From Flavobacteriales bacterium (GTDB lineage: Bacteria > Bacteroidota > Bacteroidia > Palsa-965), in assembly GCA_040377305.1 (NCBI GenBank), contig JBEIPA010000012.1, positions 27,653 to 91,652 on the forward strand: a stretch of DNA of 64,000 nucleotides, in the 5' to 3' direction. The translations under genes were made by a program, and so were the position numbers. The notes under the pieces were generated by a model. The model did not search any database and had not been told where the DNA came from. It was given only the letters and a program-made list of their open reading frames with translations. The first letter of the stretch is position 1; each line of letters starts with the position of its first letter. This document shows positions 1 through 64,000 of this stretch, one piece after another.

Positions 1-892
1 CACCAAATTTAATTGCGTCCCAGATCTGTGGTTCTTTCTCGCGTGTGAGGTCGATGCATTTCGCATAGCAACCACCTTCGAAGTTGAACACAGAATCGTC
101 TGACCAGCCGTGCTCGTCGTCGCCGATAAGCGCGCGGTTCGGATCAGCAGACAATGTTGTTTTGCCGGTTCCGGAGAGTCCGAAGAACACTGCAGTGTCT
201 CCGTCTTTTCCCTGGTTCGCCGAGCAGTGCATTGACAATACACCTTTCTCGTGCGGCAGAATATAATTCAGGAGGGTGAAAATTCCTTTTTTGATTTCGC
301 CGGTGTAACCCGTTCCGCCAATGATGATCACTTTCTTCGTGAGGTTCATCACCGCGAAATTGTGCTGACGCGTTCCATCAGTTGCCGGATTTGCTTTGAA
401 TCCCGGTGCACAGATGATGTGCCACTCCGGTGCAAAGTTTTCAATCTCGTCACGTGTAGGGCGCAGGAACAAGTTGTTCGCGAAAAGATTTGACCAAGGG
501 AACTCAGTCACAACACGAAGATTCAGACGGTACTTCGGATCTGCACACGCATACGCATCGCGCACGTAAACTTCTTTCCCACTGAGATAAGCAGTAACGC
601 GATTGTACAGTGCATCGAATTTCGCAGCATCAAATTTGATATTGATATCGCCCCACCAGATGGCGTCTTTGCTGATATCATCGTACACCATGAATTTATC
701 TTTTGGTGAACGACCCGTAAATTCTCCGGTATCGATTGCGAGTGCACCTGTATCGGTTAGTTCGCCTTCGCCTCTCATCAACGTCTCTTCAACAAGTTCA
801 GCGGGAGTTAGATTCCACCAGGCAGCTGCAACGTTTCCCAGTCCAAGTGGTTCAATAGAGGCATTCTTGCCTTTCAACCCAAATTCGTTCAT
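1..892 (-). CDS. pckA: phosphoenolpyruvate carboxykinase (ATP), N-terminal ~297 codons; C-terminus runs off the left edge
   Basis: Absent from the ORF track because it is open at the window edge. Reverse translation from the ATG at 892-890 gives MNEFGLKGKNASIE... Further in it reads GDTAVFFGLSGTGKTTLSADPNRALIGDDEHGWSDDSVFNFEGGCYAKCIDL, which carries the P-loop and LIGDDEHGW motifs of ATP-dependent PEPCK. Plus-strand track ORFs 84-899 are shadows of this gene. Confidence 0.9.
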   Translation of the reverse strand, partial: MNEFGLKGKNASIEPLGLGNVAAAWWNLTPAELVEETLMRGEGELTDTGALAIDTGEFTGRSPKDKFMVYDDISKDAIWWGDINIKFDAAKFDALYNRVTAYLSGKEVYVRDAYACADPKYRLNLRVVTEFPWSNLFANNLFLRPTRDEIENFAPEWHIICAPGFKANPATDGTRQHNFAVMNLTKKVIIIGGTGYTGEIKKGIFTLLNYILPHEKGVLSMHCSANQGKDGDTAVFFGLSGTGKTTLSADPNRALIGDDEHGWSDDSVFNFEGGCYAKCIDLTREKEPQIWDAIKFG

Positions 893-1324
893 TCTTTAAG
901 TCTTTTTGCGGAAAAATCACCCAAAGGCCCGATTTTCCGTGGTTAAATAATGATGAAAAAAACAGGTCACAAAGGTACGGAATCCTTCAAAAACCGAGGC
1001 TTGTGTAATGCTCCTTTTCACACAAGTTGAGGTTCATGACCCTGATTGTAATTAACTGTATAATAGCTTGTTATGTAGAATCATGACGACGATCAGGTTG
1101 AATGGTGTTGATAAATCGATCAGTGGAAATTGGAACGCGGATTTTGAAGTTCGTTGTTTTCTGTTCACTTAATTCGGATCACCCTTCTCAATTTCAAGGG
1201 TCGATTTTGGATTTTATGAGATAAACTCAAGCTACACTCATAAGATCCCGGTACCCGCATTTTCTGTTTAAATCACTCATCCAGACGAAAGAACTAACAC
1301 CAAAAGCACATCAAAATCCGCGAT

Positions 1325-1813
1325 CTATTTATCGCATGCAACATTCTCGTAGAAGTAAACCAAGTCCCGTTTCGTAATCTGACTTTTCAGATCGTTGATG
1401 AATTTTTGCTGATCACCGGCGGAAGTATTTTTCAACGGAAAGCAGTAATTCATTTCACCTTCACGTCCCCAGGGAGAAACGTTGTACTGAACTCCATTCT
1501 GCTTCGCGAGCCATGCATCCAGTTTTGCTTTTTGTGTATCGTCAATGCCCATGCCTTGGCTGATAAATGCCACCATGAAGCGAACGGTGTCTGCATTCTG
1601 TGGAGAACTTTTCTCAGTTGACGCATCGTTCGGATTGAGATCGAGCGTGTCGGTGATGGTGACGCGGCTGGGAGAAGTTGTTGGAATCAGGGTTGTATCC
1701 TGCGGGATTGAGTCGTTTTCGCTGGTGTTGTTATTCACGCAAGAGAACAACAGAATTGCAATTGTCAAAAAGCAGCTTATTCGTAGCATATTAATTCGCG
1801 TTTTTTCACTCAA
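1325..1813 (-). CDS. lipoprotein-like secreted protein with one copy of an uncharacterised ~90-aa WGREGE module
   Basis: 162-aa ORF. Hydrophobic N-terminus ends in LLFSC (lipobox-like), followed by an S/T/P-rich linker. The C-terminal VRFMVAFISQGMGID...WLAKQ...PWGREGEMNYCF...ENVACDK aligns with the three repeats of the neighbouring 390-aa protein. Confidence 0.7.
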   Translation of the reverse strand: MSEKTRINMLRISCFLTIAILLFSCVNNNTSENDSIPQDTTLIPTTSPSRVTITDTLDLNPNDASTEKSSPQNADTVRFMVAFISQGMGIDDTQKAKLDAWLAKQNGVQYNVSPWGREGEMNYCFPLKNTSAGDQQKFINDLKSQITKRDLVYFYENVACDK

Positions 1814-1858
1814 CTGCTGCCTTAATCATGCCATGCTCGTTGCGCGCAAGTGCGCTTG

Positions 1859-1931
1859 CCACAGATGCGCAGATTTCTCAGATTTCGCAAATTGAAATTG
1901 TATTTAATCTGTGTAATCTGCGCATCTGCGG
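1859..1931. repeat. long imperfect inverted repeat (hairpin element) between the two WGREGE-module genes
   Basis: CCACAGATGCGCAGATT (1859-1875) is the reverse complement of AATCTGCGCATCTGCGG (1915-1931) at 16 of 17 positions. The arms extend inward through repeated CAGATT/AATCTG units. Confidence 0.6.
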
Positions 1932-1966
1932 CGAAAGAAAAAGCCGATATCTAAATTGACACTGGC

Positions 1967-1993
1967 TTTTCAAATCTTCAAATTTTCAAATCA
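1967..1993. repeat. copy of the TTTGAAGATTCGAA-type intergenic repeat family (reverse orientation)
   Basis: TTTTCAAATCTTCAAATTTTCAAATCA. Related copies lie at 3275-3310, 4255-4294, 61116-61150 and 61195-61223. Confidence 0.55.
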
Positions 1994-3163
1994 TTTCCTC
2001 TTATCACACTTCCCCCATTCCTCAACCACCACCAACTCATTCTCTCCAATAAAAGTTCTTAAATCTCTCACGAAAATATCCTGCTGACGATTGGTTTTAC
2101 CTTTCAGCGCGATGCAGATATTTGTTTCGCCTTCGCGTCCCCAGTTTTTGTCTTCATACTCCACGTTCTGTTCTTTCAGCCAGTTCTCGAGACGTTCTTT
2201 TGCTTTCATGTCGATTCCTTCACCGTGACTGACGAATGAAACGACCACACGAGCCATGTTTGATGAATCGGTTTTCGGAGCATCGGGTGCTTCTGCAATA
2301 ACCTGACTGCTGATTTCGTTGTGCGCGTGCGAATGTGTACACTCCTTGTTTTCGGTGACAAATGTCTTCGAGTTCGTTCCAACTGCAGCGCGGATATCAT
2401 TCACAATGCGGGTTTGATCTGCTTTGCTTTTATCAGAGAGCTTGAAGCAATACGTCAATTCACCTTCACGTCCTTCCGGAGATTTTGAATATTTCACATC
2501 GGGATGTTTCGATAAATATTTTTCCAGATTCGCATGACCAACCTGATCAATTCCGTCTCCCGGACTTAGAAAAGAAACAACGAGTCGTGTTACGCTTGCC
2601 GAATCTGTTTTCGGAAGATATGGTGCTTCTTCAACGTCGGGCATTGTAACAACATGCAATTCGTGTTTGTGTGTACAGACTTTATTTTCCTTCATCAACA
2701 CTTTCGCATTCGAGCCCACCAACGTTTTTACGTCACTCACGGCTTTGTTCTGTGCTTCGGCTGTTGTTCCCAAAGAAATGAAACAATAGTCCACTTCACC
2801 TTCACGTCCCCATTGGTTCTGCGCGTATTTTATTTCCGGATGTTTCGACAACCACTTGTCTAAGTTCGTTTGTGCTGCAATATCAATTCCACCACCGGTG
2901 CTGATGAAAGAAACAACCAGTCGCGTGCGAATGGAATCGGGTTTGCTACCAACAATAATCATTGTATCCGGTGAATTCGTATTTCCGGTCGTCACGGTGC
3001 TGCCATTGCTGTTACTACCCGAAGAGTTGCCGTTGTTATTCGTGTTCGAATACCCATTCGGATCGGGCTGAGCAGGAGTATCACTCGACGTAGTGTGTTT
3101 CTGCGGACAAGCCATCAGGAATAAAGCGAGTGCGGGAATGAGAAGGAGTAGAGAGCGTTTCAT
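1991..3163 (-). CDS. lipoprotein with three tandem copies of the uncharacterised WGREGE module
   Basis: 390-aa ORF. Signal ends in LFLMAC (lipobox), followed by an N/S/G/T-rich linker. Three ~95-aa repeats each read R-VVSF-S-G-GID...L..WL.K...Y...WGREGE..YCF/ICI...EN/EW-x-K-C. Confidence 0.75.
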   Translation of the reverse strand: MKRSLLLLIPALALFLMACPQKHTTSSDTPAQPDPNGYSNTNNNGNSSGSNSNGSTVTTGNTNSPDTMIIVGSKPDSIRTRLVVSFISTGGGIDIAAQTNLDKWLSKHPEIKYAQNQWGREGEVDYCFISLGTTAEAQNKAVSDVKTLVGSNAKVLMKENKVCTHKHELHVVTMPDVEEAPYLPKTDSASVTRLVVSFLSPGDGIDQVGHANLEKYLSKHPDVKYSKSPEGREGELTYCFKLSDKSKADQTRIVNDIRAAVGTNSKTFVTENKECTHSHAHNEISSQVIAEAPDAPKTDSSNMARVVVSFVSHGEGIDMKAKERLENWLKEQNVEYEDKNWGREGETNICIALKGKTNRQQDIFVRDLRTFIGENELVVVEEWGKCDKRK

Positions 3164-3274
3164 AGGGTAAATGTATTGGTTACGGGAGATATTGCCTAAA
3201 GTGTGCCAGAAGAGTTGGGAGTCCGGAGATGGGAGACGGGAGTAGGTAGGTGGTGTGATCAGTCAAACAAGTGG

Positions 3275-3310
3275 AAATTTGAATATTCGAAAATTTGAAG
3301 ATTCGATAAA
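3275..3310. repeat. copy of the TTTGAAGATTCGAA-type intergenic repeat family
   Basis: AAATTTGAATATTCGAAAATTTGAAGATTCGATAAA. Confidence 0.55.
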
Positions 3311-3416
3311 GACTTTAACGTTTACACTTTAAATAGTAGAATTATTCGTAGTAGTTTCAATTCCACTTAATCCAAATTCTCATGGTCCGGAATTGTATCG
3401 CTATCATCGGAAAATA

Positions 3417-4262
3417 ATGCAAACAACTGAATTCAGAACCCTCCGCGGAATTGACGAGAACGAACTGCTTCGTGCGTTCAACGAATCGTTTGCGAACTAT
3501 TTCGTGACTGTCCAACTCACGCTTCAAGACCTGCGTGAAATGATCTCCGCCGATCACATCGATTTGGAATTATCGGCAGGCGCTTTTGCAGATAACAAGC
3601 TCGTCGGATTTATTCTTCACGCGTTTGATTGCATAGACGGAAAGAATACCGCTTACAATGCAGGCACCGGTGTTATTCCCGATCAGCGCGGAAAAGGAAT
3701 TACGAAGCAGATGTACGATTTCATTCTGCCCGCACTACAAGAACGAAAGATCGACGTCGTTCAGCTCGAAGTAATTGCTCAGAACGCACCCGCAATAAAA
3801 ATTTACGAATCAATTGGTTTCACTGCCGAACGTCGTTTGCCTTGTTACCGCGGAAAAATTACTGCGCAAGCAAACAGCGAAGTGACCATCAATGAGCTTT
3901 CGCATTACGATTGGCCTCTGCTTAGATCGTTCTGGAATTTCTCTCCCACCTGGCAGAATTCTGTGCTCGTACTGAATGAGCTGAAGTCAACCAACAAATT
4001 GTTTGGTGCATTTCTCGCTGAGGAATTAGTTGGTTATCTCGTTTACAATCCGCACAGCAAACGCATACAGCAGTTCGCAGTTCATCCGGATTTTCGAAGG
4101 AGGAAAGTCGCTTCTACTTTGTTCGCGCACGTGAGCACAAAGCAGGAAGAAGCGTTTAAGGTGATTAATGTTGATGGAGGAGATGAGGGAGTGAATGCGT
4201 TTTTGAGGAGAGTGGGGATGGAGGGGTATGTGGAGCAGGTGGGGATGCAATTAAAAATTTGA
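3417..4262 (+). CDS. GNAT family N-acetyltransferase (two GNAT-like halves)
   Basis: QRGKGITKQMYDFILPALQERKIDVVQLEVIAQNAPAIKIYESIGF matches the acetyl-CoA binding motif A (Q/R-x-x-G-x-G/A). A second half carries FRRRKVASTLF. I prefer the ATG at 3417 over the TTG at 3393 listed in the track. Confidence 0.75.
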   Translation: MQTTEFRTLRGIDENELLRAFNESFANYFVTVQLTLQDLREMISADHIDLELSAGAFADNKLVGFILHAFDCIDGKNTAYNAGTGVIPDQRGKGITKQMYDFILPALQERKIDVVQLEVIAQNAPAIKIYESIGFTAERRLPCYRGKITAQANSEVTINELSHYDWPLLRSFWNFSPTWQNSVLVLNELKSTNKLFGAFLAEELVGYLVYNPHSKRIQQFAVHPDFRRRKVASTLFAHVSTKQEEAFKVINVDGGDEGVNAFLRRVGMEGYVEQVGMQLKI

Positions 4263-4294
4263 GATTTAAGGATTCGAGGATTTGAAGATTCGAT
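4255..4294. repeat. copy of the TTTGAAGATTCGAA-type intergenic repeat family
   Basis: AAATTTGAGATTTAAGGATTCGAGGATTTGAAGATTCGAT, overlapping the stop codon of the GNAT gene. Confidence 0.55.
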
Positions 4295-4655
4295 ATGCAC
4301 CGGATGTCTGGCCAGAAATTGGAACAACGCTGCAAGAGTTAAACGCTTGCAGGGTTATGCGCGCGCGAGGATATGAAAGCTTCCTATAAGCTTCAGCTAT
4401 TGAAAGAACAAATACCGCTTACTCCACTATGGACGCGAAGAACCGTCGATGGCATACATTCTTCCGTAAATCTGAATACGTAAGATCCACTTAAAATCTC
4501 AACCCCTTTTTAGTCTTCACGTCTGCTTGTACGGTAACATGAGAGTTCACGAAGCATCCATGTAACCAACGGTCGTATTGGCGTAAGGAGTGGAGTGAGA
4601 ACACGAGGAATAGCGGTGTGCAGGGACTATTTTTATTCTGATAAAACCCCGCACC

Positions 4656-5573
4656 ATGAAGCTCATTAAATTCACAGGCCTCGTCCTCTGCGCGATTGTT
4701 GCGTTGGTAGTTGTGTTCTTCTCTTCACAAGCATTCGAAGAACCCAGGTTGAATAAGAGATTTCAGGCGTTTGATGTTCCTCCAATCTTTCTTCGCAATG
4801 TGTCGTACGGCAGCGATCCGTCACAAACAATGGATATTTATCTGCCGAAACAGTGGGACACAACCACTCCGGTGATTTTGGTAATTCATGGAGGTGGATG
4901 GGTGAGCGGAGATAAAGACGATGCGCACGGATTGTTAGTCATGTTTGCACAGCAATATCCGGAATGTGCGGTTGTAAATCTGAATTATCGTCTGTCGATG
5001 GAAGGCAGTCCCGCGTTTCCTAAGCAGCCCCAGGATATCGCAGCTGCGGTGAAGAAGTTGCGGGCAGAGTACAACTTATCTCAGAAGTACTTCGTGTTTG
5101 GTTCATCAGCAGGAGGATTTCTGGCAATGATGTACGCGTATGCTTTCGACAGCACGAATCTTGTTCAGGGCGTATTCAGCAGTGTAGGCTTGTGCGATTT
5201 GACTGATTCTAAATTTCAGAGTGGATCGAGTCGTATGTATGCGGAAGTAATCGTTGGTCCCGGATCTTTTACAAAAGACACTGCGAAGTACATTGAAGCC
5301 AGTCCGGTGAATTACATCGATGAAGAAACACCACCTACGATTGCATTTTACGGTGAAGATGACTCGCTCGTTCCGGTTTCTCAAAAGGAGATTCTCGAAG
5401 AAGAATTGGAAACACATGGAGTGCCGAATGTGGTTGTTTCTTACAAAGGTGCTGGTCACCGCTGGAATCAGGAAGCTCTGGAAGACTGCAAAATGCGCTT
5501 GTTCAAGTTCGTTGAGAAGAGTCTTTATCTGAAGAAAGTTTCTCAGAGTGCGCAGGATTTGAAACGAAGGTAA
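4656..5573 (+). CDS. alpha/beta hydrolase (esterase/lipase, HGGG type)
   Basis: N-terminal membrane anchor or signal. Oxyanion motif VIHGGGW and nucleophile elbow GSSAGG, with a late D and H (GAGHRW). Confidence 0.8.
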   Translation: MKLIKFTGLVLCAIVALVVVFFSSQAFEEPRLNKRFQAFDVPPIFLRNVSYGSDPSQTMDIYLPKQWDTTTPVILVIHGGGWVSGDKDDAHGLLVMFAQQYPECAVVNLNYRLSMEGSPAFPKQPQDIAAAVKKLRAEYNLSQKYFVFGSSAGGFLAMMYAYAFDSTNLVQGVFSSVGLCDLTDSKFQSGSSRMYAEVIVGPGSFTKDTAKYIEASPVNYIDEETPPTIAFYGEDDSLVPVSQKEILEEELETHGVPNVVVSYKGAGHRWNQEALEDCKMRLFKFVEKSLYLKKVSQSAQDLKRR

Positions 5574-5757
5574 TATCAACTATAGCGTGTACGTTGAAAA
5601 TGAAATGAGGGTCAACATGCTTGCCACGTGACTCCGAAATGATGTGCCGATATGCTGATATGCCGATTTGCAGACGGTAGGTGTGAGCAGCGGATGGTCA
5701 AAAAGACTTCACATTTTTTAGGTTGCCTTGGAATTTGTTTCCTGATACCTTGCTGCA

Positions 5758-6213
5758 ATGAATGTTTGGAAAGTAATCAGGTGGACACTATTCTGGATCG
5801 GAATGTTTGTCGGATTCATAGTACTTTTCACATACACTTTCGGACAGTGGCTGCCTGTTGAATTTGTTGATTGGAAGCCCAAAAGAATATACTACGACAC
5901 GTTAACAGATTTAACTCCGTTCGTTGTGTTGTCAATTCTGTTGGTCACGCTGAAAAAGGAACAAACTGGTGGATTTAAGATCGGACTTGTTACTGCGATT
6001 GTTGCAGCTGCTCCAGTCGTAATGTTCATTGTTGGAGCAATGAATTTTGGTCACAATTTCTGTGGGTGGGCAGATTCTGAGGTCATTGAAAGTGGCTCGG
6101 ATTACAGAATTGTAGAGCAGTATGAAGATTGTGGAATAGCATCCGGAGGAAGTCGCACAGTAAGAATTGAGCCCTTGTTCGGTTATTGGCAAATTGTCGC
6201 TGAAGTTCGTTAG
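5758..6213 (+). CDS. hypothetical membrane protein
   Basis: 151-aa ORF with about three hydrophobic helices. No recognisable motif. Confidence 0.5.
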   Translation: MNVWKVIRWTLFWIGMFVGFIVLFTYTFGQWLPVEFVDWKPKRIYYDTLTDLTPFVVLSILLVTLKKEQTGGFKIGLVTAIVAAAPVVMFIVGAMNFGHNFCGWADSEVIESGSDYRIVEQYEDCGIASGGSRTVRIEPLFGYWQIVAEVR

Positions 6214-6243
6214 TGTGAATATGATATTTCATAACTTCATTCG

Positions 6244-6621
6244 ATGAACACAATCGGCTATTTTGAAATTCAATCCTCTTTTCCTTCCCGCGAAGTTGCT
6301 TTCTATTCTGCAGTATTCGGATGGAAATTCACGCGCGATGAAAATATTGCACTGGAATATTTTCGCATTGAAACGAAAACGATCAATGGCGGTTTATTGA
6401 AAAGACCAGCTCCGATTCCAAAAGAAGGAATGGGAACAAATGCATTTGTAAATTCTGTACAGGTAGAAAATTTCGATCTTACATTTAACCTGATTCTCGG
6501 TAACGGCGGATCCATCGCAATGCCGAAGTTTGCTATCCCGGGAAAATGCTGGCAAGGCTATTTTATGGATGCGGATAATAATACGTTCGGGATTTTTGAG
6601 GTGGATGAGAATGCGAAGTAA
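6244..6621 (+). CDS. VOC (glyoxalase/bleomycin-resistance fold) family protein
   Basis: 125 aa. GYFEIQSS...FYSAVFGWKF...G..G..F.D.DNNTFGIFE is the pattern typical of small VOC proteins. Confidence 0.65.
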   Translation: MNTIGYFEIQSSFPSREVAFYSAVFGWKFTRDENIALEYFRIETKTINGGLLKRPAPIPKEGMGTNAFVNSVQVENFDLTFNLILGNGGSIAMPKFAIPGKCWQGYFMDADNNTFGIFEVDENAK

Positions 6622-6642
6622 CTTGGATTTATATTTTTCAAT

Positions 6643-7767
6643 ATGAAGAAATTACTATTCCTCGCCCTTGTTTCGTTATTGTATGAACCAGTAATTGCGC
6701 AGTGCGTTCCATCTTTCTCTTATTCAGGTTCAACAGACACTATTTCATTTATGAATAGTTCTGTAGTGTCTGATGCGCATTATTATTGGGACTTCGGTGA
6801 TGGCTCCGGATCCACAGTAGTTAGTCCCCTTCATATTTTTCCCGATGATGGAGAGTATCTCGTCACGCTTTATGTTCTTGATACGATTACCGGGTGTTCC
6901 GATTATTCTCAAAGCCGAATCAGTGTTGTCAAGCCGGACACGAGCACGTGTGATTTGCAGTTCAGCTATGTTATACAATCGTGCATTACGGATAGCTGCT
7001 TGTACATGACGGATTCATCTACGAATTGTGGTTGGACTTATAGAAATTTTGATGGAGGACCAGGACTGAATCACAATAACGTCTGGCTAGGAGGTGGTTG
7101 GGTGTCGGCTGTATTCCTAGCTCGGGAACAAGCGTACGTTATAGACACAGCGAGCAATAGTTACCTATTGAAAGAATATTATCAGACGGTTCCCTTTGCT
7201 TTCAGTCCCACAGTGAATTACCAGCCTTGTTCAGCGAACTTCGAAATTGAACTGACTTACTTGTGGAACGGTGCAATAGCAACTTTCACCGCTATGAACC
7301 GGTTTGCCACATCTTATCAGTGGGAAGTAATAGGTTTTGGAAATCCGATTTATTCAAGCACTAATGTCATTTCACAATTTTATCCCTACCAACCGGGCGA
7401 GCAAGCGTTTCCGTGGCTCGTGGTCTTAAGAACAAATGACACTATCAACGACTGCGGCGAAACTTTCACGAGACATGTTCTCATCCGGGATCCGTATTTC
7501 AATATTTCTACGGGAATTGAGGAAAGAACATCACCAGGACTAAACTGTTATCCAAACCCAACAACAGACATCTTAAATGTCAGTTTGCCTGGATCAAGTG
7601 GAATTAAAACCATCACCGTGATTGACGTGGTTGGTCATGAAGTGCATGGAACGACAACTGTACAGAACGAATTTAAACTTGATGTGAATGCACTGGCTCC
7701 TGGTTTATATTTGATTCAGGTAATTGATGGAGATAAAATTTACCATTCCCAATTCATTCGGCAATAG
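6643..7767 (+). CDS. secreted PKD-domain protein with T9SS C-terminal sorting domain
   Basis: Signal peptide. PKD signature YWDFGDGSGS. C-terminal CYPNPTTDILNV...GLYLIQV... is a Por secretion tail. Confidence 0.8.
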   Translation: MKKLLFLALVSLLYEPVIAQCVPSFSYSGSTDTISFMNSSVVSDAHYYWDFGDGSGSTVVSPLHIFPDDGEYLVTLYVLDTITGCSDYSQSRISVVKPDTSTCDLQFSYVIQSCITDSCLYMTDSSTNCGWTYRNFDGGPGLNHNNVWLGGGWVSAVFLAREQAYVIDTASNSYLLKEYYQTVPFAFSPTVNYQPCSANFEIELTYLWNGAIATFTAMNRFATSYQWEVIGFGNPIYSSTNVISQFYPYQPGEQAFPWLVVLRTNDTINDCGETFTRHVLIRDPYFNISTGIEERTSPGLNCYPNPTTDILNVSLPGSSGIKTITVIDVVGHEVHGTTTVQNEFKLDVNALAPGLYLIQVIDGDKIYHSQFIRQ

Positions 7768-7817
7768 CCCCTATACGACCATCGTCCGAAGAAATTATTT
7801 GAAGGCTAACTTACATT

Positions 7818-8279
7818 ATGAAAAAATCCATCCTCCTTTATTCTTCCCTGATCCTCCTCTCAACTTCCTGCGGAGAAACCTATCAACCCAATGCAGACTC
7901 TGTACCAGTTGCAAAAGAAGTCACTGCAAATGATCAACCTTCGGAACCCGTAGCTATGAGCGATCCCAAAGTATTCTACTACGACTATGTCGGACAACGC
8001 GGTGCAGAGGAAGCACTCGTGATGAGCAAAGAAGATGCGCTTACTGAAATGAAAAATCTGCCGGAAGAAGATGGTAACTTTTTTGGTCTCGAATTGAGCG
8101 ACGGCAAAATCGTTCAGTTCATGTACGATGAAAAGAAAGCAACCTGGTTCCTCGATATTCCAAATCCGGTGACGCAGGATTCGTACAATGCAGATGTAAC
8201 ACGTGACGATGTGCTAAAAATCATCAGCGATGTTTATGACGGGAAGAATGCTGATGATGTAACGGCAGCTTATAAATAA
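7818..8279 (+). CDS. hypothetical lipoprotein
   Basis: 153-aa ORF with signal plus lipobox (LLSTSC). No recognised domain. Confidence 0.6.
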   Translation: MKKSILLYSSLILLSTSCGETYQPNADSVPVAKEVTANDQPSEPVAMSDPKVFYYDYVGQRGAEEALVMSKEDALTEMKNLPEEDGNFFGLELSDGKIVQFMYDEKKATWFLDIPNPVTQDSYNADVTRDDVLKIISDVYDGKNADDVTAAYK

Positions 8280-8552
8280 GCTTTGCGTTCCTTTGCGGCT
8301 TGGCGCCTTTGTAGTTAAATGTCAACTGTTTTTTAGGGCAGGTACCGCAGTAACATACACACAGTCGTCGGCAACTTACTGCAACGGCTCCGGAAATATC
8401 TTTGGGGCATTATGATGATACTCGTGCCCACATTTGCTCTTCTGGGCAAAACTGTGTCATTCTCTCCACGATAAATCTTTACTTAGCAAAAAATAGTTCT
8501 TCACGGTTTCACAACATGGGTATAATTTTGTCGGATAAACAAAAACAAACCC

Positions 8553-9074
8553 ATGAAGGCAATAATTTTCACGATCTGTTGTTCCGCTGTGCTGATTGCA
8601 TGCAACAACAAGAAAGATTACGGTAGGTATAATACTGCAGTCGATAATGCAAGAACGTACTTCAACACGGAGCGCGGTGATGATGCTGAGTACGAAGAAA
8701 TATCATGGAGCGCACCGGAACCACGCAAAGTCGAGTGGAAGACATCGGATCGCTACAAATTGTATCAGGATACAATCGTGATGATGCAGGAACAGTTGCG
8801 CATCATGAACGACAGCCTTGAGATCGAAATGCAAATGAACGGGGCAGAAACACCGTATTATAATTCCCTGCGGATGCGTCGCGATGGCTACCAGATGTAC
8901 TACACCACGTACAACAATGAAGTGGAAAGAATGAAAGCGTATGATAATAATCCGGAGTATCGCGGCTATTCAATCTATCACGAATACAATATGGATGGAT
9001 CGCCGAAACACGTGCGCATCATTTTCGATGACACCACCACATGGCATGCGACTGAAGTTATCTACGAAGAATAA
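8553..9074 (+). CDS. hypothetical lipoprotein
   Basis: 173-aa ORF with signal plus lipobox (VLIAC). No recognised domain. Confidence 0.6.
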   Translation: MKAIIFTICCSAVLIACNNKKDYGRYNTAVDNARTYFNTERGDDAEYEEISWSAPEPRKVEWKTSDRYKLYQDTIVMMQEQLRIMNDSLEIEMQMNGAETPYYNSLRMRRDGYQMYYTTYNNEVERMKAYDNNPEYRGYSIYHEYNMDGSPKHVRIIFDDTTTWHATEVIYEE

Positions 9075-9218
9075 ACACATAGTAACATAGACCGTCGTTT
9101 TCTGGTTGGGCGAAAGGAATACATAGTCCACAGGAGGATATCGCTTTACGCGATATTCTCTTGTGAACTATGATCGCGTAGCGCCTTAGCACTCAACGAA
9201 AACTATGTTCCTATGTGG
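9075..9218. repeat. nested palindromic (MITE/REP-like) element between convergent genes
   Basis: Outer inverted repeat CACATAGTAACATAG / CTATGTTCCTATGTG. Inner 23-nt arms CATAGTCCACAGGAGGATATCGC / GCGATATTCTCTTGTGAACTATG (20 of 23 complementary) surround a TTTAC loop. Confidence 0.6.
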
Positions 9219-10028
9219 TTACGGTTCGAAGTCGACATGAAAATGATCATCATGTTGCTTGTCCGTGAGCTCAGGTAAATTCATTGCAAAGTATATTCCT
9301 TTTGCTTTTACTTTCTTGCCGGTTTTGGTTGCATAAAATTCCGGCTTGAGTGAAAGCATGAGGATTACTTTTTTTACACGTAACCCTTGCGTGCGCGCGT
9401 GCTTCTCCAGAGAAAGTATCTGCTGGCCCAGAAGCGTGAAATCAATTTCAATGGTGGAGTCTGTTTTTAATCGACCCTTGTCATCAAACTGCAGGCGATA
9501 GTGCATTCCACCAATTGTATCGAGACCATAATACGGAACGGAATCTTTCAGAAGCGGAACCATCAGATCAATACTTCTTCCATTCTGATGTGTGCGGTGA
9601 CCGGGAATTGGTCCGCCGGTTTTTAATCCGGTTTCCATGTACGTAAATATTCTTCCCGGCGCAGTCGTTTCTAATTCTGCATACGACAGTTCGAGCGTGT
9701 TTCGCATCTTGTCGCTCATGTACGCGTGTCCCCACACATAACTCATCGTGTCGAAGTAGCGATAGTTTTTTCCGGAGAAGGGTAGAAGCTTCGCATGTTC
9801 GAGCGTTCCACCTGCTTCTGTACCTGTACACACGCTGGGGAGCGAATCGCCTTTGTGATTGTTGTAGTAAATCTCGACGGGAGAAAGTCCTGGTTGTTGT
9901 GTCGTGGTCTCTGTCCCGGCATGCGTCAGTTCTGCGACTACGAGACCACAACCAGAGAGTGTTTCCGGATTATTCGTGAACAACAAGAATCCACTGGCGA
10001 AAAAGAGGGCGAGCTTGGTCATCATCAA
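9219..10028 (-). CDS. LAS-family zinc metallopeptidase, penicillin-insensitive murein endopeptidase (MepA/M74)-like
   Basis: Signal peptide. H-x6-D motif in HRTHQNGRSIDLM and H-x-H in HDDHFHVDF, as in LAS peptidoglycan hydrolases. Confidence 0.65.
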   Translation of the reverse strand: MMMTKLALFFASGFLLFTNNPETLSGCGLVVAELTHAGTETTTQQPGLSPVEIYYNNHKGDSLPSVCTGTEAGGTLEHAKLLPFSGKNYRYFDTMSYVWGHAYMSDKMRNTLELSYAELETTAPGRIFTYMETGLKTGGPIPGHRTHQNGRSIDLMVPLLKDSVPYYGLDTIGGMHYRLQFDDKGRLKTDSTIEIDFTLLGQQILSLEKHARTQGLRVKKVILMLSLKPEFYATKTGKKVKAKGIYFAMNLPELTDKQHDDHFHVDFEP

Positions 10029-10189
10029 AGAGGTTTTGAAAATGAAAGCTAGTGCGGGAAGTGCGTGAAGAAATGTTAAATGGAACTATCCGTTAATTAG
10101 AACTTTCAAGTGGTTGCTTCGACACCACAATTGGAAATCAAGGAAGTTCAACGCACGTGTTAAAAGCAGGATCGCACCAGAATCGTGAT

Positions 10190-11749
10190 CTAGTACTTCA
10201 CCCAGCGTACACAGCTAGTACTGAAACCCGATGTTACATTGATGAAATACACGCCAGCTGGCCATGCAGAAGCGTCGTATACAATTGTATTCTGATTGCC
10301 TCCGGTGTATTCAATCGTGAAACAATCGACTTGCTGACCGAACGCATTGTAAATTTCAATACTGCTTGTCGCGTTAGTCTCTGTCGTGTATTGAATGTTC
10401 AGTACATCACTTCCGGGATTTGGAAAAAGTGTACAATTCAAATCTCCGGATGATGGGCTCTGAACTGTCAGCAGATTCTCCGACGCTTCCAGATACAATC
10501 CCATCGTGTACACATCGAGATAATCGCCACTGCTGGAAACAACGTTGTTGATGTATTGACCAATCAGATTCGTTAGTGAATCATGCAAAGTCTGAGGAAC
10601 AATACTCGTGTCGAGACGCCATGCCCGCAACAATCCATCGAAACCGGTTGATGCATCGCAAGCACTTTCATAAACAATGAAATTGCGTAATGCGGAACAC
10701 AACATATGAGTAAGCGTATCCTGCCATTGATTGTTCGGATCGGCGTACATCAGTGTTGCAGAAACGTTGTGGATAATGATGCTGTGATAAACCGAACGTG
10801 CATTGTGACCATCCATCCAACGTCCGTTAACGAGTTGTCCGGGAAGTACGGAATATCTCAGAATTGTATCGGCATTCATCGTCCAGTCGGAATTGCCGGG
10901 TGCCAATGCATATCCAAACGCCAATCCGTAAGTCTGAAACGAATTGTAATTGTAGTTGGTGTTCATGCGCAGTGTGTCCATGTACGCAGCAGTTTTCAGT
11001 GCAGCATTACGGTAGTTCGTATCGCCGGTGAACAGAAATGCTTCTGCGAATGCACCGCCGATCACTCCTGCATCGAATTTAAATTCACCGGTACCCGAAT
11101 CATCAATGATCCATCCGTTAACGAGTACATTCACCGAATCACTTCCCAGACTCTGCATGTAATTGTTGATGATGGGCGTGTACACCGGATCGTTGTAGGT
11201 GCGCAAATCCGGAAACGGAAAAGCACCATTGGCAAGCTGCAAGGTTAGAAGAGAATCGAGTCCATCGGTTGCCCACTGCAGGTATAAATTCCGACGCGCC
11301 AAATCTGTTTCTGCAAGTGCAATGCGGATTAACCCAATACTTATCTCAGCACCCGCACGTAGAGGAACTGAATGAGGAAGATATGCTGGCGGTAATTCGC
11401 CCTTGCAGATTCTCCACGTTTGCGTGTATGCAAGGCTGTCGGCCGAAATAAGGGCGCGTGAAACCAGCAGCGCATTTGACAATGGCAACCAGGTTGTATT
11501 GGTATTGAGCGGCGAATAATTTTCCGCAGCTTCCGGTTGACCCGCTTCAGTACCTAATACAATTCTGGCCTGATTACTCAACGAATCAATCTGCACCAGA
11601 TTCTTGTTGTAGAGTGCTGTTTGAATTGCAGCAGTCAACATAGACATTTGTGAATTCTGCGTGCTGTTCAGAACCTGAACTTCGTTGCATTGCGCACACA
11701 GTTGAACTGAAAGTGCGAGTCCGAGAATGGTGAATAGGGTTTGTTTCAT
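10190..11749 (-). CDS. secreted protein of unknown function with T9SS C-terminal sorting domain
   Basis: 519 aa. Signal MKQTLFTILGLALSVQLCAQ. C-terminal LFPNPGSDVLNIQY...GVYFINV is a Por secretion tail. Confidence 0.75.
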   Translation of the reverse strand: MKQTLFTILGLALSVQLCAQCNEVQVLNSTQNSQMSMLTAAIQTALYNKNLVQIDSLSNQARIVLGTEAGQPEAAENYSPLNTNTTWLPLSNALLVSRALISADSLAYTQTWRICKGELPPAYLPHSVPLRAGAEISIGLIRIALAETDLARRNLYLQWATDGLDSLLTLQLANGAFPFPDLRTYNDPVYTPIINNYMQSLGSDSVNVLVNGWIIDDSGTGEFKFDAGVIGGAFAEAFLFTGDTNYRNAALKTAAYMDTLRMNTNYNYNSFQTYGLAFGYALAPGNSDWTMNADTILRYSVLPGQLVNGRWMDGHNARSVYHSIIIHNVSATLMYADPNNQWQDTLTHMLCSALRNFIVYESACDASTGFDGLLRAWRLDTSIVPQTLHDSLTNLIGQYINNVVSSSGDYLDVYTMGLYLEASENLLTVQSPSSGDLNCTLFPNPGSDVLNIQYTTETNATSSIEIYNAFGQQVDCFTIEYTGGNQNTIVYDASAWPAGVYFINVTSGFSTSCVRWVKY

Positions 11750-11789
11750 GTGCAGCGACTGAATAACAAGATTAACAATGTACTCGCTT

Positions 11790-12188
11790 CTAATCCTTCT
11801 TCCTTAAAAACGAAACGAAGACACAAAGCCAACCCGCAATAAACAACAACCCACCAAGCGGTGTAATCGGTCCAAGAAAACCTGCATTAAATCCGGTAAT
11901 GTTTCTCGTTGAAAGAAAATAGATTGATCCGGAAAAGAACAGAACGCCAATAATGAACAACCACATGGCTGACTTTAAGAGTTTCGTTTCACCAAATACT
12001 TTTGCGAGAATCCCGATTGCAATCAGCGCGAAGGCATGATACATCTGGTAACGCGATCCGGTATCCCAGGAGTTCAGTTGCACATCAGTCAGTTGTCCGC
12101 CTTCTTTCAAGGCATGTGCGCCCATTGCACCGAGTATAACAGCGAGTGCGGCGAAGATGGAACCGGTGAGAATAGATTTTCTGATCAT
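11790..12188 (-). CDS. DUF423 family membrane protein
   Basis: Four hydrophobic helices. GAMGAHAL and the later glycine-rich helices are typical of DUF423/YgdD-like proteins. I prefer the ATG at 12188. Confidence 0.7.
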   Translation of the reverse strand: MIRKSILTGSIFAALAVILGAMGAHALKEGGQLTDVQLNSWDTGSRYQMYHAFALIAIGILAKVFGETKLLKSAMWLFIIGVLFFSGSIYFLSTRNITGFNAGFLGPITPLGGLLFIAGWLCVFVSFLRKKD

Positions 12189-12421
12189 GAGATAAAGGTA
12201 CAATTGTCAGCCCTCGGTACGTCCGGGATGTATCTGAAAATTCAATGGAGGCGACTACTCGGCCTGACAATTGAGTTCTTGTCAGACCGAGTAACCTCCA
12301 CCATCTTGCGTGCATGAATTTTTTAGGTGTACCGAGGGATGGCAGGAACATTCTCCGCAAAAGGAGCGACATTCACCGATTTCGAGGCAACCATTGACAC
12401 CGAAAGTCTATCTTGTGAATA

Positions 12422-13120
12422 GTGAAATCCGCTGTTAGCATTCTACTTTTTCCTGTGCTGTTGATCATATTCACCGTCAACACATCATTCGTTGATCCGG
12501 CGAAGAAAGAGTTCACATTCACCGGCTACTTCGGTATAGACAAGCTTGTGCAGGACAAAAAGTACTGGTGTGCAGCAAAAGGCGATTCCATCAGCCTTAG
12601 CATGTGCCGCTTTTATGTGTCGAACATGAAACTGTTGAAGGATGATGTAGAGTGGGGGAGAATGGAATACAAACTCATTGATTTGTTCGACAGTACCACA
12701 ACCAGGATGGACATTCCACATTACTCACGGAATGGAGTAAATGCGGTTCGGTTTTATCTCGGTATTGACAGCGTAAGGAATGTGGCAGGTGTAGGTTCTG
12801 GTGATCTCGATCCAACAAAGGGAATGTATTGGTCGTGGCAAAGTGGTTACATCAACATGAAACTGGAAGGAAACAGTAAACTCTGTTCGAAATCGAAAAA
12901 TGAATTTCAATATCACCTCGGAGGTTATGCCTCACCAAACAATGCGTTGCAGTTGGTGGAACTGAAACTTGAAAAAGGCGAATCGTACAATATCAAGGTT
13001 GACGTCGAACAGTTTTTCTCCCGAACCGATATGAGAGAAACAGCCCACGTGATGTCTCCAGCGCTTAAGGCAGTCGAGCTTTCTGTTAACGCTTCGAAAA
13101 TGTTTTCCATCGCCGAATGA
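12422..13120 (+). CDS. MbnP-like (WxW motif) putative copper-binding protein
   Basis: Signal-like N-terminus (GTG start). MYWSWQSGYINMKLEG carries the WxW motif. Its stop overlaps the start of a di-haem peroxidase (ATGA at 13117-13120), the arrangement seen in MbnP/MbnH pairs. Confidence 0.55.
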   Translation: MKSAVSILLFPVLLIIFTVNTSFVDPAKKEFTFTGYFGIDKLVQDKKYWCAAKGDSISLSMCRFYVSNMKLLKDDVEWGRMEYKLIDLFDSTTTRMDIPHYSRNGVNAVRFYLGIDSVRNVAGVGSGDLDPTKGMYWSWQSGYINMKLEGNSKLCSKSKNEFQYHLGGYASPNNALQLVELKLEKGESYNIKVDVEQFFSRTDMRETAHVMSPALKAVELSVNASKMFSIAE

Positions 13121-14139
13121 AGAACAGACTTTCTGTATTGATCGTATTAGCGTTACTACTGTTTGGTTTCCGATCGGTTCCTGCTCTCTTTTCATATCCG
13201 GAGTATTTTCCAAAACCGGTTTACGATGTAAAGAAACATGCGTTGACCGCAGAAAAAATTGAACTGGGAAGAAAACTCTTCTACGATCCGATATTGTCGC
13301 TCGATAGTTCCACCTCATGTGCATCCTGTCATTCTCCGTACAACGCTTTCGCACACATCGACCACAAACTAAGTCATGGCATAAACGACAGCATTGGAAC
13401 GAGAAATGCTCCTGCTTTGTTTAACCTTGCGTGGCAATCGCAATTCATGTGGGATGGCGCTGTGAATAATATCGAAGTTCAGCCTCTTGCTCCAATTGCG
13501 AATCCGATTGAAATGCACGAAGACATTGCGCATGTAGTTTTCAAATTGCAGCGTTCGAAAATTTATCCCACTTTTTTCCGCAATGCATTTGGCGATTCGG
13601 TCATCACCGGCCAACATGTTTTGCTCGCCCTCACACAGTTTCAGTTGACGCTAGTTTCCTGTAATTCGAAATACGATAGCGTGATGAATCATACAGCGAC
13701 TTTCACGAAGCAGGAACAGAATGGCCACGATTTGTTTCAGAAACATTGCAACTCGTGTCATACAGCACCGCTGTTTTCAACATACGCGTATGCAAGCAAC
13801 GGGTTGCCGGTCGACACATTTCTGAACGACATTGGACGCGCGGGCATCACACACATCGCGAGCGATTCCTTCCTGTTCAAGATTCCTTCTTTGCGCAATG
13901 TAGCGTACACGTTCCCATACATGCACGATGGCCGGTATGCGAAGTTGTATGATGTAGTTAACTATTATTCAACGACCGGAAACAAGTCGCGATTTGTTTC
14001 ACCTCAGCTTTCGCAACCAATCCTATTATCGTCCGACGAAAAAGTTGATCTCGTCGCATTTATGTTGACGTTGAGTGACAAAAGTTTCATTTTTAATAAA
14101 AATATCGGACCTCCACCGCTGGAGCAGAAGAAGCCCTGA
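13117..14139 (+). CDS. di-haem cytochrome c peroxidase family protein (MbnH/MauG-like)
   Basis: Two CxxCH haem motifs (CASCH, CNSCH). The length and surrounding sequence are typical of CCP/MauG family proteins. Confidence 0.85.
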   Translation: MKNRLSVLIVLALLLFGFRSVPALFSYPEYFPKPVYDVKKHALTAEKIELGRKLFYDPILSLDSSTSCASCHSPYNAFAHIDHKLSHGINDSIGTRNAPALFNLAWQSQFMWDGAVNNIEVQPLAPIANPIEMHEDIAHVVFKLQRSKIYPTFFRNAFGDSVITGQHVLLALTQFQLTLVSCNSKYDSVMNHTATFTKQEQNGHDLFQKHCNSCHTAPLFSTYAYASNGLPVDTFLNDIGRAGITHIASDSFLFKIPSLRNVAYTFPYMHDGRYAKLYDVVNYYSTTGNKSRFVSPQLSQPILLSSDEKVDLVAFMLTLSDKSFIFNKNIGPPPLEQKKP

Positions 14140-14153
14140 TCAAAACCTAAGCT

Positions 14154-15509
14154 ATGAAGAAGACTCTTTCCATTGTTGCACTCCTTGGATCTGCAATTGC
14201 ACTGCAAGCACAAACAAATCCGGTAATTCTAAACTGGTTGCAGAACACGTCCATTTATGGATCGCATTACATTCAGAATAACTTCACACCAATTCCGGAA
14301 AATGTTCTGGCGAATTGTCAAACCGTACAATATTCTACGAACTGGGTTTACGTGAGTACACATGGTATTCCAACATACACAACCGGTCCTTTCCTCGATG
14401 GAAATCCATCACTGGCGAGCGATCAGAATGCAATCTTCCGGTTTCCTTTGAACCCAACACAGAACACAGGCAATCCAACTTCGACAACGATGGGGAACAT
14501 TGGTGTGTTCATCAATGGTGTTGCTTTGTTTGATTACCGCGATGGTGTGTCGTGGAATAATGCACAACAACAGGAACGCGGTGGTCCATTGGGCGGAAGT
14601 GGCGACGGAGTTTGGAATCGCGATGCAGTTCCTGCAGAAATGCTTGGCTTCGATTGCGCGAAAGGTCATCCTGCAATGGGAAATTATCACCATCACCAAA
14701 ATCCTTCTGCATTTGATCTGGATCTCGTGCAGGTTTCAACCGTGTGCAATTTGTACGACGCCGATGGACTTTATGTAATTGACAGCGCAGTACATTCTCC
14801 GCTCATCGGTTTTGCTTACGATGGATTTCCGATCTACGGCGCTTACGGTTACGCAAACGCAAACGGAACTGGTGGAATTGTTCGCATCGAATCCGGTTAC
14901 CAGTTGCGTAGCATTTCTGCCCGCACACATTATGCCGATGGAAGTGATGTTACTGATGGACCAGCAATCAATTCAACGTATCCGCTTGGTCGTTACCGCG
15001 AAGATTACGAATGGATTTCACATCCGGGCAACGAATGGTATCTCGACGAACACAATGGTCGCTTCTGCGTAACACCGGAATATCCGAATGGTATCTATTG
15101 CTACTTCGCTACGGTTGATGCAAACTGGAATTCCGCTTATCCGTATGCAGTTGGTCCAACATTCTATGGCAACAAAGTAGCGCAGGAGGTGACACAGATT
15201 ACGGAAACAACTACAACGTATGTTCCTACTTCGGGAGTAATATCTCAGGCGGAAATGGATGCTATGCAATTCACTGTGTATCCGAATCCCGCGCAGGATT
15301 TTATTGCTGTTCAGGTTGGCGATTTGGTCACAACAGTAATCAAAGCAACGATGTACGATATGGCAGGTCGCGTGATTCAGGAAACGATGATTAATCCGGG
15401 AAGCACGATTGCGTATTTCGACACGCGTACTATTTACGACGGACAATACATCATTCAGATTCAAAGTGGAGAAAGTGTAAGAACAAGCAAAGTAGTTTTG
15501 CAGCACTAG
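14154..15509 (+). CDS. YHYH-domain protein with T9SS C-terminal sorting domain
   Basis: GHPAMGNYHHHQNP plus GFAYDGFPIYG match the YHYH domain. C-terminal VYPNPAQDFIAV...GQYIIQI is a Por secretion tail. Confidence 0.7.
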   Translation: MKKTLSIVALLGSAIALQAQTNPVILNWLQNTSIYGSHYIQNNFTPIPENVLANCQTVQYSTNWVYVSTHGIPTYTTGPFLDGNPSLASDQNAIFRFPLNPTQNTGNPTSTTMGNIGVFINGVALFDYRDGVSWNNAQQQERGGPLGGSGDGVWNRDAVPAEMLGFDCAKGHPAMGNYHHHQNPSAFDLDLVQVSTVCNLYDADGLYVIDSAVHSPLIGFAYDGFPIYGAYGYANANGTGGIVRIESGYQLRSISARTHYADGSDVTDGPAINSTYPLGRYREDYEWISHPGNEWYLDEHNGRFCVTPEYPNGIYCYFATVDANWNSAYPYAVGPTFYGNKVAQEVTQITETTTTYVPTSGVISQAEMDAMQFTVYPNPAQDFIAVQVGDLVTTVIKATMYDMAGRVIQETMINPGSTIAYFDTRTIYDGQYIIQIQSGESVRTSKVVLQH

Positions 15510-15530
15510 CTCGGTTTGGATTAACCAGGT

Positions 15531-15570
15531 AAAGGCGTCCCGGCGGTAATTCGTCGGGACGCCTTTTTTG
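15531..15570 (+). terminator. rho-independent terminator after the YHYH gene
   Basis: AAAGGCGTCCCG / CGGGACGCCTTT stem followed by TTTTTG. Confidence 0.7.
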
Positions 15571-15595
15571 TTGCTTTTCGCGAAAATTGTACCTT

Positions 15596-15727
15596 GTGAG
15601 TTCACACATTAGTGCTTTTTGTCAGACTGAGCCTCGCTGAAGGGCGACAACTGGCACGAATGATGAAATAGTGAGTTCACAATGTTATCCTTGTCAGACT
15701 GAGCGTAGCCGAAGGGTGACGAGGATG
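15596..15727. repeat. two tandem copies of the GTCAGACTGAGC..GAAGGGTGAC-type REP-like element
   Basis: GTGAGTTCACA...TGTCAGACTGAGCCTCGCTGAAGGGCGACAA and GTGAGTTCACA...TGTCAGACTGAGCGTAGCCGAAGGGTGACGA. The same family occurs at 29141-29392. Confidence 0.6.
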
Positions 15728-15744
15728 AAGACACAATCTCAACT

Positions 15745-17214
15745 ATGAACAACGTATTACAATCTGGTTACGATTCACTCCACTCAGAAGAGAAGCGCAA
15801 TTTGCGTCAACGGCTTTCTGATTCACCGCGTGCTATTCTGCTTTTGGATTTTCTGGAAGAGAGAAGAGGGAAGAAGTTCAATACTGTGGATGCGGTGAAC
15901 ACTGTATATAGTGATGAATCGGACGAAGAGTTTACAACACTGCGCAATCGTTTCTTCAAGCTTCGCAAGCACATCATTGAAACGCTTGATGAGAATACGG
16001 TGAATACGGGAACAGGAGTTTCGCTGCTACCCTTGGAGGAAGAGTTGTTTCGTTGCCGTCAAATGATCGGACAAAATCACTTTCAGCAAGCAGACAAACA
16101 GTTGAAAGCGCTGATCGCAGAATGCAAGCGACTCAATGTGTTTGAATTGCTGCCTGATGCTTACAACCAGATTGTTTATGCGAATCTCGCGCTGAACAAT
16201 TTCAAAGAGCACGAACGTAATTTGCGCGACCTTGAGGAATCGAGCAAGGTGCTGGACGATTTACGTACCATGCAGGTATTGTCGCGACGAATTTATGTGG
16301 GCGCAATTACCCGTAATACCAAGGAAGTGGTGAAGCAATTGCAGGCAATGCGCAGAATTGTTCTTCGTCGCAGTGCATTTCCACGCTTCGAATTGATTTA
16401 TCATTTCGTAGTAGTAACGAATGCGCCTTCTGTTCCCGGTTACAGCGGAAAAGGACACGCGCGACATTTGGCTTCGCTCAAGAAAATATCAGCGAAGCAT
16501 CCCGGAATGCCTGCTGCGAATTTCGAACCCAATGGAGCCGCGTTGATGCAATACTATCTGCTTGTCGCCGATGGATCACACCACTTCATGCGTGGTGATG
16601 TGCAAACCTGTTACAACCTCTTCAAAGAATCCTGGGATATCATGGAACGCATTCCGAATCTCAAGCTGAGAAAGTCGGAAAGCAATTTCAAGAACAGGAT
16701 TGCGATTGAAGTCGCAACGAATCGTTTCCGGGATGCTGTAAAGACTGCACATGATCTCATCGAATTTCAGAAGGAGAACAAGAATGAAGAGAAGCGCCTG
16801 AACGGTTTTGCAGAGCTTGCAGTTATTTACAGTTATGCATATCCTGCGCTGAAATGTCCCGATCCTGAATTTCTGTCGCGGCAGCTCAAAGTATTCACAT
16901 CCTTGCTCAAACGGGAAAAATCTGTTCTCCTCGGCGACGGGCAATCAACACAAGCCATTTTTGCTTTCATGAACAAAGACTGGAAGCTTGCAAACACGAT
17001 CATGCAGAATAAAGCTGCTCAGGATGTTTTCACTTCCATGGATCTTGAAATTTACAACGAAGTGCTGCTGATGTCGCCCGCAATGCCCGTTGAGAAAATC
17101 AAAGAGGTGAAGAAGCGTGCACAGACTATGCTCGACAAGTCGTTTTCTTCAGATCGGGTTTATTCGTTGAAGCGGGTGGTGAATTTGATCGGGATATTGG
17201 AGAATTCGCTGTGA
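15745..17214 (+). CDS. hypothetical protein (helical, no recognised domain)
   Basis: 489-aa uninterrupted ORF, convergent with the end of the cassette array. Confidence 0.6.
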   Translation: MNNVLQSGYDSLHSEEKRNLRQRLSDSPRAILLLDFLEERRGKKFNTVDAVNTVYSDESDEEFTTLRNRFFKLRKHIIETLDENTVNTGTGVSLLPLEEELFRCRQMIGQNHFQQADKQLKALIAECKRLNVFELLPDAYNQIVYANLALNNFKEHERNLRDLEESSKVLDDLRTMQVLSRRIYVGAITRNTKEVVKQLQAMRRIVLRRSAFPRFELIYHFVVVTNAPSVPGYSGKGHARHLASLKKISAKHPGMPAANFEPNGAALMQYYLLVADGSHHFMRGDVQTCYNLFKESWDIMERIPNLKLRKSESNFKNRIAIEVATNRFRDAVKTAHDLIEFQKENKNEEKRLNGFAELAVIYSYAYPALKCPDPEFLSRQLKVFTSLLKREKSVLLGDGQSTQAIFAFMNKDWKLANTIMQNKAAQDVFTSMDLEIYNEVLLMSPAMPVEKIKEVKKRAQTMLDKSFSSDRVYSLKRVVNLIGILENSL

Positions 17215-17271
17215 GAACACGATAGTAAATTAAGTGTTCTGTGCACTTAGTTGTTGTCCATGATAGCGTTG

Positions 17272-17868
17272 TCAAGTATACGACCTGGTGTTTTTGTAAT
17301 CATCAGTTAAAATGGTCGGTATTGCTGAAGTGGTATACTTTCTAAAATCCTTGACGGTTGTTTCATACTGCACATTGAGTGCCTGAAAAGCGTCAAATTG
17401 GATTTTGGAATAAATGTTGAATTTGAAGACGTGCATCTGACCATCTACGGTCTTAAGATAAACAAGTGCATTACCGTTACGTTCTATATCACGATGGTTG
17501 TTTCTAAAACCACAATAATGGTCATAGAATAGGAGGAAGGTGTTGATATGTGTTAGTGCTATAGCAAGTCGCTCATCCGGTTTTGTTATCGTGATTTCGT
17601 CCAACGTAAACGTAATTGTGCCGGCATAATTGCTGGGCTTGGGCCAGTCTGGATACAACCTCCGGATGTATTTATCAGTTACGAACAACAAACTCAAGAG
17701 TAATACGACAAATACAATTCCACGAGCCTCCCTTGAAACGGGAAGTGATTGAACGACGAGCAGCGTAATGATTGCAACAACAACTGATCGTGCGATTCGC
17801 GCTAAGCAGCCGTGGTCTGAAAGAACATTGATGTCATCACGGTACAAATTCAACTCAACGCTATTCAT
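17272..17868 (-). CDS. hypothetical membrane protein (distal cassette)
   Basis: 198-aa ORF with two hydrophobic helices. The start lies 8 nt past the diverged attC-like unit at 17877-17962. Confidence 0.5.
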   Translation of the reverse strand: MNSVELNLYRDDINVLSDHGCLARIARSVVVAIITLLVVQSLPVSREARGIVFVVLLLSLLFVTDKYIRRLYPDWPKPSNYAGTITFTLDEITITKPDERLAIALTHINTFLLFYDHYCGFRNNHRDIERNGNALVYLKTVDGQMHVFKFNIYSKIQFDAFQALNVQYETTVKDFRKYTTSAIPTILTDDYKNTRSYT

Positions 17869-17876
17869 TTATTGTT

Positions 17877-17962
17877 GCTTATGGTTTTCGGATTGACATC
17901 ATTAGCGTTTCCTTCAAATAACTATAACTGAAAAGTGGTTGGCAACAATTACACTCTTATGC
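17877..17962 (-). repeat. diverged (eroded) copy of the ~86-nt attC-like unit
   Basis: GCTTATGGTTTTCGGATTGAC..GCGTTTCCTTCAAATAACTATAACTGAAAAGTGG..CAACAAT..CTCTTATGC aligns end to end with the 25616-25700 unit. Both cores and most of the stem complementarity are degraded. The stop of ORF 17957-18394 lies in its CTTATGC end. Confidence 0.6.
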
Positions 17963-18394
17963 ATCAGTTTTCGCAAGGGCAGCTACTAACTCATCAGGCC
18001 TCTTTGTGGTCAATACAACTTTTGTTAGGCTGCCTGCTTCCGAAGTAAATTCGATTGCAACTGTTTCTTTGACCCGTTCAACGTTAACTATGTTTTTGAG
18101 CGGAACGCGGTGAAGCATCTCATACTGTTGTAGAAAACTGGCAAAAAGCAAAGGACATTTAAGCCAAAGTTCGCTGTCTGTCACAACAATGTCCAGTCCG
18201 CGACTTGTTCCGCCCAGTCTGGTCATAAGAGTCCGAGTAGAGTGTCCAGACGCAGAACGATCCCGATATTTCACCAGTACCGTTTCGATATCTGGAAATA
18301 TCGCAATTGCTTTTTTTCCTCGTGTATAAGCGAGATAAAACATAGTTAGCATCACGACACACCAACAAAGAAATAATACTGTTTGACCGTTCAT
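17957..18394 (-). CDS. hypothetical membrane-anchored protein (distal cassette)
   Basis: 145-aa ORF with one N-terminal hydrophobic helix. Confidence 0.5.
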   Translation of the reverse strand: MNGQTVLFLCWCVVMLTMFYLAYTRGKKAIAIFPDIETVLVKYRDRSASGHSTRTLMTRLGGTSRGLDIVVTDSELWLKCPLLFASFLQQYEMLHRVPLKNIVNVERVKETVAIEFTSEAGSLTKVVLTTKRPDELVAALAKTDA

Positions 18395-18452
18395 TTAATC
18401 GATTTTCCAAGCATTTATATTTCACGGTGATTTTTAGAAATTCCGGAAGCAG

Positions 18453-18911
18453 TTATTTCTCACAAATTTCCTTCAGCTTCTCCAATGCTTTTGGATATTT
18501 CTCGTTCATATAACCAACAAAATCTTCTGTGGTGTCTAAGTCAACAGTAACGGTCGTGGTTCCGTTGTTTTCTTCGAACGAATAGTTTTCAAATCCGTTT
18601 GCCCACTTTTCCACCTCAGGTCCGTCTGTAATTTCCTTGTCGCCTTGTACAAGGCCATAATGTTGGATCGAAACAAATTTGCCGGGAGTGTTTTCCGCTA
18701 TCCTGGAAACCATGCCTCCCTTTTCTCCGTTCTCCGAAACTCCGACAAAAAGAATTTTGCTTCCCTTGTCCCAGCTTCCTTCGAATGTCGAGGTTGCGTT
18801 AAACAGAGCAGTCCACTGCTCATACGTTGATTTATTGCTGATGCCAAGCATCACATCGTAAACCTTAGTTGCAGTTGCATTGATGTTTACTGTGAACTGG
18901 AGTTTTTTCAT
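18453..18911 (-). CDS. SRPBCC / AHSA1-like domain protein
   Basis: 152 aa. The N-terminal pattern KLQFTVNINATATKVYDVMLG...YEQW and the protein size fit Aha1/SRPBCC-fold proteins. Confidence 0.6.
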   Translation of the reverse strand: MKKLQFTVNINATATKVYDVMLGISNKSTYEQWTALFNATSTFEGSWDKGSKILFVGVSENGEKGGMVSRIAENTPGKFVSIQHYGLVQGDKEITDGPEVEKWANGFENYSFEENNGTTTVTVDLDTTEDFVGYMNEKYPKALEKLKEICEK

Positions 18912-19021
18912 GGTATTGAGTTTGTTTAGATTATACAGATTGTAATTGGAATGTTATTTCAATTCATATCTCGTGATACGAAACTTCAAATGAGCATAGA
19001 CTGACTTGTTTCTGCATGCAG

Positions 19022-20275
19022 TTAATATTTTATCAGTTTCGTCGTATAAGTTTTATTGGAGTCAAGTTCCCCGATGGTTAGAAAATATATTCCCGGTTGT
19101 AAACTAATTTGAACCTCTCCATTGTGTATTTCATCCGCATAAACTAATTGACCGACGGAGTTGTAAATGCTCAGATTTATGAGTCCGGTAACTCCAATAA
19201 TTTTGAATGAATTATCAATTGGATTTGGAAATATACTGATGACTGAACCAGAATAAAGTTCGTCATACCCCACAGACGAGGAGCAGTTTGATGGAATTGA
19301 ATCGGTCGAGTAAAAGTCAGTGCAATTATTACAGAATACACTCTTCATGAAGCAACTTGCTCTTTTAGCTCTAAACACACTACTTGCGTTTCGATAAATT
19401 CCATGTCCACCTGTGGTATCGATTGTTACTTCGCTGCAAATATTATTCGCAACCAAGTCATTATGTATTGCTCTGGAACCATTGAGTGTGTAGTGCAAAA
19501 ATGAATTGTCCGAATCAATCTGAACTAATGTGTCAAGTTCCCCATGAAAAGCAATGGTTGGTAGCATTTCTACACTATCAATTTCGGATTCAGTTACGCC
19601 TCCCCAATTATTAAAAATGCCTTTGAATGAATAACTGTTTGATAAATTATTTCCTGAAGTATAAAGGTTCCCTAATTCAACACTCGTAGCATTTGCGCTA
19701 TACAACAACGAGATGCTGTCAAGTTCTGATTGGTCGGCATACACCATACCTAATGCAAGTAATGAGCCTGCACTCTGACCTCCAACAAAAATCCAATTCG
19801 TATCTATTCTAACGGCATTTGCGTTGTTAACAACAAATCTCATTGCAGCGTGTCCGTCCTGAATGGCTCTGTATCTCGCCTTATATTGCCCGTATTCAGA
19901 AAAATCATGTCCAAGTCTGTAATTGACCGATGCACATACAAAACCTCTCAATGCCAAATGAACGCATAAGTCAGCGATGTCTCCGGATTGCTTGTCTCCT
20001 GAAGAGAAACCACCACCATGAAACAACATAATAAATGGACGTTTAGGCGACGAATCAATACCAAGATTTGGATAGTAGAGATCCAGAAGCAACGTGTCTG
20101 GATTTCCTAAATAATCTTGGGCGATACCATATTGAATATTTGTTCCAATCGTAATTTCGGTTGAATCAAAGTATTGGACTTCGGTATATCTCGTATCGCT
20201 GGTGCAATACTGTCCATAAGTTTCTCCAATCAAAAGAAATATGGCCGATGCAAGGACTAAAAATTTGGGTGTCAT
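19022..20275 (-). CDS. alpha/beta hydrolase (esterase, HGGG type) with T9SS C-terminal sorting domain
   Basis: Signal peptide. LFHGGGF oxyanion motif and GGQSAGS nucleophile elbow. C-terminal IFPNPIDNSFKI...GIYFLTI is a Por secretion tail. Confidence 0.8.
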   Translation of the reverse strand: MTPKFLVLASAIFLLIGETYGQYCTSDTRYTEVQYFDSTEITIGTNIQYGIAQDYLGNPDTLLLDLYYPNLGIDSSPKRPFIMLFHGGGFSSGDKQSGDIADLCVHLALRGFVCASVNYRLGHDFSEYGQYKARYRAIQDGHAAMRFVVNNANAVRIDTNWIFVGGQSAGSLLALGMVYADQSELDSISLLYSANATSVELGNLYTSGNNLSNSYSFKGIFNNWGGVTESEIDSVEMLPTIAFHGELDTLVQIDSDNSFLHYTLNGSRAIHNDLVANNICSEVTIDTTGGHGIYRNASSVFRAKRASCFMKSVFCNNCTDFYSTDSIPSNCSSSVGYDELYSGSVISIFPNPIDNSFKIIGVTGLINLSIYNSVGQLVYADEIHNGEVQISLQPGIYFLTIGELDSNKTYTTKLIKY

Positions 20276-20334
20276 TGATGTTTACTTTGAATAGATGTAT
20301 TAACCTCTTGTTTTATTATTTATTTGTGAGTCCT

Positions 20335-20892
20335 TCACATAGAATTTCCATCAAAGTCAATTTTATACTTTGTGCCATCGAGATTAGTAAGTTCGATCCA
20401 GTCGCTTTCAATTTTGAACACTTCTTCTCCGTCAAGTGACATTAAAATACCAACCTCCTTAAATTCCCAATTTATATATCCATCGCGGTCAAGTTGGGTG
20501 ACTTGCAATTCTCCGTGAACCAAATAATTGTCCTTGTGTTTGAATATTTGGAAACAAGAAGCAAAGTCTGCCTCGGTTTTCCATACGAGTTCCAGTTCAG
20601 TAAGTGTTAAGCAAAAAACGGAATTGCAGCAGCAGATTAGCAGTACATCGTCGTCAATCAATGCTGAGTTTTGAGAAACATCTGTCTTGCCACCATAGCC
20701 GATAATTATACAGTCGCTGATTAGCTTTCCATCCTGGAAGATCTTGACACCGTGTTTTGACGTCGGAAAGTCGTATGCCATGGATGCGAAATGCTCTTTG
20801 GAATAATTGAAGGCATTATTGTCAACGCCAGATTCGTAACCCGGTTCGTTTAACACTTCAACTATTAAGTCCTTGTATTGATATTGGCTCAT
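20335..20892 (-). CDS. hypothetical protein
   Basis: 185-aa ORF with no recognised motif. Confidence 0.5.
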   Translation of the reverse strand: MSQYQYKDLIVEVLNEPGYESGVDNNAFNYSKEHFASMAYDFPTSKHGVKIFQDGKLISDCIIIGYGGKTDVSQNSALIDDDVLLICCCNSVFCLTLTELELVWKTEADFASCFQIFKHKDNYLVHGELQVTQLDRDGYINWEFKEVGILMSLDGEEVFKIESDWIELTNLDGTKYKIDFDGNSM

Positions 20893-21009
20893 TCTATTGT
20901 GTTCTTATAGTCCAATGATTAGGTTAAATATCGAAATTATCTAAACAGAACATTCTTTTACTAACTATTCGATGAACACGTATTAAACTACATCCGTCCG
21001 CACCACCAT

Positions 21010-21792
21010 TTACACATTCTGATTATGAAACTTCAAAACCTTAAATCGTTCTTTTGTCCAGAGAATGGTCATTATTGAAACGGGAATAGCGAGCATGTTG
21101 AAGAACACAAAATTTTCATAAAATTTCGGGAATTCTCCAAAAACAGTTTTCACAGGTTCATTCAACGACTCATCATTTAAGAACATAATGTTTACAAGCA
21201 CGGTAACCACCAGCGCAATCACCATTGGCCAGATAGAAAACAAGCCATGTACTTTTCCGGTCTGCGTATTCTTCAACATCTCCAGGTAGCCGTATTGATT
21301 GGTAACGCCGGTCATCTGATCGCCTGTTTTTACTTTACTGTATGAACTGCTTCCTTCCAGAGTTCGGCCGGAAATAGTTATAAAATACGTAGTACGTTTT
21401 TCAAATGTACTGCTACGCGTTCCGGACCGCGGCAGGTGTGTATTCACAGTCTCTGTCTTCGATCGTTTATCGGTAACAGTGCCTGAAACAAACTGGTAAT
21501 TGAGCTTGGGCTTTTTTGATCCTGGGAGCGTTTCAATTAGTTTTTGATTTCCCCATTTCAAATCTTGCAGCGGAGAACTGAATGCAACGATTTCCTTGTC
21601 CGGATTGATTTCAAAAATGAATTCAAATTTTTGCGTGAAGTCAATTCCTGACGGGAGACTTTTACCCCGTGTTTGTAACTTAAACTTTTCTCCGTTGATC
21701 ATGAGTTCGTAAACGGGGTGAGGATCTCCGTATTCATCAAAATCACGACTGCTGTAACGTTGAATATTGGAACGTACTACTTTATTGCTCAT
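21010..21792 (-). CDS. hypothetical protein with C-terminal transmembrane helices
   Basis: 260-aa ORF. Soluble N-terminal part followed by two hydrophobic helices. Confidence 0.5.
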   Translation of the reverse strand: MSNKVVRSNIQRYSSRDFDEYGDPHPVYELMINGEKFKLQTRGKSLPSGIDFTQKFEFIFEINPDKEIVAFSSPLQDLKWGNQKLIETLPGSKKPKLNYQFVSGTVTDKRSKTETVNTHLPRSGTRSSTFEKRTTYFITISGRTLEGSSSYSKVKTGDQMTGVTNQYGYLEMLKNTQTGKVHGLFSIWPMVIALVVTVLVNIMFLNDESLNEPVKTVFGEFPKFYENFVFFNMLAIPVSIMTILWTKERFKVLKFHNQNV

Positions 21793-21840
21793 GAGGTGGG
21801 TGTTGTTCGCTGGTCTATTTGGAATATGTGCTGTTAGCGG
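21793..21840 (-). repeat. partial attC-like site (stop-proximal half only)
   Basis: ..GGAATATGTGCTGTTAGCGG resembles the ..CAAATGTGCTGTTATGC end of the 132-nt site and the ..GCGCTGTTAGC end of the 86-nt unit. I found no partner half. Confidence 0.4.
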
Positions 21841-21846
21841 CTGATT

Positions 21847-22911
21847 TCATATTTTTAGTTTAAACTTTTCAAACTTATTTCCATTTTGTTTGTAAACTCC
21901 GTCATTGTCAGTTCCAAGCCAAATTATTCCGCTGCTGTCTTGGTAGATAGATACTAGCAAGACATTTTCTGTACCCTTTTTTACTTCAAGGTTGGTGAGC
22001 GTTTTACCGTCATATTTCCAAACTCCACCACCATAAGTAGTCATGAATAAATTACCATCTTGATCTACAATTCCTGAGTTGAAATAATGGGGTTTTTCTT
22101 TTCGAACACCCTTTATTATTTCATATTGTAAATTGTTCGATTCAATTTTATACTTGCTTATAAAATTGCTCAACCAAAAATATCCGTCTTTGTCTTGAAT
22201 GATTGAACGAACACCGCCAGCAGTGCCATCTGGGAGAATTGAAAGTTCTTTTTCATCAAACCACATAAACGATTTTCCATCGTATCGGAACGCACCTGCT
22301 ACAAAAGTTCCAAACCAAATATTTCCGTCTTTGTCTTTATTTATGCCATAAACTGAATAAGGGTTATTGCTATTAAAAGGGCTGATTAGCGTGTCAATTC
22401 CAAACGCTTTATTTAAATCTTTCCGTGGCAATTTTAATTCAAAAAGAGAATCGCCACTATAACGGAATAAATCATTTGCATTGTAGCCAAACCATAAGTC
22501 ATTCGGTAAAAGTTTCCATTGGTTATGTGACGATTTTATTGGCTTTAAAGTGGTAAATTGATTTCCGTCAAATTTGCTTATTCCTTTGTGTGTTTCGATG
22601 TATATGTTTCCGTCAGTATCTTCTTGAATACCACGGATTGAATCGTTCACTAATCCGTCTACTGTTGTAAATTGTTTTAACTCGTTTCCATCTAAAGAAT
22701 AGATACCGTTTCCATTGCTACCAAACCAATATTTTCCTTTTGAGTCTTGAAATATTCTCCAAATTTGATTATCCAGTTCAGAAATCACTTTGCCAATTTG
22801 TACAGTTTCTGTTTCAGTCTTTTTGTGTTCAGATTGCATCTGTCCTTTGCATGAGAGGAAACTAATCGAAACAAAAACTATTGAGATTGTTTTTATAGTG
22901 GTAATTGTCAT
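21847..22911 (-). CDS. lipoprotein with beta-propeller repeats of the two-component-regulator-propeller (Reg_prop) type
   Basis: Signal plus lipobox (FLSC). Repeated D-x-x-G-x-[IY]W[FL]G[ST] motifs: DSKGKYWFGS, DKDGNIWFGT, DKDGYFWLS, DSSGIIWLGT. Confidence 0.65.
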   Translation of the reverse strand: MTITTIKTISIVFVSISFLSCKGQMQSEHKKTETETVQIGKVISELDNQIWRIFQDSKGKYWFGSNGNGIYSLDGNELKQFTTVDGLVNDSIRGIQEDTDGNIYIETHKGISKFDGNQFTTLKPIKSSHNQWKLLPNDLWFGYNANDLFRYSGDSLFELKLPRKDLNKAFGIDTLISPFNSNNPYSVYGINKDKDGNIWFGTFVAGAFRYDGKSFMWFDEKELSILPDGTAGGVRSIIQDKDGYFWLSNFISKYKIESNNLQYEIIKGVRKEKPHYFNSGIVDQDGNLFMTTYGGGVWKYDGKTLTNLEVKKGTENVLLVSIYQDSSGIIWLGTDNDGVYKQNGNKFEKFKLKI

Positions 22912-22943
22912 TTCAATATTAATATGGCTGGTTTAAAGTTGCC

Positions 22944-23027
22944 GCTAACATTTCGCGGATTGGCGTCGCGCGCTTTTCCTTCTAATAAATATACGTGAAA
23001 AGCGCAAAGTGCCAATGCGCGATTAGG
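22944..23027 (-). repeat. attC-like imperfect palindrome (86-nt family)
   Basis: GCTAAC..CGGATTGGCGTCGCGCGCTTTTCC-TTCTAATAAATATAC-GTGAAAAGCGCAAAGTGCCAATGCGC-GATTAGG. The stop of ORF 23023-23469 lies inside the ATTAGG core. Confidence 0.7.
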
Positions 23028-23469
23028 GGCTGATAGCTCTTATCGGTTTCCAAACGAAATAGAACGCTCCAATAAGTATGTTCACAAGCGAAATAATATA
23101 AACTGAATTATACGTTTCAGACCTATAATAACTCAATCCGGCTTCTGTGTGCATATTCACTCCGGGATGAGAATTGTCGACGATGCAAAATGCGAAAATT
23201 AGAATTCCGATAGCTTGTAATATAAAAATGGATCCTTTAGCCAATCTACTCTTTACTTTTCGTGTCTGTCGAATAAAAACAAAGTAACAGACTGGAAAGA
23301 CAACAAATAAGAAAAAGTAATTGTACATGATTGAAGTCACGTGCATACCAAAAGTCACACCATCATGAATGTCCTTGGTCTGGATTCCAACGGAAGGGAT
23401 AATCAGTGAAGAAGTCAACACGATCAGAAATGCCGATCCTAATTTATTGAGATTAGTGAAGTCTGTCAA
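23023..23469 (-). CDS. hypothetical membrane protein (cassette)
   Basis: 148-aa ORF with about four hydrophobic helices. The only available start is a TTG lying within the GTTGAC core of the mini-site at 23465-23504. Confidence 0.5.
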   Translation of the reverse strand: MTDFTNLNKLGSAFLIVLTSSLIIPSVGIQTKDIHDGVTFGMHVTSIMYNYFFLFVVFPVCYFVFIRQTRKVKSRLAKGSIFILQAIGILIFAFCIVDNSHPGVNMHTEAGLSYYRSETYNSVYIISLVNILIGAFYFVWKPIRAISP

Positions 23470-23504
23470 CGTTCTTATGTTTGGAGTCGCTCAGTGCTTT
23501 TAGC
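23465..23504 (-). repeat. 40-nt mini attC-like site lacking the central stem-loop
   Basis: GTCAAC-GTTCTTATGTTTGG..GTGCT-TTTAGCA keeps both ends of the 86-nt unit (compare GCTAAC-GTTTTGCGGATTGG...GCGCT-GTTAGC). Confidence 0.5.
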
Positions 23505-23511
23505 AGTAGGG

Positions 23512-24042
23512 TCACACTTCGGCTTGAAGCAGTTTGTCAATACCTCGAATTATCAAATCGCGATGGGCATAAAATGATTTCGGAAAATCTTCGGTACCAA
23601 CATGTGGGCGCTTTTCCAATGCAAACCAATTGCGGAGACCTATCAGGTTCTCTTTTTTACGTGCCAATAGATACCGTGAATCAACCGCAACCTTATAGAA
23701 ATATAGTTCATCAGTGAGTGTAGCTTTCTGAATCGAACCGCATTCTAGACATTTTATAAGGCCGATCTTTTTGTCCAGTTCATCTGTTTCGGAAAACATT
23801 AGCGGATACAGATTCATTAGCCACGTTGGATCTTTCATCCAAACTTTACCTCCGAAAAGTTCATTTACAATTATTCCATTGTCAGGCTTATAGCACGCGG
23901 AAATTTCAGAGAAAGTCGCGTTAGTATATCGATCCTTAATTACAGCTATGTGCTCTTCATAAATCCGACGGAATGGGAAGGTGAACTGAGCTTTAGCAGA
24001 ACAGGTAGGGCAAACCACATCAATGTCATAATTAATCGTCAT
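23512..24042 (-). CDS. hypothetical protein with two CxxC pairs (zinc-ribbon-like) (cassette)
   Basis: 176-aa ORF carrying VVCPTCSAK and IKCLECGS. Confidence 0.55.
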   Translation of the reverse strand: MTINYDIDVVCPTCSAKAQFTFPFRRIYEEHIAVIKDRYTNATFSEISACYKPDNGIIVNELFGGKVWMKDPTWLMNLYPLMFSETDELDKKIGLIKCLECGSIQKATLTDELYFYKVAVDSRYLLARKKENLIGLRNWFALEKRPHVGTEDFPKSFYAHRDLIIRGIDKLLQAEV

Positions 24043-24054
24043 GTGGACAATTAC

Positions 24055-24138
24055 GCTTAACGTTTATGGATTGGCGCCGCGCTTTTTCCTTCTAATAAAT
24101 ATACGTGAAAAGTGGAGGGTGACAATACGCTGTTACCC
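24055..24138 (-). repeat. attC-like imperfect palindrome (86-nt family, moderately diverged)
   Basis: GCTTAAC-GTTTATGGATTGGCGCCGCGCTTTTTCC-TTCTAATAAATATAC-GTGAAAAGTGGAGGGTGACAATACGCT-GTTACCC. Confidence 0.65.
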
Positions 24139-24155
24139 GTAGCAGTTGTATCAAA

Positions 24156-24518
24156 CTACTGCTTATCTGTCTCATTTTTGAACTCCTCGAGCATGCGATA
24201 AAACATATCTATTGATTCCAAATGCTGCTGTTTCGATGGTATCGTTTCCAGCATAACGTTCCAATCGATTTCTCTCGGTTCGAAGCCCATGCATTTGGCA
24301 AGAATCATATTGGCCCAACCTGCTGTGGATTCGTAATAGTCAAGTTTGCTAGCAACCCAGTCGTGAAATGGGTCTGATTGTAATTCAAATTTGTCTTCAA
24401 CCAGCGCATGATGGTAACCAGAAATGTAAATGTGTATACTTTTTAAGGTGAGTTCTCCAGTGAACATTGCTGGTCGACCTTCTATTTGCTTCAACACCGG
24501 ATAACAGTTCAGTATCAT
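24156..24518 (-). CDS. hypothetical protein (cassette)
   Basis: 120-aa ORF with no recognised motif. Confidence 0.55.
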   Translation of the reverse strand: MILNCYPVLKQIEGRPAMFTGELTLKSIHIYISGYHHALVEDKFELQSDPFHDWVASKLDYYESTAGWANMILAKCMGFEPREIDWNVMLETIPSKQQHLESIDMFYRMLEEFKNETDKQ

Positions 24519-24608
24519 ATTTTGCGATTAGGGGTTTGGGGAATTGCGACTCTCTTGTCCTTCTAATCAATATACATAAAAGCGCGTGGAGCCAATGCGC
24601 TGTTAGCA
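24519..24608 (-). repeat. attC-like site with one intact and one scrambled half
   Basis: The right half CTTCTAATCAATATACATAAAAGCGCGTGGAGCCAATGCGCTGTTAGCA is canonical. The left half ATTTTGCGATTAGGGGTTTGGGGAATTGCGAC is only partly related, and it contains GCGATTAGGGG as in the 23018-23030 core. Confidence 0.5.
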
Positions 24609-24612
24609 CCAG

Positions 24613-25113
24613 TTATTGTTTGCTCCGCTCTTCCCACCACTTTTTTATTTCCTGTACTCTTGTCGAATCAGTGATAGAACAGTCGACAAAGAAATTTGGG
24701 TACGGCTCATTTTTTCGATACGAATCAATTATATTCATCACCTGCCCTCCCAATGTAGAAAAATCATCACTGCCTGGCTTCCAATCGGATGAAATTGATT
24801 CCTTGACGCATTTAGCACGCCGCTTGGATTCTATTAATGTCATCAAATAATTTAAGTCAGATTCCTTAATCCAATCCGATTTGGCTCTGTTTCCAGTTGT
24901 CAGGCGATAAATGGTATATATTCCCCTTTCTTCGAATTTGAGCAGTTCAACATAATCTACCACTGTAATTCTGTGAAAAAAAATCCAATCGTATTTATGG
25001 CGTTTTTGCTTATAGCGGTGGGTCGCTTCATTTAAATTAGCTCTTTCCATTGAGTCTGCATGGTCCGAACATGCTGCCAGACTAATTGCAAATATTAAGA
25101 GCAGTCTGATCAT
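24613..25113 (-). CDS. hypothetical lipoprotein (cassette)
   Basis: 166-aa ORF with signal plus lipobox (SLAAC). Confidence 0.55.
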   Translation of the reverse strand: MIRLLLIFAISLAACSDHADSMERANLNEATHRYKQKRHKYDWIFFHRITVVDYVELLKFEERGIYTIYRLTTGNRAKSDWIKESDLNYLMTLIESKRRAKCVKESISSDWKPGSDDFSTLGGQVMNIIDSYRKNEPYPNFFVDCSITDSTRVQEIKKWWEERSKQ

Positions 25114-25125
25114 ATTAAAATTGGT

Positions 25126-25204
25126 GGTAACGTTTTTCGGATTGGCGCCGCGCGCTTTTCATTCTAATAAATATACGTGAAAAGAGCCCTTGAGCTGGTT
25201 AAGA
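25126..25204 (-). repeat. attC-like imperfect palindrome (86-nt family, right arm eroded)
   Basis: GGTAAC-GTTTTTCGGATTGGCGCCGCGCGCTTTTC-ATTCTAATAAATATAC-GTGAAAAGAGCCCTTGAGCTG-GTTAAGA. The stop of ORF 25199-25606 lies inside the GTTAAG core. Confidence 0.65.
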
Positions 25205-25606
25205 ATTGGTGTTTTCCCGATGTGCCACTTTGAACAGCATTGCGATTTGAATAAGCCCAAGAACCAGGAATGGAATTGCTGTCCACAAGTAAATGTCAGT
25301 CCCTCGCCAATAGCAATCAGGAATGATGAAAAATTGATAATGGACAATTTCAATCGTGAGGAGAATGAATCCTGCAGCGAAAAATTTGAGAGACCTTAAG
25401 TTCGAAGTTGCAATCGCTAGTATTAAGCAAAGTAGTCCGATGAAATATATTAGTGCTATGAAAAAACTGTCGAGGGTTGTTAGCGACAAGTTAAAAGCCA
25501 TTAGTCCAATTGTAGGGAATGAGAATTTGTTGCCGCTTCTAAATTGTATCAAAGTTAAAACGAGGCAAGCAATTTTCAGAAATAATTGACTTCTTCTGGA
25601 GATCAT
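25199..25606 (-). CDS. hypothetical membrane protein (cassette)
   Basis: The track ORF runs to 25687, but its first 27 codons are encoded by the attC-like repeat. The ATG at 25606 gives a 135-aa protein with about four hydrophobic helices. Confidence 0.55.
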   Translation of the reverse strand: MISRRSQLFLKIACLVLTLIQFRSGNKFSFPTIGLMAFNLSLTTLDSFFIALIYFIGLLCLILAIATSNLRSLKFFAAGFILLTIEIVHYQFFIIPDCYWRGTDIYLWTAIPFLVLGLIQIAMLFKVAHRENTNS

Positions 25607-25615
25607 ACGCTTGCT

Positions 25616-25700
25616 GCTAACGTTTTGCGGATTGGCGCCGCGCGCTTTTCCTTCCAATAAATATACGTGAAAAGCGCATGGTGCCAATGCGCTGTTAGCG
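25616..25700 (-). repeat. attC-like imperfect palindrome (86-nt family, well preserved)
   Basis: GCTAAC-GTTTTGCGGATTGGCGCCGCGCGCTTTTCC-TTCCAATAAATATAC-GTGAAAAGCGCATGGTGCCAATGCGCT-GTTAGCG. The cores are exact reverse complements. The GCGCTTTTC/GAAAAGCGC arms pair perfectly. Confidence 0.75.
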
Positions 25701-25707
25701 TATCGTG

Positions 25708-26190
25708 CTACCGACTTTTGTTCTTCGATTTATTGCGAGCTTCAAATTCTGCGATCAGGGTGTTCAATTGAATTACCTGTTCAGTATTAATTGAACCTGT
25801 TTGTTGTGCTACAACTATATTGTCGATGACATAGTCGTATTCATGAATGTTCTTTATTTTATTTCTTCGGAGAGCATCCTGAATCGCATCCTTCTTTTTG
25901 AATTGAAGTCCCGCACTTGCAATCAATTGCCAGAATTTGTCACTGTCAGGCCCCGCAGTTTCATTCCAGTAGATTAGAAAGTCATGTTCAAGATATTTGA
26001 GACTGGCGACCTTTCTGAATTGCGGCTCAGGATTTAGTGCCAATTTCCTAGTATTGGATGAAAAGAACAAAAGTGGCTCCTTGATGGATGCAGGCAAAGT
26101 TGACGATTCAGAAACTACCTGTTCGGCAATATCGATTGCTTTAACCAATTCATTGGCTCGCTCTTCATAAATCGACTTCTTGGTAGTCAT
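25708..26190 (-). CDS. hypothetical protein (cassette)
   Basis: 160-aa ORF. Predicted soluble, with a basic C-terminal tail. Confidence 0.55.
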   Translation of the reverse strand: MTTKKSIYEERANELVKAIDIAEQVVSESSTLPASIKEPLLFFSSNTRKLALNPEPQFRKVASLKYLEHDFLIYWNETAGPDSDKFWQLIASAGLQFKKKDAIQDALRRNKIKNIHEYDYVIDNIVVAQQTGSINTEQVIQLNTLIAEFEARNKSKNKSR

Positions 26191-26201
26191 AGGGCATGTA
26201 C

Positions 26202-26287
26202 GCTAACGTTTTGCGGATTGGCGCCGCCCGCTTTTTCCTTCTAATAAATATACATGAAAAGCGCGTGGTGCCAATGCGCTGTTATGC
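26202..26287 (-). repeat. attC-like imperfect palindrome (86-nt family, well preserved)
   Basis: GCTAAC-GTTTTGCGGATTGGCGCCGCCCGCTTTTTCC-TTCTAATAAATATAC-ATGAAAAGCGCGTGGTGCCAATGCGCT-GTTATGC. Confidence 0.75.
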
Positions 26288-26292
26288 GGTAG

Positions 26293-26736
26293 TTATTTTA
26301 TCTCAGAAACGTGAATGTCGCTACATGTTATCACGTTGATGATATGTCTTGCCGTTACGACAACATAGTGCCGAATTGAACTTTCCGAATTTAATTGGAA
26401 TCCCAGCGTTTCATTTCTGCAGTATGTGAGGTAAGATGATTTCGTGTAAACTCTAATGCGATCGCCGTCGTACTCGCCAAATACGCCAGCGTCATAGCTT
26501 TCGTTAACAACGTGATATGCGATATAAGACGTAAAATGTAATCGATATAATGCGCCGGAGTCGAAATTTACCGGGTAAACCGGACCTATATCGGTTTGTG
26601 ATATGTTTAAACTCTGGGAAAGTTCGGACACTTCGCCTGCAATCAGATCAATTATCAATTCATTCTCGCTGGGTTCAAATAATTTATCAACTAACAGGTT
26701 TCGGCAAGCATTAACTATGTCGTATGGTGTTGTCAT
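26293..26736 (-). CDS. hypothetical protein (cassette)
   Basis: 147-aa ORF with no recognised motif. Confidence 0.55.
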   Translation of the reverse strand: MTTPYDIVNACRNLLVDKLFEPSENELIIDLIAGEVSELSQSLNISQTDIGPVYPVNFDSGALYRLHFTSYIAYHVVNESYDAGVFGEYDGDRIRVYTKSSYLTYCRNETLGFQLNSESSIRHYVVVTARHIINVITCSDIHVSEIK

Positions 26737-26743
26737 AAATTAC

Positions 26744-26829
26744 GCATAACGTTTTGCGGATTGGCGCCGCGCGCTTTTCCTTCTAACTAATATACATGAA
26801 AAGCGCGTGGTGCCAATGCGCTGTTAGGC
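26744..26829 (-). repeat. attC-like imperfect palindrome (86-nt family, well preserved)
   Basis: GCATAAC-GTTTTGCGGATTGGCGCCGCGCGCTTTTCC-TTCTAACTAATATAC-ATGAAAAGCGCGTGGTGCCAATGCGCT-GTTAGGC. The stop of ORF 26824-27252 is the TTA of GTTAGGC. Confidence 0.75.
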
Positions 26830-27252
26830 GTTGGACTTTCCTGAAGTTCCTTGAAAAACATCTTTATATTCAGGATGCTTCTTTTTGTCACTTGCCGAGA
26901 GCACGGTTCGCAATGCATTAGCGAGCACCCACTTCATGGATCGATCTTCTTCTTTATAGAAATGTTCGAGTAATTTGTCTTTCGCAATCGATCGGGCCGA
27001 TTTCTCAGTTAGTGCTCTGATAATGCCTTCTCTTATACGCGAATGATGCGGAAGGTCAAGGTGTTTAACCAGGATTGGGTAGGCCTGTTCGTACGAACCG
27101 AGAAACTTGTTTTCTAAATGCTCGACAGCACGATTATTTACTAAATCATAAACACTTTCTACAATACATCCTACGGCATTCAGTTCACGAACAAGTGTCT
27201 CTTGGTCTTTGAGAAGCATCTGATGAAATTCTTGTTTTTCAAGCTCGTTCAT
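26824..27252 (-). CDS. hypothetical all-helical protein (possibly HEAT/armadillo-like) (cassette)
   Basis: 142-aa ORF. The heptad-like helical pattern ..IREGIIRALTEKSARSIAKDKLLEHF..WVLANALRTV.. supports the fold guess only weakly. Confidence 0.5.
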   Translation of the reverse strand: MNELEKQEFHQMLLKDQETLVRELNAVGCIVESVYDLVNNRAVEHLENKFLGSYEQAYPILVKHLDLPHHSRIREGIIRALTEKSARSIAKDKLLEHFYKEEDRSMKWVLANALRTVLSASDKKKHPEYKDVFQGTSGKSNA

Positions 27253-27265
27253 GTACGTGTCTTGC

Positions 27266-27397
27266 GCCTAACGTTTTGCAGATTTGCGATGGGCGGGCTT
27301 TTTAACACAACTGGTCATTCGGAGAACTGAACTTTCGGTAACCACAAAACTGTCTGCGGAGAACGAAACCCTGCCTATTGCAAATGTGCTGTTATGC
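27266..27397 (-). repeat. attC-like site of a different sequence family (132 nt), nearest the recombinase
   Basis: It has the same cores (GCCTAAC ... GTTATGC) and complementary arms (GCAGATTTGCGATGGGC / GCCTATTGCAAATGTGC). Its interior is longer and unrelated to the 86-nt unit. Track ORF 27268-27492 lies inside it and is spurious. Confidence 0.65.
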
Positions 27398-27409
27398 GTT
27401 CGCCATTCT

Positions 27410-28021
27410 TTACTCATTGGTGATGTCCTCAATTTTAGTTGCAAATTTTCTGTTGTCCTTTGAGATATGTTCGTAGTTGTCTTGTCCAACAAAAAAACTC
27501 GAAGGTGTCCAACTGTTTGTTAAAGGAGTTTTCAAATTGTCCAAGTAATATTGTCCTGAAACTTCAAAGTCAAGAATTGCAAGTTGAAAAGGGTAGATTT
27601 TATATAACTGTTTCAATATTGTCGCAAAGAACTTTTTCAACTCGCTAGGGACTTTTGGGTTTTCAGTCCAAGTTTTGTATTCAGAACCGAACACCTTTTC
27701 TATTGCTGCTGTGTAAAAACAAATGTCAAACCAATTAAAGCCAGTTTCTACTGGCTCGTCTTCTCGTATATTGTATGTCATAAATGGAATTGCATAATTG
27801 TCAAGGTGCAAAACTCCAATATGTTGAATATTTACAATGTCAATTGGGATTGAATTATTATTTACGTCAAAAGGTCCTTCAACGTTTTTTAAAGACCAAA
27901 TAAAGTCAGTGTAAAGCCTTATTGGTTCGTTGTCTGCACTGGGACAAACTTGAATAGCAAGTTCGTAAAAACCACCTGTTCTTAATTCTTTGTCAAGAAG
28001 TATATCGTTACTTTTTGTCAT
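27410..28021 (-). CDS. hypothetical protein (first cassette)
   Basis: 203-aa ORF with no recognised motif. The start lies 33 nt past the GCATAAC core at 28055-28061. Confidence 0.55.
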   Translation of the reverse strand: MTKSNDILLDKELRTGGFYELAIQVCPSADNEPIRLYTDFIWSLKNVEGPFDVNNNSIPIDIVNIQHIGVLHLDNYAIPFMTYNIREDEPVETGFNWFDICFYTAAIEKVFGSEYKTWTENPKVPSELKKFFATILKQLYKIYPFQLAILDFEVSGQYYLDNLKTPLTNSWTPSSFFVGQDNYEHISKDNRKFATKIEDITNE

Positions 28022-28151
28022 TCGTTCTCTAGCGCTGTAGTTTTATATGGTGACGCATAACTAGTTTATTTGCGCTACATCGTAGCGCAAATAAACCCTA
28101 GATGGCTGTATTGGCGCGTAAACATCCGATTTAGCTCATACAATTTACAAA
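28022..28151 (-). other. candidate attI-equivalent region (core GTTATGC plus perfect 15-bp inverted repeat)
   Basis: The core GCATAAC at 28055-28061 reads GTTATGC in array orientation. A perfect palindrome GTTTATTTGCGCTAC-ATC-GTAGCGCAAATAAAC lies at 28064-28096. GTATTGGCGCG at 28108-28118 echoes the repeat arm. Confidence 0.4.
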
Positions 28152-29033
28152 TTAAAGTGAATCGAAAGGCGAACGTATTTTCCCGATTGCATGGGCGCTT
28201 ACGTGGGTATAAATCTCTGTCGTTTTGCTGCTCGCATGCCCCAACAACTCCTGAATGTATCGAAGATCTGTTCCCGACTCCAGCAGATGAGTGGCAAAAC
28301 TGTGCCGTAACCAATGAAGTGTGACCGGTTTCGTAATTCCCGCTCGGGCAACACTTTGCTTCAGCACCTGCTGCAAACTCCGGGCATCGTAGGGTTGACC
28401 GCACTCTTGTCCTTCGAATAGATATTTTACAGGACGATACGATTTGAAATATTCACGCAACTGCTCGAGAATCTTTTCACTCAACGGAACAATTCTGTCC
28501 TTACGGCCTTTCCCATTCTTAATGATGACGAGCATGCGATTCGAATCAATATGCTCCGGCAAAAGACCGATCAATTCTCCACTGCGCAATCCGCAACTGT
28601 AAATGAGCGATAACATAGCTTTGTGCTTGGTATTTATTGTGCGTGTAAGCAGAAGCTTTACTTCTTCTTTACTCAGCACATTCGGTAGTGGCTTTCCGCG
28701 ACGCGGCCGATAGATCAATTCCGGATTCAGAATCTTATTGTGCAGAATCCGGAAGTACAACTTTATTGCGTTGATACATTGATTCTGAAAGGACACAGAC
28801 AATTCCTTCGCAATGATGTATTCCGAATTGAAACGCTGTACATCTGTGTTTGTAATCACAGAAACATCCTTGTCGCAAAAGGAAATAAATGTCCGTAAGC
28901 ATTCCGTGTAAACCTTTATCGTACCATTACTATAACGGCGCGACTTCAGCCAGTCACTGAACTGTTCCATAGATGGAGTGGGTGCTCCCCGTCCGACCGG
29001 CTCGTCCGGGCGGGCATAAGTGTTCTCTTTCAT
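28152..29033 (-). CDS. tyrosine recombinase, IntI-related in several segments but with XerC/D-like spacing (no IntI-specific insertion)
   Basis: 293 aa. Catalytic set: R (SCGLRSGEL), K (GKGRKDR), HWLRH, LLGH and Y (EIYTHV). Also carries RPRRGKPLPNVLSKEEV, AGITKPVTLHWLRHSFATHLL and the C-terminal IRSPFDSL. An alternative start is Met22 at 28970. Confidence 0.85.
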   Translation of the reverse strand: MKENTYARPDEPVGRGAPTPSMEQFSDWLKSRRYSNGTIKVYTECLRTFISFCDKDVSVITNTDVQRFNSEYIIAKELSVSFQNQCINAIKLYFRILHNKILNPELIYRPRRGKPLPNVLSKEEVKLLLTRTINTKHKAMLSLIYSCGLRSGELIGLLPEHIDSNRMLVIIKNGKGRKDRIVPLSEKILEQLREYFKSYRPVKYLFEGQECGQPYDARSLQQVLKQSVARAGITKPVTLHWLRHSFATHLLESGTDLRYIQELLGHASSKTTEIYTHVSAHAIGKIRSPFDSL

Positions 29034-29092
29034 ATTTTATCTTTTTCGTAGCGTACATATAGCTGCAAAGTAAAATGATAAAAATGAAATAG

Positions 29093-29116
29093 CCGTTTGT
29101 AAACGTTTGTAAACGG
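29093..29116. promoter_or_regulatory. near-palindromic tandem motif upstream of the recombinase gene (candidate operator)
   Basis: CCGTTTGTAAACGTTTGTAAACGG, i.e. two CGTTTGTAAA units, 60 nt upstream of the ATG at 29033. Confidence 0.3.
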
Positions 29117-29140
29117 ATAATCTCCGGTATTCGACGAAAT

Positions 29141-29392
29141 TCATTGTCATCCCGATAGCTATCGGGATGAGCGTAGCCGAAGGGTGACAAGTGAAGGCCA
29201 GACTGAACGTATCCAGATAGCGATCGGGAGACGGGTGATAAGCAGCGTAGTCGAATTCACTTCTGTTGATCTTGGTACATTGTCAGATTGAGCACTTCGA
29301 CAGGCTCAGCACAGGCTTCGCCGAAGGTTGACAAGCAGAATTGTGAGACTCAGCGCCTGACCGCTGTGGAGCGTAGCTGAAGGTTGACGAAC
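29141..29392. repeat. cluster of REP-like elements (GTCA..GAGCGTAGCCGAAGGGTGAC family)
   Basis: TCATCCCGATAGCTATCGGGATGAGCGTAGCCGAAGGGTGACAAG. Also TGTCAGATTGAGCACTTCGACAGGCTCAGCACAGGCTTCGCCGAAGGTTGACAAG and GTGAGACTCAGCGCC..GGAGCGTAGCTGAAGGTTGACGAA. Confidence 0.6.
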
Positions 29393-29430
29393 AGAAAACA
29401 AAAGCCCACGAAGTTTAAACTCCGTGGGCT
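29390..29430 (-). terminator. rho-independent terminator after the giant adhesin gene
   Basis: The minus strand reads AGCCCACG-GAGTTTAAACTT-CGTGGGCT followed by TTTGTTTTCTG. The stem is a perfect 8 bp. Confidence 0.65.
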
Positions 29431-29449
29431 CCGTGTACTTCGTGATCAA

Positions 29450-32400
29450 CTACTGACCCCGAATAACTCGTATCGTCTGAACACTGCTACCCACCAACCT
29501 CACCGAATAAATTCCATCCGCCCAATCATTCATATCCAACTGCGTAGTGGTTTTTCCTTCGACGTTCTCGGCATAAACCAGTTTGCCGTTTGCATCAAAC
29601 ACTTCGAGTGTGGAAACGTTTGCATCTGCTGTCCACTGCACCGTTGTGAAATCAGCAGCTGGATTTGGATAAGCGAGTACTCCATTGCTTTGTGTAACAC
29701 CATCGATTCCCATGCACAGGTCGACAAACACAATGGCATTCGCGGAGTTGTAGCAACCGTTTCCATCCGTGTAATCGTAGGTCAAGGTTACGAAACCTGT
29801 TCCTGCTGCTCCAGGGAAGAATTGATTTCCGATAATTCCCGGACCGGAATACGTTCCGCCTGCTGGTGAACCGCCTGTAAGTACCAGCGGATTACTGAAT
29901 ACACAGAACGAAGTATCGTTGCCCATCGAGAACTGAACATTTGGTAATGGATTCACCGTGACATTGATTGCAGTCGATGTAACTCCGCACGATCCGTTGG
30001 AAACATCAACCGTGTAACTTCCTGATTGCGTCACCACAATTGAACTTGTTGTTGCACCTGTACTCCAGAGATACGATGTACCACCACTAGCAGTGAGTGT
30101 AACCGCACCGCCTGCGCAGAATGTTGTCGGTCCGCCTGCAGAAATGTTTGCAGTAGGAGGAGGGACAACCGTTACCGAAATAGAATTGGAGTTTGCAGTA
30201 CATCCGTTCGCGCCTGTCACCACACAATCGTAAGTTCCGGATGCTGAAACAAGAATGGATTGCGTTGTAGCGCCTGTGCTCCACAAATAGCTATTCGCAC
30301 TTGCTACCGTAAGCGTTACGTTTCCACCTGTACAGAATGTTGTTGGTCCACCTGCAGAAATGCTTGCAGTAGGAGCCGGATTCACAACAACCGTAATGGT
30401 GGAAGTTGTATCGCTGCACATTCCGTTGGAGACGATGCAATAGTACGTTCCTGCAACACTTACGTTGATTGCAGTAGTTGTTGCACCTGAACTCCACAGG
30501 TAATTAGTGCCGCCACCAGCTGTGAGTGTTACAACATCGCCCTGACAAATTGTAGTAGATCCGGAAGCAGTGATTGTTGCGCTCGGAGTTGAGTTTACTG
30601 TAACCGTTATCGGCGATGAAACTGCGGTGCATCCATTCGCCGAAGAGGTAGTGACACTATACGTTCCTGAAGTAGAAACTGTAATGGCTTGCGTCGTTGC
30701 GCCTGTGCTCCATAAGTAACTATTCGAAGCATCTGCTGTTAGTGTTACGTTGTCGCCCGCGCAGAAACTCAGCGGACCTGATGCCGTGATTCCTGCTGTT
30801 GGCGCTGGATTAACTACCACAGTTACCAGTGAAGTTGTATCAGTACAAGTTCCATTGGAAACAACACAGTAGTAATTTCCTGCAGTACTTACGTTGATTG
30901 CCGTCGTTGTTGCTCCTGTGCTCCACGTGTAAGTGGTGCCACCACCTGCAGTTAAGGTTACCACATCTCCCTGACAAATTGTTGTAGGACCAGACGTGCT
31001 GATCGTTGCGTTCGGAGTTGTGTTCACGGTAACTGTTACCGGCGATGATTGTGCAGTACATCCATTCGCTCCGGTGGTAATTACGTTGTACGAACCGGAA
31101 GTTGTGACAACGATTGAAGAAGTTGTTGCACCTGTGTTCCACAAATAACCGTTAGCAGCATTGGCAAACAATGTTACGTTATCGCCAGCGCAGAATGTTG
31201 TAGGTCCGCCAGCTGTAATGCTCGCTGTTGGTGATGGATTTACCGTAACCACTACGGATGAAGTTGTGTCTGTACACGATCCGTTTGATACAACGCAGTA
31301 GAAAGTTCCGCTTGTGCTTACGGTGATTGCTGAAGTTGTTGCTCCTGTACTCCACAGGTAAGTTCCACCACCGCCTGCAGTGAGTACAACGTTATCTCCC
31401 GAACAGAATGTTGTTGGTCCGCCGGTTGAAAGTGTTGCAACTGGTGGCGCGATTACATTCACATTCACGACCTGTGAATTCGAAACACAACCGTTTGCAT
31501 TGGTCACGGCTACGGAGTACGCACCGCCCGAAGTCACCAGTATCGTTTGCGTAGTAGCCCCGTTGCTCCATAAATAAGAAGATGACATCGGAACAGAAAG
31601 TGTAACGCTTCCACCCGAACAGAAGGTTGTTGGACCGCTTGGTGTGATTGTCGCATTCGGCATTGCAATAACGTTGATGCGTGCTGTATCTGTTACGTTC
31701 ACGTTTCCGCAACCGGGCTGTGAGATTGTAATCGTAATGACTTGTGTTCCTGATCCCATTCCGCTTGTGTTAATCGGAATGGTCAATGCAGAACCGGTTC
31801 CGTTTGTTGCTGCAGAAACTGGAGTGCTGTTCCAGAATGCCTGATACGTTACGCCAACCTGACTTGTGTTCAATGTTACGTTTGAAGTTGTAACATCATC
31901 GCAAATGGTTGCACCGGAAACTGTCATGGCCTGCGACATTGGATTGTTGTACACAGCAATGACGGGTGTGCGTGTCGGTGATGGGCAACCGGCAGCAGAA
32001 ACAATGACAACCCAGAATGTATCTGTTGCTGTAAGATTGGTGAGCGTGTACGTTCCGGAAGTTTGTCCGTTGATCGGAGTTCCGTTAACTGCAACGCTAT
32101 ACCACTGATAACTTCCACCAACTGGTGCACCACTCGCAGTGAGTACTGCATTTCCGCTTCCGCAAACGGTATCGTTAACTGTTGTTGCAGCTACAGGAAG
32201 CGGATTCACAACCACCGTGTTTGTTTGTGGAGTAGTTACGCATCCGTTAGGATTTGAAATGACGAGTGTATAAACTCCTGCGTGAATTGCAGCTGCATTG
32301 AGAATAGGAGCAGGCACTTGCTGATTCGAAGTGAAACCATTTGGTCCGTTCCAGGAATAAGTTGCTCCTGCAATCAACGGTGAGCTGAGCTGAATGATAT

Positions 32401-35400
32401 TTCCTTCGCACACGGGTGAATTCGAAAACGCAACCATGTTGTTGTGATACAACGCGAGTACTTCATCTGAATTCAACGCGCGATTGTACACGCGACCATC
32501 GTCGTAAATTCCTTCGAAGATTGCATTGCCCAATCCGTTCGCCTGTCTGCCAATCTGGAAATTCGTGATCGTGTTTGTAATAACACCGGTGTACGCCAAA
32601 TCTCCGGTCTGCACACCGTTCTGATAAATTTTCAGTCGCGAACCATTGTACGTTACAACAATATGATGCCAGGTGTTGTACGGAACGTTTTGTGAACTGT
32701 TCACATACGTTGCACCGTTGATTCTCCAACGAACACGATTCATTTGCTGGCCTTGACCAACGTCATAATAATTGTCGAGTCCCATGTACAATCCGTTGTT
32801 CTGCCACTTGTTCATGAGTGGACTGAAGAATCCGTAGTTGGGATTTGTTTCGTAAATCCACAACGACATCGTGATCTGCGTGGTGAGCGCCTGAAAATCT
32901 CCTGGGTTACCTGCGTCGACGTACGCGTTTACCACGGGTTGAAGCGCGTGTGCAGCCTGACCGAGTCGATCGTTAACGTAAGCGCCGTTCCAGTTCAGTG
33001 TTGCGTGATTATTTCGTCCGCTCGAATCGGCCGTGTTGCCATCGAACATCCAGTGTGCAATTAATCCTGTGTAAAGATCAACTGCAGGTGCTGTCGCGAG
33101 ATTGATAGTCGCGGTTACTGCTGTGCGTCCTGTTTCGCATCCGTTAAACAAAATGGATACGTAGTATGTTGTGGTCGTACTCAACGTTGGAGTAGAATAG
33201 GTGGCTCCAACGTGGAATGGACTTCCGCCCACTGCAGCCGTGTACCAATTGTATGTTGCACCAACCGGCGCACCGCTTGCACTTAGTGAAACACTTCCAG
33301 GTTCGCATCGTGATGCTCCGACCGTAGTTGGTAATGCGGGAAGAACAATTACGGTAACTGTCACCGAACTGATGATGACTGAACAGCCGTTCGGGCCTGT
33401 AGCCACAACCTGGAAAGTAGTATTTGCTGTTAAGTTTCCTGTTGCGAATGAAAGTGTATCGCAGTTTCCTGCTTGTGCCGCTCCGATGTTTGCACTCGTT
33501 GCTGCATTCTGTAATTGATATGTAACGCCTTTTTGTGTGCCGATTACTTTAATTGAGCTCGCTGTGTTCGGACAAACCTGGGTTGGAACAGCAACCAGAT
33601 TCATTGCATCCGGTTGTTCCATCATCAGTGAAATCATTTCCTGTTGTGAAATTGCCCGGTTGTAAATCCGGAAATCATCGAACGCGGCATTCGCATACGC
33701 ATCTCCGGCCCACTGACTTCTTCCGATGTAACACATGGTGCGGAGAACGTTTTGCGGAGTCGTGTGCGTACCGGCTGCAATCTGGGTACCGTTCATGTAA
33801 ACCCGCGCCGCATTTCCGGTAAGCGTGTAGGTGAGTAACTGCCACGTGTTCGTGCCGGTTGCTGTTGCACTCGATGCAACACCACCAGACACAGTACCGT
33901 TATAAACTTCTCCATGCGGACGACCATTTGTACCCTGAGACAGACACAGCAACACGTTGTTGTTGGCAGGACCGTTCGCAAAATCGAATACCCGACTCCA
34001 ACTGGTGTACGTGTTTACTTTCACCCAACAGCTTACTGTGAAATCTCCATTGAAGTAAACACCGTCTGGTGCATCAACATATCCATTTGTTCCGTTGAAC
34101 TGAAGCGCTCCACCTGGATTTCCAAAACGATCGTTCACCGCCGTTACACCACCGATCATAGTTCCGTTCAATCCGTTTCCACTCGCATCGTTTGCATTCG
34201 CGTTAAACGGATAGTGCAATATCAATCCTGTTGTAAGCGACGACACCAGTGAAGATGTCTGTGTCATGTTGTTAGGTCCTTGAACAACACTTACAACGGT
34301 TGTAACTGTTGCCGAGCAACCTGCTTTTGTAATGGTGAGCGTATACGTGCCTGCATCAGACAAACCAGCATTCGGAATAACCGGATTTTGTTGTGTGGAA
34401 GAGAATCCGTTCGGTCCATTCCACTGGTAAGTTGCTCCACCGGTAACGTTCGCTCCAAAAAGTGTAAGTGCAGTTCCGCTGCAAACAGGAGAATTCGCAC
34501 TTGCTGCATTGAGCTGATAGAAAATGTAGCGACTGACTGTTCCATTCACATCGTTCCAATGACCGTGTGTGAGCATGTGACCAAAATCCTCATTACTCGC
34601 ATTGTTCGGTTCGCCGGGATACCATGTTGTGTAACCATTGGGATAGCCGCCTTCCCATGCAAACGCTCCTTCTGTGACTTGATCAGTGTATCCGATGAAC
34701 GCACCTGTAGAAACGTGAAGTGCAAGCATATTGTTTGTGGTGTAATCAGGAATGTATGCGAGATTTCCTCCATTAGAAATGCATGTAGTTCTTGCTGTTG
34801 CCCACGTTTGCTGCACATTACTCACAAAATAGTTTCTTCCGTTTGTCGATCCAACAAAGCGAAAAAGTGAAGCCGATGGAATGTCTCCCAATACTCCGTT
34901 GACTGTAAATGTTGCTGTGCTTGCTGCGCCAATGGAAACGGGCGTGTTTGTGATTACTCGAAGCTTGTATCCTGTTCCCGATGGCATTGCTTCCGGAACT
35001 GTACACGTAATAGTTGCTGTTGCCGCATTCGAAACGAGTGATCCTATTTCAACCGGATTCGTGAATGCACCATTCGCATCCGAAATCTGAACACTGTATG
35101 TGTTTCCGTTTGCAATTGCACCTGTTGATGAAATGTCGACCGTGATTTGTTGTCCGGCACACAGCACAGAAGGAGAAATATTCGTCACTGTTCCGGAAAC
35201 TACCCCTACTGTTGACAGCGTTGTCACTTCGTCTGGTGTGAGCGCGCGATTGTACACACGGAATTCATCAATAGCGCCATTCATCGGATACCAGTCTGAT
35301 GCATAGCGAGCGAGCATGAGATTTTTTGTGTTCATCGTTGCGAAATTCGGCGCGCCCGGAGTTGTCTGAACAAGAGTTCCGTTGATGTACATTCTCTGTT

Positions 35401-35941
35401 CAGTGGCATCCATAATGTACACGAAGTGTTGCCACTGGGCTGTGGAAATTCCAGACTGAACAAATTGGCATGTAGTCATACTCACATTGCCAATGCGGTT
35501 GTTCATTGCACCTGCTCCCGTGAGTGAAGTGTTGAACCAAAGTCCGCCACCTGCATCACCATCTTTCGCAAATACACAATGATCGCCGCCTGCAACGACA
35601 TTGCCCGTGCCATTTGTTCCGGTAACACTATTTAGTTTCAGCCAGAATGAAAATGAACATGCAGTTGTAAACTGAAGTGTGGGGCTGTTTGGAATTGTTA
35701 CTTCACCCCAACCGGTTGTACCGTTGAAGTTGTAAGCCGAGTTTGCATTTCCCCACTGATCCGTAGTTGGAGCAGCAGTGCCGCCCGGAATTCCATTGTT
35801 TCCATTTCCACTGTAGTCAAGTGCATTTCCGTTGAACGGATAATATCCTACGAGTCCGTTCGATAAATTCACTTGCGCGAATGATGACATCAGACATGCA
35901 AACACAGCAATTCCAGCGAGTAGTTTCTTCTTCAAATTCAT
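29450..35941 (-). CDS. giant T9SS-secreted adhesin-like protein: 3 LamG-type domains, one C-type lectin domain, many Ig-like repeats, Por secretion tail
   Basis: ATG at 35941 with signal MNLKKKLLAGIAVFACLMSSFAQ. Three LamG-type starts (GYYPFNGNALDYSGNGNNG, HYPFNANANDASGNGLNG, HWMFDGNTADSSGRNNHA). C-type lectin domain with EPN and WND motifs. At least 8 near-identical ~72-aa GPTTFC.GD.VTLTA...YLWS.GATT repeats. C-terminal AYPNPAADFTTVQW...GIYSVRL tail. Confidence 0.9.
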   Translation of the reverse strand: MNLKKKLLAGIAVFACLMSSFAQVNLSNGLVGYYPFNGNALDYSGNGNNGIPGGTAAPTTDQWGNANSAYNFNGTTGWGEVTIPNSPTLQFTTACSFSFWLKLNSVTGTNGTGNVVAGGDHCVFAKDGDAGGGLWFNTSLTGAGAMNNRIGNVSMTTCQFVQSGISTAQWQHFVYIMDATEQRMYINGTLVQTTPGAPNFATMNTKNLMLARYASDWYPMNGAIDEFRVYNRALTPDEVTTLSTVGVVSGTVTNISPSVLCAGQQITVDISSTGAIANGNTYSVQISDANGAFTNPVEIGSLVSNAATATITCTVPEAMPSGTGYKLRVITNTPVSIGAASTATFTVNGVLGDIPSASLFRFVGSTNGRNYFVSNVQQTWATARTTCISNGGNLAYIPDYTTNNMLALHVSTGAFIGYTDQVTEGAFAWEGGYPNGYTTWYPGEPNNASNEDFGHMLTHGHWNDVNGTVSRYIFYQLNAASANSPVCSGTALTLFGANVTGGATYQWNGPNGFSSTQQNPVIPNAGLSDAGTYTLTITKAGCSATVTTVVSVVQGPNNMTQTSSLVSSLTTGLILHYPFNANANDASGNGLNGTMIGGVTAVNDRFGNPGGALQFNGTNGYVDAPDGVYFNGDFTVSCWVKVNTYTSWSRVFDFANGPANNNVLLCLSQGTNGRPHGEVYNGTVSGGVASSATATGTNTWQLLTYTLTGNAARVYMNGTQIAAGTHTTPQNVLRTMCYIGRSQWAGDAYANAAFDDFRIYNRAISQQEMISLMMEQPDAMNLVAVPTQVCPNTASSIKVIGTQKGVTYQLQNAATSANIGAAQAGNCDTLSFATGNLTANTTFQVVATGPNGCSVIISSVTVTVIVLPALPTTVGASRCEPGSVSLSASGAPVGATYNWYTAAVGGSPFHVGATYSTPTLSTTTTYYVSILFNGCETGRTAVTATINLATAPAVDLYTGLIAHWMFDGNTADSSGRNNHATLNWNGAYVNDRLGQAAHALQPVVNAYVDAGNPGDFQALTTQITMSLWIYETNPNYGFFSPLMNKWQNNGLYMGLDNYYDVGQGQQMNRVRWRINGATYVNSSQNVPYNTWHHIVVTYNGSRLKIYQNGVQTGDLAYTGVITNTITNFQIGRQANGLGNAIFEGIYDDGRVYNRALNSDEVLALYHNNMVAFSNSPVCEGNIIQLSSPLIAGATYSWNGPNGFTSNQQVPAPILNAAAIHAGVYTLVISNPNGCVTTPQTNTVVVNPLPVAATTVNDTVCGSGNAVLTASGAPVGGSYQWYSVAVNGTPINGQTSGTYTLTNLTATDTFWVVIVSAAGCPSPTRTPVIAVYNNPMSQAMTVSGATICDDVTTSNVTLNTSQVGVTYQAFWNSTPVSAATNGTGSALTIPINTSGMGSGTQVITITISQPGCGNVNVTDTARINVIAMPNATITPSGPTTFCSGGSVTLSVPMSSSYLWSNGATTQTILVTSGGAYSVAVTNANGCVSNSQVVNVNVIAPPVATLSTGGPTTFCSGDNVVLTAGGGGTYLWSTGATTSAITVSTSGTFYCVVSNGSCTDTTSSVVVTVNPSPTASITAGGPTTFCAGDNVTLFANAANGYLWNTGATTSSIVVTTSGSYNVITTGANGCTAQSSPVTVTVNTTPNATISTSGPTTICQGDVVTLTAGGGTTYTWSTGATTTAINVSTAGNYYCVVSNGTCTDTTSLVTVVVNPAPTAGITASGPLSFCAGDNVTLTADASNSYLWSTGATTQAITVSTSGTYSVTTSSANGCTAVSSPITVTVNSTPSATITASGSTTICQGDVVTLTAGGGTNYLWSSGATTTAINVSVAGTYYCIVSNGMCSDTTSTITVVVNPAPTASISAGGPTTFCTGGNVTLTVASANSYLWSTGATTQSILVSASGTYDCVVTGANGCTANSNSISVTVVPPPTANISAGGPTTFCAGGAVTLTASGGTSYLWSTGATTSSIVVTQSGSYTVDVSNGSCGVTSTAINVTVNPLPNVQFSMGNDTSFCVFSNPLVLTGGSPAGGTYSGPGIIGNQFFPGAAGTGFVTLTYDYTDGNGCYNSANAIVFVDLCMGIDGVTQSNGVLAYPNPAADFTTVQWTADANVSTLEVFDANGKLVYAENVEGKTTTQLDMNDWADGIYSVRLVGSSVQTIRVIRGQ

Positions 35942-36165
35942 GATTTTTTTGTTTGTTTCACGATCACAATACAAAAGTATTGCCGTGACAGCGGGCAAAT
36001 TTACCGGACAGAACTCGTAACCGCGATTAAGGACTTACTTTTGGTATTTCCATGACGTAAGTCGTTGAAAACTAGCAATTAAAGGTACTTGGATGTGAAC
36101 TCACAGTACCCTTGTGTCAAGGTTTTGTCGATTGACTTATCTTCGCAGGAACAAACAAAAAACAC

Positions 36166-38121
36166 ATGAAGAAACTTCTACTCATTTTCACCGCGTTCTT
36201 GAGCATTTCGGCAATGGCTCAAACGCAGATTCAGATGCCGATTTCAACCCAATCCGGAACTTTCTCCGGAAGCGTGCGCGGATATTATTTCGTTGCACCA
36301 ACCTGTTTCACAATTACAGGGCTAATGGTTCCAACTGATGCCAGTACTGGTCCTCAGTCAATCGCGGTAGTTCGGTTCCATTCAAACCTTACTCCACCTT
36401 TGTATTCTGTTACCACAAATGCTTTTACAACATTGTTTCTCACGCAGAATGATCCTACATCCGGTATTATTCCCGTGAACATTCAGGTGGAACAAGGTGA
36501 TGTAATCGGAATTCTGGGTCAGCGGGCAACTGTAAATTCTTATGGCGGCGGAAGCTTTCCTACAACAATTGATGGATTCCCGACAACAGTGAATCGCTTG
36601 GGCATGCAGTTTCCTTTGACAACAACAGCACCACAGCAATTGTGGACAGAAGCAGCAGGAAGCATCAGCCGCGTATTCATGTATTACGATTCGTTGATTA
36701 CTTACAACGTTACTTCCGGACCAATCGGACCACTCACTGAGCAGTTCGGAAACGGCGCTGACACTTCTTTCACTTCATCATGGGATTTTGGTGATGGGTC
36801 TCCACTTGGAACGGGATCGAATCCAACGCACACGTATGCAATGGCGGGTACTTATAACGTGTGTACGTACATCACGAACACTTGTGGAACTGACACATTG
36901 TGTACTTCTGTAACAGTTTGTAATCCTTCACCGGCGGTTGCAGGTTATACATCAAGTGTAGCCGGTCCAACAGTCACTTTCACGGACGGCTCTTCGAATG
37001 CAAGCAACTGGCTTTGGGATTTCGGTGATGCAACTACGTCAACAGCACAAAACCCTTCGCATACGTATGCAATGTCAGGAACGTATAACGTCTGCCAGAT
37101 TGCATACAACGGAACTTGCGACGCAGATACGATTTGTACTTCAATCACAGTATGCGTTGCACCAACAGTTACTTACACTTCTATGGATATGGGTGGCGGA
37201 TTGTACATGTTTAATGATACAACCACCGGCGCAACGTCATGGGCATGGGATTTCGGTGACGGATCACCAATCGGAACAACACAGGATCCTTCACACACAT
37301 ACGCAGTGAACGGAACCTATACCGTGTGCGTTACTGCTTACGGATGTGACAGCACAACCTACTGCAACACCGTTGTTGTTTGTATGCCAACCGTTGCAAA
37401 CTACACAAGCACATCTTCAATGGGCATGGTCATGTTCACAGATGCTTCTGCACACGCAACTTCATGGGCATGGGATTTCGGTGATGCATCTCCGGTTGAC
37501 AACACTCAAAACCCAATGCATACATACGCTACAAATGGCGTGTACACAGTTTGTTTGATTGCTACAGGATGCAGCGGATCAGATACAACCTGCACCATGA
37601 TCACAGTTTGTCCTGAAGCATTGAGTGCGGCGTTTACATCAACAGACACGCTGATGAATGCAACTTTCTCAAATGGTTCAATGAGCGCATCCAGCTACCT
37701 GTGGGATTTCGGTGACGCCTCAACAGACACAGCTGCGAATCCATCGCACACGTATGCTGCAACGGGTCAGTATCTGGTTTGTCTCACTGCATGGAATATC
37801 TGTGGAGATTCAGCTACCACATGTGATACGATTCTCCTGATTATTCTCGACAACAACTCGATGACAACAGGGTCAACAATTGATCTGTATCCGAATCCGG
37901 CGAATGAAGTAGCAACTGTAAACGTTTCTTCAGTGATTTACAGCGGCAACTATGTATTCGAAATGTTTGATGCAGCCGGGAAACTGGTGCGCACGCAAAA
38001 CGGAGTATTCGGTCAGAACATGAACGTAGATCGTAGCGGACTTGAAGGTGGAATTTACATCTACAAGATCAGCGTTGATCAGAACGTTGTTGGTAACGGA
38101 CGTTTGATCTTTACTCAGTAG
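36166..38121 (+). CDS. secreted protein with five PKD domains and T9SS C-terminal sorting domain
   Basis: Signal MKKLLLIFTAFLSISAMAQ. Five W[DL]WDFGD[GA] PKD signatures. C-terminal LYPNPANEVATV...GIYIYKI tail. Confidence 0.85.
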   Translation: MKKLLLIFTAFLSISAMAQTQIQMPISTQSGTFSGSVRGYYFVAPTCFTITGLMVPTDASTGPQSIAVVRFHSNLTPPLYSVTTNAFTTLFLTQNDPTSGIIPVNIQVEQGDVIGILGQRATVNSYGGGSFPTTIDGFPTTVNRLGMQFPLTTTAPQQLWTEAAGSISRVFMYYDSLITYNVTSGPIGPLTEQFGNGADTSFTSSWDFGDGSPLGTGSNPTHTYAMAGTYNVCTYITNTCGTDTLCTSVTVCNPSPAVAGYTSSVAGPTVTFTDGSSNASNWLWDFGDATTSTAQNPSHTYAMSGTYNVCQIAYNGTCDADTICTSITVCVAPTVTYTSMDMGGGLYMFNDTTTGATSWAWDFGDGSPIGTTQDPSHTYAVNGTYTVCVTAYGCDSTTYCNTVVVCMPTVANYTSTSSMGMVMFTDASAHATSWAWDFGDASPVDNTQNPMHTYATNGVYTVCLIATGCSGSDTTCTMITVCPEALSAAFTSTDTLMNATFSNGSMSASSYLWDFGDASTDTAANPSHTYAATGQYLVCLTAWNICGDSATTCDTILLIILDNNSMTTGSTIDLYPNPANEVATVNVSSVIYSGNYVFEMFDAAGKLVRTQNGVFGQNMNVDRSGLEGGIYIYKISVDQNVVGNGRLIFTQ

Positions 38122-38158
38122 GCAGTATGTCAGTAGTGCAGTAGGCAGTCGTGAGGGC
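38116..38158. repeat. GCAGTAGGCAG-type short repeat cluster
   Basis: CAGTAGGCAGTATGTCAGTAGTGCAGTAGGCAGTCGTGAGGGC. Inverted copies (CTGCCTACTGCC) lie at 38227-38320 and 46239-46276. Confidence 0.55.
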
Positions 38159-38183
38159 TGAATTGCTGTAAGAAAAGTATAAG

Positions 38184-38226
38184 AAAGGGGTTGTTCAGGT
38201 GAAGTCTGAATGACCCTTTTTCTTTT
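38184..38226 (+). terminator. possible rho-independent terminator after the PKD gene
   Basis: Imperfect stem AAAGGGGTTGTTCAG / CTGAATGACCCTTT followed by TTCTTTT. Confidence 0.4.
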
Positions 38227-38320
38227 GACTGTCTACTGCCCAAAGCTGATTCACTTGGCGCGATCAGCATACCACTGCAACGACGGGACTGCCTACTGCC
38301 CAACTGCCCAACTGCCTACT
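38227..38320. repeat. CTGCCTACTGCC-type short repeat cluster
   Basis: GACTGTCTACTGCCC and GACTGCCTACTGCCCAACTGCCCAACTGCCTACT. Confidence 0.55.
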
Positions 38321-38331
38321 ATTTAGTAGTT

Positions 38332-39669
38332 TTGTCCTCTATGAACTCCATTCTCATCATTGGCGCTGGCCGGTCTTCTTCCGCACTTATTTCGTATTTA
38401 CTGAAAAACGCCGAAGTGCATGACTGGAATGTCCGCGTTGGCGACATGAATGAACAATTCGCGAAGGATAGAGTAGGCGCGAGCAAACGGGGTACTCCTT
38501 TTCGTTTTGATATCACGAATCAGTCTCAACGTGAAGAGGAAATTCAGAAAGCGGACCTCGTAGTGTCGATGTTGCCTGCGACTATGCACGGACAAGTAGC
38601 AGAAGACTGCGTTCGTTACGGAAAACATCTGGTAACAGCATCGTATGTTTCAGACAAGATGCGTTCGCTGGATGAAGAGGCAAAAAAGAAAGGTGTGATC
38701 CTTCTCAATGAAATCGGATTGGATCCGGGCATTGACCACATGAGTGCTATGCAGATTATTGATGATGTTCATGCACGCGGAGGAGAAATGAAAGCGTTTT
38801 ACTCGTACTGCGGTGGATTGGTTGCTCCCGAATCGAATGATAATCCATGGGGATATAAGTTCTCCTGGAATCCGCGCAATGTGATTCTTGCCGGACAAGG
38901 CGCACCTGCACAGTATATTGAGGATGGAGAACTTCAGGAAGTGGATTACATCGAGTTGTTTTCTTCGGCACGACAAATTGAAGTGAAGGGTCACGGGAAA
39001 TTTGACGCGTATGCCAATCGCGATTCGCTTTCTTACAGAAGTGTGTATGGCTTGGAGAATATTCCAACGATGCTGCGTGGTACGTTGCGTGCAGAAGGCT
39101 TTTGCAAAGCATGGAATGTACTGGTGCAGTTAGGTTGGACAGATGACAGTTACACACAAGAGAATCTGACCGGCTTGAGTTACGCACAACTCACAGAACG
39201 TTTGCTTGGTCAGTGTAAACGTTCCTTGCGTGCAGAAGCTGCGGGTGATGCAGGTCTGGCCGAGAATGATCCCGCAATGGACATGGTGGAATGGATCGGC
39301 ATTTTTGGCGACGAGAAAATTCCGTTCGACAAAGGAAGTCCTGCGCAAATTCTTCAGGAACTTTTGGAACGTAAATGGAAACTGCAGCCTGGCGATAAGG
39401 ATATGATTGTGATGCAGCACGAGTTTGAATATTCACTGAACGGTAATGATGCGAGAATCACTTCTTCACTGGTTGTGAAAGGCGAAGATGAAATTCACAC
39501 CGCGATGGCAAAGACAGTAGGCTTACCAGCGGCCATAGCGGTGAAATTGATTTTGACCGGGCAATATAAATCGAGTGGGGTAGTGGTGCCGGTAAAGAAG
39601 GAATTGTATGAGCCGGTGTTGAAGGAATTAGGAGAGATGGGAATTGTTTTTGAAGAAGTGCACTCCTGA
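38332..39669 (+). CDS. saccharopine dehydrogenase family protein (saccharopine reductase-like)
   Basis: 445 aa. N-terminal Rossmann motif ILIIGAGRSS, GLDPGIDHM motif, and overall length typical of the family. Confidence 0.8.
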   Translation: MSSMNSILIIGAGRSSSALISYLLKNAEVHDWNVRVGDMNEQFAKDRVGASKRGTPFRFDITNQSQREEEIQKADLVVSMLPATMHGQVAEDCVRYGKHLVTASYVSDKMRSLDEEAKKKGVILLNEIGLDPGIDHMSAMQIIDDVHARGGEMKAFYSYCGGLVAPESNDNPWGYKFSWNPRNVILAGQGAPAQYIEDGELQEVDYIELFSSARQIEVKGHGKFDAYANRDSLSYRSVYGLENIPTMLRGTLRAEGFCKAWNVLVQLGWTDDSYTQENLTGLSYAQLTERLLGQCKRSLRAEAAGDAGLAENDPAMDMVEWIGIFGDEKIPFDKGSPAQILQELLERKWKLQPGDKDMIVMQHEFEYSLNGNDARITSSLVVKGEDEIHTAMAKTVGLPAAIAVKLILTGQYKSSGVVVPVKKELYEPVLKELGEMGIVFEEVHS

Positions 39670-39678
39670 TTCATCTCT

Positions 39679-40113
39679 ATGAAGCGTTTCATTCTGCTTC
39701 TGGTCGCTGGAATTCTATTCATGGGATGTGGGTATAACTATTTGAGTTATCGGCACAGGAAGCAATTCCGCGATTCAAAGTCTGAAGTAACGCTCAATCA
39801 AATATCACAATTACGTGTTTTGGATTCTGCAAAGTTTAGTCGGGGAGCACACGTTTACATTCGTCCAATCATGGTGAACAGAAATCACGTTGGAGTTTAT
39901 GGCTACAACCGGAACTCTTCACATTTCGGACGCGTATATTTCTTCGAATACAAGAACGACTCTGTGATTCTCATTTCGCGAAACAATGAGGATAGTTTAC
40001 GCAACGAAGTTGAACGATTTCTCAATGAACATGATTTCAGCAAACGAAAGATTGCGGTAGCTATGAAACGACTGAAGTCGACGTACGATATACTGTCAAC
40101 GGATTCGTTCTGA
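39679..40113 (+). CDS. hypothetical lipoprotein
   Basis: 144-aa ORF with signal plus lipobox (LFMGC). Confidence 0.55.
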   Translation: MKRFILLLVAGILFMGCGYNYLSYRHRKQFRDSKSEVTLNQISQLRVLDSAKFSRGAHVYIRPIMVNRNHVGVYGYNRNSSHFGRVYFFEYKNDSVILISRNNEDSLRNEVERFLNEHDFSKRKIAVAMKRLKSTYDILSTDSF

Positions 40114-40274
40114 GATTGCGGTATTCAATCTACCTCGCGAATCTGAAATCAGTTCCCGAAGACGGAGTTGATTTGCGCAACAAGAATCCGGAATTACTGA
40201 CCAATTTCAAGTGATTGGGATTTTTAACAAGTCAGTGTGTTGCCTAACGTTTGCCCGTTCACTATCTTTCTAAG

Positions 40275-40619
40275 ATGAAAACCAACCTGCTTGTTCGCGT
40301 AATTACACTTTCCGGATTTACAATTCTGATGAGTGGATTTGTTGCGTACAAAGCGGGTGCATTTGAATCGGGCTCGAATGTTAATGCTGACTCTCCGGTT
40401 AAGGATACCCTTTCACCGTTGATTTACGCACCAAGTTCCAAGTCGGGTCCGGTGTTTATTAGTGCTTCAAGTACTCAAGACACGGTAAAGCTACAGTCGA
40501 CAGAGCAGCAAGCACCAAACCAGCGTGCTGAGCCACCAAAAGTGAAGACTTATATGGGTGGAAGTAAATCGAAGCAGGTATTTACTCCTGAGCCAAAAGA
40601 CACAAGCAAGCCGAAATAA
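40275..40619 (+). CDS. hypothetical N-terminally anchored protein with SSKS motifs (paralogue 1)
   Basis: I prefer the ATG at 40275. A TM helix is followed by AYKAGAFESG. Motifs YAPSSKSGPVF and YMGGSKSKQVF. Confidence 0.55.
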   Translation: MKTNLLVRVITLSGFTILMSGFVAYKAGAFESGSNVNADSPVKDTLSPLIYAPSSKSGPVFISASSTQDTVKLQSTEQQAPNQRAEPPKVKTYMGGSKSKQVFTPEPKDTSKPK

Positions 40620-40625
40620 AAGCTG

Positions 40626-41096
40626 ATGAAGACTTTTCATCCTGCGGTAAAGATTCTTACAGCATCAATTTTCTTTTTGTTGATGTTCGCGTTTGTTGCG
40701 TTCAGATCGGGAGCGTTTGACGGAACACGAGCAGCACAAATCAAGCTTCATGTGAGTCGGACAGGAAAAAGTCATCACCAGAAATCAAACGATCCGAATA
40801 AAAGAGCAGTTCACGAAGGACGTCCAACGCTTAAGCAACGTGCTTCGACAATTGAGATAAATCCAGAATGGGCAATGATGGCCAGTTCGAAGACAATTGT
40901 TGCTACACCTGTACATTGGTCTTTCGTCGGAAATTCTTTTGGGTCTAATGCCTCACGCGCTATGATGTCGAGTTCCAAATCAACTCTCATGGTCTCTGAA
41001 GCGGAATTATATTCAGTCTACCGTGGAATTTTTAATGTTCCTTATAGCGACAAAACAGTAGGTAAAAACGAACAGCTGAAGCAAGGCAAGAAGTAA
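40626..41096 (+). CDS. hypothetical N-terminally anchored protein with SSKS motifs (paralogue 2)
   Basis: A TM helix is followed by AFRSGAFDG. Motifs MMASSKTIVA and MMSSSKSTLMV. The stop lies 1 nt before the next gene's ATG. Confidence 0.55.
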   Translation: MKTFHPAVKILTASIFFLLMFAFVAFRSGAFDGTRAAQIKLHVSRTGKSHHQKSNDPNKRAVHEGRPTLKQRASTIEINPEWAMMASSKTIVATPVHWSFVGNSFGSNASRAMMSSSKSTLMVSEAELYSVYRGIFNVPYSDKTVGKNEQLKQGKK

Positions 41097-41097
41097 G

Positions 41098-41970
41098 ATG
41101 GAGCAGCTCAAGGAAATATTCGACTTGATTTGGCCAACCGGCTTGAGCATTCTGTTCCTCGCCATCCTTTTCATTCCCATGGAAAAAGTTTTTCCTGCGA
41201 AACCGGGACAGAAAGTATTTCGTCCGCGTTGGTTTACCGATCTGCTGTTTTTTCTCGGACAATATCTTTTCTGGAGCTTCTTCGTGTTCTGGGTGCTCAG
41301 CTTTTTCAGCGAGTGGATTTTCATGATTGTGCCCGAAGGATTCAGATCAGCCGTTGCATCACAACCCTGGGCGCTTCAGGTGTTCGAGGTAATTGTGTTA
41401 AGCGATTTCATCATCTACTGGGCACATCGTCTGCAGCATAAAGTGGATTTCCTCTGGCGTTTTCACAAAGTACATCACACCGCCGAGCATCTCGATTGGC
41501 TGGCTGCACACCGCGAACATCCGCTCGATTCGATTTACACCATCGGACTGATTAATCTGCCCGCATTCATTCTCGGATTTCCGTTGGAGACAATCGCCGG
41601 CTTAATTGCTTTCCGTGGCATCTGGGCAATTTACATTCACTCAAATGTGCGCATTCCCCTCGGACCATTGCGTGTACTCATTGGGTCTCCGGAACTGCAT
41701 CACTGGCATCACGAACTCGAACGCGATCGCGGTAACTACGCAAACATTTCTCCGATCATGGACAAACTGTTTGGAACATACACCTGTCCCGATCACGAAC
41801 CGGAGCATCTCGGCATCAAAGAAGAATTTCCCAAACACTACGTTGGACAGCTCGTTCATCCGATCCTGCCGAAGAGAGTGGGGGATTGGATGTTTAAGAA
41901 GAAGAAGGCCGTTGTTACGATGAAACCAGAGCCCATTCGTGAAACAGTCGAAGTTCAGGTTCCACAGTAA
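41098..41970 (+). CDS. sterol desaturase / fatty acid hydroxylase family membrane protein
   Basis: Histidine boxes HRLQH, HKVHH and HHWHH, with multiple TM helices. Confidence 0.8.
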   Translation: MEQLKEIFDLIWPTGLSILFLAILFIPMEKVFPAKPGQKVFRPRWFTDLLFFLGQYLFWSFFVFWVLSFFSEWIFMIVPEGFRSAVASQPWALQVFEVIVLSDFIIYWAHRLQHKVDFLWRFHKVHHTAEHLDWLAAHREHPLDSIYTIGLINLPAFILGFPLETIAGLIAFRGIWAIYIHSNVRIPLGPLRVLIGSPELHHWHHELERDRGNYANISPIMDKLFGTYTCPDHEPEHLGIKEEFPKHYVGQLVHPILPKRVGDWMFKKKKAVVTMKPEPIRETVEVQVPQ

Positions 41971-42056
41971 TGTAAACGTAACATCACGATCAAATTGTCT
42001 TAAGGTTAAACAGCTAACTCCTTCCTAATTTCATATCAGAATAAAATCAATACTGA

Positions 42057-42824
42057 ATGAATGATCATGAAAAACAACTTTGGAACAGGATTAAAGAGTT
42101 TCAATTCGATGAACCGGAAGTAGCATTTAGCTTTTCCGACCGGTTGGCAAATGAGAACAACTGGAAAAAGGATTTCGCCATTCGGGCGATTGAAGAATAC
42201 CGCAAGTTTATTTATCTCTGCTGCGTTGCTGGACATCAGGTCACTCCTTCCGATGAAGTAGATCAGGTATGGCATCTTCACCTCACTTTTACTAAATCGT
42301 ACTGGAAAGAGTTGTGCGAAAAAGTTTTGGAGAAAGAGTTGCATCACAATCCAACAAAGGGCGGTAAAGTTGAAGAGAAGAAGTTCGACTTGTGTTACTC
42401 GAAAACGTTGGTTTCTTATCGCAATCACTTCGGAGTTAATCCTCCGGTAGATTTATGGCCGAATGGAACTACACGGTTTCAAAATGCAAATCATATACGC
42501 GTCGATGCACTTCGAAACTGGATAATTAAAAAGCCACAGCGAAGAATCCGAATTGCATTTGTAGTTCTACTTCTTTCGATCGGAGGACTCCTGAATGTTC
42601 AGGCATACGACAACAAGGATGTGATTGTCGGGTTTGGTGTAATGGCAGTGATTGCGGTTATCGGAATTATCACCTGGCGAAACGGTGGAGGAAATGGAAA
42701 TGGGGGAAGTTGTTCATCCGGTTGCAGCACGAGCGGTTGCGGTGGATCACACAGTGGATGTTCTTCGAACGGTTGCAGCTCCGGTTGTGGTGGCGGTTGC
42801 GGTGGAGGCGGATGTGGAAGTTAG
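42057..42824 (+). CDS. GRDP-like (DUF1399-type) membrane protein with Cys/Gly/Ser-rich C-terminal tail
   Basis: The N-terminal domain carries PSDEVDQVWHLHLTFTKSYW...HHNPTKGG. Two TM helices follow. The tail reads GGGNGNGGSCSSGCSTSGCGGSHSGCSSNGCSSGCGGGCGGGGCGS. Confidence 0.6.
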   Translation: MNDHEKQLWNRIKEFQFDEPEVAFSFSDRLANENNWKKDFAIRAIEEYRKFIYLCCVAGHQVTPSDEVDQVWHLHLTFTKSYWKELCEKVLEKELHHNPTKGGKVEEKKFDLCYSKTLVSYRNHFGVNPPVDLWPNGTTRFQNANHIRVDALRNWIIKKPQRRIRIAFVVLLLSIGGLLNVQAYDNKDVIVGFGVMAVIAVIGIITWRNGGGNGNGGSCSSGCSTSGCGGSHSGCSSNGCSSGCGGGCGGGGCGS

Positions 42825-42828
42825 TTTC

Positions 42829-42856
42829 ATAAAAAAGCGCGAATCTCTCCGCGCTC
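42829..42856 (-). terminator. rho-independent terminator for the minus-strand gene 42895-43623
   Basis: Stem AGCGCG / CGCGCT with an 8-nt loop. An A6 run on the plus-strand side gives a T6 run after the hairpin on the minus strand. Confidence 0.55.
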
Positions 42857-42870
42857 ATACTATATCCTGA

Positions 42871-42894
42871 CTGCTCCCGATAGCTATCGGGATG
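42871..42894. repeat. palindromic core TCCCGATAGCTATCGGGA shared with the REP cluster at 29147-29170
   Basis: CTGCTCCCGATAGCTATCGGGATG, between convergent genes. Confidence 0.55.
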
Positions 42895-43623
42895 CTACTG
42901 CCGCTGCAACTGATTTTTAGGAACAATCTTATCCATCACTTTCCCACCCATCTCTTTTCCTTTTTCTTTTCCTTTTTCCTTCGCTTTCTCCTTCACCTCT
43001 TCTTTTACTTCTTCCTTCACTTGCTCTTTCACGGTAGTTGGAGCGGCAGCTGTTGTATCACTCGCATTCGAAGGAGAAGGTGCTGGTTTTGTTTTTCCCG
43101 TTCCTGCTTCGTCGATGGAAAGGTTAGTTGGACTAACAGCGCCATTAACTGCGTCTGCAGGTGATTTCACCTTACCGGTTCCGGCTTCATCAATTGTGAT
43201 TTGTCCACCTCCCCCATCAAGTCCACTCGCACCAGCAGGTGGAGCCGGAGCAGGTGATGCTTCTTCAGCCGGAGCAGCTTCAACTTTCGATGCAGATGTT
43301 CCAGCCTCAGCTTCTTTTGGTTGTTCCGGCTCGGGTTCACTCGGTCGCTCAAGTCCAGGAACACTTGGATTATTCGTAGTTGAGTCGGTACGATTCGCGT
43401 CGTTCTTAGTCTTCGTTTTACCTGTGCCAGGCTCATCGATGGTTATCTCCTGAGGAACACCACCGGATGGTTGATCGCGATTATTGACCGTAGTTGTATC
43501 CACAGCCTCCGCAGCATCTTTCTTTTTATTCTTCTTTTTCTTTCCTCCGTCTTGTGCGTAAGCATCGGCAGACAAAATCACTGCAGCCGCAAGAGTTAAT
43601 AAAGTAAGTAGTCGTTTACTCAT
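42895..43623 (-). CDS. secreted low-complexity K/E/P/A-rich protein with repeated IDE-x-GTGK-x-K motif
   Basis: I prefer the ATG at 43623 (signal MSKRLLTLLTLAAAVILSADAYAQ). Motifs ITIDEPGTGKTK, ITIDEAGTGKVK and LSIDEAGTGKTK. C-terminal (KEEV/KEKG)n. Confidence 0.65.
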   Translation of the reverse strand: MSKRLLTLLTLAAAVILSADAYAQDGGKKKKNKKKDAAEAVDTTTVNNRDQPSGGVPQEITIDEPGTGKTKTKNDANRTDSTTNNPSVPGLERPSEPEPEQPKEAEAGTSASKVEAAPAEEASPAPAPPAGASGLDGGGGQITIDEAGTGKVKSPADAVNGAVSPTNLSIDEAGTGKTKPAPSPSNASDTTAAAPTTVKEQVKEEVKEEVKEKAKEKGKEKGKEMGGKVMDKIVPKNQLQRQ

Positions 43624-43737
43624 GTGATTGTAAATTATATTGATTCGATTTCGTGAATCCAAACACAACCGTTCGGACTTCCTGGCAGAACTTTATAATG
43701 GATTATTACCCAAAATTAGTGCCATTTGGGATACCTT

Positions 43738-46185
43738 TTACTTAGACAACTCAATTGCCTCAGGTACAGACACTTGCTCCCCTTTATAGAAAGCAATAAT
43801 GAAGCATTCCGGGAAGCCCTGAGCACGCATTTTGTCTTTCAGCGCGGTGATATCGGAATAGCTGGAAGTGCCACCTACTGTGTATCGCGTTAAGCCTTGT
43901 GTTGTGGTCGACTTCTTCAGTCCAACCACTTTATCAAACTTCGCCTGATCTTCTGCTGATGGAGCATTCTTGTATGCGCCCAACTGAACCTGGAACTCAA
44001 CAAATCCTTTCGTGCCTGCACCTTGAGCTGTATCAGGTGTCATCGGTTCAACTTTCATGTAGGTTGCTCCGGCTTTCTCGAGTGGAATTCTCTTTCCTTG
44101 TTTATACGCAACAATAAACGCTCCTGAATATCCTTTAACCAACAACGCAGCTTTCGCATCAGATGCTTCCTGGAATGTTTTGTATGAACCAGACATGTAC
44201 TTGTAAAGTCCGTCATCCGTCTTGAAGTAAAGTAGATCTGGAACATCTGCGAATGTTGCTTTGGAAATCGGACGACTGAATGCACCAACCTGAACGCGGA
44301 AAGTTAATCCCGTATCATTCGGCATAGTTTTCACACCGCCGTTAGTTCCACCTGTATTTCCTCCGGTGTTGCCACCTGTATTTCCTCCGGTGTTACCACC
44401 AGTATTTCCTCCGGTGTTACCACCTGTATTTCCTCCGGTGTTGCCACCTGTATTTCCTCCGGTGTTACCACCTGTATTTCCTCCGGTGTTGCCACCTGTA
44501 TTTCCTCCGGTGTTACCACCTGTATTTCCTCCGGTGTTACCACCTGTATTTCCTCCGGTGTTGCCACCAGTATTTCCTCCGGTGTTACCACCTGTATTTC
44601 CTCCGGTGTTGCCACCTGTGTTTCCTCCGGTGTTGCCACCTGTATTTCCTCCGGTGTTGCCACCCGTATTTCCTCCGGTGTTGCCACCTGTATTTCCTCC
44701 GGTGTTACCACCTGTATTTCCTGCAGTGTTGCCAGTGAGGCCTGTTACTTCAACCAGTTTTCCATCAGCAGTTTTGTATACGATGGTTGGCGTTTTGAAT
44801 CCTTGTGCTTCCAGTGCTTTTCTTCTGCGTTCAGCTTCTACGAGATCGTAAAACTTTCCGGCAGTATATGCTGTAGATGAATCATACAACGAGTGCGTTG
44901 CAATATCCGGAACGCTGAGAAAACGCATCATCTGTTCATTGGTGATGGCGCTGTTGTAAGTCCCGAGCGAAACCATATACACTTTCCGTTCTGCTCCACC
45001 TGTCCCGGCAGTATTCTGTCCGTTGAGTTTGACATTCACTGAATGGTATTCACCGGTTGAATCGTTGTAAAGCAACCAACGCTTGTATACGATTGAATCT
45101 GTCAACGCAATTCCATTCTCGTCGGTAAAGAATTCTTTCGGCGATTCTAGTTCCTTATCGCGATAGTCAGCCGTGTTGTCAATGTCATCATCAAGCGGAC
45201 AACCGTGTATGTCAACCGAAACTCCAACAGGTGTGAGTGCGCAGGAGTCTGACAAATCGAATACGCCATCCATATCGTAGTCATCGTCATTGAACACATA
45301 AAGGCTGTCTGTCGGTGCGAATGTGTCAATCTCCTCTTTCTCTTGTCCGGTGAGATTGTAACGCATTCCGAACGAAGTCATCACGAAATGGTCATTCTTA
45401 GAATTGCCTTGACGTGCGCCCGTGCTTTGTGCAGTTATTCCGTCAACATAATCGGTGAACGTAAAGTGGAATGTGGTTCCAACAACGGCCTGCCAACGGT
45501 CGGTCAGGTGCATCGTGAATCCAATTCCAACAGGAACGGCGAAAGAACGTTCAGGATATCTTCCGAAGTCATCCGGATTCGTATTGCGCACATCTGTTTC
45601 GTACGTGTAATCGCGCACAAGCATAGAAGCCTGCCACGCGAAGGGATCGCTTTCGTCAATATTACGGATTGATCCATCAGACCAGTAGTAATAACGATTT
45701 CCATTTGCATCGAACAAATCTGTCTTCGATAAGAACTCGAACGATTCAATACCAACGCTTACCCACGGCATCACGTTTCTTCTCGTGCGAAAGAAATTCT
45801 GAAAGTTGTACTCGAAATGAATTCCGCCAACACGAATTGCTGATTCGAAATTCACATTGCGTGTAATCAAACGTTCATTTGCCCCAAGCTTTCCGAAGCA
45901 GGTATAAAATCCGATGTTGAGGTAGGGAGTAAGCGTTTGATGAACCGAAAGTTCAAATCCAATTCTGCTGACCTGAAAATTTGCAAGATGCTTATCGTAC
46001 ACGTCGCCGTAATACGAGAACATTCCAGTACCAAGACCTACGGTTGGCTTAAAAACGAAAGGTGCCGGTTCATCGGCTACTTTCTTTTGCCACAGTCGGG
46101 GTTGGACTGTATTTTCCCGGCTGTGCATTATTGCTGTATGCAAAACCAGTAACAGGACGAAGGTTATTCTTCGCATTAATCTCAA
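43738..46185 (-). CDS. outer-membrane beta-barrel / thrombospondin-type-3 / SPOR-domain fusion protein with (GGNT)n linker
   Basis: Signal peptide. The N-terminal ~270 aa have an alternating-hydrophobic barrel pattern, paralogous to 47710-48915 (both carry RDYTYET and TFxDY[VI]D). Asp-rich TSP3-like DDDYDMDGVFDLSDSC...DIHGCPLDDDIDN. About 32 GGNT units. C-terminal SPOR-like modules (FRVQVGAFS..., FQVQLGAYK...). Confidence 0.75.
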   Translation of the reverse strand: MRLMRRITFVLLLVLHTAIMHSRENTVQPRLWQKKVADEPAPFVFKPTVGLGTGMFSYYGDVYDKHLANFQVSRIGFELSVHQTLTPYLNIGFYTCFGKLGANERLITRNVNFESAIRVGGIHFEYNFQNFFRTRRNVMPWVSVGIESFEFLSKTDLFDANGNRYYYWSDGSIRNIDESDPFAWQASMLVRDYTYETDVRNTNPDDFGRYPERSFAVPVGIGFTMHLTDRWQAVVGTTFHFTFTDYVDGITAQSTGARQGNSKNDHFVMTSFGMRYNLTGQEKEEIDTFAPTDSLYVFNDDDYDMDGVFDLSDSCALTPVGVSVDIHGCPLDDDIDNTADYRDKELESPKEFFTDENGIALTDSIVYKRWLLYNDSTGEYHSVNVKLNGQNTAGTGGAERKVYMVSLGTYNSAITNEQMMRFLSVPDIATHSLYDSSTAYTAGKFYDLVEAERRRKALEAQGFKTPTIVYKTADGKLVEVTGLTGNTAGNTGGNTGGNTGGNTGGNTGGNTGGNTGGNTGGNTGGNTGGNTGGNTGGNTGGNTGGNTGGNTGGNTGGNTGGNTGGNTGGNTGGNTGGNTGGNTGGNTGGNTGGNTGGNTGGNTGGNTGGNTGGTNGGVKTMPNDTGLTFRVQVGAFSRPISKATFADVPDLLYFKTDDGLYKYMSGSYKTFQEASDAKAALLVKGYSGAFIVAYKQGKRIPLEKAGATYMKVEPMTPDTAQGAGTKGFVEFQVQLGAYKNAPSAEDQAKFDKVVGLKKSTTTQGLTRYTVGGTSSYSDITALKDKMRAQGFPECFIIAFYKGEQVSVPEAIELSK
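44336..44732. repeat. coding tandem repeat, 12-nt unit (24-nt super-unit), ~32 copies, encoding (GGNT)n
   Basis: CCACCTGTATTTCCTCCGGTGTT(G/A) is iterated with only third-position changes. Track ORFs 44331-44711 and 44366-44851 are other-frame readings of it. Confidence 0.9.
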
Positions 46186-46238
46186 AAATAGCTATTCTAA
46201 TTCGAATTCTCTTGGTTTTTAACAGCGAAGATCGTCAT

Positions 46239-46276
46239 GACTGCCTACGGCCCAACTGCTCACTGCCTACTGCTAC
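46239..46276. repeat. CTGCCTACTGCC-type short repeat
   Basis: GACTGCCTACGGCCCAACTGCTCACTGCCTACTGCTAC. Confidence 0.5.
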
Positions 46277-47691
46277 TTGATCCACTTTTGACTCGTAATC
46301 ATCAGCGCTTCCTGCACCGTAATTCTCTTACCGCTGCTGTATGCCACTACAAACGGACCTTCAACACCTTTTCCACGAACTGTTTCACGGCTATTTCGTG
46401 CATCCTGATAAGTTGTGAATGAACCTGTCGTGTACTTATTCAAACCATCAACCTGTTCAGCATTCACCGTATTGAGTCCGTATGTGTTCTCGTAATAATT
46501 AGTTGGAACACGACGCACCATTGCTGCAACCTGAATCGAGAAAGAAACACCTTGAGTCTTATTCACGATAGGATCCTGTTGCGTATCTCCGGTGTTTCCG
46601 TCATTACCGGTGTTTCCGTCATTGCCCGTGTTGCCTGTATTTTCTGTAACCGGATCTTGCCCCGACTTGTTTCCGTTGGCATCGTTCCCCGTGTTTCCGT
46701 CGTTACCGGTATTGCCATCATTCCCTGTATTTCCAGTGTTCCCTGTGTTTCCAATGTTCCCTGTGTTTCCAATGTTCCCTGTGTTTCCTGTATTGCCCGT
46801 GTTACCCGTGTTACCGGTATTATTATTTCCAACGATAGCTTCGTTCGCTTTCATTTCAATAACTGCAGGAGCAATATTCACCAGCTTGTTATCCATGTTC
46901 TCGATGTACGAAACGTGTCCGTTGATGGTATAACGCCCAGCTACATCAGGAGATACAATAACTTTATACTGGGCATGCAATGTTGCGCTCGCCTTGTTTG
47001 GATTGTACCACTGCAAACGCACAATTCCATTCTCAAAAGACCAGTCGCCACCATCGTTCATGACCGACTTTGCAATGAATCCTTCCGGCAATGTATCCTG
47101 GAGCTTGATGAAGCTGCTGAGATCGCCCTTTTGTATAGTGATATCAACAATGAATTCTCCGGTTACAGGTTCAGTGGGAACAATACGCGTTACTGTAACA
47201 CTTGCTGCTGGATTTGCAGTCGAATCGTTGGTCTCCGGAATGTAGTTGCCGTTGTTTTGGGTTCCCGCGTTACCGACAATGAGTTTCATGGGATCAAGTA
47301 CTATATGACTCGGTAGATTGTCTACTGTATGCGAAAGTTTTTGTGTGCATTCAAACGTCCCTTCCGCATCTGACGGAGGTGTAAGCTTGAAGGAAACATT
47401 CAGTTCTTCGCGCACACCAACACGTGACCAAAGAAATTTTACGGTGCGATCTTCAAACATGAAAGAAGATCCGTCTTCTTCAATCTTTTCTGCTGTCCAT
47501 CCTTCGGGAATTACCATGGAATAACGAAGCAGCTTATCAACTCCGTTTGGATCAATTTTCACCTTCACTATCACGCTCTCGCCCTTATTAATCGAAGCAG
47601 GAGCCGTAATGGTTGCAGAAGGACCTCCCGCGAGCAGAGAAAAAATCCACACAGCTAAAAAGTTCAACGCAAATATCAGTCCTCGTATCAT
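46273..47691 (-). CDS. secreted protein with two ~110-aa beta-rich modules, (GNT)n repeats and a C-terminal SPOR domain
   Basis: Signal or anchor. Two related modules (..IPEGWTAEKIEEDGSSFMFEDRTVKFLW.. and ..LPEGFIAKSVMNDGGDWSFENGIVRLQW..). GNTGNTGNTGNTGNIGNTGN... repeats. C-terminal VSFSIQVAAM...YTTGSFTTYQDA..FVVAY matches the SPOR pattern. Confidence 0.7.
   Translation of the reverse strand: MIRGLIFALNFLAVWIFSLLAGGPSATITAPASINKGESVIVKVKIDPNGVDKLLRYSMVIPEGWTAEKIEEDGSSFMFEDRTVKFLWSRVGVREELNVSFKLTPPSDAEGTFECTQKLSHTVDNLPSHIVLDPMKLIVGNAGTQNNGNYIPETNDSTANPAASVTVTRIVPTEPVTGEFIVDITIQKGDLSSFIKLQDTLPEGFIAKSVMNDGGDWSFENGIVRLQWYNPNKASATLHAQYKVIVSPDVAGRYTINGHVSYIENMDNKLVNIAPAVIEMKANEAIVGNNNTGNTGNTGNTGNTGNIGNTGNIGNTGNTGNTGNDGNTGNDGNTGNDANGNKSGQDPVTENTGNTGNDGNTGNDGNTGDTQQDPIVNKTQGVSFSIQVAAMVRRVPTNYYENTYGLNTVNAEQVDGLNKYTTGSFTTYQDARNSRETVRGKGVEGPFVVAYSSGKRITVQEALMITSQKWIK
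46570..46830. repeat. coding tandem repeat, 9-nt unit, encoding (GNT/GND)n
   Basis: GTTTCC(A/G/C)GTGTT-type units are iterated in two blocks. Confidence 0.8.
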
Positions 47692-47709
47692 AGTTTCCCT
47701 TATTTGTAA

Positions 47710-48915
47710 TTATTGTTCGAAGTAGTAGTCAATCAGCTGATTGATTTTTTCTGCAGTCCAACCGCCTTTATCATCAAAGAAATCATCTACCACAGAATCA
47801 ATTTCATCAGCCGTTATCATACAGTTGCTATCGTAATCAGCCGCGCGAAATTCTTCAGGAATGCAATTCGGGTTAATTACATTTCCGAGACTGTCGAGTT
47901 GAGTGAGTGTAGTTGTTACTCCATCCTTATCAACCGGCGTGTTTTTAGCCGTGTTCTGTTCTTTGTCGCGATAATCAGGAACTCCGTCTTCATCATTATC
48001 AGGCGGACATCCATTGCGATTTACCTGAACACCCGATGGAGTTCCTGCGCACAGATCATCCGCATCGCGAACACCGTCTTTGTCGGAGTCTTCGTTCAGA
48101 ATATCAGATCCGTTGGTGCGGTCTGCTTTCGGACCACGTGAATTGAATTGATAATAGATGGAAACACTCGCATACATCCAACTGTCGTTGCGGTCAAACT
48201 TGAAGTTGTCAATGTAATCGCTGAACGTAAGATTGTATGTAGCGCGAAAATCAGCACCAACATGTCTGTTGAATTTGAACTTCGTACCAACGCTCAGTGG
48301 AATTCCCATTGTGCTTCGCGTGTAATTCACTGCGCTGTCGGTGAGCTGAGTTTCGTAAGTGTAATCGCGGGTGAGATAATTCGATATGAAATTTGCATTG
48401 GGTGCGCTTTCATTCACATCGCGAATAGTTCCGTCAGACCAGTAGTGGTACGTTGAATCATTCGCCGCTTTCAGATCGCCATACGGATCAAAACTCATCC
48501 ACATAAATCCAACACCCAGGTAAGGACCGACTGTTGCGCGCCGCGACAGAATGAAATCATTGTCGAGATTAAACATCAGTCCGCCACCAACGCTGATGAA
48601 TTGTGTTGTGAAATTTCTGTTGAATGCAACTGAACGTTCATTGGCGGTTAGCGTACCATATACTCCGTATAATTCTGCACCCAGTGTTCCAAGAAAACGT
48701 TGTTCTATTCCAAAACGAAAACCGGTTCTGAATGATCCTCCGGTTCCTTTGGTTGGAGCAATATCTCCACGGAAGTAAGTGAGTCCCGCACCAACTCCAA
48801 GGAGTGGAAGTTCTTTGTGTTCAGGATCGGATTGAGCCGACAAAGTTGTGGTCGCGCAGAATATGGGCACGATACAGAGCAAGGGAAGCAGCTTAATGGT
48901 TTGGTTCAAATCCAA
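47710..48915 (-). CDS. outer-membrane beta-barrel protein with thrombospondin-type-3 repeats and Asp-rich Ca-binding-like C-terminus
   Basis: Signal peptide. The barrel-like N-terminal ~260 aa are paralogous to 43738-46185. DSDKDGVRDADDLCAGTPSGVQVNRNGCPPDNDEDGVPDYRDKE matches TSP3. The C-terminal ADYDSNCMITADEIDSVVDDF is EF-hand/dockerin-like. Confidence 0.7.
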   Translation of the reverse strand: MDLNQTIKLLPLLCIVPIFCATTTLSAQSDPEHKELPLLGVGAGLTYFRGDIAPTKGTGGSFRTGFRFGIEQRFLGTLGAELYGVYGTLTANERSVAFNRNFTTQFISVGGGLMFNLDNDFILSRRATVGPYLGVGFMWMSFDPYGDLKAANDSTYHYWSDGTIRDVNESAPNANFISNYLTRDYTYETQLTDSAVNYTRSTMGIPLSVGTKFKFNRHVGADFRATYNLTFSDYIDNFKFDRNDSWMYASVSIYYQFNSRGPKADRTNGSDILNEDSDKDGVRDADDLCAGTPSGVQVNRNGCPPDNDEDGVPDYRDKEQNTAKNTPVDKDGVTTTLTQLDSLGNVINPNCIPEEFRAADYDSNCMITADEIDSVVDDFFDDKGGWTAEKINQLIDYYFEQ

Positions 48916-49172
48916 TGGGTTTATGCGTACCCAACAAATCTATACTTGCAGTGCGCGCACAACGGCCGACGTTATTCACAATTACCAACATGAAAATGTG
49001 AATACGACAATGAACGAAACGATGAAAGCCCCGTCGATAGAGGCTTTCAGAGGTTTTGAAGAATGATGTTGTAGTGTTAGTCGTTATTCACATTTGACTG
49101 TTAGCGAATGTTCCTTGATACGTTCCACGAATGTGTGGCTCAAGCTTTCGCTGAGTCTTAGCGTCGCTACGA

Positions 49173-49886
49173 TTAAAAGTTCGGCTTAAGGAGGTAATGC
49201 GAGTAGAAGTCGTTAATGATCTTCACTGCATCATCTGCCGTGTCTACCACATGAAACAACTGCAGATCGGAAGGATTGATGTTGTGCTCTTTCTCCAGCA
49301 TAGTATGCTTTATCCAATCGAGGAGTCCGCTCCAGTATGCAGTGCCTACAAGAATTACCGGAAAGTTGGCAATCTTCGATGTTTGAACAAGCGTCAACGA
49401 TTCGAAGAGCTCATCCAGTGTTCCGAATCCGCCGGGCATTGCAATGAATCCCTGGCTGTATTTCAGAAAGATTGTTTTGCGAATGAAGAAGTAGTCGAAG
49501 TTGATATTCTTGTCGAGATCAACGTAAATGTTCGACGACTGTTCAAACGGCAAACGAATGTTGAGTCCAACCGATTTTCCTTTCGCTGTCTTTGCGCCCT
49601 TGTTCCCGGCTTCCATAATTCCCGGACCACCACCTGTGATAATTCCGTAACCTTCCTGCGTGAGACGCAATGCAATTTCTTCCGCGAGTTTGTAGTAGGG
49701 ACTATCGGGTTTTGTTCGTGCAGATCCGAAAATTGAAACACACGGTCCGATCTTCGCCATCTTCTCAAATCCTTCAACGAACTCCGACATGATTTTAAAA
49801 ATCTGCCAGGAGTTTCCGGCTTTAATCTCATTCCAATCTTTTTCAGCAAATGCGCGCCGGATTTTTTCTTCTTGATTCTCAGTCAT
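49173..49886 (-). CDS. LOG family protein (TIGR00730-type, cytokinin riboside 5'-monophosphate phosphoribohydrolase-like)
   Basis: GGGPGIMEA and PGGFGTLDE motifs. 237 aa. Confidence 0.85.
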   Translation of the reverse strand: MTENQEEKIRRAFAEKDWNEIKAGNSWQIFKIMSEFVEGFEKMAKIGPCVSIFGSARTKPDSPYYKLAEEIALRLTQEGYGIITGGGPGIMEAGNKGAKTAKGKSVGLNIRLPFEQSSNIYVDLDKNINFDYFFIRKTIFLKYSQGFIAMPGGFGTLDELFESLTLVQTSKIANFPVILVGTAYWSGLLDWIKHTMLEKEHNINPSDLQLFHVVDTADDAVKIINDFYSHYLLKPNF

Positions 49887-50038
49887 AAAAATTCTATAGG
49901 GTTATTCTCTTAATCTCTGGGATGAACTGTTGAGATATGTTTAGCAAACAACTTGCCATGTTAGTGAGGACAGTTGTTATACGGCCACAATAACATGATG
50001 TTTCAGAATAAATGCAAATGCGCCTAAATCGGAGTGAA

Positions 50039-52888
50039 TTACGGCATTTCCAGTTCTTCTTTCAAAAACTTCGCAGTAAAGCTCACCTTATTCTTCGCAA
50101 CAATTTCCGGGGTTCCGGCAGCAAGAATTTGTCCGCCCCCGCTTCCGCCTTCAGGACCAAGATCAATGACGTAGTCGGCAACTTTGATGATGTCTAAGTT
50201 GTGTTCGATCACAAGAACGGTGTTGCCTTGATCAACGAGCTTCTGCAAGACTTCAAGAAGAATGCGAATGTCTTCGAAATGCAATCCTGTTGTTGGTTCG
50301 TCGAGCAGATACAACGTATTTCCGGTTTGCTTCTTCGCTAATTCGGTTGCAAGCTTCACTCGTTGTGCTTCACCACCGGAAAGCGTGGTACTTTGCTGTC
50401 CAAGTGTAATGTAACCTAGACCAACATCAAACATTGCTTTTACGCGTGCGAGAATTGAAGGATGCGCTTCGAAAAATTCAACAGCTTGTTCAATCGTAAG
50501 ATCAAGTACATCGCTGATTGATTTTCCTTTGAAACGAATTTCCAGCGTTTCACGATTATAGCGTTTGCCATTGCAGCTTTCGCAATGAACATAAACGTCC
50601 GGAAGAAAGTTCATCTCAATGGTCCGCAAGCCTGCTCCCTGACATGTTTCGCAACGACCACCTTTTACATTGAAAGAGAATCGGCCGGGCTTGTAACCAC
50701 GGATTTTCGCTTCAGGCAACTCGGAGAAAAGCAACCGAATATCGGAGAACACATTCGTGTACGTTGCCGGATTCGAACGTGGAGTTCTTCCGATTGGCGA
50801 CTGATCAATGTCAATCACTTTATCGATATACTCGAGCCCGTGAATTTTCTTGTATGGTAACGGACGTTTCTCTGAGCGGTAAAAATGTTTGCCGAGAATA
50901 GGGTAGAGGGTTTCATTAATCAGCGAAGACTTTCCACTACCACTCACGCCAGTTACACAAATGAAACGACCGAGCGGCAACTCGACAGTTACATTTTTGA
51001 GGTTGTGACCTGTACAGCCATCGAGTACAATTGACTTGCCATTTCCTTTACGTCGCTCTTTCGGAATTGCAATGGAACGTTTACCCGTGATGTAATCCGC
51101 CGTAAGCGTATCGAATTTGATCAGTTCTTCCGGAGTTCCTTGTGCAACAATGTGTCCGCCATGCACACCTGCTTTCGGACCAATGTCGAGCACGTGATCG
51201 GCACACATAATCATTTCCTTGTCGTGTTCAACCACAAGAACAGAATTACCGATGTCGCGCAAATTCTTCAATGCGTCAATCAATCGGACATTATCGCGTT
51301 GATGCAATCCAATACTCGGCTCGTCGAGAATGTACAACACACCGACAAGCTGAGAACCGATTTGTGTTGCCAAACGAATGCGTTGCGCTTCTCCACCCGA
51401 AAGTGAACGCGAACTGCGATTGATCTGCAAATAATTCAATCCTACATCAAGCAGAAAGCCAAGTCGTGCACGAATTTCTTTCAACACTTCCTGGCCGATG
51501 CTTTTCTGACGGTCACTGATTCGTTTTTCAACACCCGTAAACCACTTCTGCAAATCTTCAAGTCCCATTGCAGATAACTCCGCGATGTTCTTCTCGTTGA
51601 TGCGGAAATATAAGGCCTCTTTCTTCAATCGCGATCCTTCACACTTCGGACAAACCGATTCGTTCATGTATTCCTGCGCCCACTTCTGCACATTCGAAGA
51701 ACCTTCCTGTTCCTGTCGCGCAAGAAAATTCACAACACCCTCGAACGACATGGAATAACTCGTGCCGGTGCTTTGCTGTTCGCTTTTCACCTTGAGCATT
51801 TCGTCGGTACCAAACAGAATAGCATTCAATCCGTCTTCCGGAATATCTTTCACCGGATCAGCAAGCTTGAATCCGAATTTATGTGCGATTGCTTCGAGCT
51901 GGGCAAAGATCCAGTTATTGCGATGCTCACCAATAGGAACAATCGCTCCCGACTTGATGCTTCGCGTTTTATTCGGAATGATCTTGTTGATGTCAATCTC
52001 GAGGATGTGTCCGAGTCCGTTGCAACGTGTACACGCCCCATAAGGAGAGTTAAACGAAAACAAATTCGGAGCAGGATCGTCGTAAGCAATTCCGGAGGTT
52101 GGGCACATCAAATGTCGGCTGAAGTGACGCGCCTCGTTTTTGTTCTGTTCGGCAACCATCATCGTGCCTTTGCCATGACGCAAAGCAAGTTTGATAGAGT
52201 CGACCACACGTTGCTTGTCGTCTTCTTTCACTTCCAGACGATCGATTACTATTTCAATGTCGTGTACTTTGTAACGGTCGAGTTGTACACGCGAAGTGAG
52301 TTCAAGAATCTCTCCGTCAACACGTGCACGAAGAAATCCTTGTTTGCGGATGTGCTCAAACAACTCACGGTAATGCCCTTTGCGTCCTTTGACAACGGGA
52401 GCGAGGATAAATATTTTCTTCTTCGCGTACGTTGTTAGAATAAGATCAACAATCTGTTCATCCGAATAGCGAACCATCTTCTCGCCCGTAACGTACGAGT
52501 AAGCATCACCGGCACGTGCAAACAGCAGTCGAAGAAAATCGTAGATCTCCGTGATTGTTCCGACTGTTGAACGTGGATTCTTATTGATCGTTTTCTGTTC
52601 GATAGAAATTACAGGACTCAATCCGGTAATCTTGTCTACATCCGGGCGTTCAAGATCACCCAGGAACTGACGCGCATAAGCAGAAAACGTTTCGATATAG
52701 CGACGTTGTCCTTCTGCATAAATGGTATCGAATGCAAGCGACGACTTTCCGCTTCCGCTCAAACCCGTAATTACAACCAGTTTGTTGCGAGGAATGGAAA
52801 CTGAAACGTTTTTCAGGTTGTGCACTCTCGCACCGGATACTTCCAGTGTTTCGCTTTCACTTTCTGCAATGGCAGGTAAATTCTTCAT
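50039..52888 (-). CDS. uvrA: excinuclease ABC subunit A
   Basis: 949 aa. Two ABC ATPase modules ([25 protein letters not shown]), two LSGGEAQR signatures, and zinc-finger CxxC pairs. Confidence 0.97.
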
Positions 52889-52897
52889 ACTACTTCC

Positions 52898-54112
52898 TTA
52901 TCGGCGAGGAATTGCAATCTCTTCACCGGCAACCGGCTCCTTGCTCTCATCACGTTTGTTAAACTCTAAAATGTATTCTTTGGTGATTCCAAATTTGTCC
53001 GAAATCGATTTCCACGTGTCGCCCGCAACAACGGTGTAGAAGATTGATCGTGCGGTTGAATCTGCTGTCACTTCGGCTTGCGTTACGTATTTGGATGTAT
53101 CGGTAATGGTCATGCTATTCGGAGGTAAAACATCCTCTTCTAGTCCATACAATGCTGCACCTTTCGCAGGCAATTGTATCGTGTATTTCTTGTTCGAAGT
53201 GTTTGCCAGGGAACTATTCAGCAGCCAGGGATTTAATGTTTTGAGAATCTTGTAGGTTGTACCGTTTGCAATGGCGAAGGCAGCAAGATCTGTAATCGCA
53301 GAATCTACAATTACTTTGTTCACCGGAATGGCGGGATACAAATCTGATTTACGCAGATGATATCCATACGCTTTTGGACGTGAAATAATTTCTTTCAACG
53401 CAACGATCCGGTAAATGTAACGAGCCGTTTCTTCGTTCAGATACAGATTGTAGTAACTATCTGTTTGCTGTTTTGACATGGCTTTGTCGATTCCGCCCAT
53501 GCCCAGATTGTATGAAGCAGCAGCCATGGTCCAGTTGCCGTAATGCTTGTATGCATCGAGTAATACTTCGCACGCTGCTTGTGTTGCCTTCTCCACGTTG
53601 TAGCGTTCATCTACTTCGTCTGAAACTTCCAGACCATAGTAGTCGGCAGTGGCTTTCATGATTTGCCAGAATCCGGTTGCTTTCTGTGGCGAAACTGCAT
53701 TGGTCAATCCGCTTTCAGCAAGTGCAATGTATTTCATATCATCAGGAACTCCATTCTGTTTGAGTATGGGTTCGATCACCGGAAACCAACGGGAAGCACG
53801 CTTATGTAACAACACCGTTTGCGACTGCCAATACGTGTTCACAAGAAGTTCACGTTCCATCGCTTCACGTACGGTGAAATCGGTAATTGGAATTTGCTCT
53901 CCGCAGAAATTAATGTCTTTCGGAATCGTAATGCCGAACACCTTGTAGTTCGATGCGAAGTAGGAACGGTAATCCTCATCACTTACTGCATCGTCTGTCG
54001 AAAAGTTAAACAACTTGATCATGATCACCAGCAGCATAAGTGCAGGAACCGCGAACAGGTGTTTATACCAACGCCTGAGGAAATCAGTTATTTTTTCCGT
54101 TCTCTTTTTCAT
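52898..54112 (-). CDS. lytic transglycosylase (MltD-like) with C-terminal LysM domain
   Basis: SLT catalytic region [11 protein letters not shown]...GFWQIM. Lys[29 protein letters not shown] prefer the ATG at 54112 (MKKRTEKI plus a TM helix); the track's longer form overlaps the upstream gene extensively. Confidence 0.8.
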
Positions 54113-55181
54113 CCTTCTGAGGAGGTTTTGAATAACGTGTGATTCCGTAGAGTATTCCGCCAATGATGACCATGTACGCGACAAATCCAGCGATGTATTT
54201 CCAGTTCCAGGTTGTGAGCGATTTCTGTATAACAACAATCAACACTGTTGAAACCATAGAAATGCCACCGTAGGTCATGGCAACCTGACTGTCACTCAAT
54301 CCAAGATAGGAGAGATGATGTGTAGTGTGGTCTTTACCTCCAATGAACGGAGATTTTCTTTTGAGCAAACGGTTAATGACAACGGTTGTGGTGTCGACTA
54401 TGGGAATAAGGAACCCAATTCCAACGACGATGATTTGTTTCGAACGAATAAAATTGTTGTCGATGTCGGGGTGATTCCAGAAATACTGGATTCCGAAAAT
54501 TGCAAGCACGATTCCAAGAAACTGGCTTCCGGTATCTCCCATGAACAAACGGGAAGGATGCCAATTGTAGAAGAGAAATCCAAGTAGTGATCCGCCTACA
54601 CCGATGATGATGAGCATGTGGGCATTGTAATAATCCTGACTCATGAACAATATCAGAAATGCCTGCAGCAAGATGAAGAGTGAAGTGACCGCAGTTATTG
54701 CATCCATGTTGTCAAGCATGTTGATGGAGTTCATCATGGCAACAACCCAGAAAACAGTTAGTAGGATGTTGAGATATTCATTGCCAGTAACCGTGATGAG
54801 AAATCCGGTATTCGCTACAATCAATCCGCATAAGAACTGAACTATAAACTTCAGCAGTGGTTTGGTGTTGTATGCATCGTCTGCAAGTCCCATGAGAAAG
54901 GCAAGCGTAACACTTCCCAGTAAACCCAACATTGCGGTGTCTGTGGGTATAAACTTGTAGGGAAAGAAAACCGTGTAACAGGCAATCGAAATCAGGAACA
55001 CAAAGAAGAATGTAATTCCACCCAATGAGGGTTTCTGCATCGGCGACCAACGGATCAAATCTCCGTCTGAACGAATTCCCAGGTTTCGGGAAAAGCGCAA
55101 AAAGAGGCCGTTAAGCATCAAAGCCACAACGATACTGAAAATGAAAAATCCCGCGTAAATCAGGATGTAGTTGCCGCTCAT
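54084..55181 (-). CDS. glycosyltransferase family 4 (MraY/WecA-like) undecaprenyl-phosphate sugar-1-phosphate transferase
   Basis: About 10 TM helices. Motifs DDAYN, NMLDNMD and MGDTGSQFLG. Confidence 0.8.
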   Translation of the reverse strand: MSGNYILIYAGFFIFSIVVALMLNGLFLRFSRNLGIRSDGDLIRWSPMQKPSLGGITFFFVFLISIACYTVFFPYKFIPTDTAMLGLLGSVTLAFLMGLADDAYNTKPLLKFIVQFLCGLIVANTGFLITVTGNEYLNILLTVFWVVAMMNSINMLDNMDAITAVTSLFILLQAFLILFMSQDYYNAHMLIIIGVGGSLLGFLFYNWHPSRLFMGDTGSQFLGIVLAIFGIQYFWNHPDIDNNFIRSKQIIVVGIGFLIPIVDTTTVVINRLLKRKSPFIGGKDHTTHHLSYLGLSDSQVAMTYGGISMVSTVLIVVIQKSLTTWNWKYIAGFVAYMVIIGGILYGITRYSKPPQKDEKENGKNN

Positions 55182-55301
55182 CCGAAGGGTTAAAACTGAA
55201 GCGCAAAGATACGAAATCAGCAGGCAGCGTGTTGAACAGGATTACATAGTAAACGTAAAGTTGTTCACCACATAACACGCATTAAATCTCTGAAAAGCAG
55301 A

Positions 55302-55853
55302 CTATTGAAATAAAAAGGGAGACTCGAAATCTTTCAGCAAACTTCCTTCGAGGTCTTTAGGTGAAAGAAGTGGATTGTTTACGTTCCAGTCAATTTTCAA
55401 GTCAGGATCGTTCCACAAAAGGCAGCCTTCAGAAGCCTTGTTGTAATAGTTTGAACACTTGTACTGGAAAATGGTGTTGTCTTCCAGAGACACAAAGCCA
55501 TGTGCAAATCCTGCTGGAATGTAGAATTGAAGATTGTTCTCAGCGGAGAGAATGATTGTTTCGTGAAGTCCATACGTCGGAGAGCCTTTACGAATGTCCA
55601 CTGCAACATCCAGTACAGCACCCCGCGTTACACGAACGAGCTTTGCCTGTGCAAACGGTGGAGTCTGAAAATGCAAGCCGCGCAAAACGTTTGCTTTTGA
55701 CTCCGATTGATTATCCTGAACAAAGTCATCGTTTATTCCGGCAACGGTAAAAATTTGCTTGCTAAACGATTCATAGAATGAACCTCTGTTGTCGCCGAAA
55801 ACTTTTGGTTTAATAATCCGGAGGCCCGGAATCTTAGAAGCAACTATTTCCAC
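55302..55853 (-). CDS. rfbC: dTDP-4-dehydrorhamnose 3,5-epimerase
   Basis: 183 aa. KVFGDNRGSFYESF...RGLHFQ...KLVRV..G.VLDVAVD.R..SPTYG...GFAHGF. GTG start overlaps the upstream stop by 1 nt. Confidence 0.9.
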   Translation of the reverse strand: MEIVASKIPGLRIIKPKVFGDNRGSFYESFSKQIFTVAGINDDFVQDNQSESKANVLRGLHFQTPPFAQAKLVRVTRGAVLDVAVDIRKGSPTYGLHETIILSAENNLQFYIPAGFAHGFVSLEDNTIFQYKCSNYYNKASEGCLLWNDPDLKIDWNVNNPLLSPKDLEGSLLKDFESPFLFQ

Positions 55854-58309
55854 TATTTCCTTTTTAAAATCCTACTTAGAATTCCTTTAGACTTTGGCTT
55901 TTGATCCTCGTCATAATATCCATAACCGTAACCATAACCATATCCGTAACCATAACCATAACCGGCGTTGGCAGATTTGCGATCTACATCAACACCATTG
56001 AGAACAACTGCAAGCTTGCGCACATTATTTTCATTGTGGAGTCGATCAACAATCTGAATGAAATTTTTCCGGGAGTAGTCTGCCCTGAAAATATAAATCG
56101 GGTAATCTGCTTTCTGGAAAATGTGAATTCCATCAGTTACTAATCCAACTGGTGGGTTATCTACAATAACAATGTCGTACATGCTCTTGAATTCATCCAG
56201 AAGCTCATCCATTTTTTTACTGATGATGAGCTCCGAAGGATTAGGAGGAATTGGACCTGCAGTAATGAAATGTAAATTCTCCTGAGAACTATGACGTATG
56301 CAGTTCTCCAGCGAATCGCGCCCGATCAGTAGTGTGCTCATTCCGCGGTCGTTTGGAACATTAAAGCCCAGGTGAATTTTTGGCTTACGCATGTCCAGAT
56401 CGACAATGATCACTTTCTTTCCGGAGTAAGCAATAATTCCCCCGAGGTTAATCGCCACGAATGTTTTGCCTTCGCCGGAAATGGTTGACGTCACCGCTAA
56501 CACTTTTGACCCCGGTTCGTTATCAATGAACTGAAGATTTGTTCGCAATGAACGAAAAGCTTCAGAGATCAAAGACTTCGGATTCTTGTCGACGATAAGC
56601 TGCGATACCGGAATTTCATGCTTGTATTTCGGAACAATTCCCAACGCACTTACTGAAGCATTTGTGTGGCGTAGTATTTCATTCAGACTGCTGATCGTAT
56701 CATGGAGCAGGTAACGGATAATTACGAGAATAATACTTACCAGAGACGCAACAAGGAAGCAGGTAAGAATCGTCGCACGACTTGACGGGCGAATAGGAGT
56801 AGTCGGAATGCGCGCCTGTTCCAGGATAACGTGGTTTGCCGTGATTCCTTTTTCGCTGATCTGAAATTCTGTTTTGCGCTCGAGTAGTAAGTTGAAAAAC
56901 TTTTCGTTGATGTTGTAAAGTCGCTGAAGTTCGAGGTACTTGAAAGCGCTATCCATTTTCACGGTACCGCGTTCGTAAGTATAAGCACCCATTTTCTGTG
57001 CAATGGCATCGCGACGGATCGTGTTTTGCTGAAGCAACGAGGCAACGCTTGCCGTCAATATATTTTTCTGCGTTTCTATCTGGAAGTCCAATGCTTTCAC
57101 TTCCGGACTATCCTTGGTTGCCACGTACATGGCCTGATCGCGTTCATCAATTAGGCGTGCAAGGTTTGATAGCGGTAGATTCAATGCCTGACTGTTGTCC
57201 GTACCTGCGAGTAATGCAATGATCGACTTCACATCGGTCTTTGGATCGTTCAAACGTTCAGAGACCTGCGAGAGTACCTGTATCTGAAGTTCCAGATCCG
57301 TTAACTGTGCTTCAAGAGTACCGTATCTCGAAAAGTTGAACGCCATCAGTTCCGGATCTTTTTCCGGACCCATTTGCTGTTTGAATTTATCAAGAGAATC
57401 TTCGGAAGATTTCATCTTCTCAGTCACCTGATTCAACTGATCATCGATAAAAGCCAGAATTGTTTTCGAACTTTTACTTCTGCGTTCAACATCATAATCA
57501 ATGAACTCGCGTGCCACACAATTCGCAAGGTCGTATGCTTTCTGCGGGTTGTTAGTTTCAAATGAAATTCGAACGGTCTTTGCTGCTTCGTTCACTAATC
57601 CAACGGTTAACTGCGGACCATAGTAATCAGGAAGCAACTCCGGATCATTCAGTGTGAAGTAATACTTATTGCTGCCCTCGTCATTAGCAACCATTGAAAT
57701 TAAACGCACCTGATCGATAGTTACCATCAACGAAACATCATTGAACTCAACCCACGTGTTGTTCACAAATGATTTTTCAGTAGGAACACCCGACTCGTTA
57801 ATCGTGATTTTACCGGAGTTATTATCCGCGTTGAATACGATGTCGTTACGGCGTCCGTATCCCGCATTATTCTTAACGAGGTAAGTGATGGTATACGGAG
57901 ACGAGCGATAATGTTCGTTCGTCTTTATGCGCCCCTCTGCGTAGTAACTGATCTGCAAGGGAAGCTTGAGCAATGCACGTTTGAGAAACTCTTCCGAACG
58001 AATTACCTCGATGAGCGATGCAACTTCATTTGATTCGTCAACGAATGCTGAATTCATATCAAGCACCTTCGATGAAGTGTTCTCAATATTTATCTGAACA
58101 ACAGAAGCAGCCTGGTAATAGTTTTGAGAATAACGCAGATACAGCCACGAGATTACACCGGCCATTCCCATAAGGAACATGATCCAGATGAGGCTCTTTC
58201 TTGCAATGAACATGAAAAGACCGAACTCGAATTCGACACTAAAATTCGTAAGACGTTCTTTGTAACGGTCAAACGTCTCGTTGCGGTCATTAACCTGCGC
58301 CTGTAGCAT
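55853..58309 (-). CDS. polysaccharide co-polymerase / tyrosine autokinase (Wzc-like) with (GY)8 C-terminal tail
   Basis: 818 aa. Two TM helices flank a large coiled periplasmic domain. Walker A TSTISGEGKT, plus VIIVDLDMR and IVIVDNPP. Tail AGYGYGYGYGYGYGYGYY. Confidence 0.85.
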   Translation of the reverse strand: MLQAQVNDRNETFDRYKERLTNFSVEFEFGLFMFIARKSLIWIMFLMGMAGVISWLYLRYSQNYYQAASVVQINIENTSSKVLDMNSAFVDESNEVASLIEVIRSEEFLKRALLKLPLQISYYAEGRIKTNEHYRSSPYTITYLVKNNAGYGRRNDIVFNADNNSGKITINESGVPTEKSFVNNTWVEFNDVSLMVTIDQVRLISMVANDEGSNKYYFTLNDPELLPDYYGPQLTVGLVNEAAKTVRISFETNNPQKAYDLANCVAREFIDYDVERRSKSSKTILAFIDDQLNQVTEKMKSSEDSLDKFKQQMGPEKDPELMAFNFSRYGTLEAQLTDLELQIQVLSQVSERLNDPKTDVKSIIALLAGTDNSQALNLPLSNLARLIDERDQAMYVATKDSPEVKALDFQIETQKNILTASVASLLQQNTIRRDAIAQKMGAYTYERGTVKMDSAFKYLELQRLYNINEKFFNLLLERKTEFQISEKGITANHVILEQARIPTTPIRPSSRATILTCFLVASLVSIILVIIRYLLHDTISSLNEILRHTNASVSALGIVPKYKHEIPVSQLIVDKNPKSLISEAFRSLRTNLQFIDNEPGSKVLAVTSTISGEGKTFVAINLGGIIAYSGKKVIIVDLDMRKPKIHLGFNVPNDRGMSTLLIGRDSLENCIRHSSQENLHFITAGPIPPNPSELIISKKMDELLDEFKSMYDIVIVDNPPVGLVTDGIHIFQKADYPIYIFRADYSRKNFIQIVDRLHNENNVRKLAVVLNGVDVDRKSANAGYGYGYGYGYGYGYGYYDEDQKPKSKGILSRILKRK

Positions 58310-58324
58310 CGCTTTTGCGAAAAG

Positions 58325-59119
58325 TTATATTCGGGTGAATATCAAATACAGCGAGAAGGATGCAGTAATCAGAGAAAGAATTGGTGTCACCTCCTGCAGG
58401 GTGCGGCTTGCTATACGTTTTCGAGGCTCTACGTATATCACATCGTTGGACTGTACCACAATGCTACCTTGATCAACGTTACGGATATCAGATAGATCGA
58501 GCCGGTAAACGTACGGGTTAGCAGGGTCTTCTGATTGTCTGATCAACGAAATTTTATGCGCTTTACCGTTGGCAGAAATTCCTCCGGCTTGTGCGATCGC
58601 TTCAAAAACTGTTGTATTTCCTGCAACCAACGGAATAACTCTCGCTTCTCCGGGACCTCCAGGGAAAACAATAATTCTCCGGCTGGAAACGCGAATAATT
58701 ACATAGGGCTTTACGTAATACACCGAGTATCTTTCTTCCAAATGAGCTTCAGCTTCACGAATAGTCATGCTGTCCAGCTTCACAAGTCCGAGGATAGGCA
58801 ACTTAGCATAACCACGTGCATCAATCGTGTATTCAAAACCTTGACGTACAATTGAATTTGATTGTGCATTCGCTCCCGACGTAATCAGATCGACCATTTT
58901 GAAACCATCATTAGCGAACAGACGCAACTCGATTACGTCATCAGGCGCCAAACGGTATTCGGTTGAAAATCTGGCAGAGTCCAACTTCAGCGTGTCAAAC
59001 ACAAAGTTTTTGTCTGCTTCAATCATGATGCTGGGATTAAGCAACCGGCAACTGTTTAAACTCAACAGCGCAATTGGTGTCAGAATCAGCAGAAATCTCT
59101 TAAGTGTAGCTAGTTTCAT
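58325..59119 (-). CDS. polysaccharide export outer-membrane lipoprotein (Wza-like)
   Basis: I prefer the ATG at 59119 (MKLATLKRFLLILTPIALLSLNSC lipoprotein signal); the track start is 59152. YRLAPDDVIELR and GYAKLPILGLVKLDSMTIREAE match a Poly_export domain, followed by an SLBB-like region. Confidence 0.75.
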   Translation of the reverse strand: MKLATLKRFLLILTPIALLSLNSCRLLNPSIMIEADKNFVFDTLKLDSARFSTEYRLAPDDVIELRLFANDGFKMVDLITSGANAQSNSIVRQGFEYTIDARGYAKLPILGLVKLDSMTIREAEAHLEERYSVYYVKPYVIIRVSSRRIIVFPGGPGEARVIPLVAGNTTVFEAIAQAGGISANGKAHKISLIRQSEDPANPYVYRLDLSDIRNVDQGSIVVQSNDVIYVEPRKRIASRTLQEVTPILSLITASFSLYLIFTRI

Positions 59120-59164
59120 ACAGCGCATGGATACTTGCTGCAAAGGTATCAAAATCAGCGGTTT

Positions 59165-60376
59165 TTACGCCTTTTGGGACAACAATCGGGTGTACAAACG
59201 CTTCATATCTGCACAAAGACGTTGATAGCTGTAATTCCGGAGAACTTGATCTTTCGCGCGGGAAGCCATCGATTCGCGCAAATCAACATTATTAATCAGC
59301 TTTTCGAGGTGTTCAGTAAATGTTTTAACATCTCCGGGATCGCAAACAAAACCTGTTTCTCCATGCTTAACGATATCCTCAACACCTCCAGCCCGGGTGG
59401 TTACTACCGGACAAGACGCTGCGTGTGCTTCGATTAAGCTTACTGGCGTTCCTTCATTCCACGATGTTAATGCTATAATTTCGGATCCGGCAAGTACAGC
59501 ATCTACTTCACGAATCCACGATGTAAATACAATCTGATCCCGATAAAGCTCGGTTACCGCAATGCTGTTTAGATAATTTACGTGCTCTTCCAATTCTGTC
59601 CGCATTTCCCCATCACCCACAATCAGAAACCTGATTTTGTTGGGTCGTGTTTCCAGAATTTTGAACGCACTCTCCAAAAACATTTTGTGATTCTTCACCG
59701 GCACAAGTCTTCCGATAATTGAAATCACAACATCATCATCCGCAATGTTCCACTTCGCGCGAAATGCTTTCCGTTTCTCCTCCCGATTCTGTTGAAACCT
59801 GTCGAGGTCAAATCCCAATGGGATCACTTCCATTTTTTCACGAGGACAGATTTTGTGCACATCACACAATTCTGTTTTTTGAATCTCGCTGATTGCTACA
59901 ATGGCTGTACTTCGTTTTGCGAGATAACGTTCAATCCGTTTAAAAATCGCAGTGGTGAATCCGCTGAAGTACGAATGAAAAACATGCCCGTGAAAAGTGT
60001 GTACAATTACAGGTACTTTTTCTTTGATTGCAGCTAATCTTCCAAGTGCACCTGACTTTGATGCGTGCGTGTGAACAATATCCGGTTTGAATTCGCGAAT
60101 GATTTTGCGGATCTCTTTGTAGGCTTTGTAGTCGTTCAGCGGATTGAGGCTGCGCTTCATGCCGTGAATAATTCTTGGAGCAATGCCAAGATTTTTCACA
60201 ATGAAATCGGAGTCAGCTTCTGATTCGTCTTTCTCTCCACCAACGAGAAGTGTTTCATACTCCGGCTCGAGATATTTCGTGAGATACGAAACGTTGTACG
60301 TCGGGCCGCCAAGATTAAAGCGGTTGATTATTCGCAGGACGCGGATTTTGTTCTCAGTTCTCGGTTCTCGGTTCAC
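59165..60376 (-). CDS. glycosyltransferase, GT4 (GT-B fold) family
   Basis: KIRVLRIINRFNLGGP N-terminus, and the E-x7-E region SWNEGTPVSLIEAHAASCPVV. The longer track form (to 60526) would read through a repeat region and overlap tsaC. GTG at 60376 is my best guess for the start. Confidence 0.75.
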   Translation of the reverse strand: MNREPRTENKIRVLRIINRFNLGGPTYNVSYLTKYLEPEYETLLVGGEKDESEADSDFIVKNLGIAPRIIHGMKRSLNPLNDYKAYKEIRKIIREFKPDIVHTHASKSGALGRLAAIKEKVPVIVHTFHGHVFHSYFSGFTTAIFKRIERYLAKRSTAIVAISEIQKTELCDVHKICPREKMEVIPLGFDLDRFQQNREEKRKAFRAKWNIADDDVVISIIGRLVPVKNHKMFLESAFKILETRPNKIRFLIVGDGEMRTELEEHVNYLNSIAVTELYRDQIVFTSWIREVDAVLAGSEIIALTSWNEGTPVSLIEAHAASCPVVTTRAGGVEDIVKHGETGFVCDPGDVKTFTEHLEKLINNVDLRESMASRAKDQVLRNYSYQRLCADMKRLYTRLLSQKA

Positions 60377-60456
60377 AGCAGGAGTAACTGAAATAAATGT
60401 ACTTGATATTAATGAGAATTCGTTGAACTGAGCACTGAGAACAGAGCACTTGGAAC
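60348..60456. repeat. inverted GGTTCTCAGTTC-type short repeats
   Basis: TTGTTCTCAGTTCTCGGTTCTCGGTTCAC (60348-60376) faces GAACTGAGCACTGAGAACAGAGCACTTGGAAC (60425-60456). The same family occurs at 61921-62053. Confidence 0.5.
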
Positions 60457-60458
60457 AA

Positions 60459-61091
60459 TTACCAGAGATGTTCCGTCTCACCCAAACCTTGTCGCACAAC
60501 AGCACATGCACCACCGGCCGCATCAATAATGGTTGAAACCTGATTGTGGCAATACCCGCCGTTGATTACAAGCTGCACTTCATCGCGATCCTGAAACTTC
60601 TCGTAAACGGCATCCGGATCAGCGAAAAATTCTTCGAGCTCTTCTTCCGACTGATGTGCAGAAGAGGATACAATCGGATTGCCCAACTCTTTCACAATCT
60701 CACTCACGATTTTATTGTCTGGTACACGGATTCCGATCGTCTTTTTCTTGTGCAGAAAGAACTTCGGAACTTTTTGATTCGCATCAAGAATGAACGTGTA
60801 CGGACCAGGAAGTGCTTTCTTCAGGACACGAAACACTGGTGTCTTTATCGGTGTTGTGAAATCCGCCAGATGTGAAAGATCATGGCAGATGATGGAGAAA
60901 TTCGCTTGCGTCACTGGAATGTTCTTCAGCTTGCACAAATTCTCAAGCGCTTTTGGTTGCATGATGTCGCAGCCGATCCCGTAAACCGTATCAGTAGGGT
61001 AGACGATGATTCCACCCGAACGCAAAATATTCGCAGCACGAATAATTTGATCGTGATCGGGTTTATCTGGATTGAGATAGATTAAAGCCAT
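60459..61091 (-). CDS. tsaC: L-threonylcarbamoyladenylate synthase (YrdC/TsaC type)
   Basis: 210 aa. GGIIVYPTDTVYGIGCD, GPYTFIL, IGIRVPD and SSA motifs. Confidence 0.85.
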   Translation of the reverse strand: MALIYLNPDKPDHDQIIRAANILRSGGIIVYPTDTVYGIGCDIMQPKALENLCKLKNIPVTQANFSIICHDLSHLADFTTPIKTPVFRVLKKALPGPYTFILDANQKVPKFFLHKKKTIGIRVPDNKIVSEIVKELGNPIVSSSAHQSEEELEEFFADPDAVYEKFQDRDEVQLVINGGYCHNQVSTIIDAAGGACAVVRQGLGETEHLW

Positions 61092-61115
61092 CGGTACTTC
61101 TTCTACGACTTCGGT

Positions 61116-61150
61116 AATTTGAAGATTCTAAAATTCGAAGATTTGAAAAT
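61116..61150. repeat. copy of the TTTGAAGATTCGAA-type intergenic repeat family
   Basis: AATTTGAAGATTCTAAAATTCGAAGATTTGAAAAT. Confidence 0.55.
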
Positions 61151-61194
61151 ACCGGGGGTTAATTGGAACGATTAGCCAGCTTTCAACCGGTAAT

Positions 61195-61223
61195 CGAATT
61201 TTCAAATCTTCAAATATTCGAAT
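61195..61223. repeat. copy of the TTTGAAGATTCGAA-type repeat family, inverted
   Basis: CGAATTTTCAAATCTTCAAATATTCGAAT. Confidence 0.55.
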
Positions 61224-61232
61224 AGATTGATG

Positions 61233-61886
61233 TTATGCGAACTTCTTCGCGTCAATCAGGAACTGTGCAAGCCCGGTGTCGGTTAGCGGATGCTTCAACA
61301 AAGCAGTGATCGCACTCAAAGGACATGTTGCAACATCAGCTCCGATTTTCGCGCACTCAATAATGTGCATCGGGTGACGAACTGAAGCAGCGAGAATTTC
61401 TGTGCGGTATCCGTAGTTGTCGTAAATGGTTCTGATCTCTTCAATCAAAGCAAGTCCATTTACAGAAACATCATCCAATCGACCAATGAAAGGCGACACA
61501 TAAGAAGCTCCGGCTTTAGCAGCGAGCAATGCTTGTCCTGAAGAAAACACGAGTGTGCAGTTCGTGCGGATTCCTTTATCACTGAAATAGCGGATCGCAC
61601 GAATGCCGTCTTTTATCATCGGAACTTTCACCACAATCTGGTTGTGCAGCTTCGCGAGCTCTTCACCTTCTTTAATGATGGTTTCGTAATCAGTTGCAAT
61701 TACTTCTGCACTCACATCACCAGTTACGATGTTGCAAATGTCGACGTAATGTTTCATCACCGCTTCTTTTCCGGAGATTCCAACTTTAGCCATGAGAGAT
61801 GGGTTAGTTGTTACTCCGTCGAGCACACCTAATTCCTGTGCTTCTTTAATTTGTGCGAGATCTGCGGTATCGATGAAAAATTTCAT
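61233..61886 (-). CDS. fsa: fructose-6-phosphate aldolase / short transaldolase (type 3B)
   Basis: 217 aa. [31 protein letters not shown] and the Schiff-base Lys region VKVP. Confidence 0.9.
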
Positions 61887-61920
61887 AGTTGTGTGTTTTT
61901 ACGAATGCGAAATTACTCAT

Positions 61921-62053
61921 AGTTCCCGGTTCTCAGTTCCCGGTTTCCGGTTGAGCGAAGTGCTATTGTCAACAATATTTGAACACAAGTTGAGCGTAAT
62001 GAGGAGATTCATTCATAATACGCGAAACAGGGATCTGAGAACCGGAAACTACT
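61921..62053. repeat. inverted GGTTCTCAGTTC-type short repeats
   Basis: AGTTCCCGGTTCTCAGTTCCCGGTTTCCGGTTGAG faces GATCTGAGAACCGGAAACTAC. Confidence 0.5.
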
Positions 62054-62648
62054 TGTAGATCTCGTAGTATACGCAGTCCATGAGTATTCCATCATGTGAA
62101 CGAAAATCGCGTTTCGCCAGACCAATTTCACTCGCATTTAGCTTTTTCGCAATTGCAACAGAAGCTTTATTCTCCGGCCAGATACGCATGGTGATTTTCT
62201 CCAGCTTCAATTTCGCAAAACCCCAATCGGAAAACGCCTTCGCGACTTTGGTTCCCAATCCTTTTCCGGTGCGCGATTTCTCAATGAAATATCCCATGTC
62301 GCATTTCGGTACAGTCCAATCGAACTTGGTGAAAAGAACATGACCAAATAATCTTTCAGTTAGTGGATCAAACACACCGCAAACCACAATCAGTCCCGAT
62401 TTACGCTCGGCTTGTTTCTGCAGAATATATTTTCGTGTGCGCATCACCGTACTCGTGCCAGCAACCGATAGAGGAAACGTATGTAACAGATCCGCTTGAT
62501 TTGCCTTCATCATGCGATGCAAAGGATGTGTATCGCCCATTGCATACGGACGAATTACAAAGTCTGGGGTTTCGAGAACTGGGGCTGGGATGTTCACGTA
62601 TGGGCAAAAAAAAGTGGGTAAGCTACTCATATCGCACCGCTCAACCAC
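62049..62648 (-). CDS. GNAT family N-acetyltransferase (RimJ/RimL-like)
   Basis: 199 aa. The motif A region is GKGLGTKVAKAFSDWGF. Confidence 0.7.
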   Translation of the reverse strand: MVERCDMSSLPTFFCPYVNIPAPVLETPDFVIRPYAMGDTHPLHRMMKANQADLLHTFPLSVAGTSTVMRTRKYILQKQAERKSGLIVVCGVFDPLTERLFGHVLFTKFDWTVPKCDMGYFIEKSRTGKGLGTKVAKAFSDWGFAKLKLEKITMRIWPENKASVAIAKKLNASEIGLAKRDFRSHDGILMDCVYYEIYK

Positions 62649-62833
62649 CTACCCTTGCTCCCTTCCGGACCTGGGGGATTCAGCAGGAGCTGGTCGTATA
62701 AGACTTACCCGGCACAAAAGTAGCAAAAGTGTGCAGTTTATCGTGCGCCGTACACAGTATTTTATTTTCCATGCTGCCAATTACCGTGAACTGCGCACTG
62801 TTTCCCTCGCACTGCGTACTTTTAGGTCGCTAG

Positions 62834-63628
62834 ATGATTGAGCCATTGAATATTCGCACAGTAGATGTTACCCGCTATATCGCACCGTTGCGGGAAGGTG
62901 GATCACTGCCTGCGATAGCGGAAGCTGACGATCATTTCAAATACGTTTTAAAATTCCGGGGCGCCGGACATGGCACTAAAGCATTGATCGCCGAGTTTAT
63001 TGGCTCTGAAGTTGCGCGGGCACTCGGTTTTCGTGTTCCGGAAGTTGTATTTGCCCGCCTTGATGAAGCCTTCGGTCGTACGGAAGGTGATGAAGAGATT
63101 CAGGAATTGCTGCGAAAAAGTCACGGGATCAATCTAGGACTTCATTTTCTTTCCGGCGCCGTTACGTTCGATCCGGTGACGAATAAAATTGATGAGTTAA
63201 CCGCTTCGAAGATTGTATGGCTGGATGCTTTTCTCACGAACATCGACCGCACATTCCGCAATACAAATATGCTGATGTGGAACAAGGAACTATGGCTCAT
63301 TGATCACGGCGCAGCTTTATATTTTCACCATTCCTGGAGCAATTGGGAAGTTCATGCGAAAAGTGCTTTCGAACTGATCAAGGATCATGTACTTCTTCCA
63401 TCTGCAACACAAATGCAAGAAGCGGATGCAGCATGCCGCGCATTGTTGAATCCTGATTTTTTTACCCGGTTAGTAGATGCATTGCCTGAAGATTGGCTGA
63501 CGTGGGAGGGAAGTGAACTGACGCCAATTGAAATCCGAAAAGTCTACAGCAATTTTTTAGCAATGCGACTCGCGCATTCTTCCATTTTCACTAATGCCGC
63601 AAACGATGCACGGAAAACGCTTGTATGA
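62834..63628 (+). CDS. HipA-like kinase-fold protein
   Basis: 264 aa. DAFLTNIDRTFRNTNMLMWNKELWLIDHGAAL resembles the catalytic-loop and Mg-binding region of HipA/protein-kinase-like folds. Family assignment is tentative. Confidence 0.55.
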   Translation: MIEPLNIRTVDVTRYIAPLREGGSLPAIAEADDHFKYVLKFRGAGHGTKALIAEFIGSEVARALGFRVPEVVFARLDEAFGRTEGDEEIQELLRKSHGINLGLHFLSGAVTFDPVTNKIDELTASKIVWLDAFLTNIDRTFRNTNMLMWNKELWLIDHGAALYFHHSWSNWEVHAKSAFELIKDHVLLPSATQMQEADAACRALLNPDFFTRLVDALPEDWLTWEGSELTPIEIRKVYSNFLAMRLAHSSIFTNAANDARKTLV

Positions 63629-63989
63629 GTATGCGGTGATCCGTTATGTCCCTCGTGTCGAACGGGAGGAGTTTCTTAACGTAGGAGTGATCGTGTTCTG
63701 CAAAGACGAGAAAAAAGTACACGTGTTGTTTCATGTCAATGAGGCACGGCTTCATTCCTTAGCACCGGATGCAGATGTGAAAGAACTCAATGCATACCTC
63801 GAAGCATTTGCGGCAACAGCATCGGGTAGGAAGGAAGGTGGACCCATTGCACGGGAAGATGCTGCGTCGCGTTTCCGTTGGTTGACTGCAGTGCGAAGTT
63901 CTTCGATTCAGACGTCGCGTCCACATCCCGGATTTTCAGGTGATACGGAAAATACTGCTCAGCGTTTGCTGGATGAACTGGTGAAATAA
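63594..63989 (+). CDS. DUF3037 family protein
   Basis: YEYAVIRYVPRVEREEFLNVGVIVFC is the characteristic DUF3037 N-terminus. It overlaps the upstream gene. The true start may be the ATG at 63606. Confidence 0.65.
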   Translation: MPQTMHGKRLYEYAVIRYVPRVEREEFLNVGVIVFCKDEKKVHVLFHVNEARLHSLAPDADVKELNAYLEAFAATASGRKEGGPIAREDAASRFRWLTAVRSSSIQTSRPHPGFSGDTENTAQRLLDELVK

Positions 63990-64000
63990 ATTGCTGTGTC

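Follow-up and report, generated by a model that had tools for sequence, protein, structure and literature searches.

Analysis of the 64-kb stretch of DNA studied here (the window) indicates, from its sequence, that a Bacteroidota chromosome carries a true array of mobile gene cassettes. We put at roughly 80% the probability that this array was built by site-specific recombination and is integron-like in its working. The original prediction of an integron-like chromosomal array is supported by a circular-permutation signature in the cassettes and by an attI-like junction beside the recombinase gene. If true, an integron-type array would be run by a recombinase without the domain thought essential for integrons.

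The 16 open reading frames (ORFs) spanning 17272-28021 are all co-oriented on the minus strand, as had been proposed, and between them lie attC-like imperfect palindromes, of which five are well formed, three decayed and three remnants (Table 1). Palindromes had been predicted in eight spacers; repeats were found at all eight, but three of them are decayed. The diverged copy and the two partial copies that had also been listed were recovered, and the palindromes are oriented relative to the ORFs as expected for attC. The spacing claimed for the units likewise held when measured between the R' box and the start codon that follows it, being 7-13 nt and, after 22943, 32 nt. The impression that the array is richer in AT than its flanks was borne out by a GC content of 0.34-0.43 against 0.44-0.49, and the low GC extends across the distal stretch 17272-21792. 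A 22-mer core of the repeat occurs eight times, always within the array, with 0 occurrences expected by chance. One start codon was corrected: the ORF listed as 25199-25687 has a TTG start that falls within a repeat, the true start being the ATG at 25606.

Table 1. Coordinates of the recombinase gene, attI-like site, cassette ORFs and attC-like sites in the window.
Feature	Position	Strand	Remarks
Recombinase upstream region	29034..29110	-	duplicated TTTACAAACG motif, from sequence reading
Tyrosine recombinase, Xer/IntI-like	28152..29033	-	293 aa; co-oriented with cassettes; without IntI-specific insertion
attI-like site	28056..28151	-	hairpin 28064-28096, then AAACTA/GTT; cassette 1 begins here
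Cassette 1 ORF	27410..28021	-	203 aa, no known domain
attC 1	27266..27397	- (folded strand +)	132-nt class; R1 105 bits
Cassette 2 ORF	26824..27252	-	142 aa, weak HEAT-repeat match
attC 2	26744..26829	-	86-nt class; R1 59.9 bits
Cassette 3 ORF	26293..26736	-	147 aa, no domain
attC 3	26201..26287	-	87 nt; R1 53.5 bits; folds
Cassette 4 ORF	25708..26190	-	160 aa, no domain
attC 4	25615..25700	-	86 nt; R1 57.2 bits; folds
Cassette 5 ORF	25199..25606	-	~135 aa, hydrophobic; corrected start
attC 5	25126..25204	-	decayed, without R''/L'' arm
Cassette 6 ORF	24613..25113	-	166 aa
attC 6	24519..24608	-	decayed, without L'/R' arm
Cassette 7 ORF	24156..24518	-	120 aa
attC 7	24055..24138	-	boxes kept, stem decayed; R1 12.1 bits, E = 0.4
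Cassette 8 ORF	23512..24042	-	176 aa
attC remnant	23470..23511	-	R'' side only
Cassette 9 ORF	23023..23469	-	148 aa, membrane-like
attC 9	22943..23028	-	86 nt; R'' AAC to AAT; R1 22.4 bits, E = 8e-4
Cassette 10 ORF	21847..22911	-	354 aa, Reg_prop beta-propeller; start GTTAGCGGC, end GCCGCTAAC
attC remnant	21793..21846	-	only R'' box and beginning of L'' arm
Distal repeat-poor part of array	17272..21792	-	6 co-oriented ORFs, one diverged attC
Distal ORF	21010..21792	-	
Distal ORF	20335..20892	-	homolog is the first cassette of locus L059
Distal ORF	19022..20275	-	esterase with T9SS tail
Distal ORF	18453..18911	-	
Distal ORF	17957..18394	-	
Diverged attC	17869..17962	-	from repeat comparison
Distal ORF	17272..17868	-	

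On the bottom strand (the window's plus strand) the hairpin has at its base a 7-bp R box (RYYYAAC/GTTRRRY), above which come a bulge of 5 nt, 3 bp, one 1x1 mismatch and a stem of ~16 bp. The T-rich stretch that had been noted as unpaired in one arm is a conserved bulge of 4-5 nt (GTTTT on the plus strand). Folding of both strands, which had been suggested as a check, favored the plus strand by 5-9 kcal/mol, and the five well-formed sites gave DNA folding z-scores of -2.4 to -6.5 on that strand. The first site folds at -22.1 kcal/mol on the plus strand and -12.9 on the minus strand, attC 2 at -29.7 kcal/mol (z = -6.5) and attC 9 at -26.7 kcal/mol; attC 7 does not fold (-7.8 kcal/mol, z = +0.4). 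With the covariance model R1, attC 2 reached E = 1.4e-13 on the plus strand and 12.5 bits on the minus strand.

The condition of the sites bears on the possibility, which we hold to be appreciable but well below even odds, that the array is an inactive relic: a system that once worked, whose sites are decaying and which is now a static island of accessory genes beside a recombinase gene. Such a relic would fit the finding that 6 of the 11 window sites are decayed or remnants, the single diverged site in the distal 5.6 kb, the near absence of intact sites between 17.2 and 22.9 kb, in the array's distal half, and the loss from the window recombinase's clade of a ~55-aa N-terminal domain present in most family members. 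It fits poorly with an intact recombinase ORF in which no catalytic residue is missing, with four proximal attC sites that score 53-105 bits and fold well, and with an intact attI that matches the R'' of cassette 1. Furthermore, the attC sites of the window are 90-97% identical to sites of other arrays, which argues for recent exchange or selection; attC 1 shares 82-90% identity with sites in Flavobacterium, Pedobacter and Chitinophaga MAG arrays. The proximal four to five cassettes look mobilisable and the distal half looks fossilised. A homolog of cassette 10 in locus L061 is directly followed by an attC.

The recombinase gene at the head of the array encodes an intact protein with domains PF00589 and PF13495, and the prediction that it is unusual proved correct in that the IntI-specific domain is missing. 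The integron integrase profile TIGR02249 scored 212 bits (cutoff 265), matching in two stretches with profile positions 182-254 skipped, and the protein has ~42 fewer residues than VchIntIA (2A3V). The best NCBIfam match was XerA_Arch (220.9 bits, cutoff 220), with 31-33% identity to XerA, and Foldseek matches to 2A3V and to XerA (5HXY) were tied; the recombinase is equidistant from IntI and XerA. Residues R150, K175, H240, R243, H266 and Y275 are invariant throughout the family. No second tyrosine recombinase was found in the 64-kb window, and one contig carries the window's recombinase.

The attI-like junction, with its G at 28061, lies in a region that folds at -18.6 kcal/mol (z = -5.0) with a conserved 15-bp hairpin, and similarity to loci L003 and L001 stops at the GTT (28059/28058). 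Of 76 family loci, 62 carry a core motif, TATAWRNNAGTT, 81-95 nt past the recombinase stop codon, where 0.009 would be expected. In 33 of 37 loci, at least 7 of the 9 bases following the attI GTT are complementary to the R'' of the first attC (control, 3.5%); at the window junction GTTATGCGT in attI matches ACGCATAAC in the first R''. Cassettes open with a GTTRRRY that is complementary to their own RYYYAAC box, and in five window cassettes the first 8-10 nt complement their own R'' box. Across arrays, 25 of 69 comparisons of R'' with the R' of the previous attC gave a match at 7-8 of the 9 positions; the figure was 7 of 121 when R' came from the same attC and 3 of 592 when the attC was picked at random. 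The circular-permutation signature of a crossover at GTT is thus supported, and the crossover position lies within the GTT.

We also weighed the improbable reading that the enzyme is a housekeeping single Xer with an adjoining dif-like site (compare XerS/difSL and XerH/difH), hijacked in tandem by cassettes that are IMEX-like elements. Besides the XerA match, it draws on a conserved inverted repeat, TCTACCCA-N4-6-TGGGTAGA, at the center of the attI region, which resembles a classical core site, and on CTXphi, an example of Xer enzymes able to recombine folded single strands (PMC4792948). The cassette junction, however, is the GTT ~30 nt past this inverted repeat and not within it, and the recombinase scores far under the XerC and XerD cutoffs. 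The family also occurs on plasmids, one plasmid record having three matching places, and each cassette, far from being an autonomous element, is a single ORF without a promoter that shares its site architecture with the others.

The integron-like reading extends to other Bacteroidota. R1, for which 51 of the 52 training sequences came from genomes other than the window's, found 137 sites (E <= 1e-3) in 86 loci with a homologous recombinase. All 137 lie downstream of the recombinase and 136 on the bottom strand, with none upstream in 577 kb. The window's 86-nt repeats, which were not in the training set, were detected at E = 1e-13 to 7e-12, with no match elsewhere in the 64 kb. Of the 34 loci whose downstream sequence extends 3 kb or more, 33 had a site, and 88% of coding sequence downstream is co-oriented with the recombinase compared to 58% upstream. 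Compensatory changes were seen in 18 of 19 stem pairs, the covariation score being 0.61 where shuffles scored 0.18 and slid registers 0.09-0.14, and a G·T wobble at columns 26-67, which pairs on the bottom strand only, is conserved in 36 of 42 sites; the site architecture is one that covaries. The bias in stability toward the bottom strand across loci is in part a selection effect of the site finder used. The suggested comparison among relatives revealed different cassettes behind shared sites: cassette content varies, and the window has only attC sites and the recombinase/attI region in common with other arrays, never ORFs.

Arrays are strictly linked to this recombinase family across Bacteroidota, a result that weighs heavily on a further alternative, in which the attC cluster is mobilised in trans by another enzyme, such as a canonical IntI elsewhere, and the neighbor is an unrelated Xer-like or phage-type integrase. 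The part of the genome that is visible amounts to 64 kb, which leaves room for such an enzyme; the downstream position of every R1 site, the fixed distance of the attI core from the stop codon, the complementarity of the attI junction to the first R'', the identical layout on Chryseobacterium plasmids and the near absence of IntI from Bacteroidetes in integron surveys (PMC9024848) make this even less credible than a housekeeping Xer. A reading of the repeats as transcription terminators or dispersed elements of the REP/MITE type, as their nature as intergenic GC-rich palindromes and a short direct repeat, CACCAATT(C/T)TTAA, flanking attC 5 might suggest, is contradicted by their confinement to the array within the 64 kb, the arrayed copies of the 86-nt unit in metagenome contigs (whether it is arrayed or dispersed having been raised with the prediction), their single orientation relative to ORFs, the absence of a T-tract after the repeats, the lack of any matching Rfam family, and a box complementarity between cassette ends that is unexpected for MITEs or terminators.

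Among known systems, sedentary chromosomal and 'inverted-integrase' integrons (Treponema, Chlorobi and others) share with the array cassettes of a promoterless ORF and an imperfect palindrome with RYYYAAC/GTTRRRY boxes, and a crossover inside GTT, by which each cassette opens with its own R' remainder. Shared too are an attI adjoining the integrase gene, more stable folding of the bottom strand than of the top, near-identical attC sites in an array, mostly ORFan cargo, low GC, and both chromosomal and plasmid-borne forms. Defense systems occur as cassettes here in the relatives L001 and L004, and the plasmid locus L105 has attC R'' boxes that harbor an IS110 element and a group II intron, the latter on the bottom strand, an insertion pattern known from integron attC sites (PMC3001079). 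Unlike integrons, the recombinase has no I2 insertion, which is treated as necessary for attC recombination (PMC4792948; PMC4889954), and falls under the integron-integrase model cutoff. In place of the roughly symmetric unpaired spacer and single extrahelical bases of canonical attC, the sites show a 1x1 mismatch and a bulge that is asymmetric (5 nt/1 nt), and they are preferentially ~132 nt long. The integrase gene is co-oriented and has attI on its downstream side, preceded by a conserved ~75-nt palindrome, and the host phylum has been described as all but free of integrons. The system falls outside the strict definition of an integron, and 'integron-like' is the right wording because of the lacking IntI insertion and the different attC geometry. 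R1 gave no match when run on a class 2 integron, so the sites may share ancestry with canonical attC or may have converged on it.

Arrays of attC-type sites without a nearby IntI-profile protein resemble the window in lacking an IntI-specific match; here a conserved recombinase family and attI are physically linked to the sites. CTXphi/XerCD at dif1 and IMEX also use a Xer-type enzyme without an I2-like domain and, as proposed here, recombine a chromosomal site with a hairpin folded from single-stranded DNA. CTXphi, however, hijacks the housekeeping XerCD of its host with a hairpin that mimics duplex dif, whereas the array would be a self-contained platform comprising many modular cassettes, an attI and a recombinase gene dedicated to them. 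Archaeal XerA, XerS/difSL and XerH/difH are nearest in sequence and fold and pair a single recombinase gene with an adjoining site, but they resolve chromosome dimers at one dif site and have neither cassette arrays nor hairpin sites. We found no description of the present system in the literature, and it would be a variant on the integron principle in a phylum reported as nearly integron-free.

We propose that each cassette consists of an ORF and an attC-like palindrome whose bottom strand would fold into a hairpin, and that the adjacent co-oriented recombinase would exchange strands inside the invariant GTT. Recombination of attC with attC would excise cassette circles, and that of attC with attI would insert cassettes directly downstream of the recombinase gene. 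By analogy with integrons and CTXphi/XerCD, the sites would fold as single strands in vivo, a single strand would be exchanged with resolution by replication, and the adjacent recombinase would be the catalyst. The same analogy suggests that the bulge and mismatch may direct strand choice in place of I2 and the extrahelical bases.

A candidate cassette promoter, TAnnTTTG, was seen in 45 of 68 relatives and was not evident in the window. The duplicated TTTACAAACG motif may be a promoter or regulator site; it also occurs upstream of the L003 homolog and within the first cassette of L003.

We found all 16 substantial ORFs in the ORF listing of the window on the minus strand between 17272 and 28021, bearing out the original prediction of co-oriented ORFs with attC-like palindromes in their spacers. 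Read in the coding orientation, a unit consists of a stop codon, RYYYAAC (GCTAAC, GCATAAC or GCCTAAC), the palindrome, GTTRRRY (GTTAGCG, GTTATGC or GTTAGGC), 7-13 nt and the next ATG. Repeats were present in the spacers at all eight palindromes originally listed, but five of these sites are well formed and three are decayed. A 22-nt core of the repeat occurs in eight copies in the 64 kb, all inside the array, where chance would give none, and the AT-richness earlier judged by eye corresponds to a computed GC content of 0.34-0.43 in the array compared to 0.44-0.49 in the flanks. The repeats did not show the dispersal of a REP or MITE element, with copies scattered in either orientation among unrelated genes, and Rfam held no family matching them, returning miRNA look-alikes far under threshold. 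Twelve of the 16 ORFs have no Pfam domain, and the 10 array ORFs compared with known defence proteins (PADLOC) gave no match. The locus is chromosomal and belongs to a Bacteroidota genome, with uvrA at 50039-52888 and T9SS sorting domains in several window proteins. Judged from the sequence, the proximal cassettes in this genome appear mobilisable and the distal half appears fossilised. The decayed attC 5 (25126-25204) has a short direct repeat, CACCAATT(C/T)TTAA, on both sides (within 25114-25210), which could be chance or the trace of another kind of insertion event.

Features of the cassette array in the window, and palindromes flanking defence units at two related loci (L001, L004)
Feature	Locus	Positions	Strand	Remarks
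Tyrosine recombinase	window	28152-29033	-	293 aa, co-oriented with the cassettes; PF13495 and PF00589
attI-like site	window	28056-28151	-	
Well-formed attC site	window	27266-27397		132 nt
Well-formed attC site	window	26744-26829		
Well-formed attC site	window	26201-26287		
Well-formed attC site	window	25615-25700		
Well-formed attC site	window	22943-23028		
Decayed attC site	window	25126-25204		
Decayed attC site	window	24519-24608		
Decayed attC site	window	24055-24138		
attC remnant or diverged copy	window	23470-23511		
attC remnant or diverged copy	window	21793-21846		
attC remnant or diverged copy	window	17869-17962		
5' ends of cassettes 1-4 and 10, complementary to own R''	window			GTTATGCGT, GTTAGGCG, GTTATGCG, GTTAGCGTA, GTTAGCGGC
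Second palindrome family	L001	11157-11223		
Second palindrome family	L001	19543-19611		
Second palindrome family	L004	20586-20680		

The conserved region right after the recombinase stop codon, the putative attI, ends in a 15-bp hairpin followed by AAACTA|GTT, with the G at 28061. This region is common to the window and two related loci, L003 and L001 (85% and 73% recombinase protein identity), and its stem shows compensatory change. Past the GTT the three sequences diverge completely (BLAST similarity ends at 28058/28059), in keeping with the expectation that related loci would differ in their cassettes. A near-identical attI in four Flavobacterium genomes (L015, L023, L031 and L077) is likewise followed by divergence directly after GTTA. 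The attI core motif TATAWRNNAGTT was located 81-95 nt past the stop codon in 62 of 76 loci, compared to 0.009 expected, and is preceded by a palindrome of ~75 nt whose conserved TCTACCCA-N-TGGGTAGA centre is flanked by boxes that are specific to each lineage and complementary to each other. A narrow hairpin expression, GCGCTA-N-TAGCGC, matched just 6 of 82 loci, since the boxes differ between lineages, and the core motif was used in its place. The palindrome centre is an inverted repeat, TCTACCCA-N4-6-TGGGTAGA (loci L004-L087, e.g. L062 8850-8925; window 28097-28125), that resembles a classical tyrosine-recombinase core site, with the cassette junction ~30 nt off; the 17-nt boxes on either side vary in sequence by lineage and keep their complementarity.

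Directly before GTT the base depends on the site (A in attI, C in attC), and directly after it on the cassette, which places the crossover within GTT, as in integrons. Circular cassettes recombining within GTT are expected to start with the complement of their own R'' box, and in cassettes 1-4 and 10 the first 8-10 nt are the exact reverse complement of the R'' box at their far end. This G|TT signature was found in the window, across the 85 loci and at the attI junctions of 33 of 37 loci, where the 9 nt past the attI GTT are complementary to the flank of the first attC R'' at 7 or more positions (control, 3.5%). When the circular-permutation signature was examined in the 85 loci, R'' matched the R' of the previous attC at 7-8 of 9 positions in 25 of 69 cases, that of the same attC in 7 of 121 and a random R' in 3 of 592. 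The attI adjoins the integrase gene as in integrons, although the layout differs from the classical one in that attI is downstream of a co-oriented recombinase gene. A candidate Pc promoter for the cassettes, the Bacteroidetes -7 motif TAnnTTTG, was located between stop codon and attI and directed towards the cassettes in 45 of 68 relatives (0.03 expected). The window has no exact match to the motif, and transcription of its cassettes by read-through from the recombinase gene is possible.

To characterize the attC sites, we aligned 42 distinct ones, drawn from many genera; their arms aligned gap-free, with AAC and GTT invariant. The fold evaluated comprises the R box, a bulge of 5 nt on the R'-L' arm facing 1 nt, 3 bp, a 1x1 mismatch and 16 bp, the stem being continuous beyond the mismatch. 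In the alignment, 86.5% of the positions concerned are paired compared to 61.9% in shuffles, compensatory cells number 263 compared to 95, and the covariation score is 0.61 compared to 0.18 in shuffles and 0.09-0.14 in slid registers; 18 of the 19 stem pairs covary. In the window, folding is 5-9 kcal/mol more favourable for the plus strand (the bottom strand with respect to the ORFs) than for the coding strand. Of the 42 aligned sites, 36 have a conserved G·T pair whose counterpart on the opposite strand would be a C·A mismatch. The palindromes are bounded by R'' (RYYYAAC) and R' (GTTRRRY), follow co-oriented promoterless ORFs and share with canonical attC the 5-nt spacing of the R''-L'' arm. 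The R box looked for under the original prediction was recovered, but the canonical geometry (an unpaired, roughly symmetric spacer in the centre, an extrahelical G in the L box and a further extrahelical T) was absent, and neither the folded window sites nor the aligned family sites contain single-base bulges.

Homologs 57-86% identical to the window recombinase were fetched from 85 loci, in hosts that include Flavobacterium, Chitinophaga, Saprospiraceae, Pedobacter, Epilithonimonas, Chryseobacterium and many MAGs. In about 40 of 80 fetched contigs (L008-L087) the sequence stops no more than ~1 kb past the recombinase gene, as repeated or variable DNA would lead one to expect. This suggests that assemblies systematically break at the arrays and that draft genomes and MAGs under-represent them. 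A generic search for AAC...GTT hairpins gave 0.43 hits/kb downstream (coding orientation) compared to 0.11/kb upstream, with lengths peaking at 130-139 nt. This finder has a background of ~0.1 hits/kb and misses branched or mutated sites, and it was superseded by a covariance model, R1, whose training set of 52 full-length sites includes 51 taken from other genomes. R1 detected the 86-nt repeats of the window, which were absent from its training set, at E = 1e-13 to 7e-12 and on the plus strand only, with no further sites elsewhere in the 64 kb. In 982 kb of family loci it found 137 sites, every one downstream of the recombinase and 136 on the bottom strand, and it found none in 577 kb upstream of family recombinases. 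Among loci with at least 3 kb downstream, 33 of 34 hold a site. Coding sequence is co-oriented with the recombinase at 88% downstream compared to 58% upstream, and GC content drops downstream at 26 of 31 loci.

The DNA common to the window and other arrays consists solely of the recombinase/attI region and the attC sites (82-97% identity). None of the array ORFs shares DNA with the other arrays compared, and the homologs of two distal window ORFs are cassettes in other loci. We also considered the 257-aa ORFs of loci L103 and L104 as a shared cassette; they are equal in length but have no DNA-level similarity. An exact 21-mer of the 86-nt unit was present in 17 metagenome contigs, and the full units in metagenome contigs, rather than being dispersed, are arrayed and co-oriented with ORFs, mixed with 132-nt sites.

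The recombinase had been singled out as unusual, and its profile matches agree. The best NCBIfam match is the archaeal XerA (XerA_Arch), borderline at 220.9 compared to a cutoff of 220; the protein falls under the cutoffs of XerD (196 compared to 329.6), XerC (184 compared to 335) and the integron integrase model TIGR02249 (212 bits compared to 265), the last matching in two pieces with profile positions 182-254 skipped. Compared with VchIntIA (2A3V), the protein is ~42 residues short, precisely at the I2 insertion, where the AlphaFold model (pLDDT ~90, catalytic domain) shows just helix 186-199 and a short loop. The IntI-specific insertion (I2 helix, intI_Cterm profile) is absent from every family member in alignments A2/A4. 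Foldseek ranks VchIntIA (2e-16) and XerA (3e-16) equal, and identity to IntI4, IntI2, XerA, XerC and XerD is alike at ~28-33%. The catalytic R, K, H, R, H and Y are invariant across the family, and the 64-kb window contains no second tyrosine recombinase. The occurrence on plasmids, together with three matching places in one plasmid record, argues against a single-copy housekeeping dimer resolvase that acts at one dif site close to the terminus. Most homologs (~345-375 aa) carry an extra N-terminal domain of ~55 aa that the clade of the window enzyme (282-293 aa) lacks. The domain, which sits before residue 20 of the window enzyme in A2/A4, follows the pattern H..........FEKD....K.....RWS.....W.LP and has no Pfam match; the window clade also differs in the layout of its attI boxes. 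A tyrosine recombinase 43.5% identical to the window enzyme is widespread on Acinetobacter plasmids (hits H10-H25) and is named TnpF in one record.

The system resembles integrons in operating principle and differs from them in the IntI insertion and the attC geometry. R1 gave no hit on the three-cassette region of a class 2 integron, where its best score was 9 bits (E = 0.2); this control was L107, since the first class 2 locus fetched (L106) has just one cassette. IntegronFinder surveys list Bacteroidetes with In0 elements only, plus one complete integron, in Salinibacter (PMC9024848), and a 2024 preprint places Bacteroidota among clades ‘without any integrons’. A full-text search of the literature returned no account of this cassette system; two leads, PMC13616975 (where ‘Xer’ was part of ‘xeruborbactam’) and the Antarctic CALIN preprints, proved irrelevant. 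Integrons are defined and searched computationally through the IntI-specific domain and the canonical attC model; a family operating on the same principle without that domain would be invisible to such tools, which would explain why Bacteroidota have been reported as nearly integron-free.

Sequence evidence establishes how the sites are built, where crossover occurs, that the sites are linked to the recombinase and that the cassettes are modular. It supports the integron-like array that was originally proposed, and the window locus belongs to an apparently undescribed, phylum-wide variant of the integron principle. In this variant the family recombinase itself would catalyse cassette recombination, the attC single strand would fold in vivo, and resolution would presumably come from replication. 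We give a probability of about 0.55, slightly better than even, to an unrecognised integron class across the phylum Bacteroidota, on chromosomes and plasmids, with an Xer-like integrase without I2 and with an attC bulge and mismatch in place of extrahelical bases. Escudero et al. saw in I2 and attC a chicken-and-egg paradox still in need of ‘functional intermediary forms’ and named CTXphi/XerCD as the sole analogous reaction (PMC4792948). If functional, the system would mean that folded-hairpin cassette recombination needs neither I2 nor extrahelical bases, and it would be either the ‘functional intermediary form’ sought for the origin of integrons (PMC4792948) or a case in which the integron principle was invented independently. 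It would extend gene capture by cassettes to a major phylum of environmental and host-associated bacteria, plasmids included, and add a reservoir of cassettes that includes defence systems in relatives. It would also offer a natural experiment on how a tyrosine recombinase handles folded single-stranded sites without I2, and would make integron descent from Xer-like ancestors directly testable.

The recombinase-array system is also found on Chryseobacterium plasmids. Plasmid NZ_CP041688.1 of Chryseobacterium sp. SNU WT5 (locus L105) has an array at 9900-17500, in which an IS110-family transposase is inserted just behind an attC R'' box (...CTGGTAACA|IS) and a bottom-strand group II intron lies inside another (...CCAGGTAA|intron|CAGTATTTC...), a parallel to the attC-targeting elements known from integrons (PMC3001079). 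The same array holds an ORF-less cassette of ~190 nt (GTTGGGA...TCCCAAC plus a 148-nt hairpin) in three copies. At L001 (11300-19540) and L004 (14300-20590), large units enclosed by palindromic sites on the downstream side of the recombinase consist of multi-gene defence systems. The L001 system comprises a PLD-SNF2 helicase, an MmeI-like methyltransferase, SduA_C and a DprA-like gene, and that of L004 is a Dnd-like set. The palindromes flanking these units belong to a second family, GCCAAC..CACATTGNCAA...CACAAGCCAAC...GGCAAAGAG, which differs from attC and has no GTT end.

Two other palindromes in the window were considered and set aside. The solitary 124-nt hairpin at 48983-49106, between two minus-strand ORFs, has attC-like ends (CGCTAACAG...CATGTTGGTA), a symmetric 3x3 internal loop and a terminator-like inner hairpin, and was not detected by R1. 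The long palindrome at 9080-9213 (-26 kcal/mol on either strand) lies between the convergent ORFs 8553-9074 (+) and 9219-10028 (-), and R1 finds no site outside the array. Upstream of the recombinase gene are three copies of a ~26-nt repeat (GCTTCGCCGAAGGTTGACAAGC-like; 29171-29396) and a duplicated TTTACAAACG motif (29070-29100), the latter also present upstream of the L003 homolog and within the first, ORF-less cassette of that locus. Immediately upstream of the recombinase locus, 29450-35998 encodes a T9SS-secreted protein of 2182 aa that contains multiple lectin and Ig-like domains.
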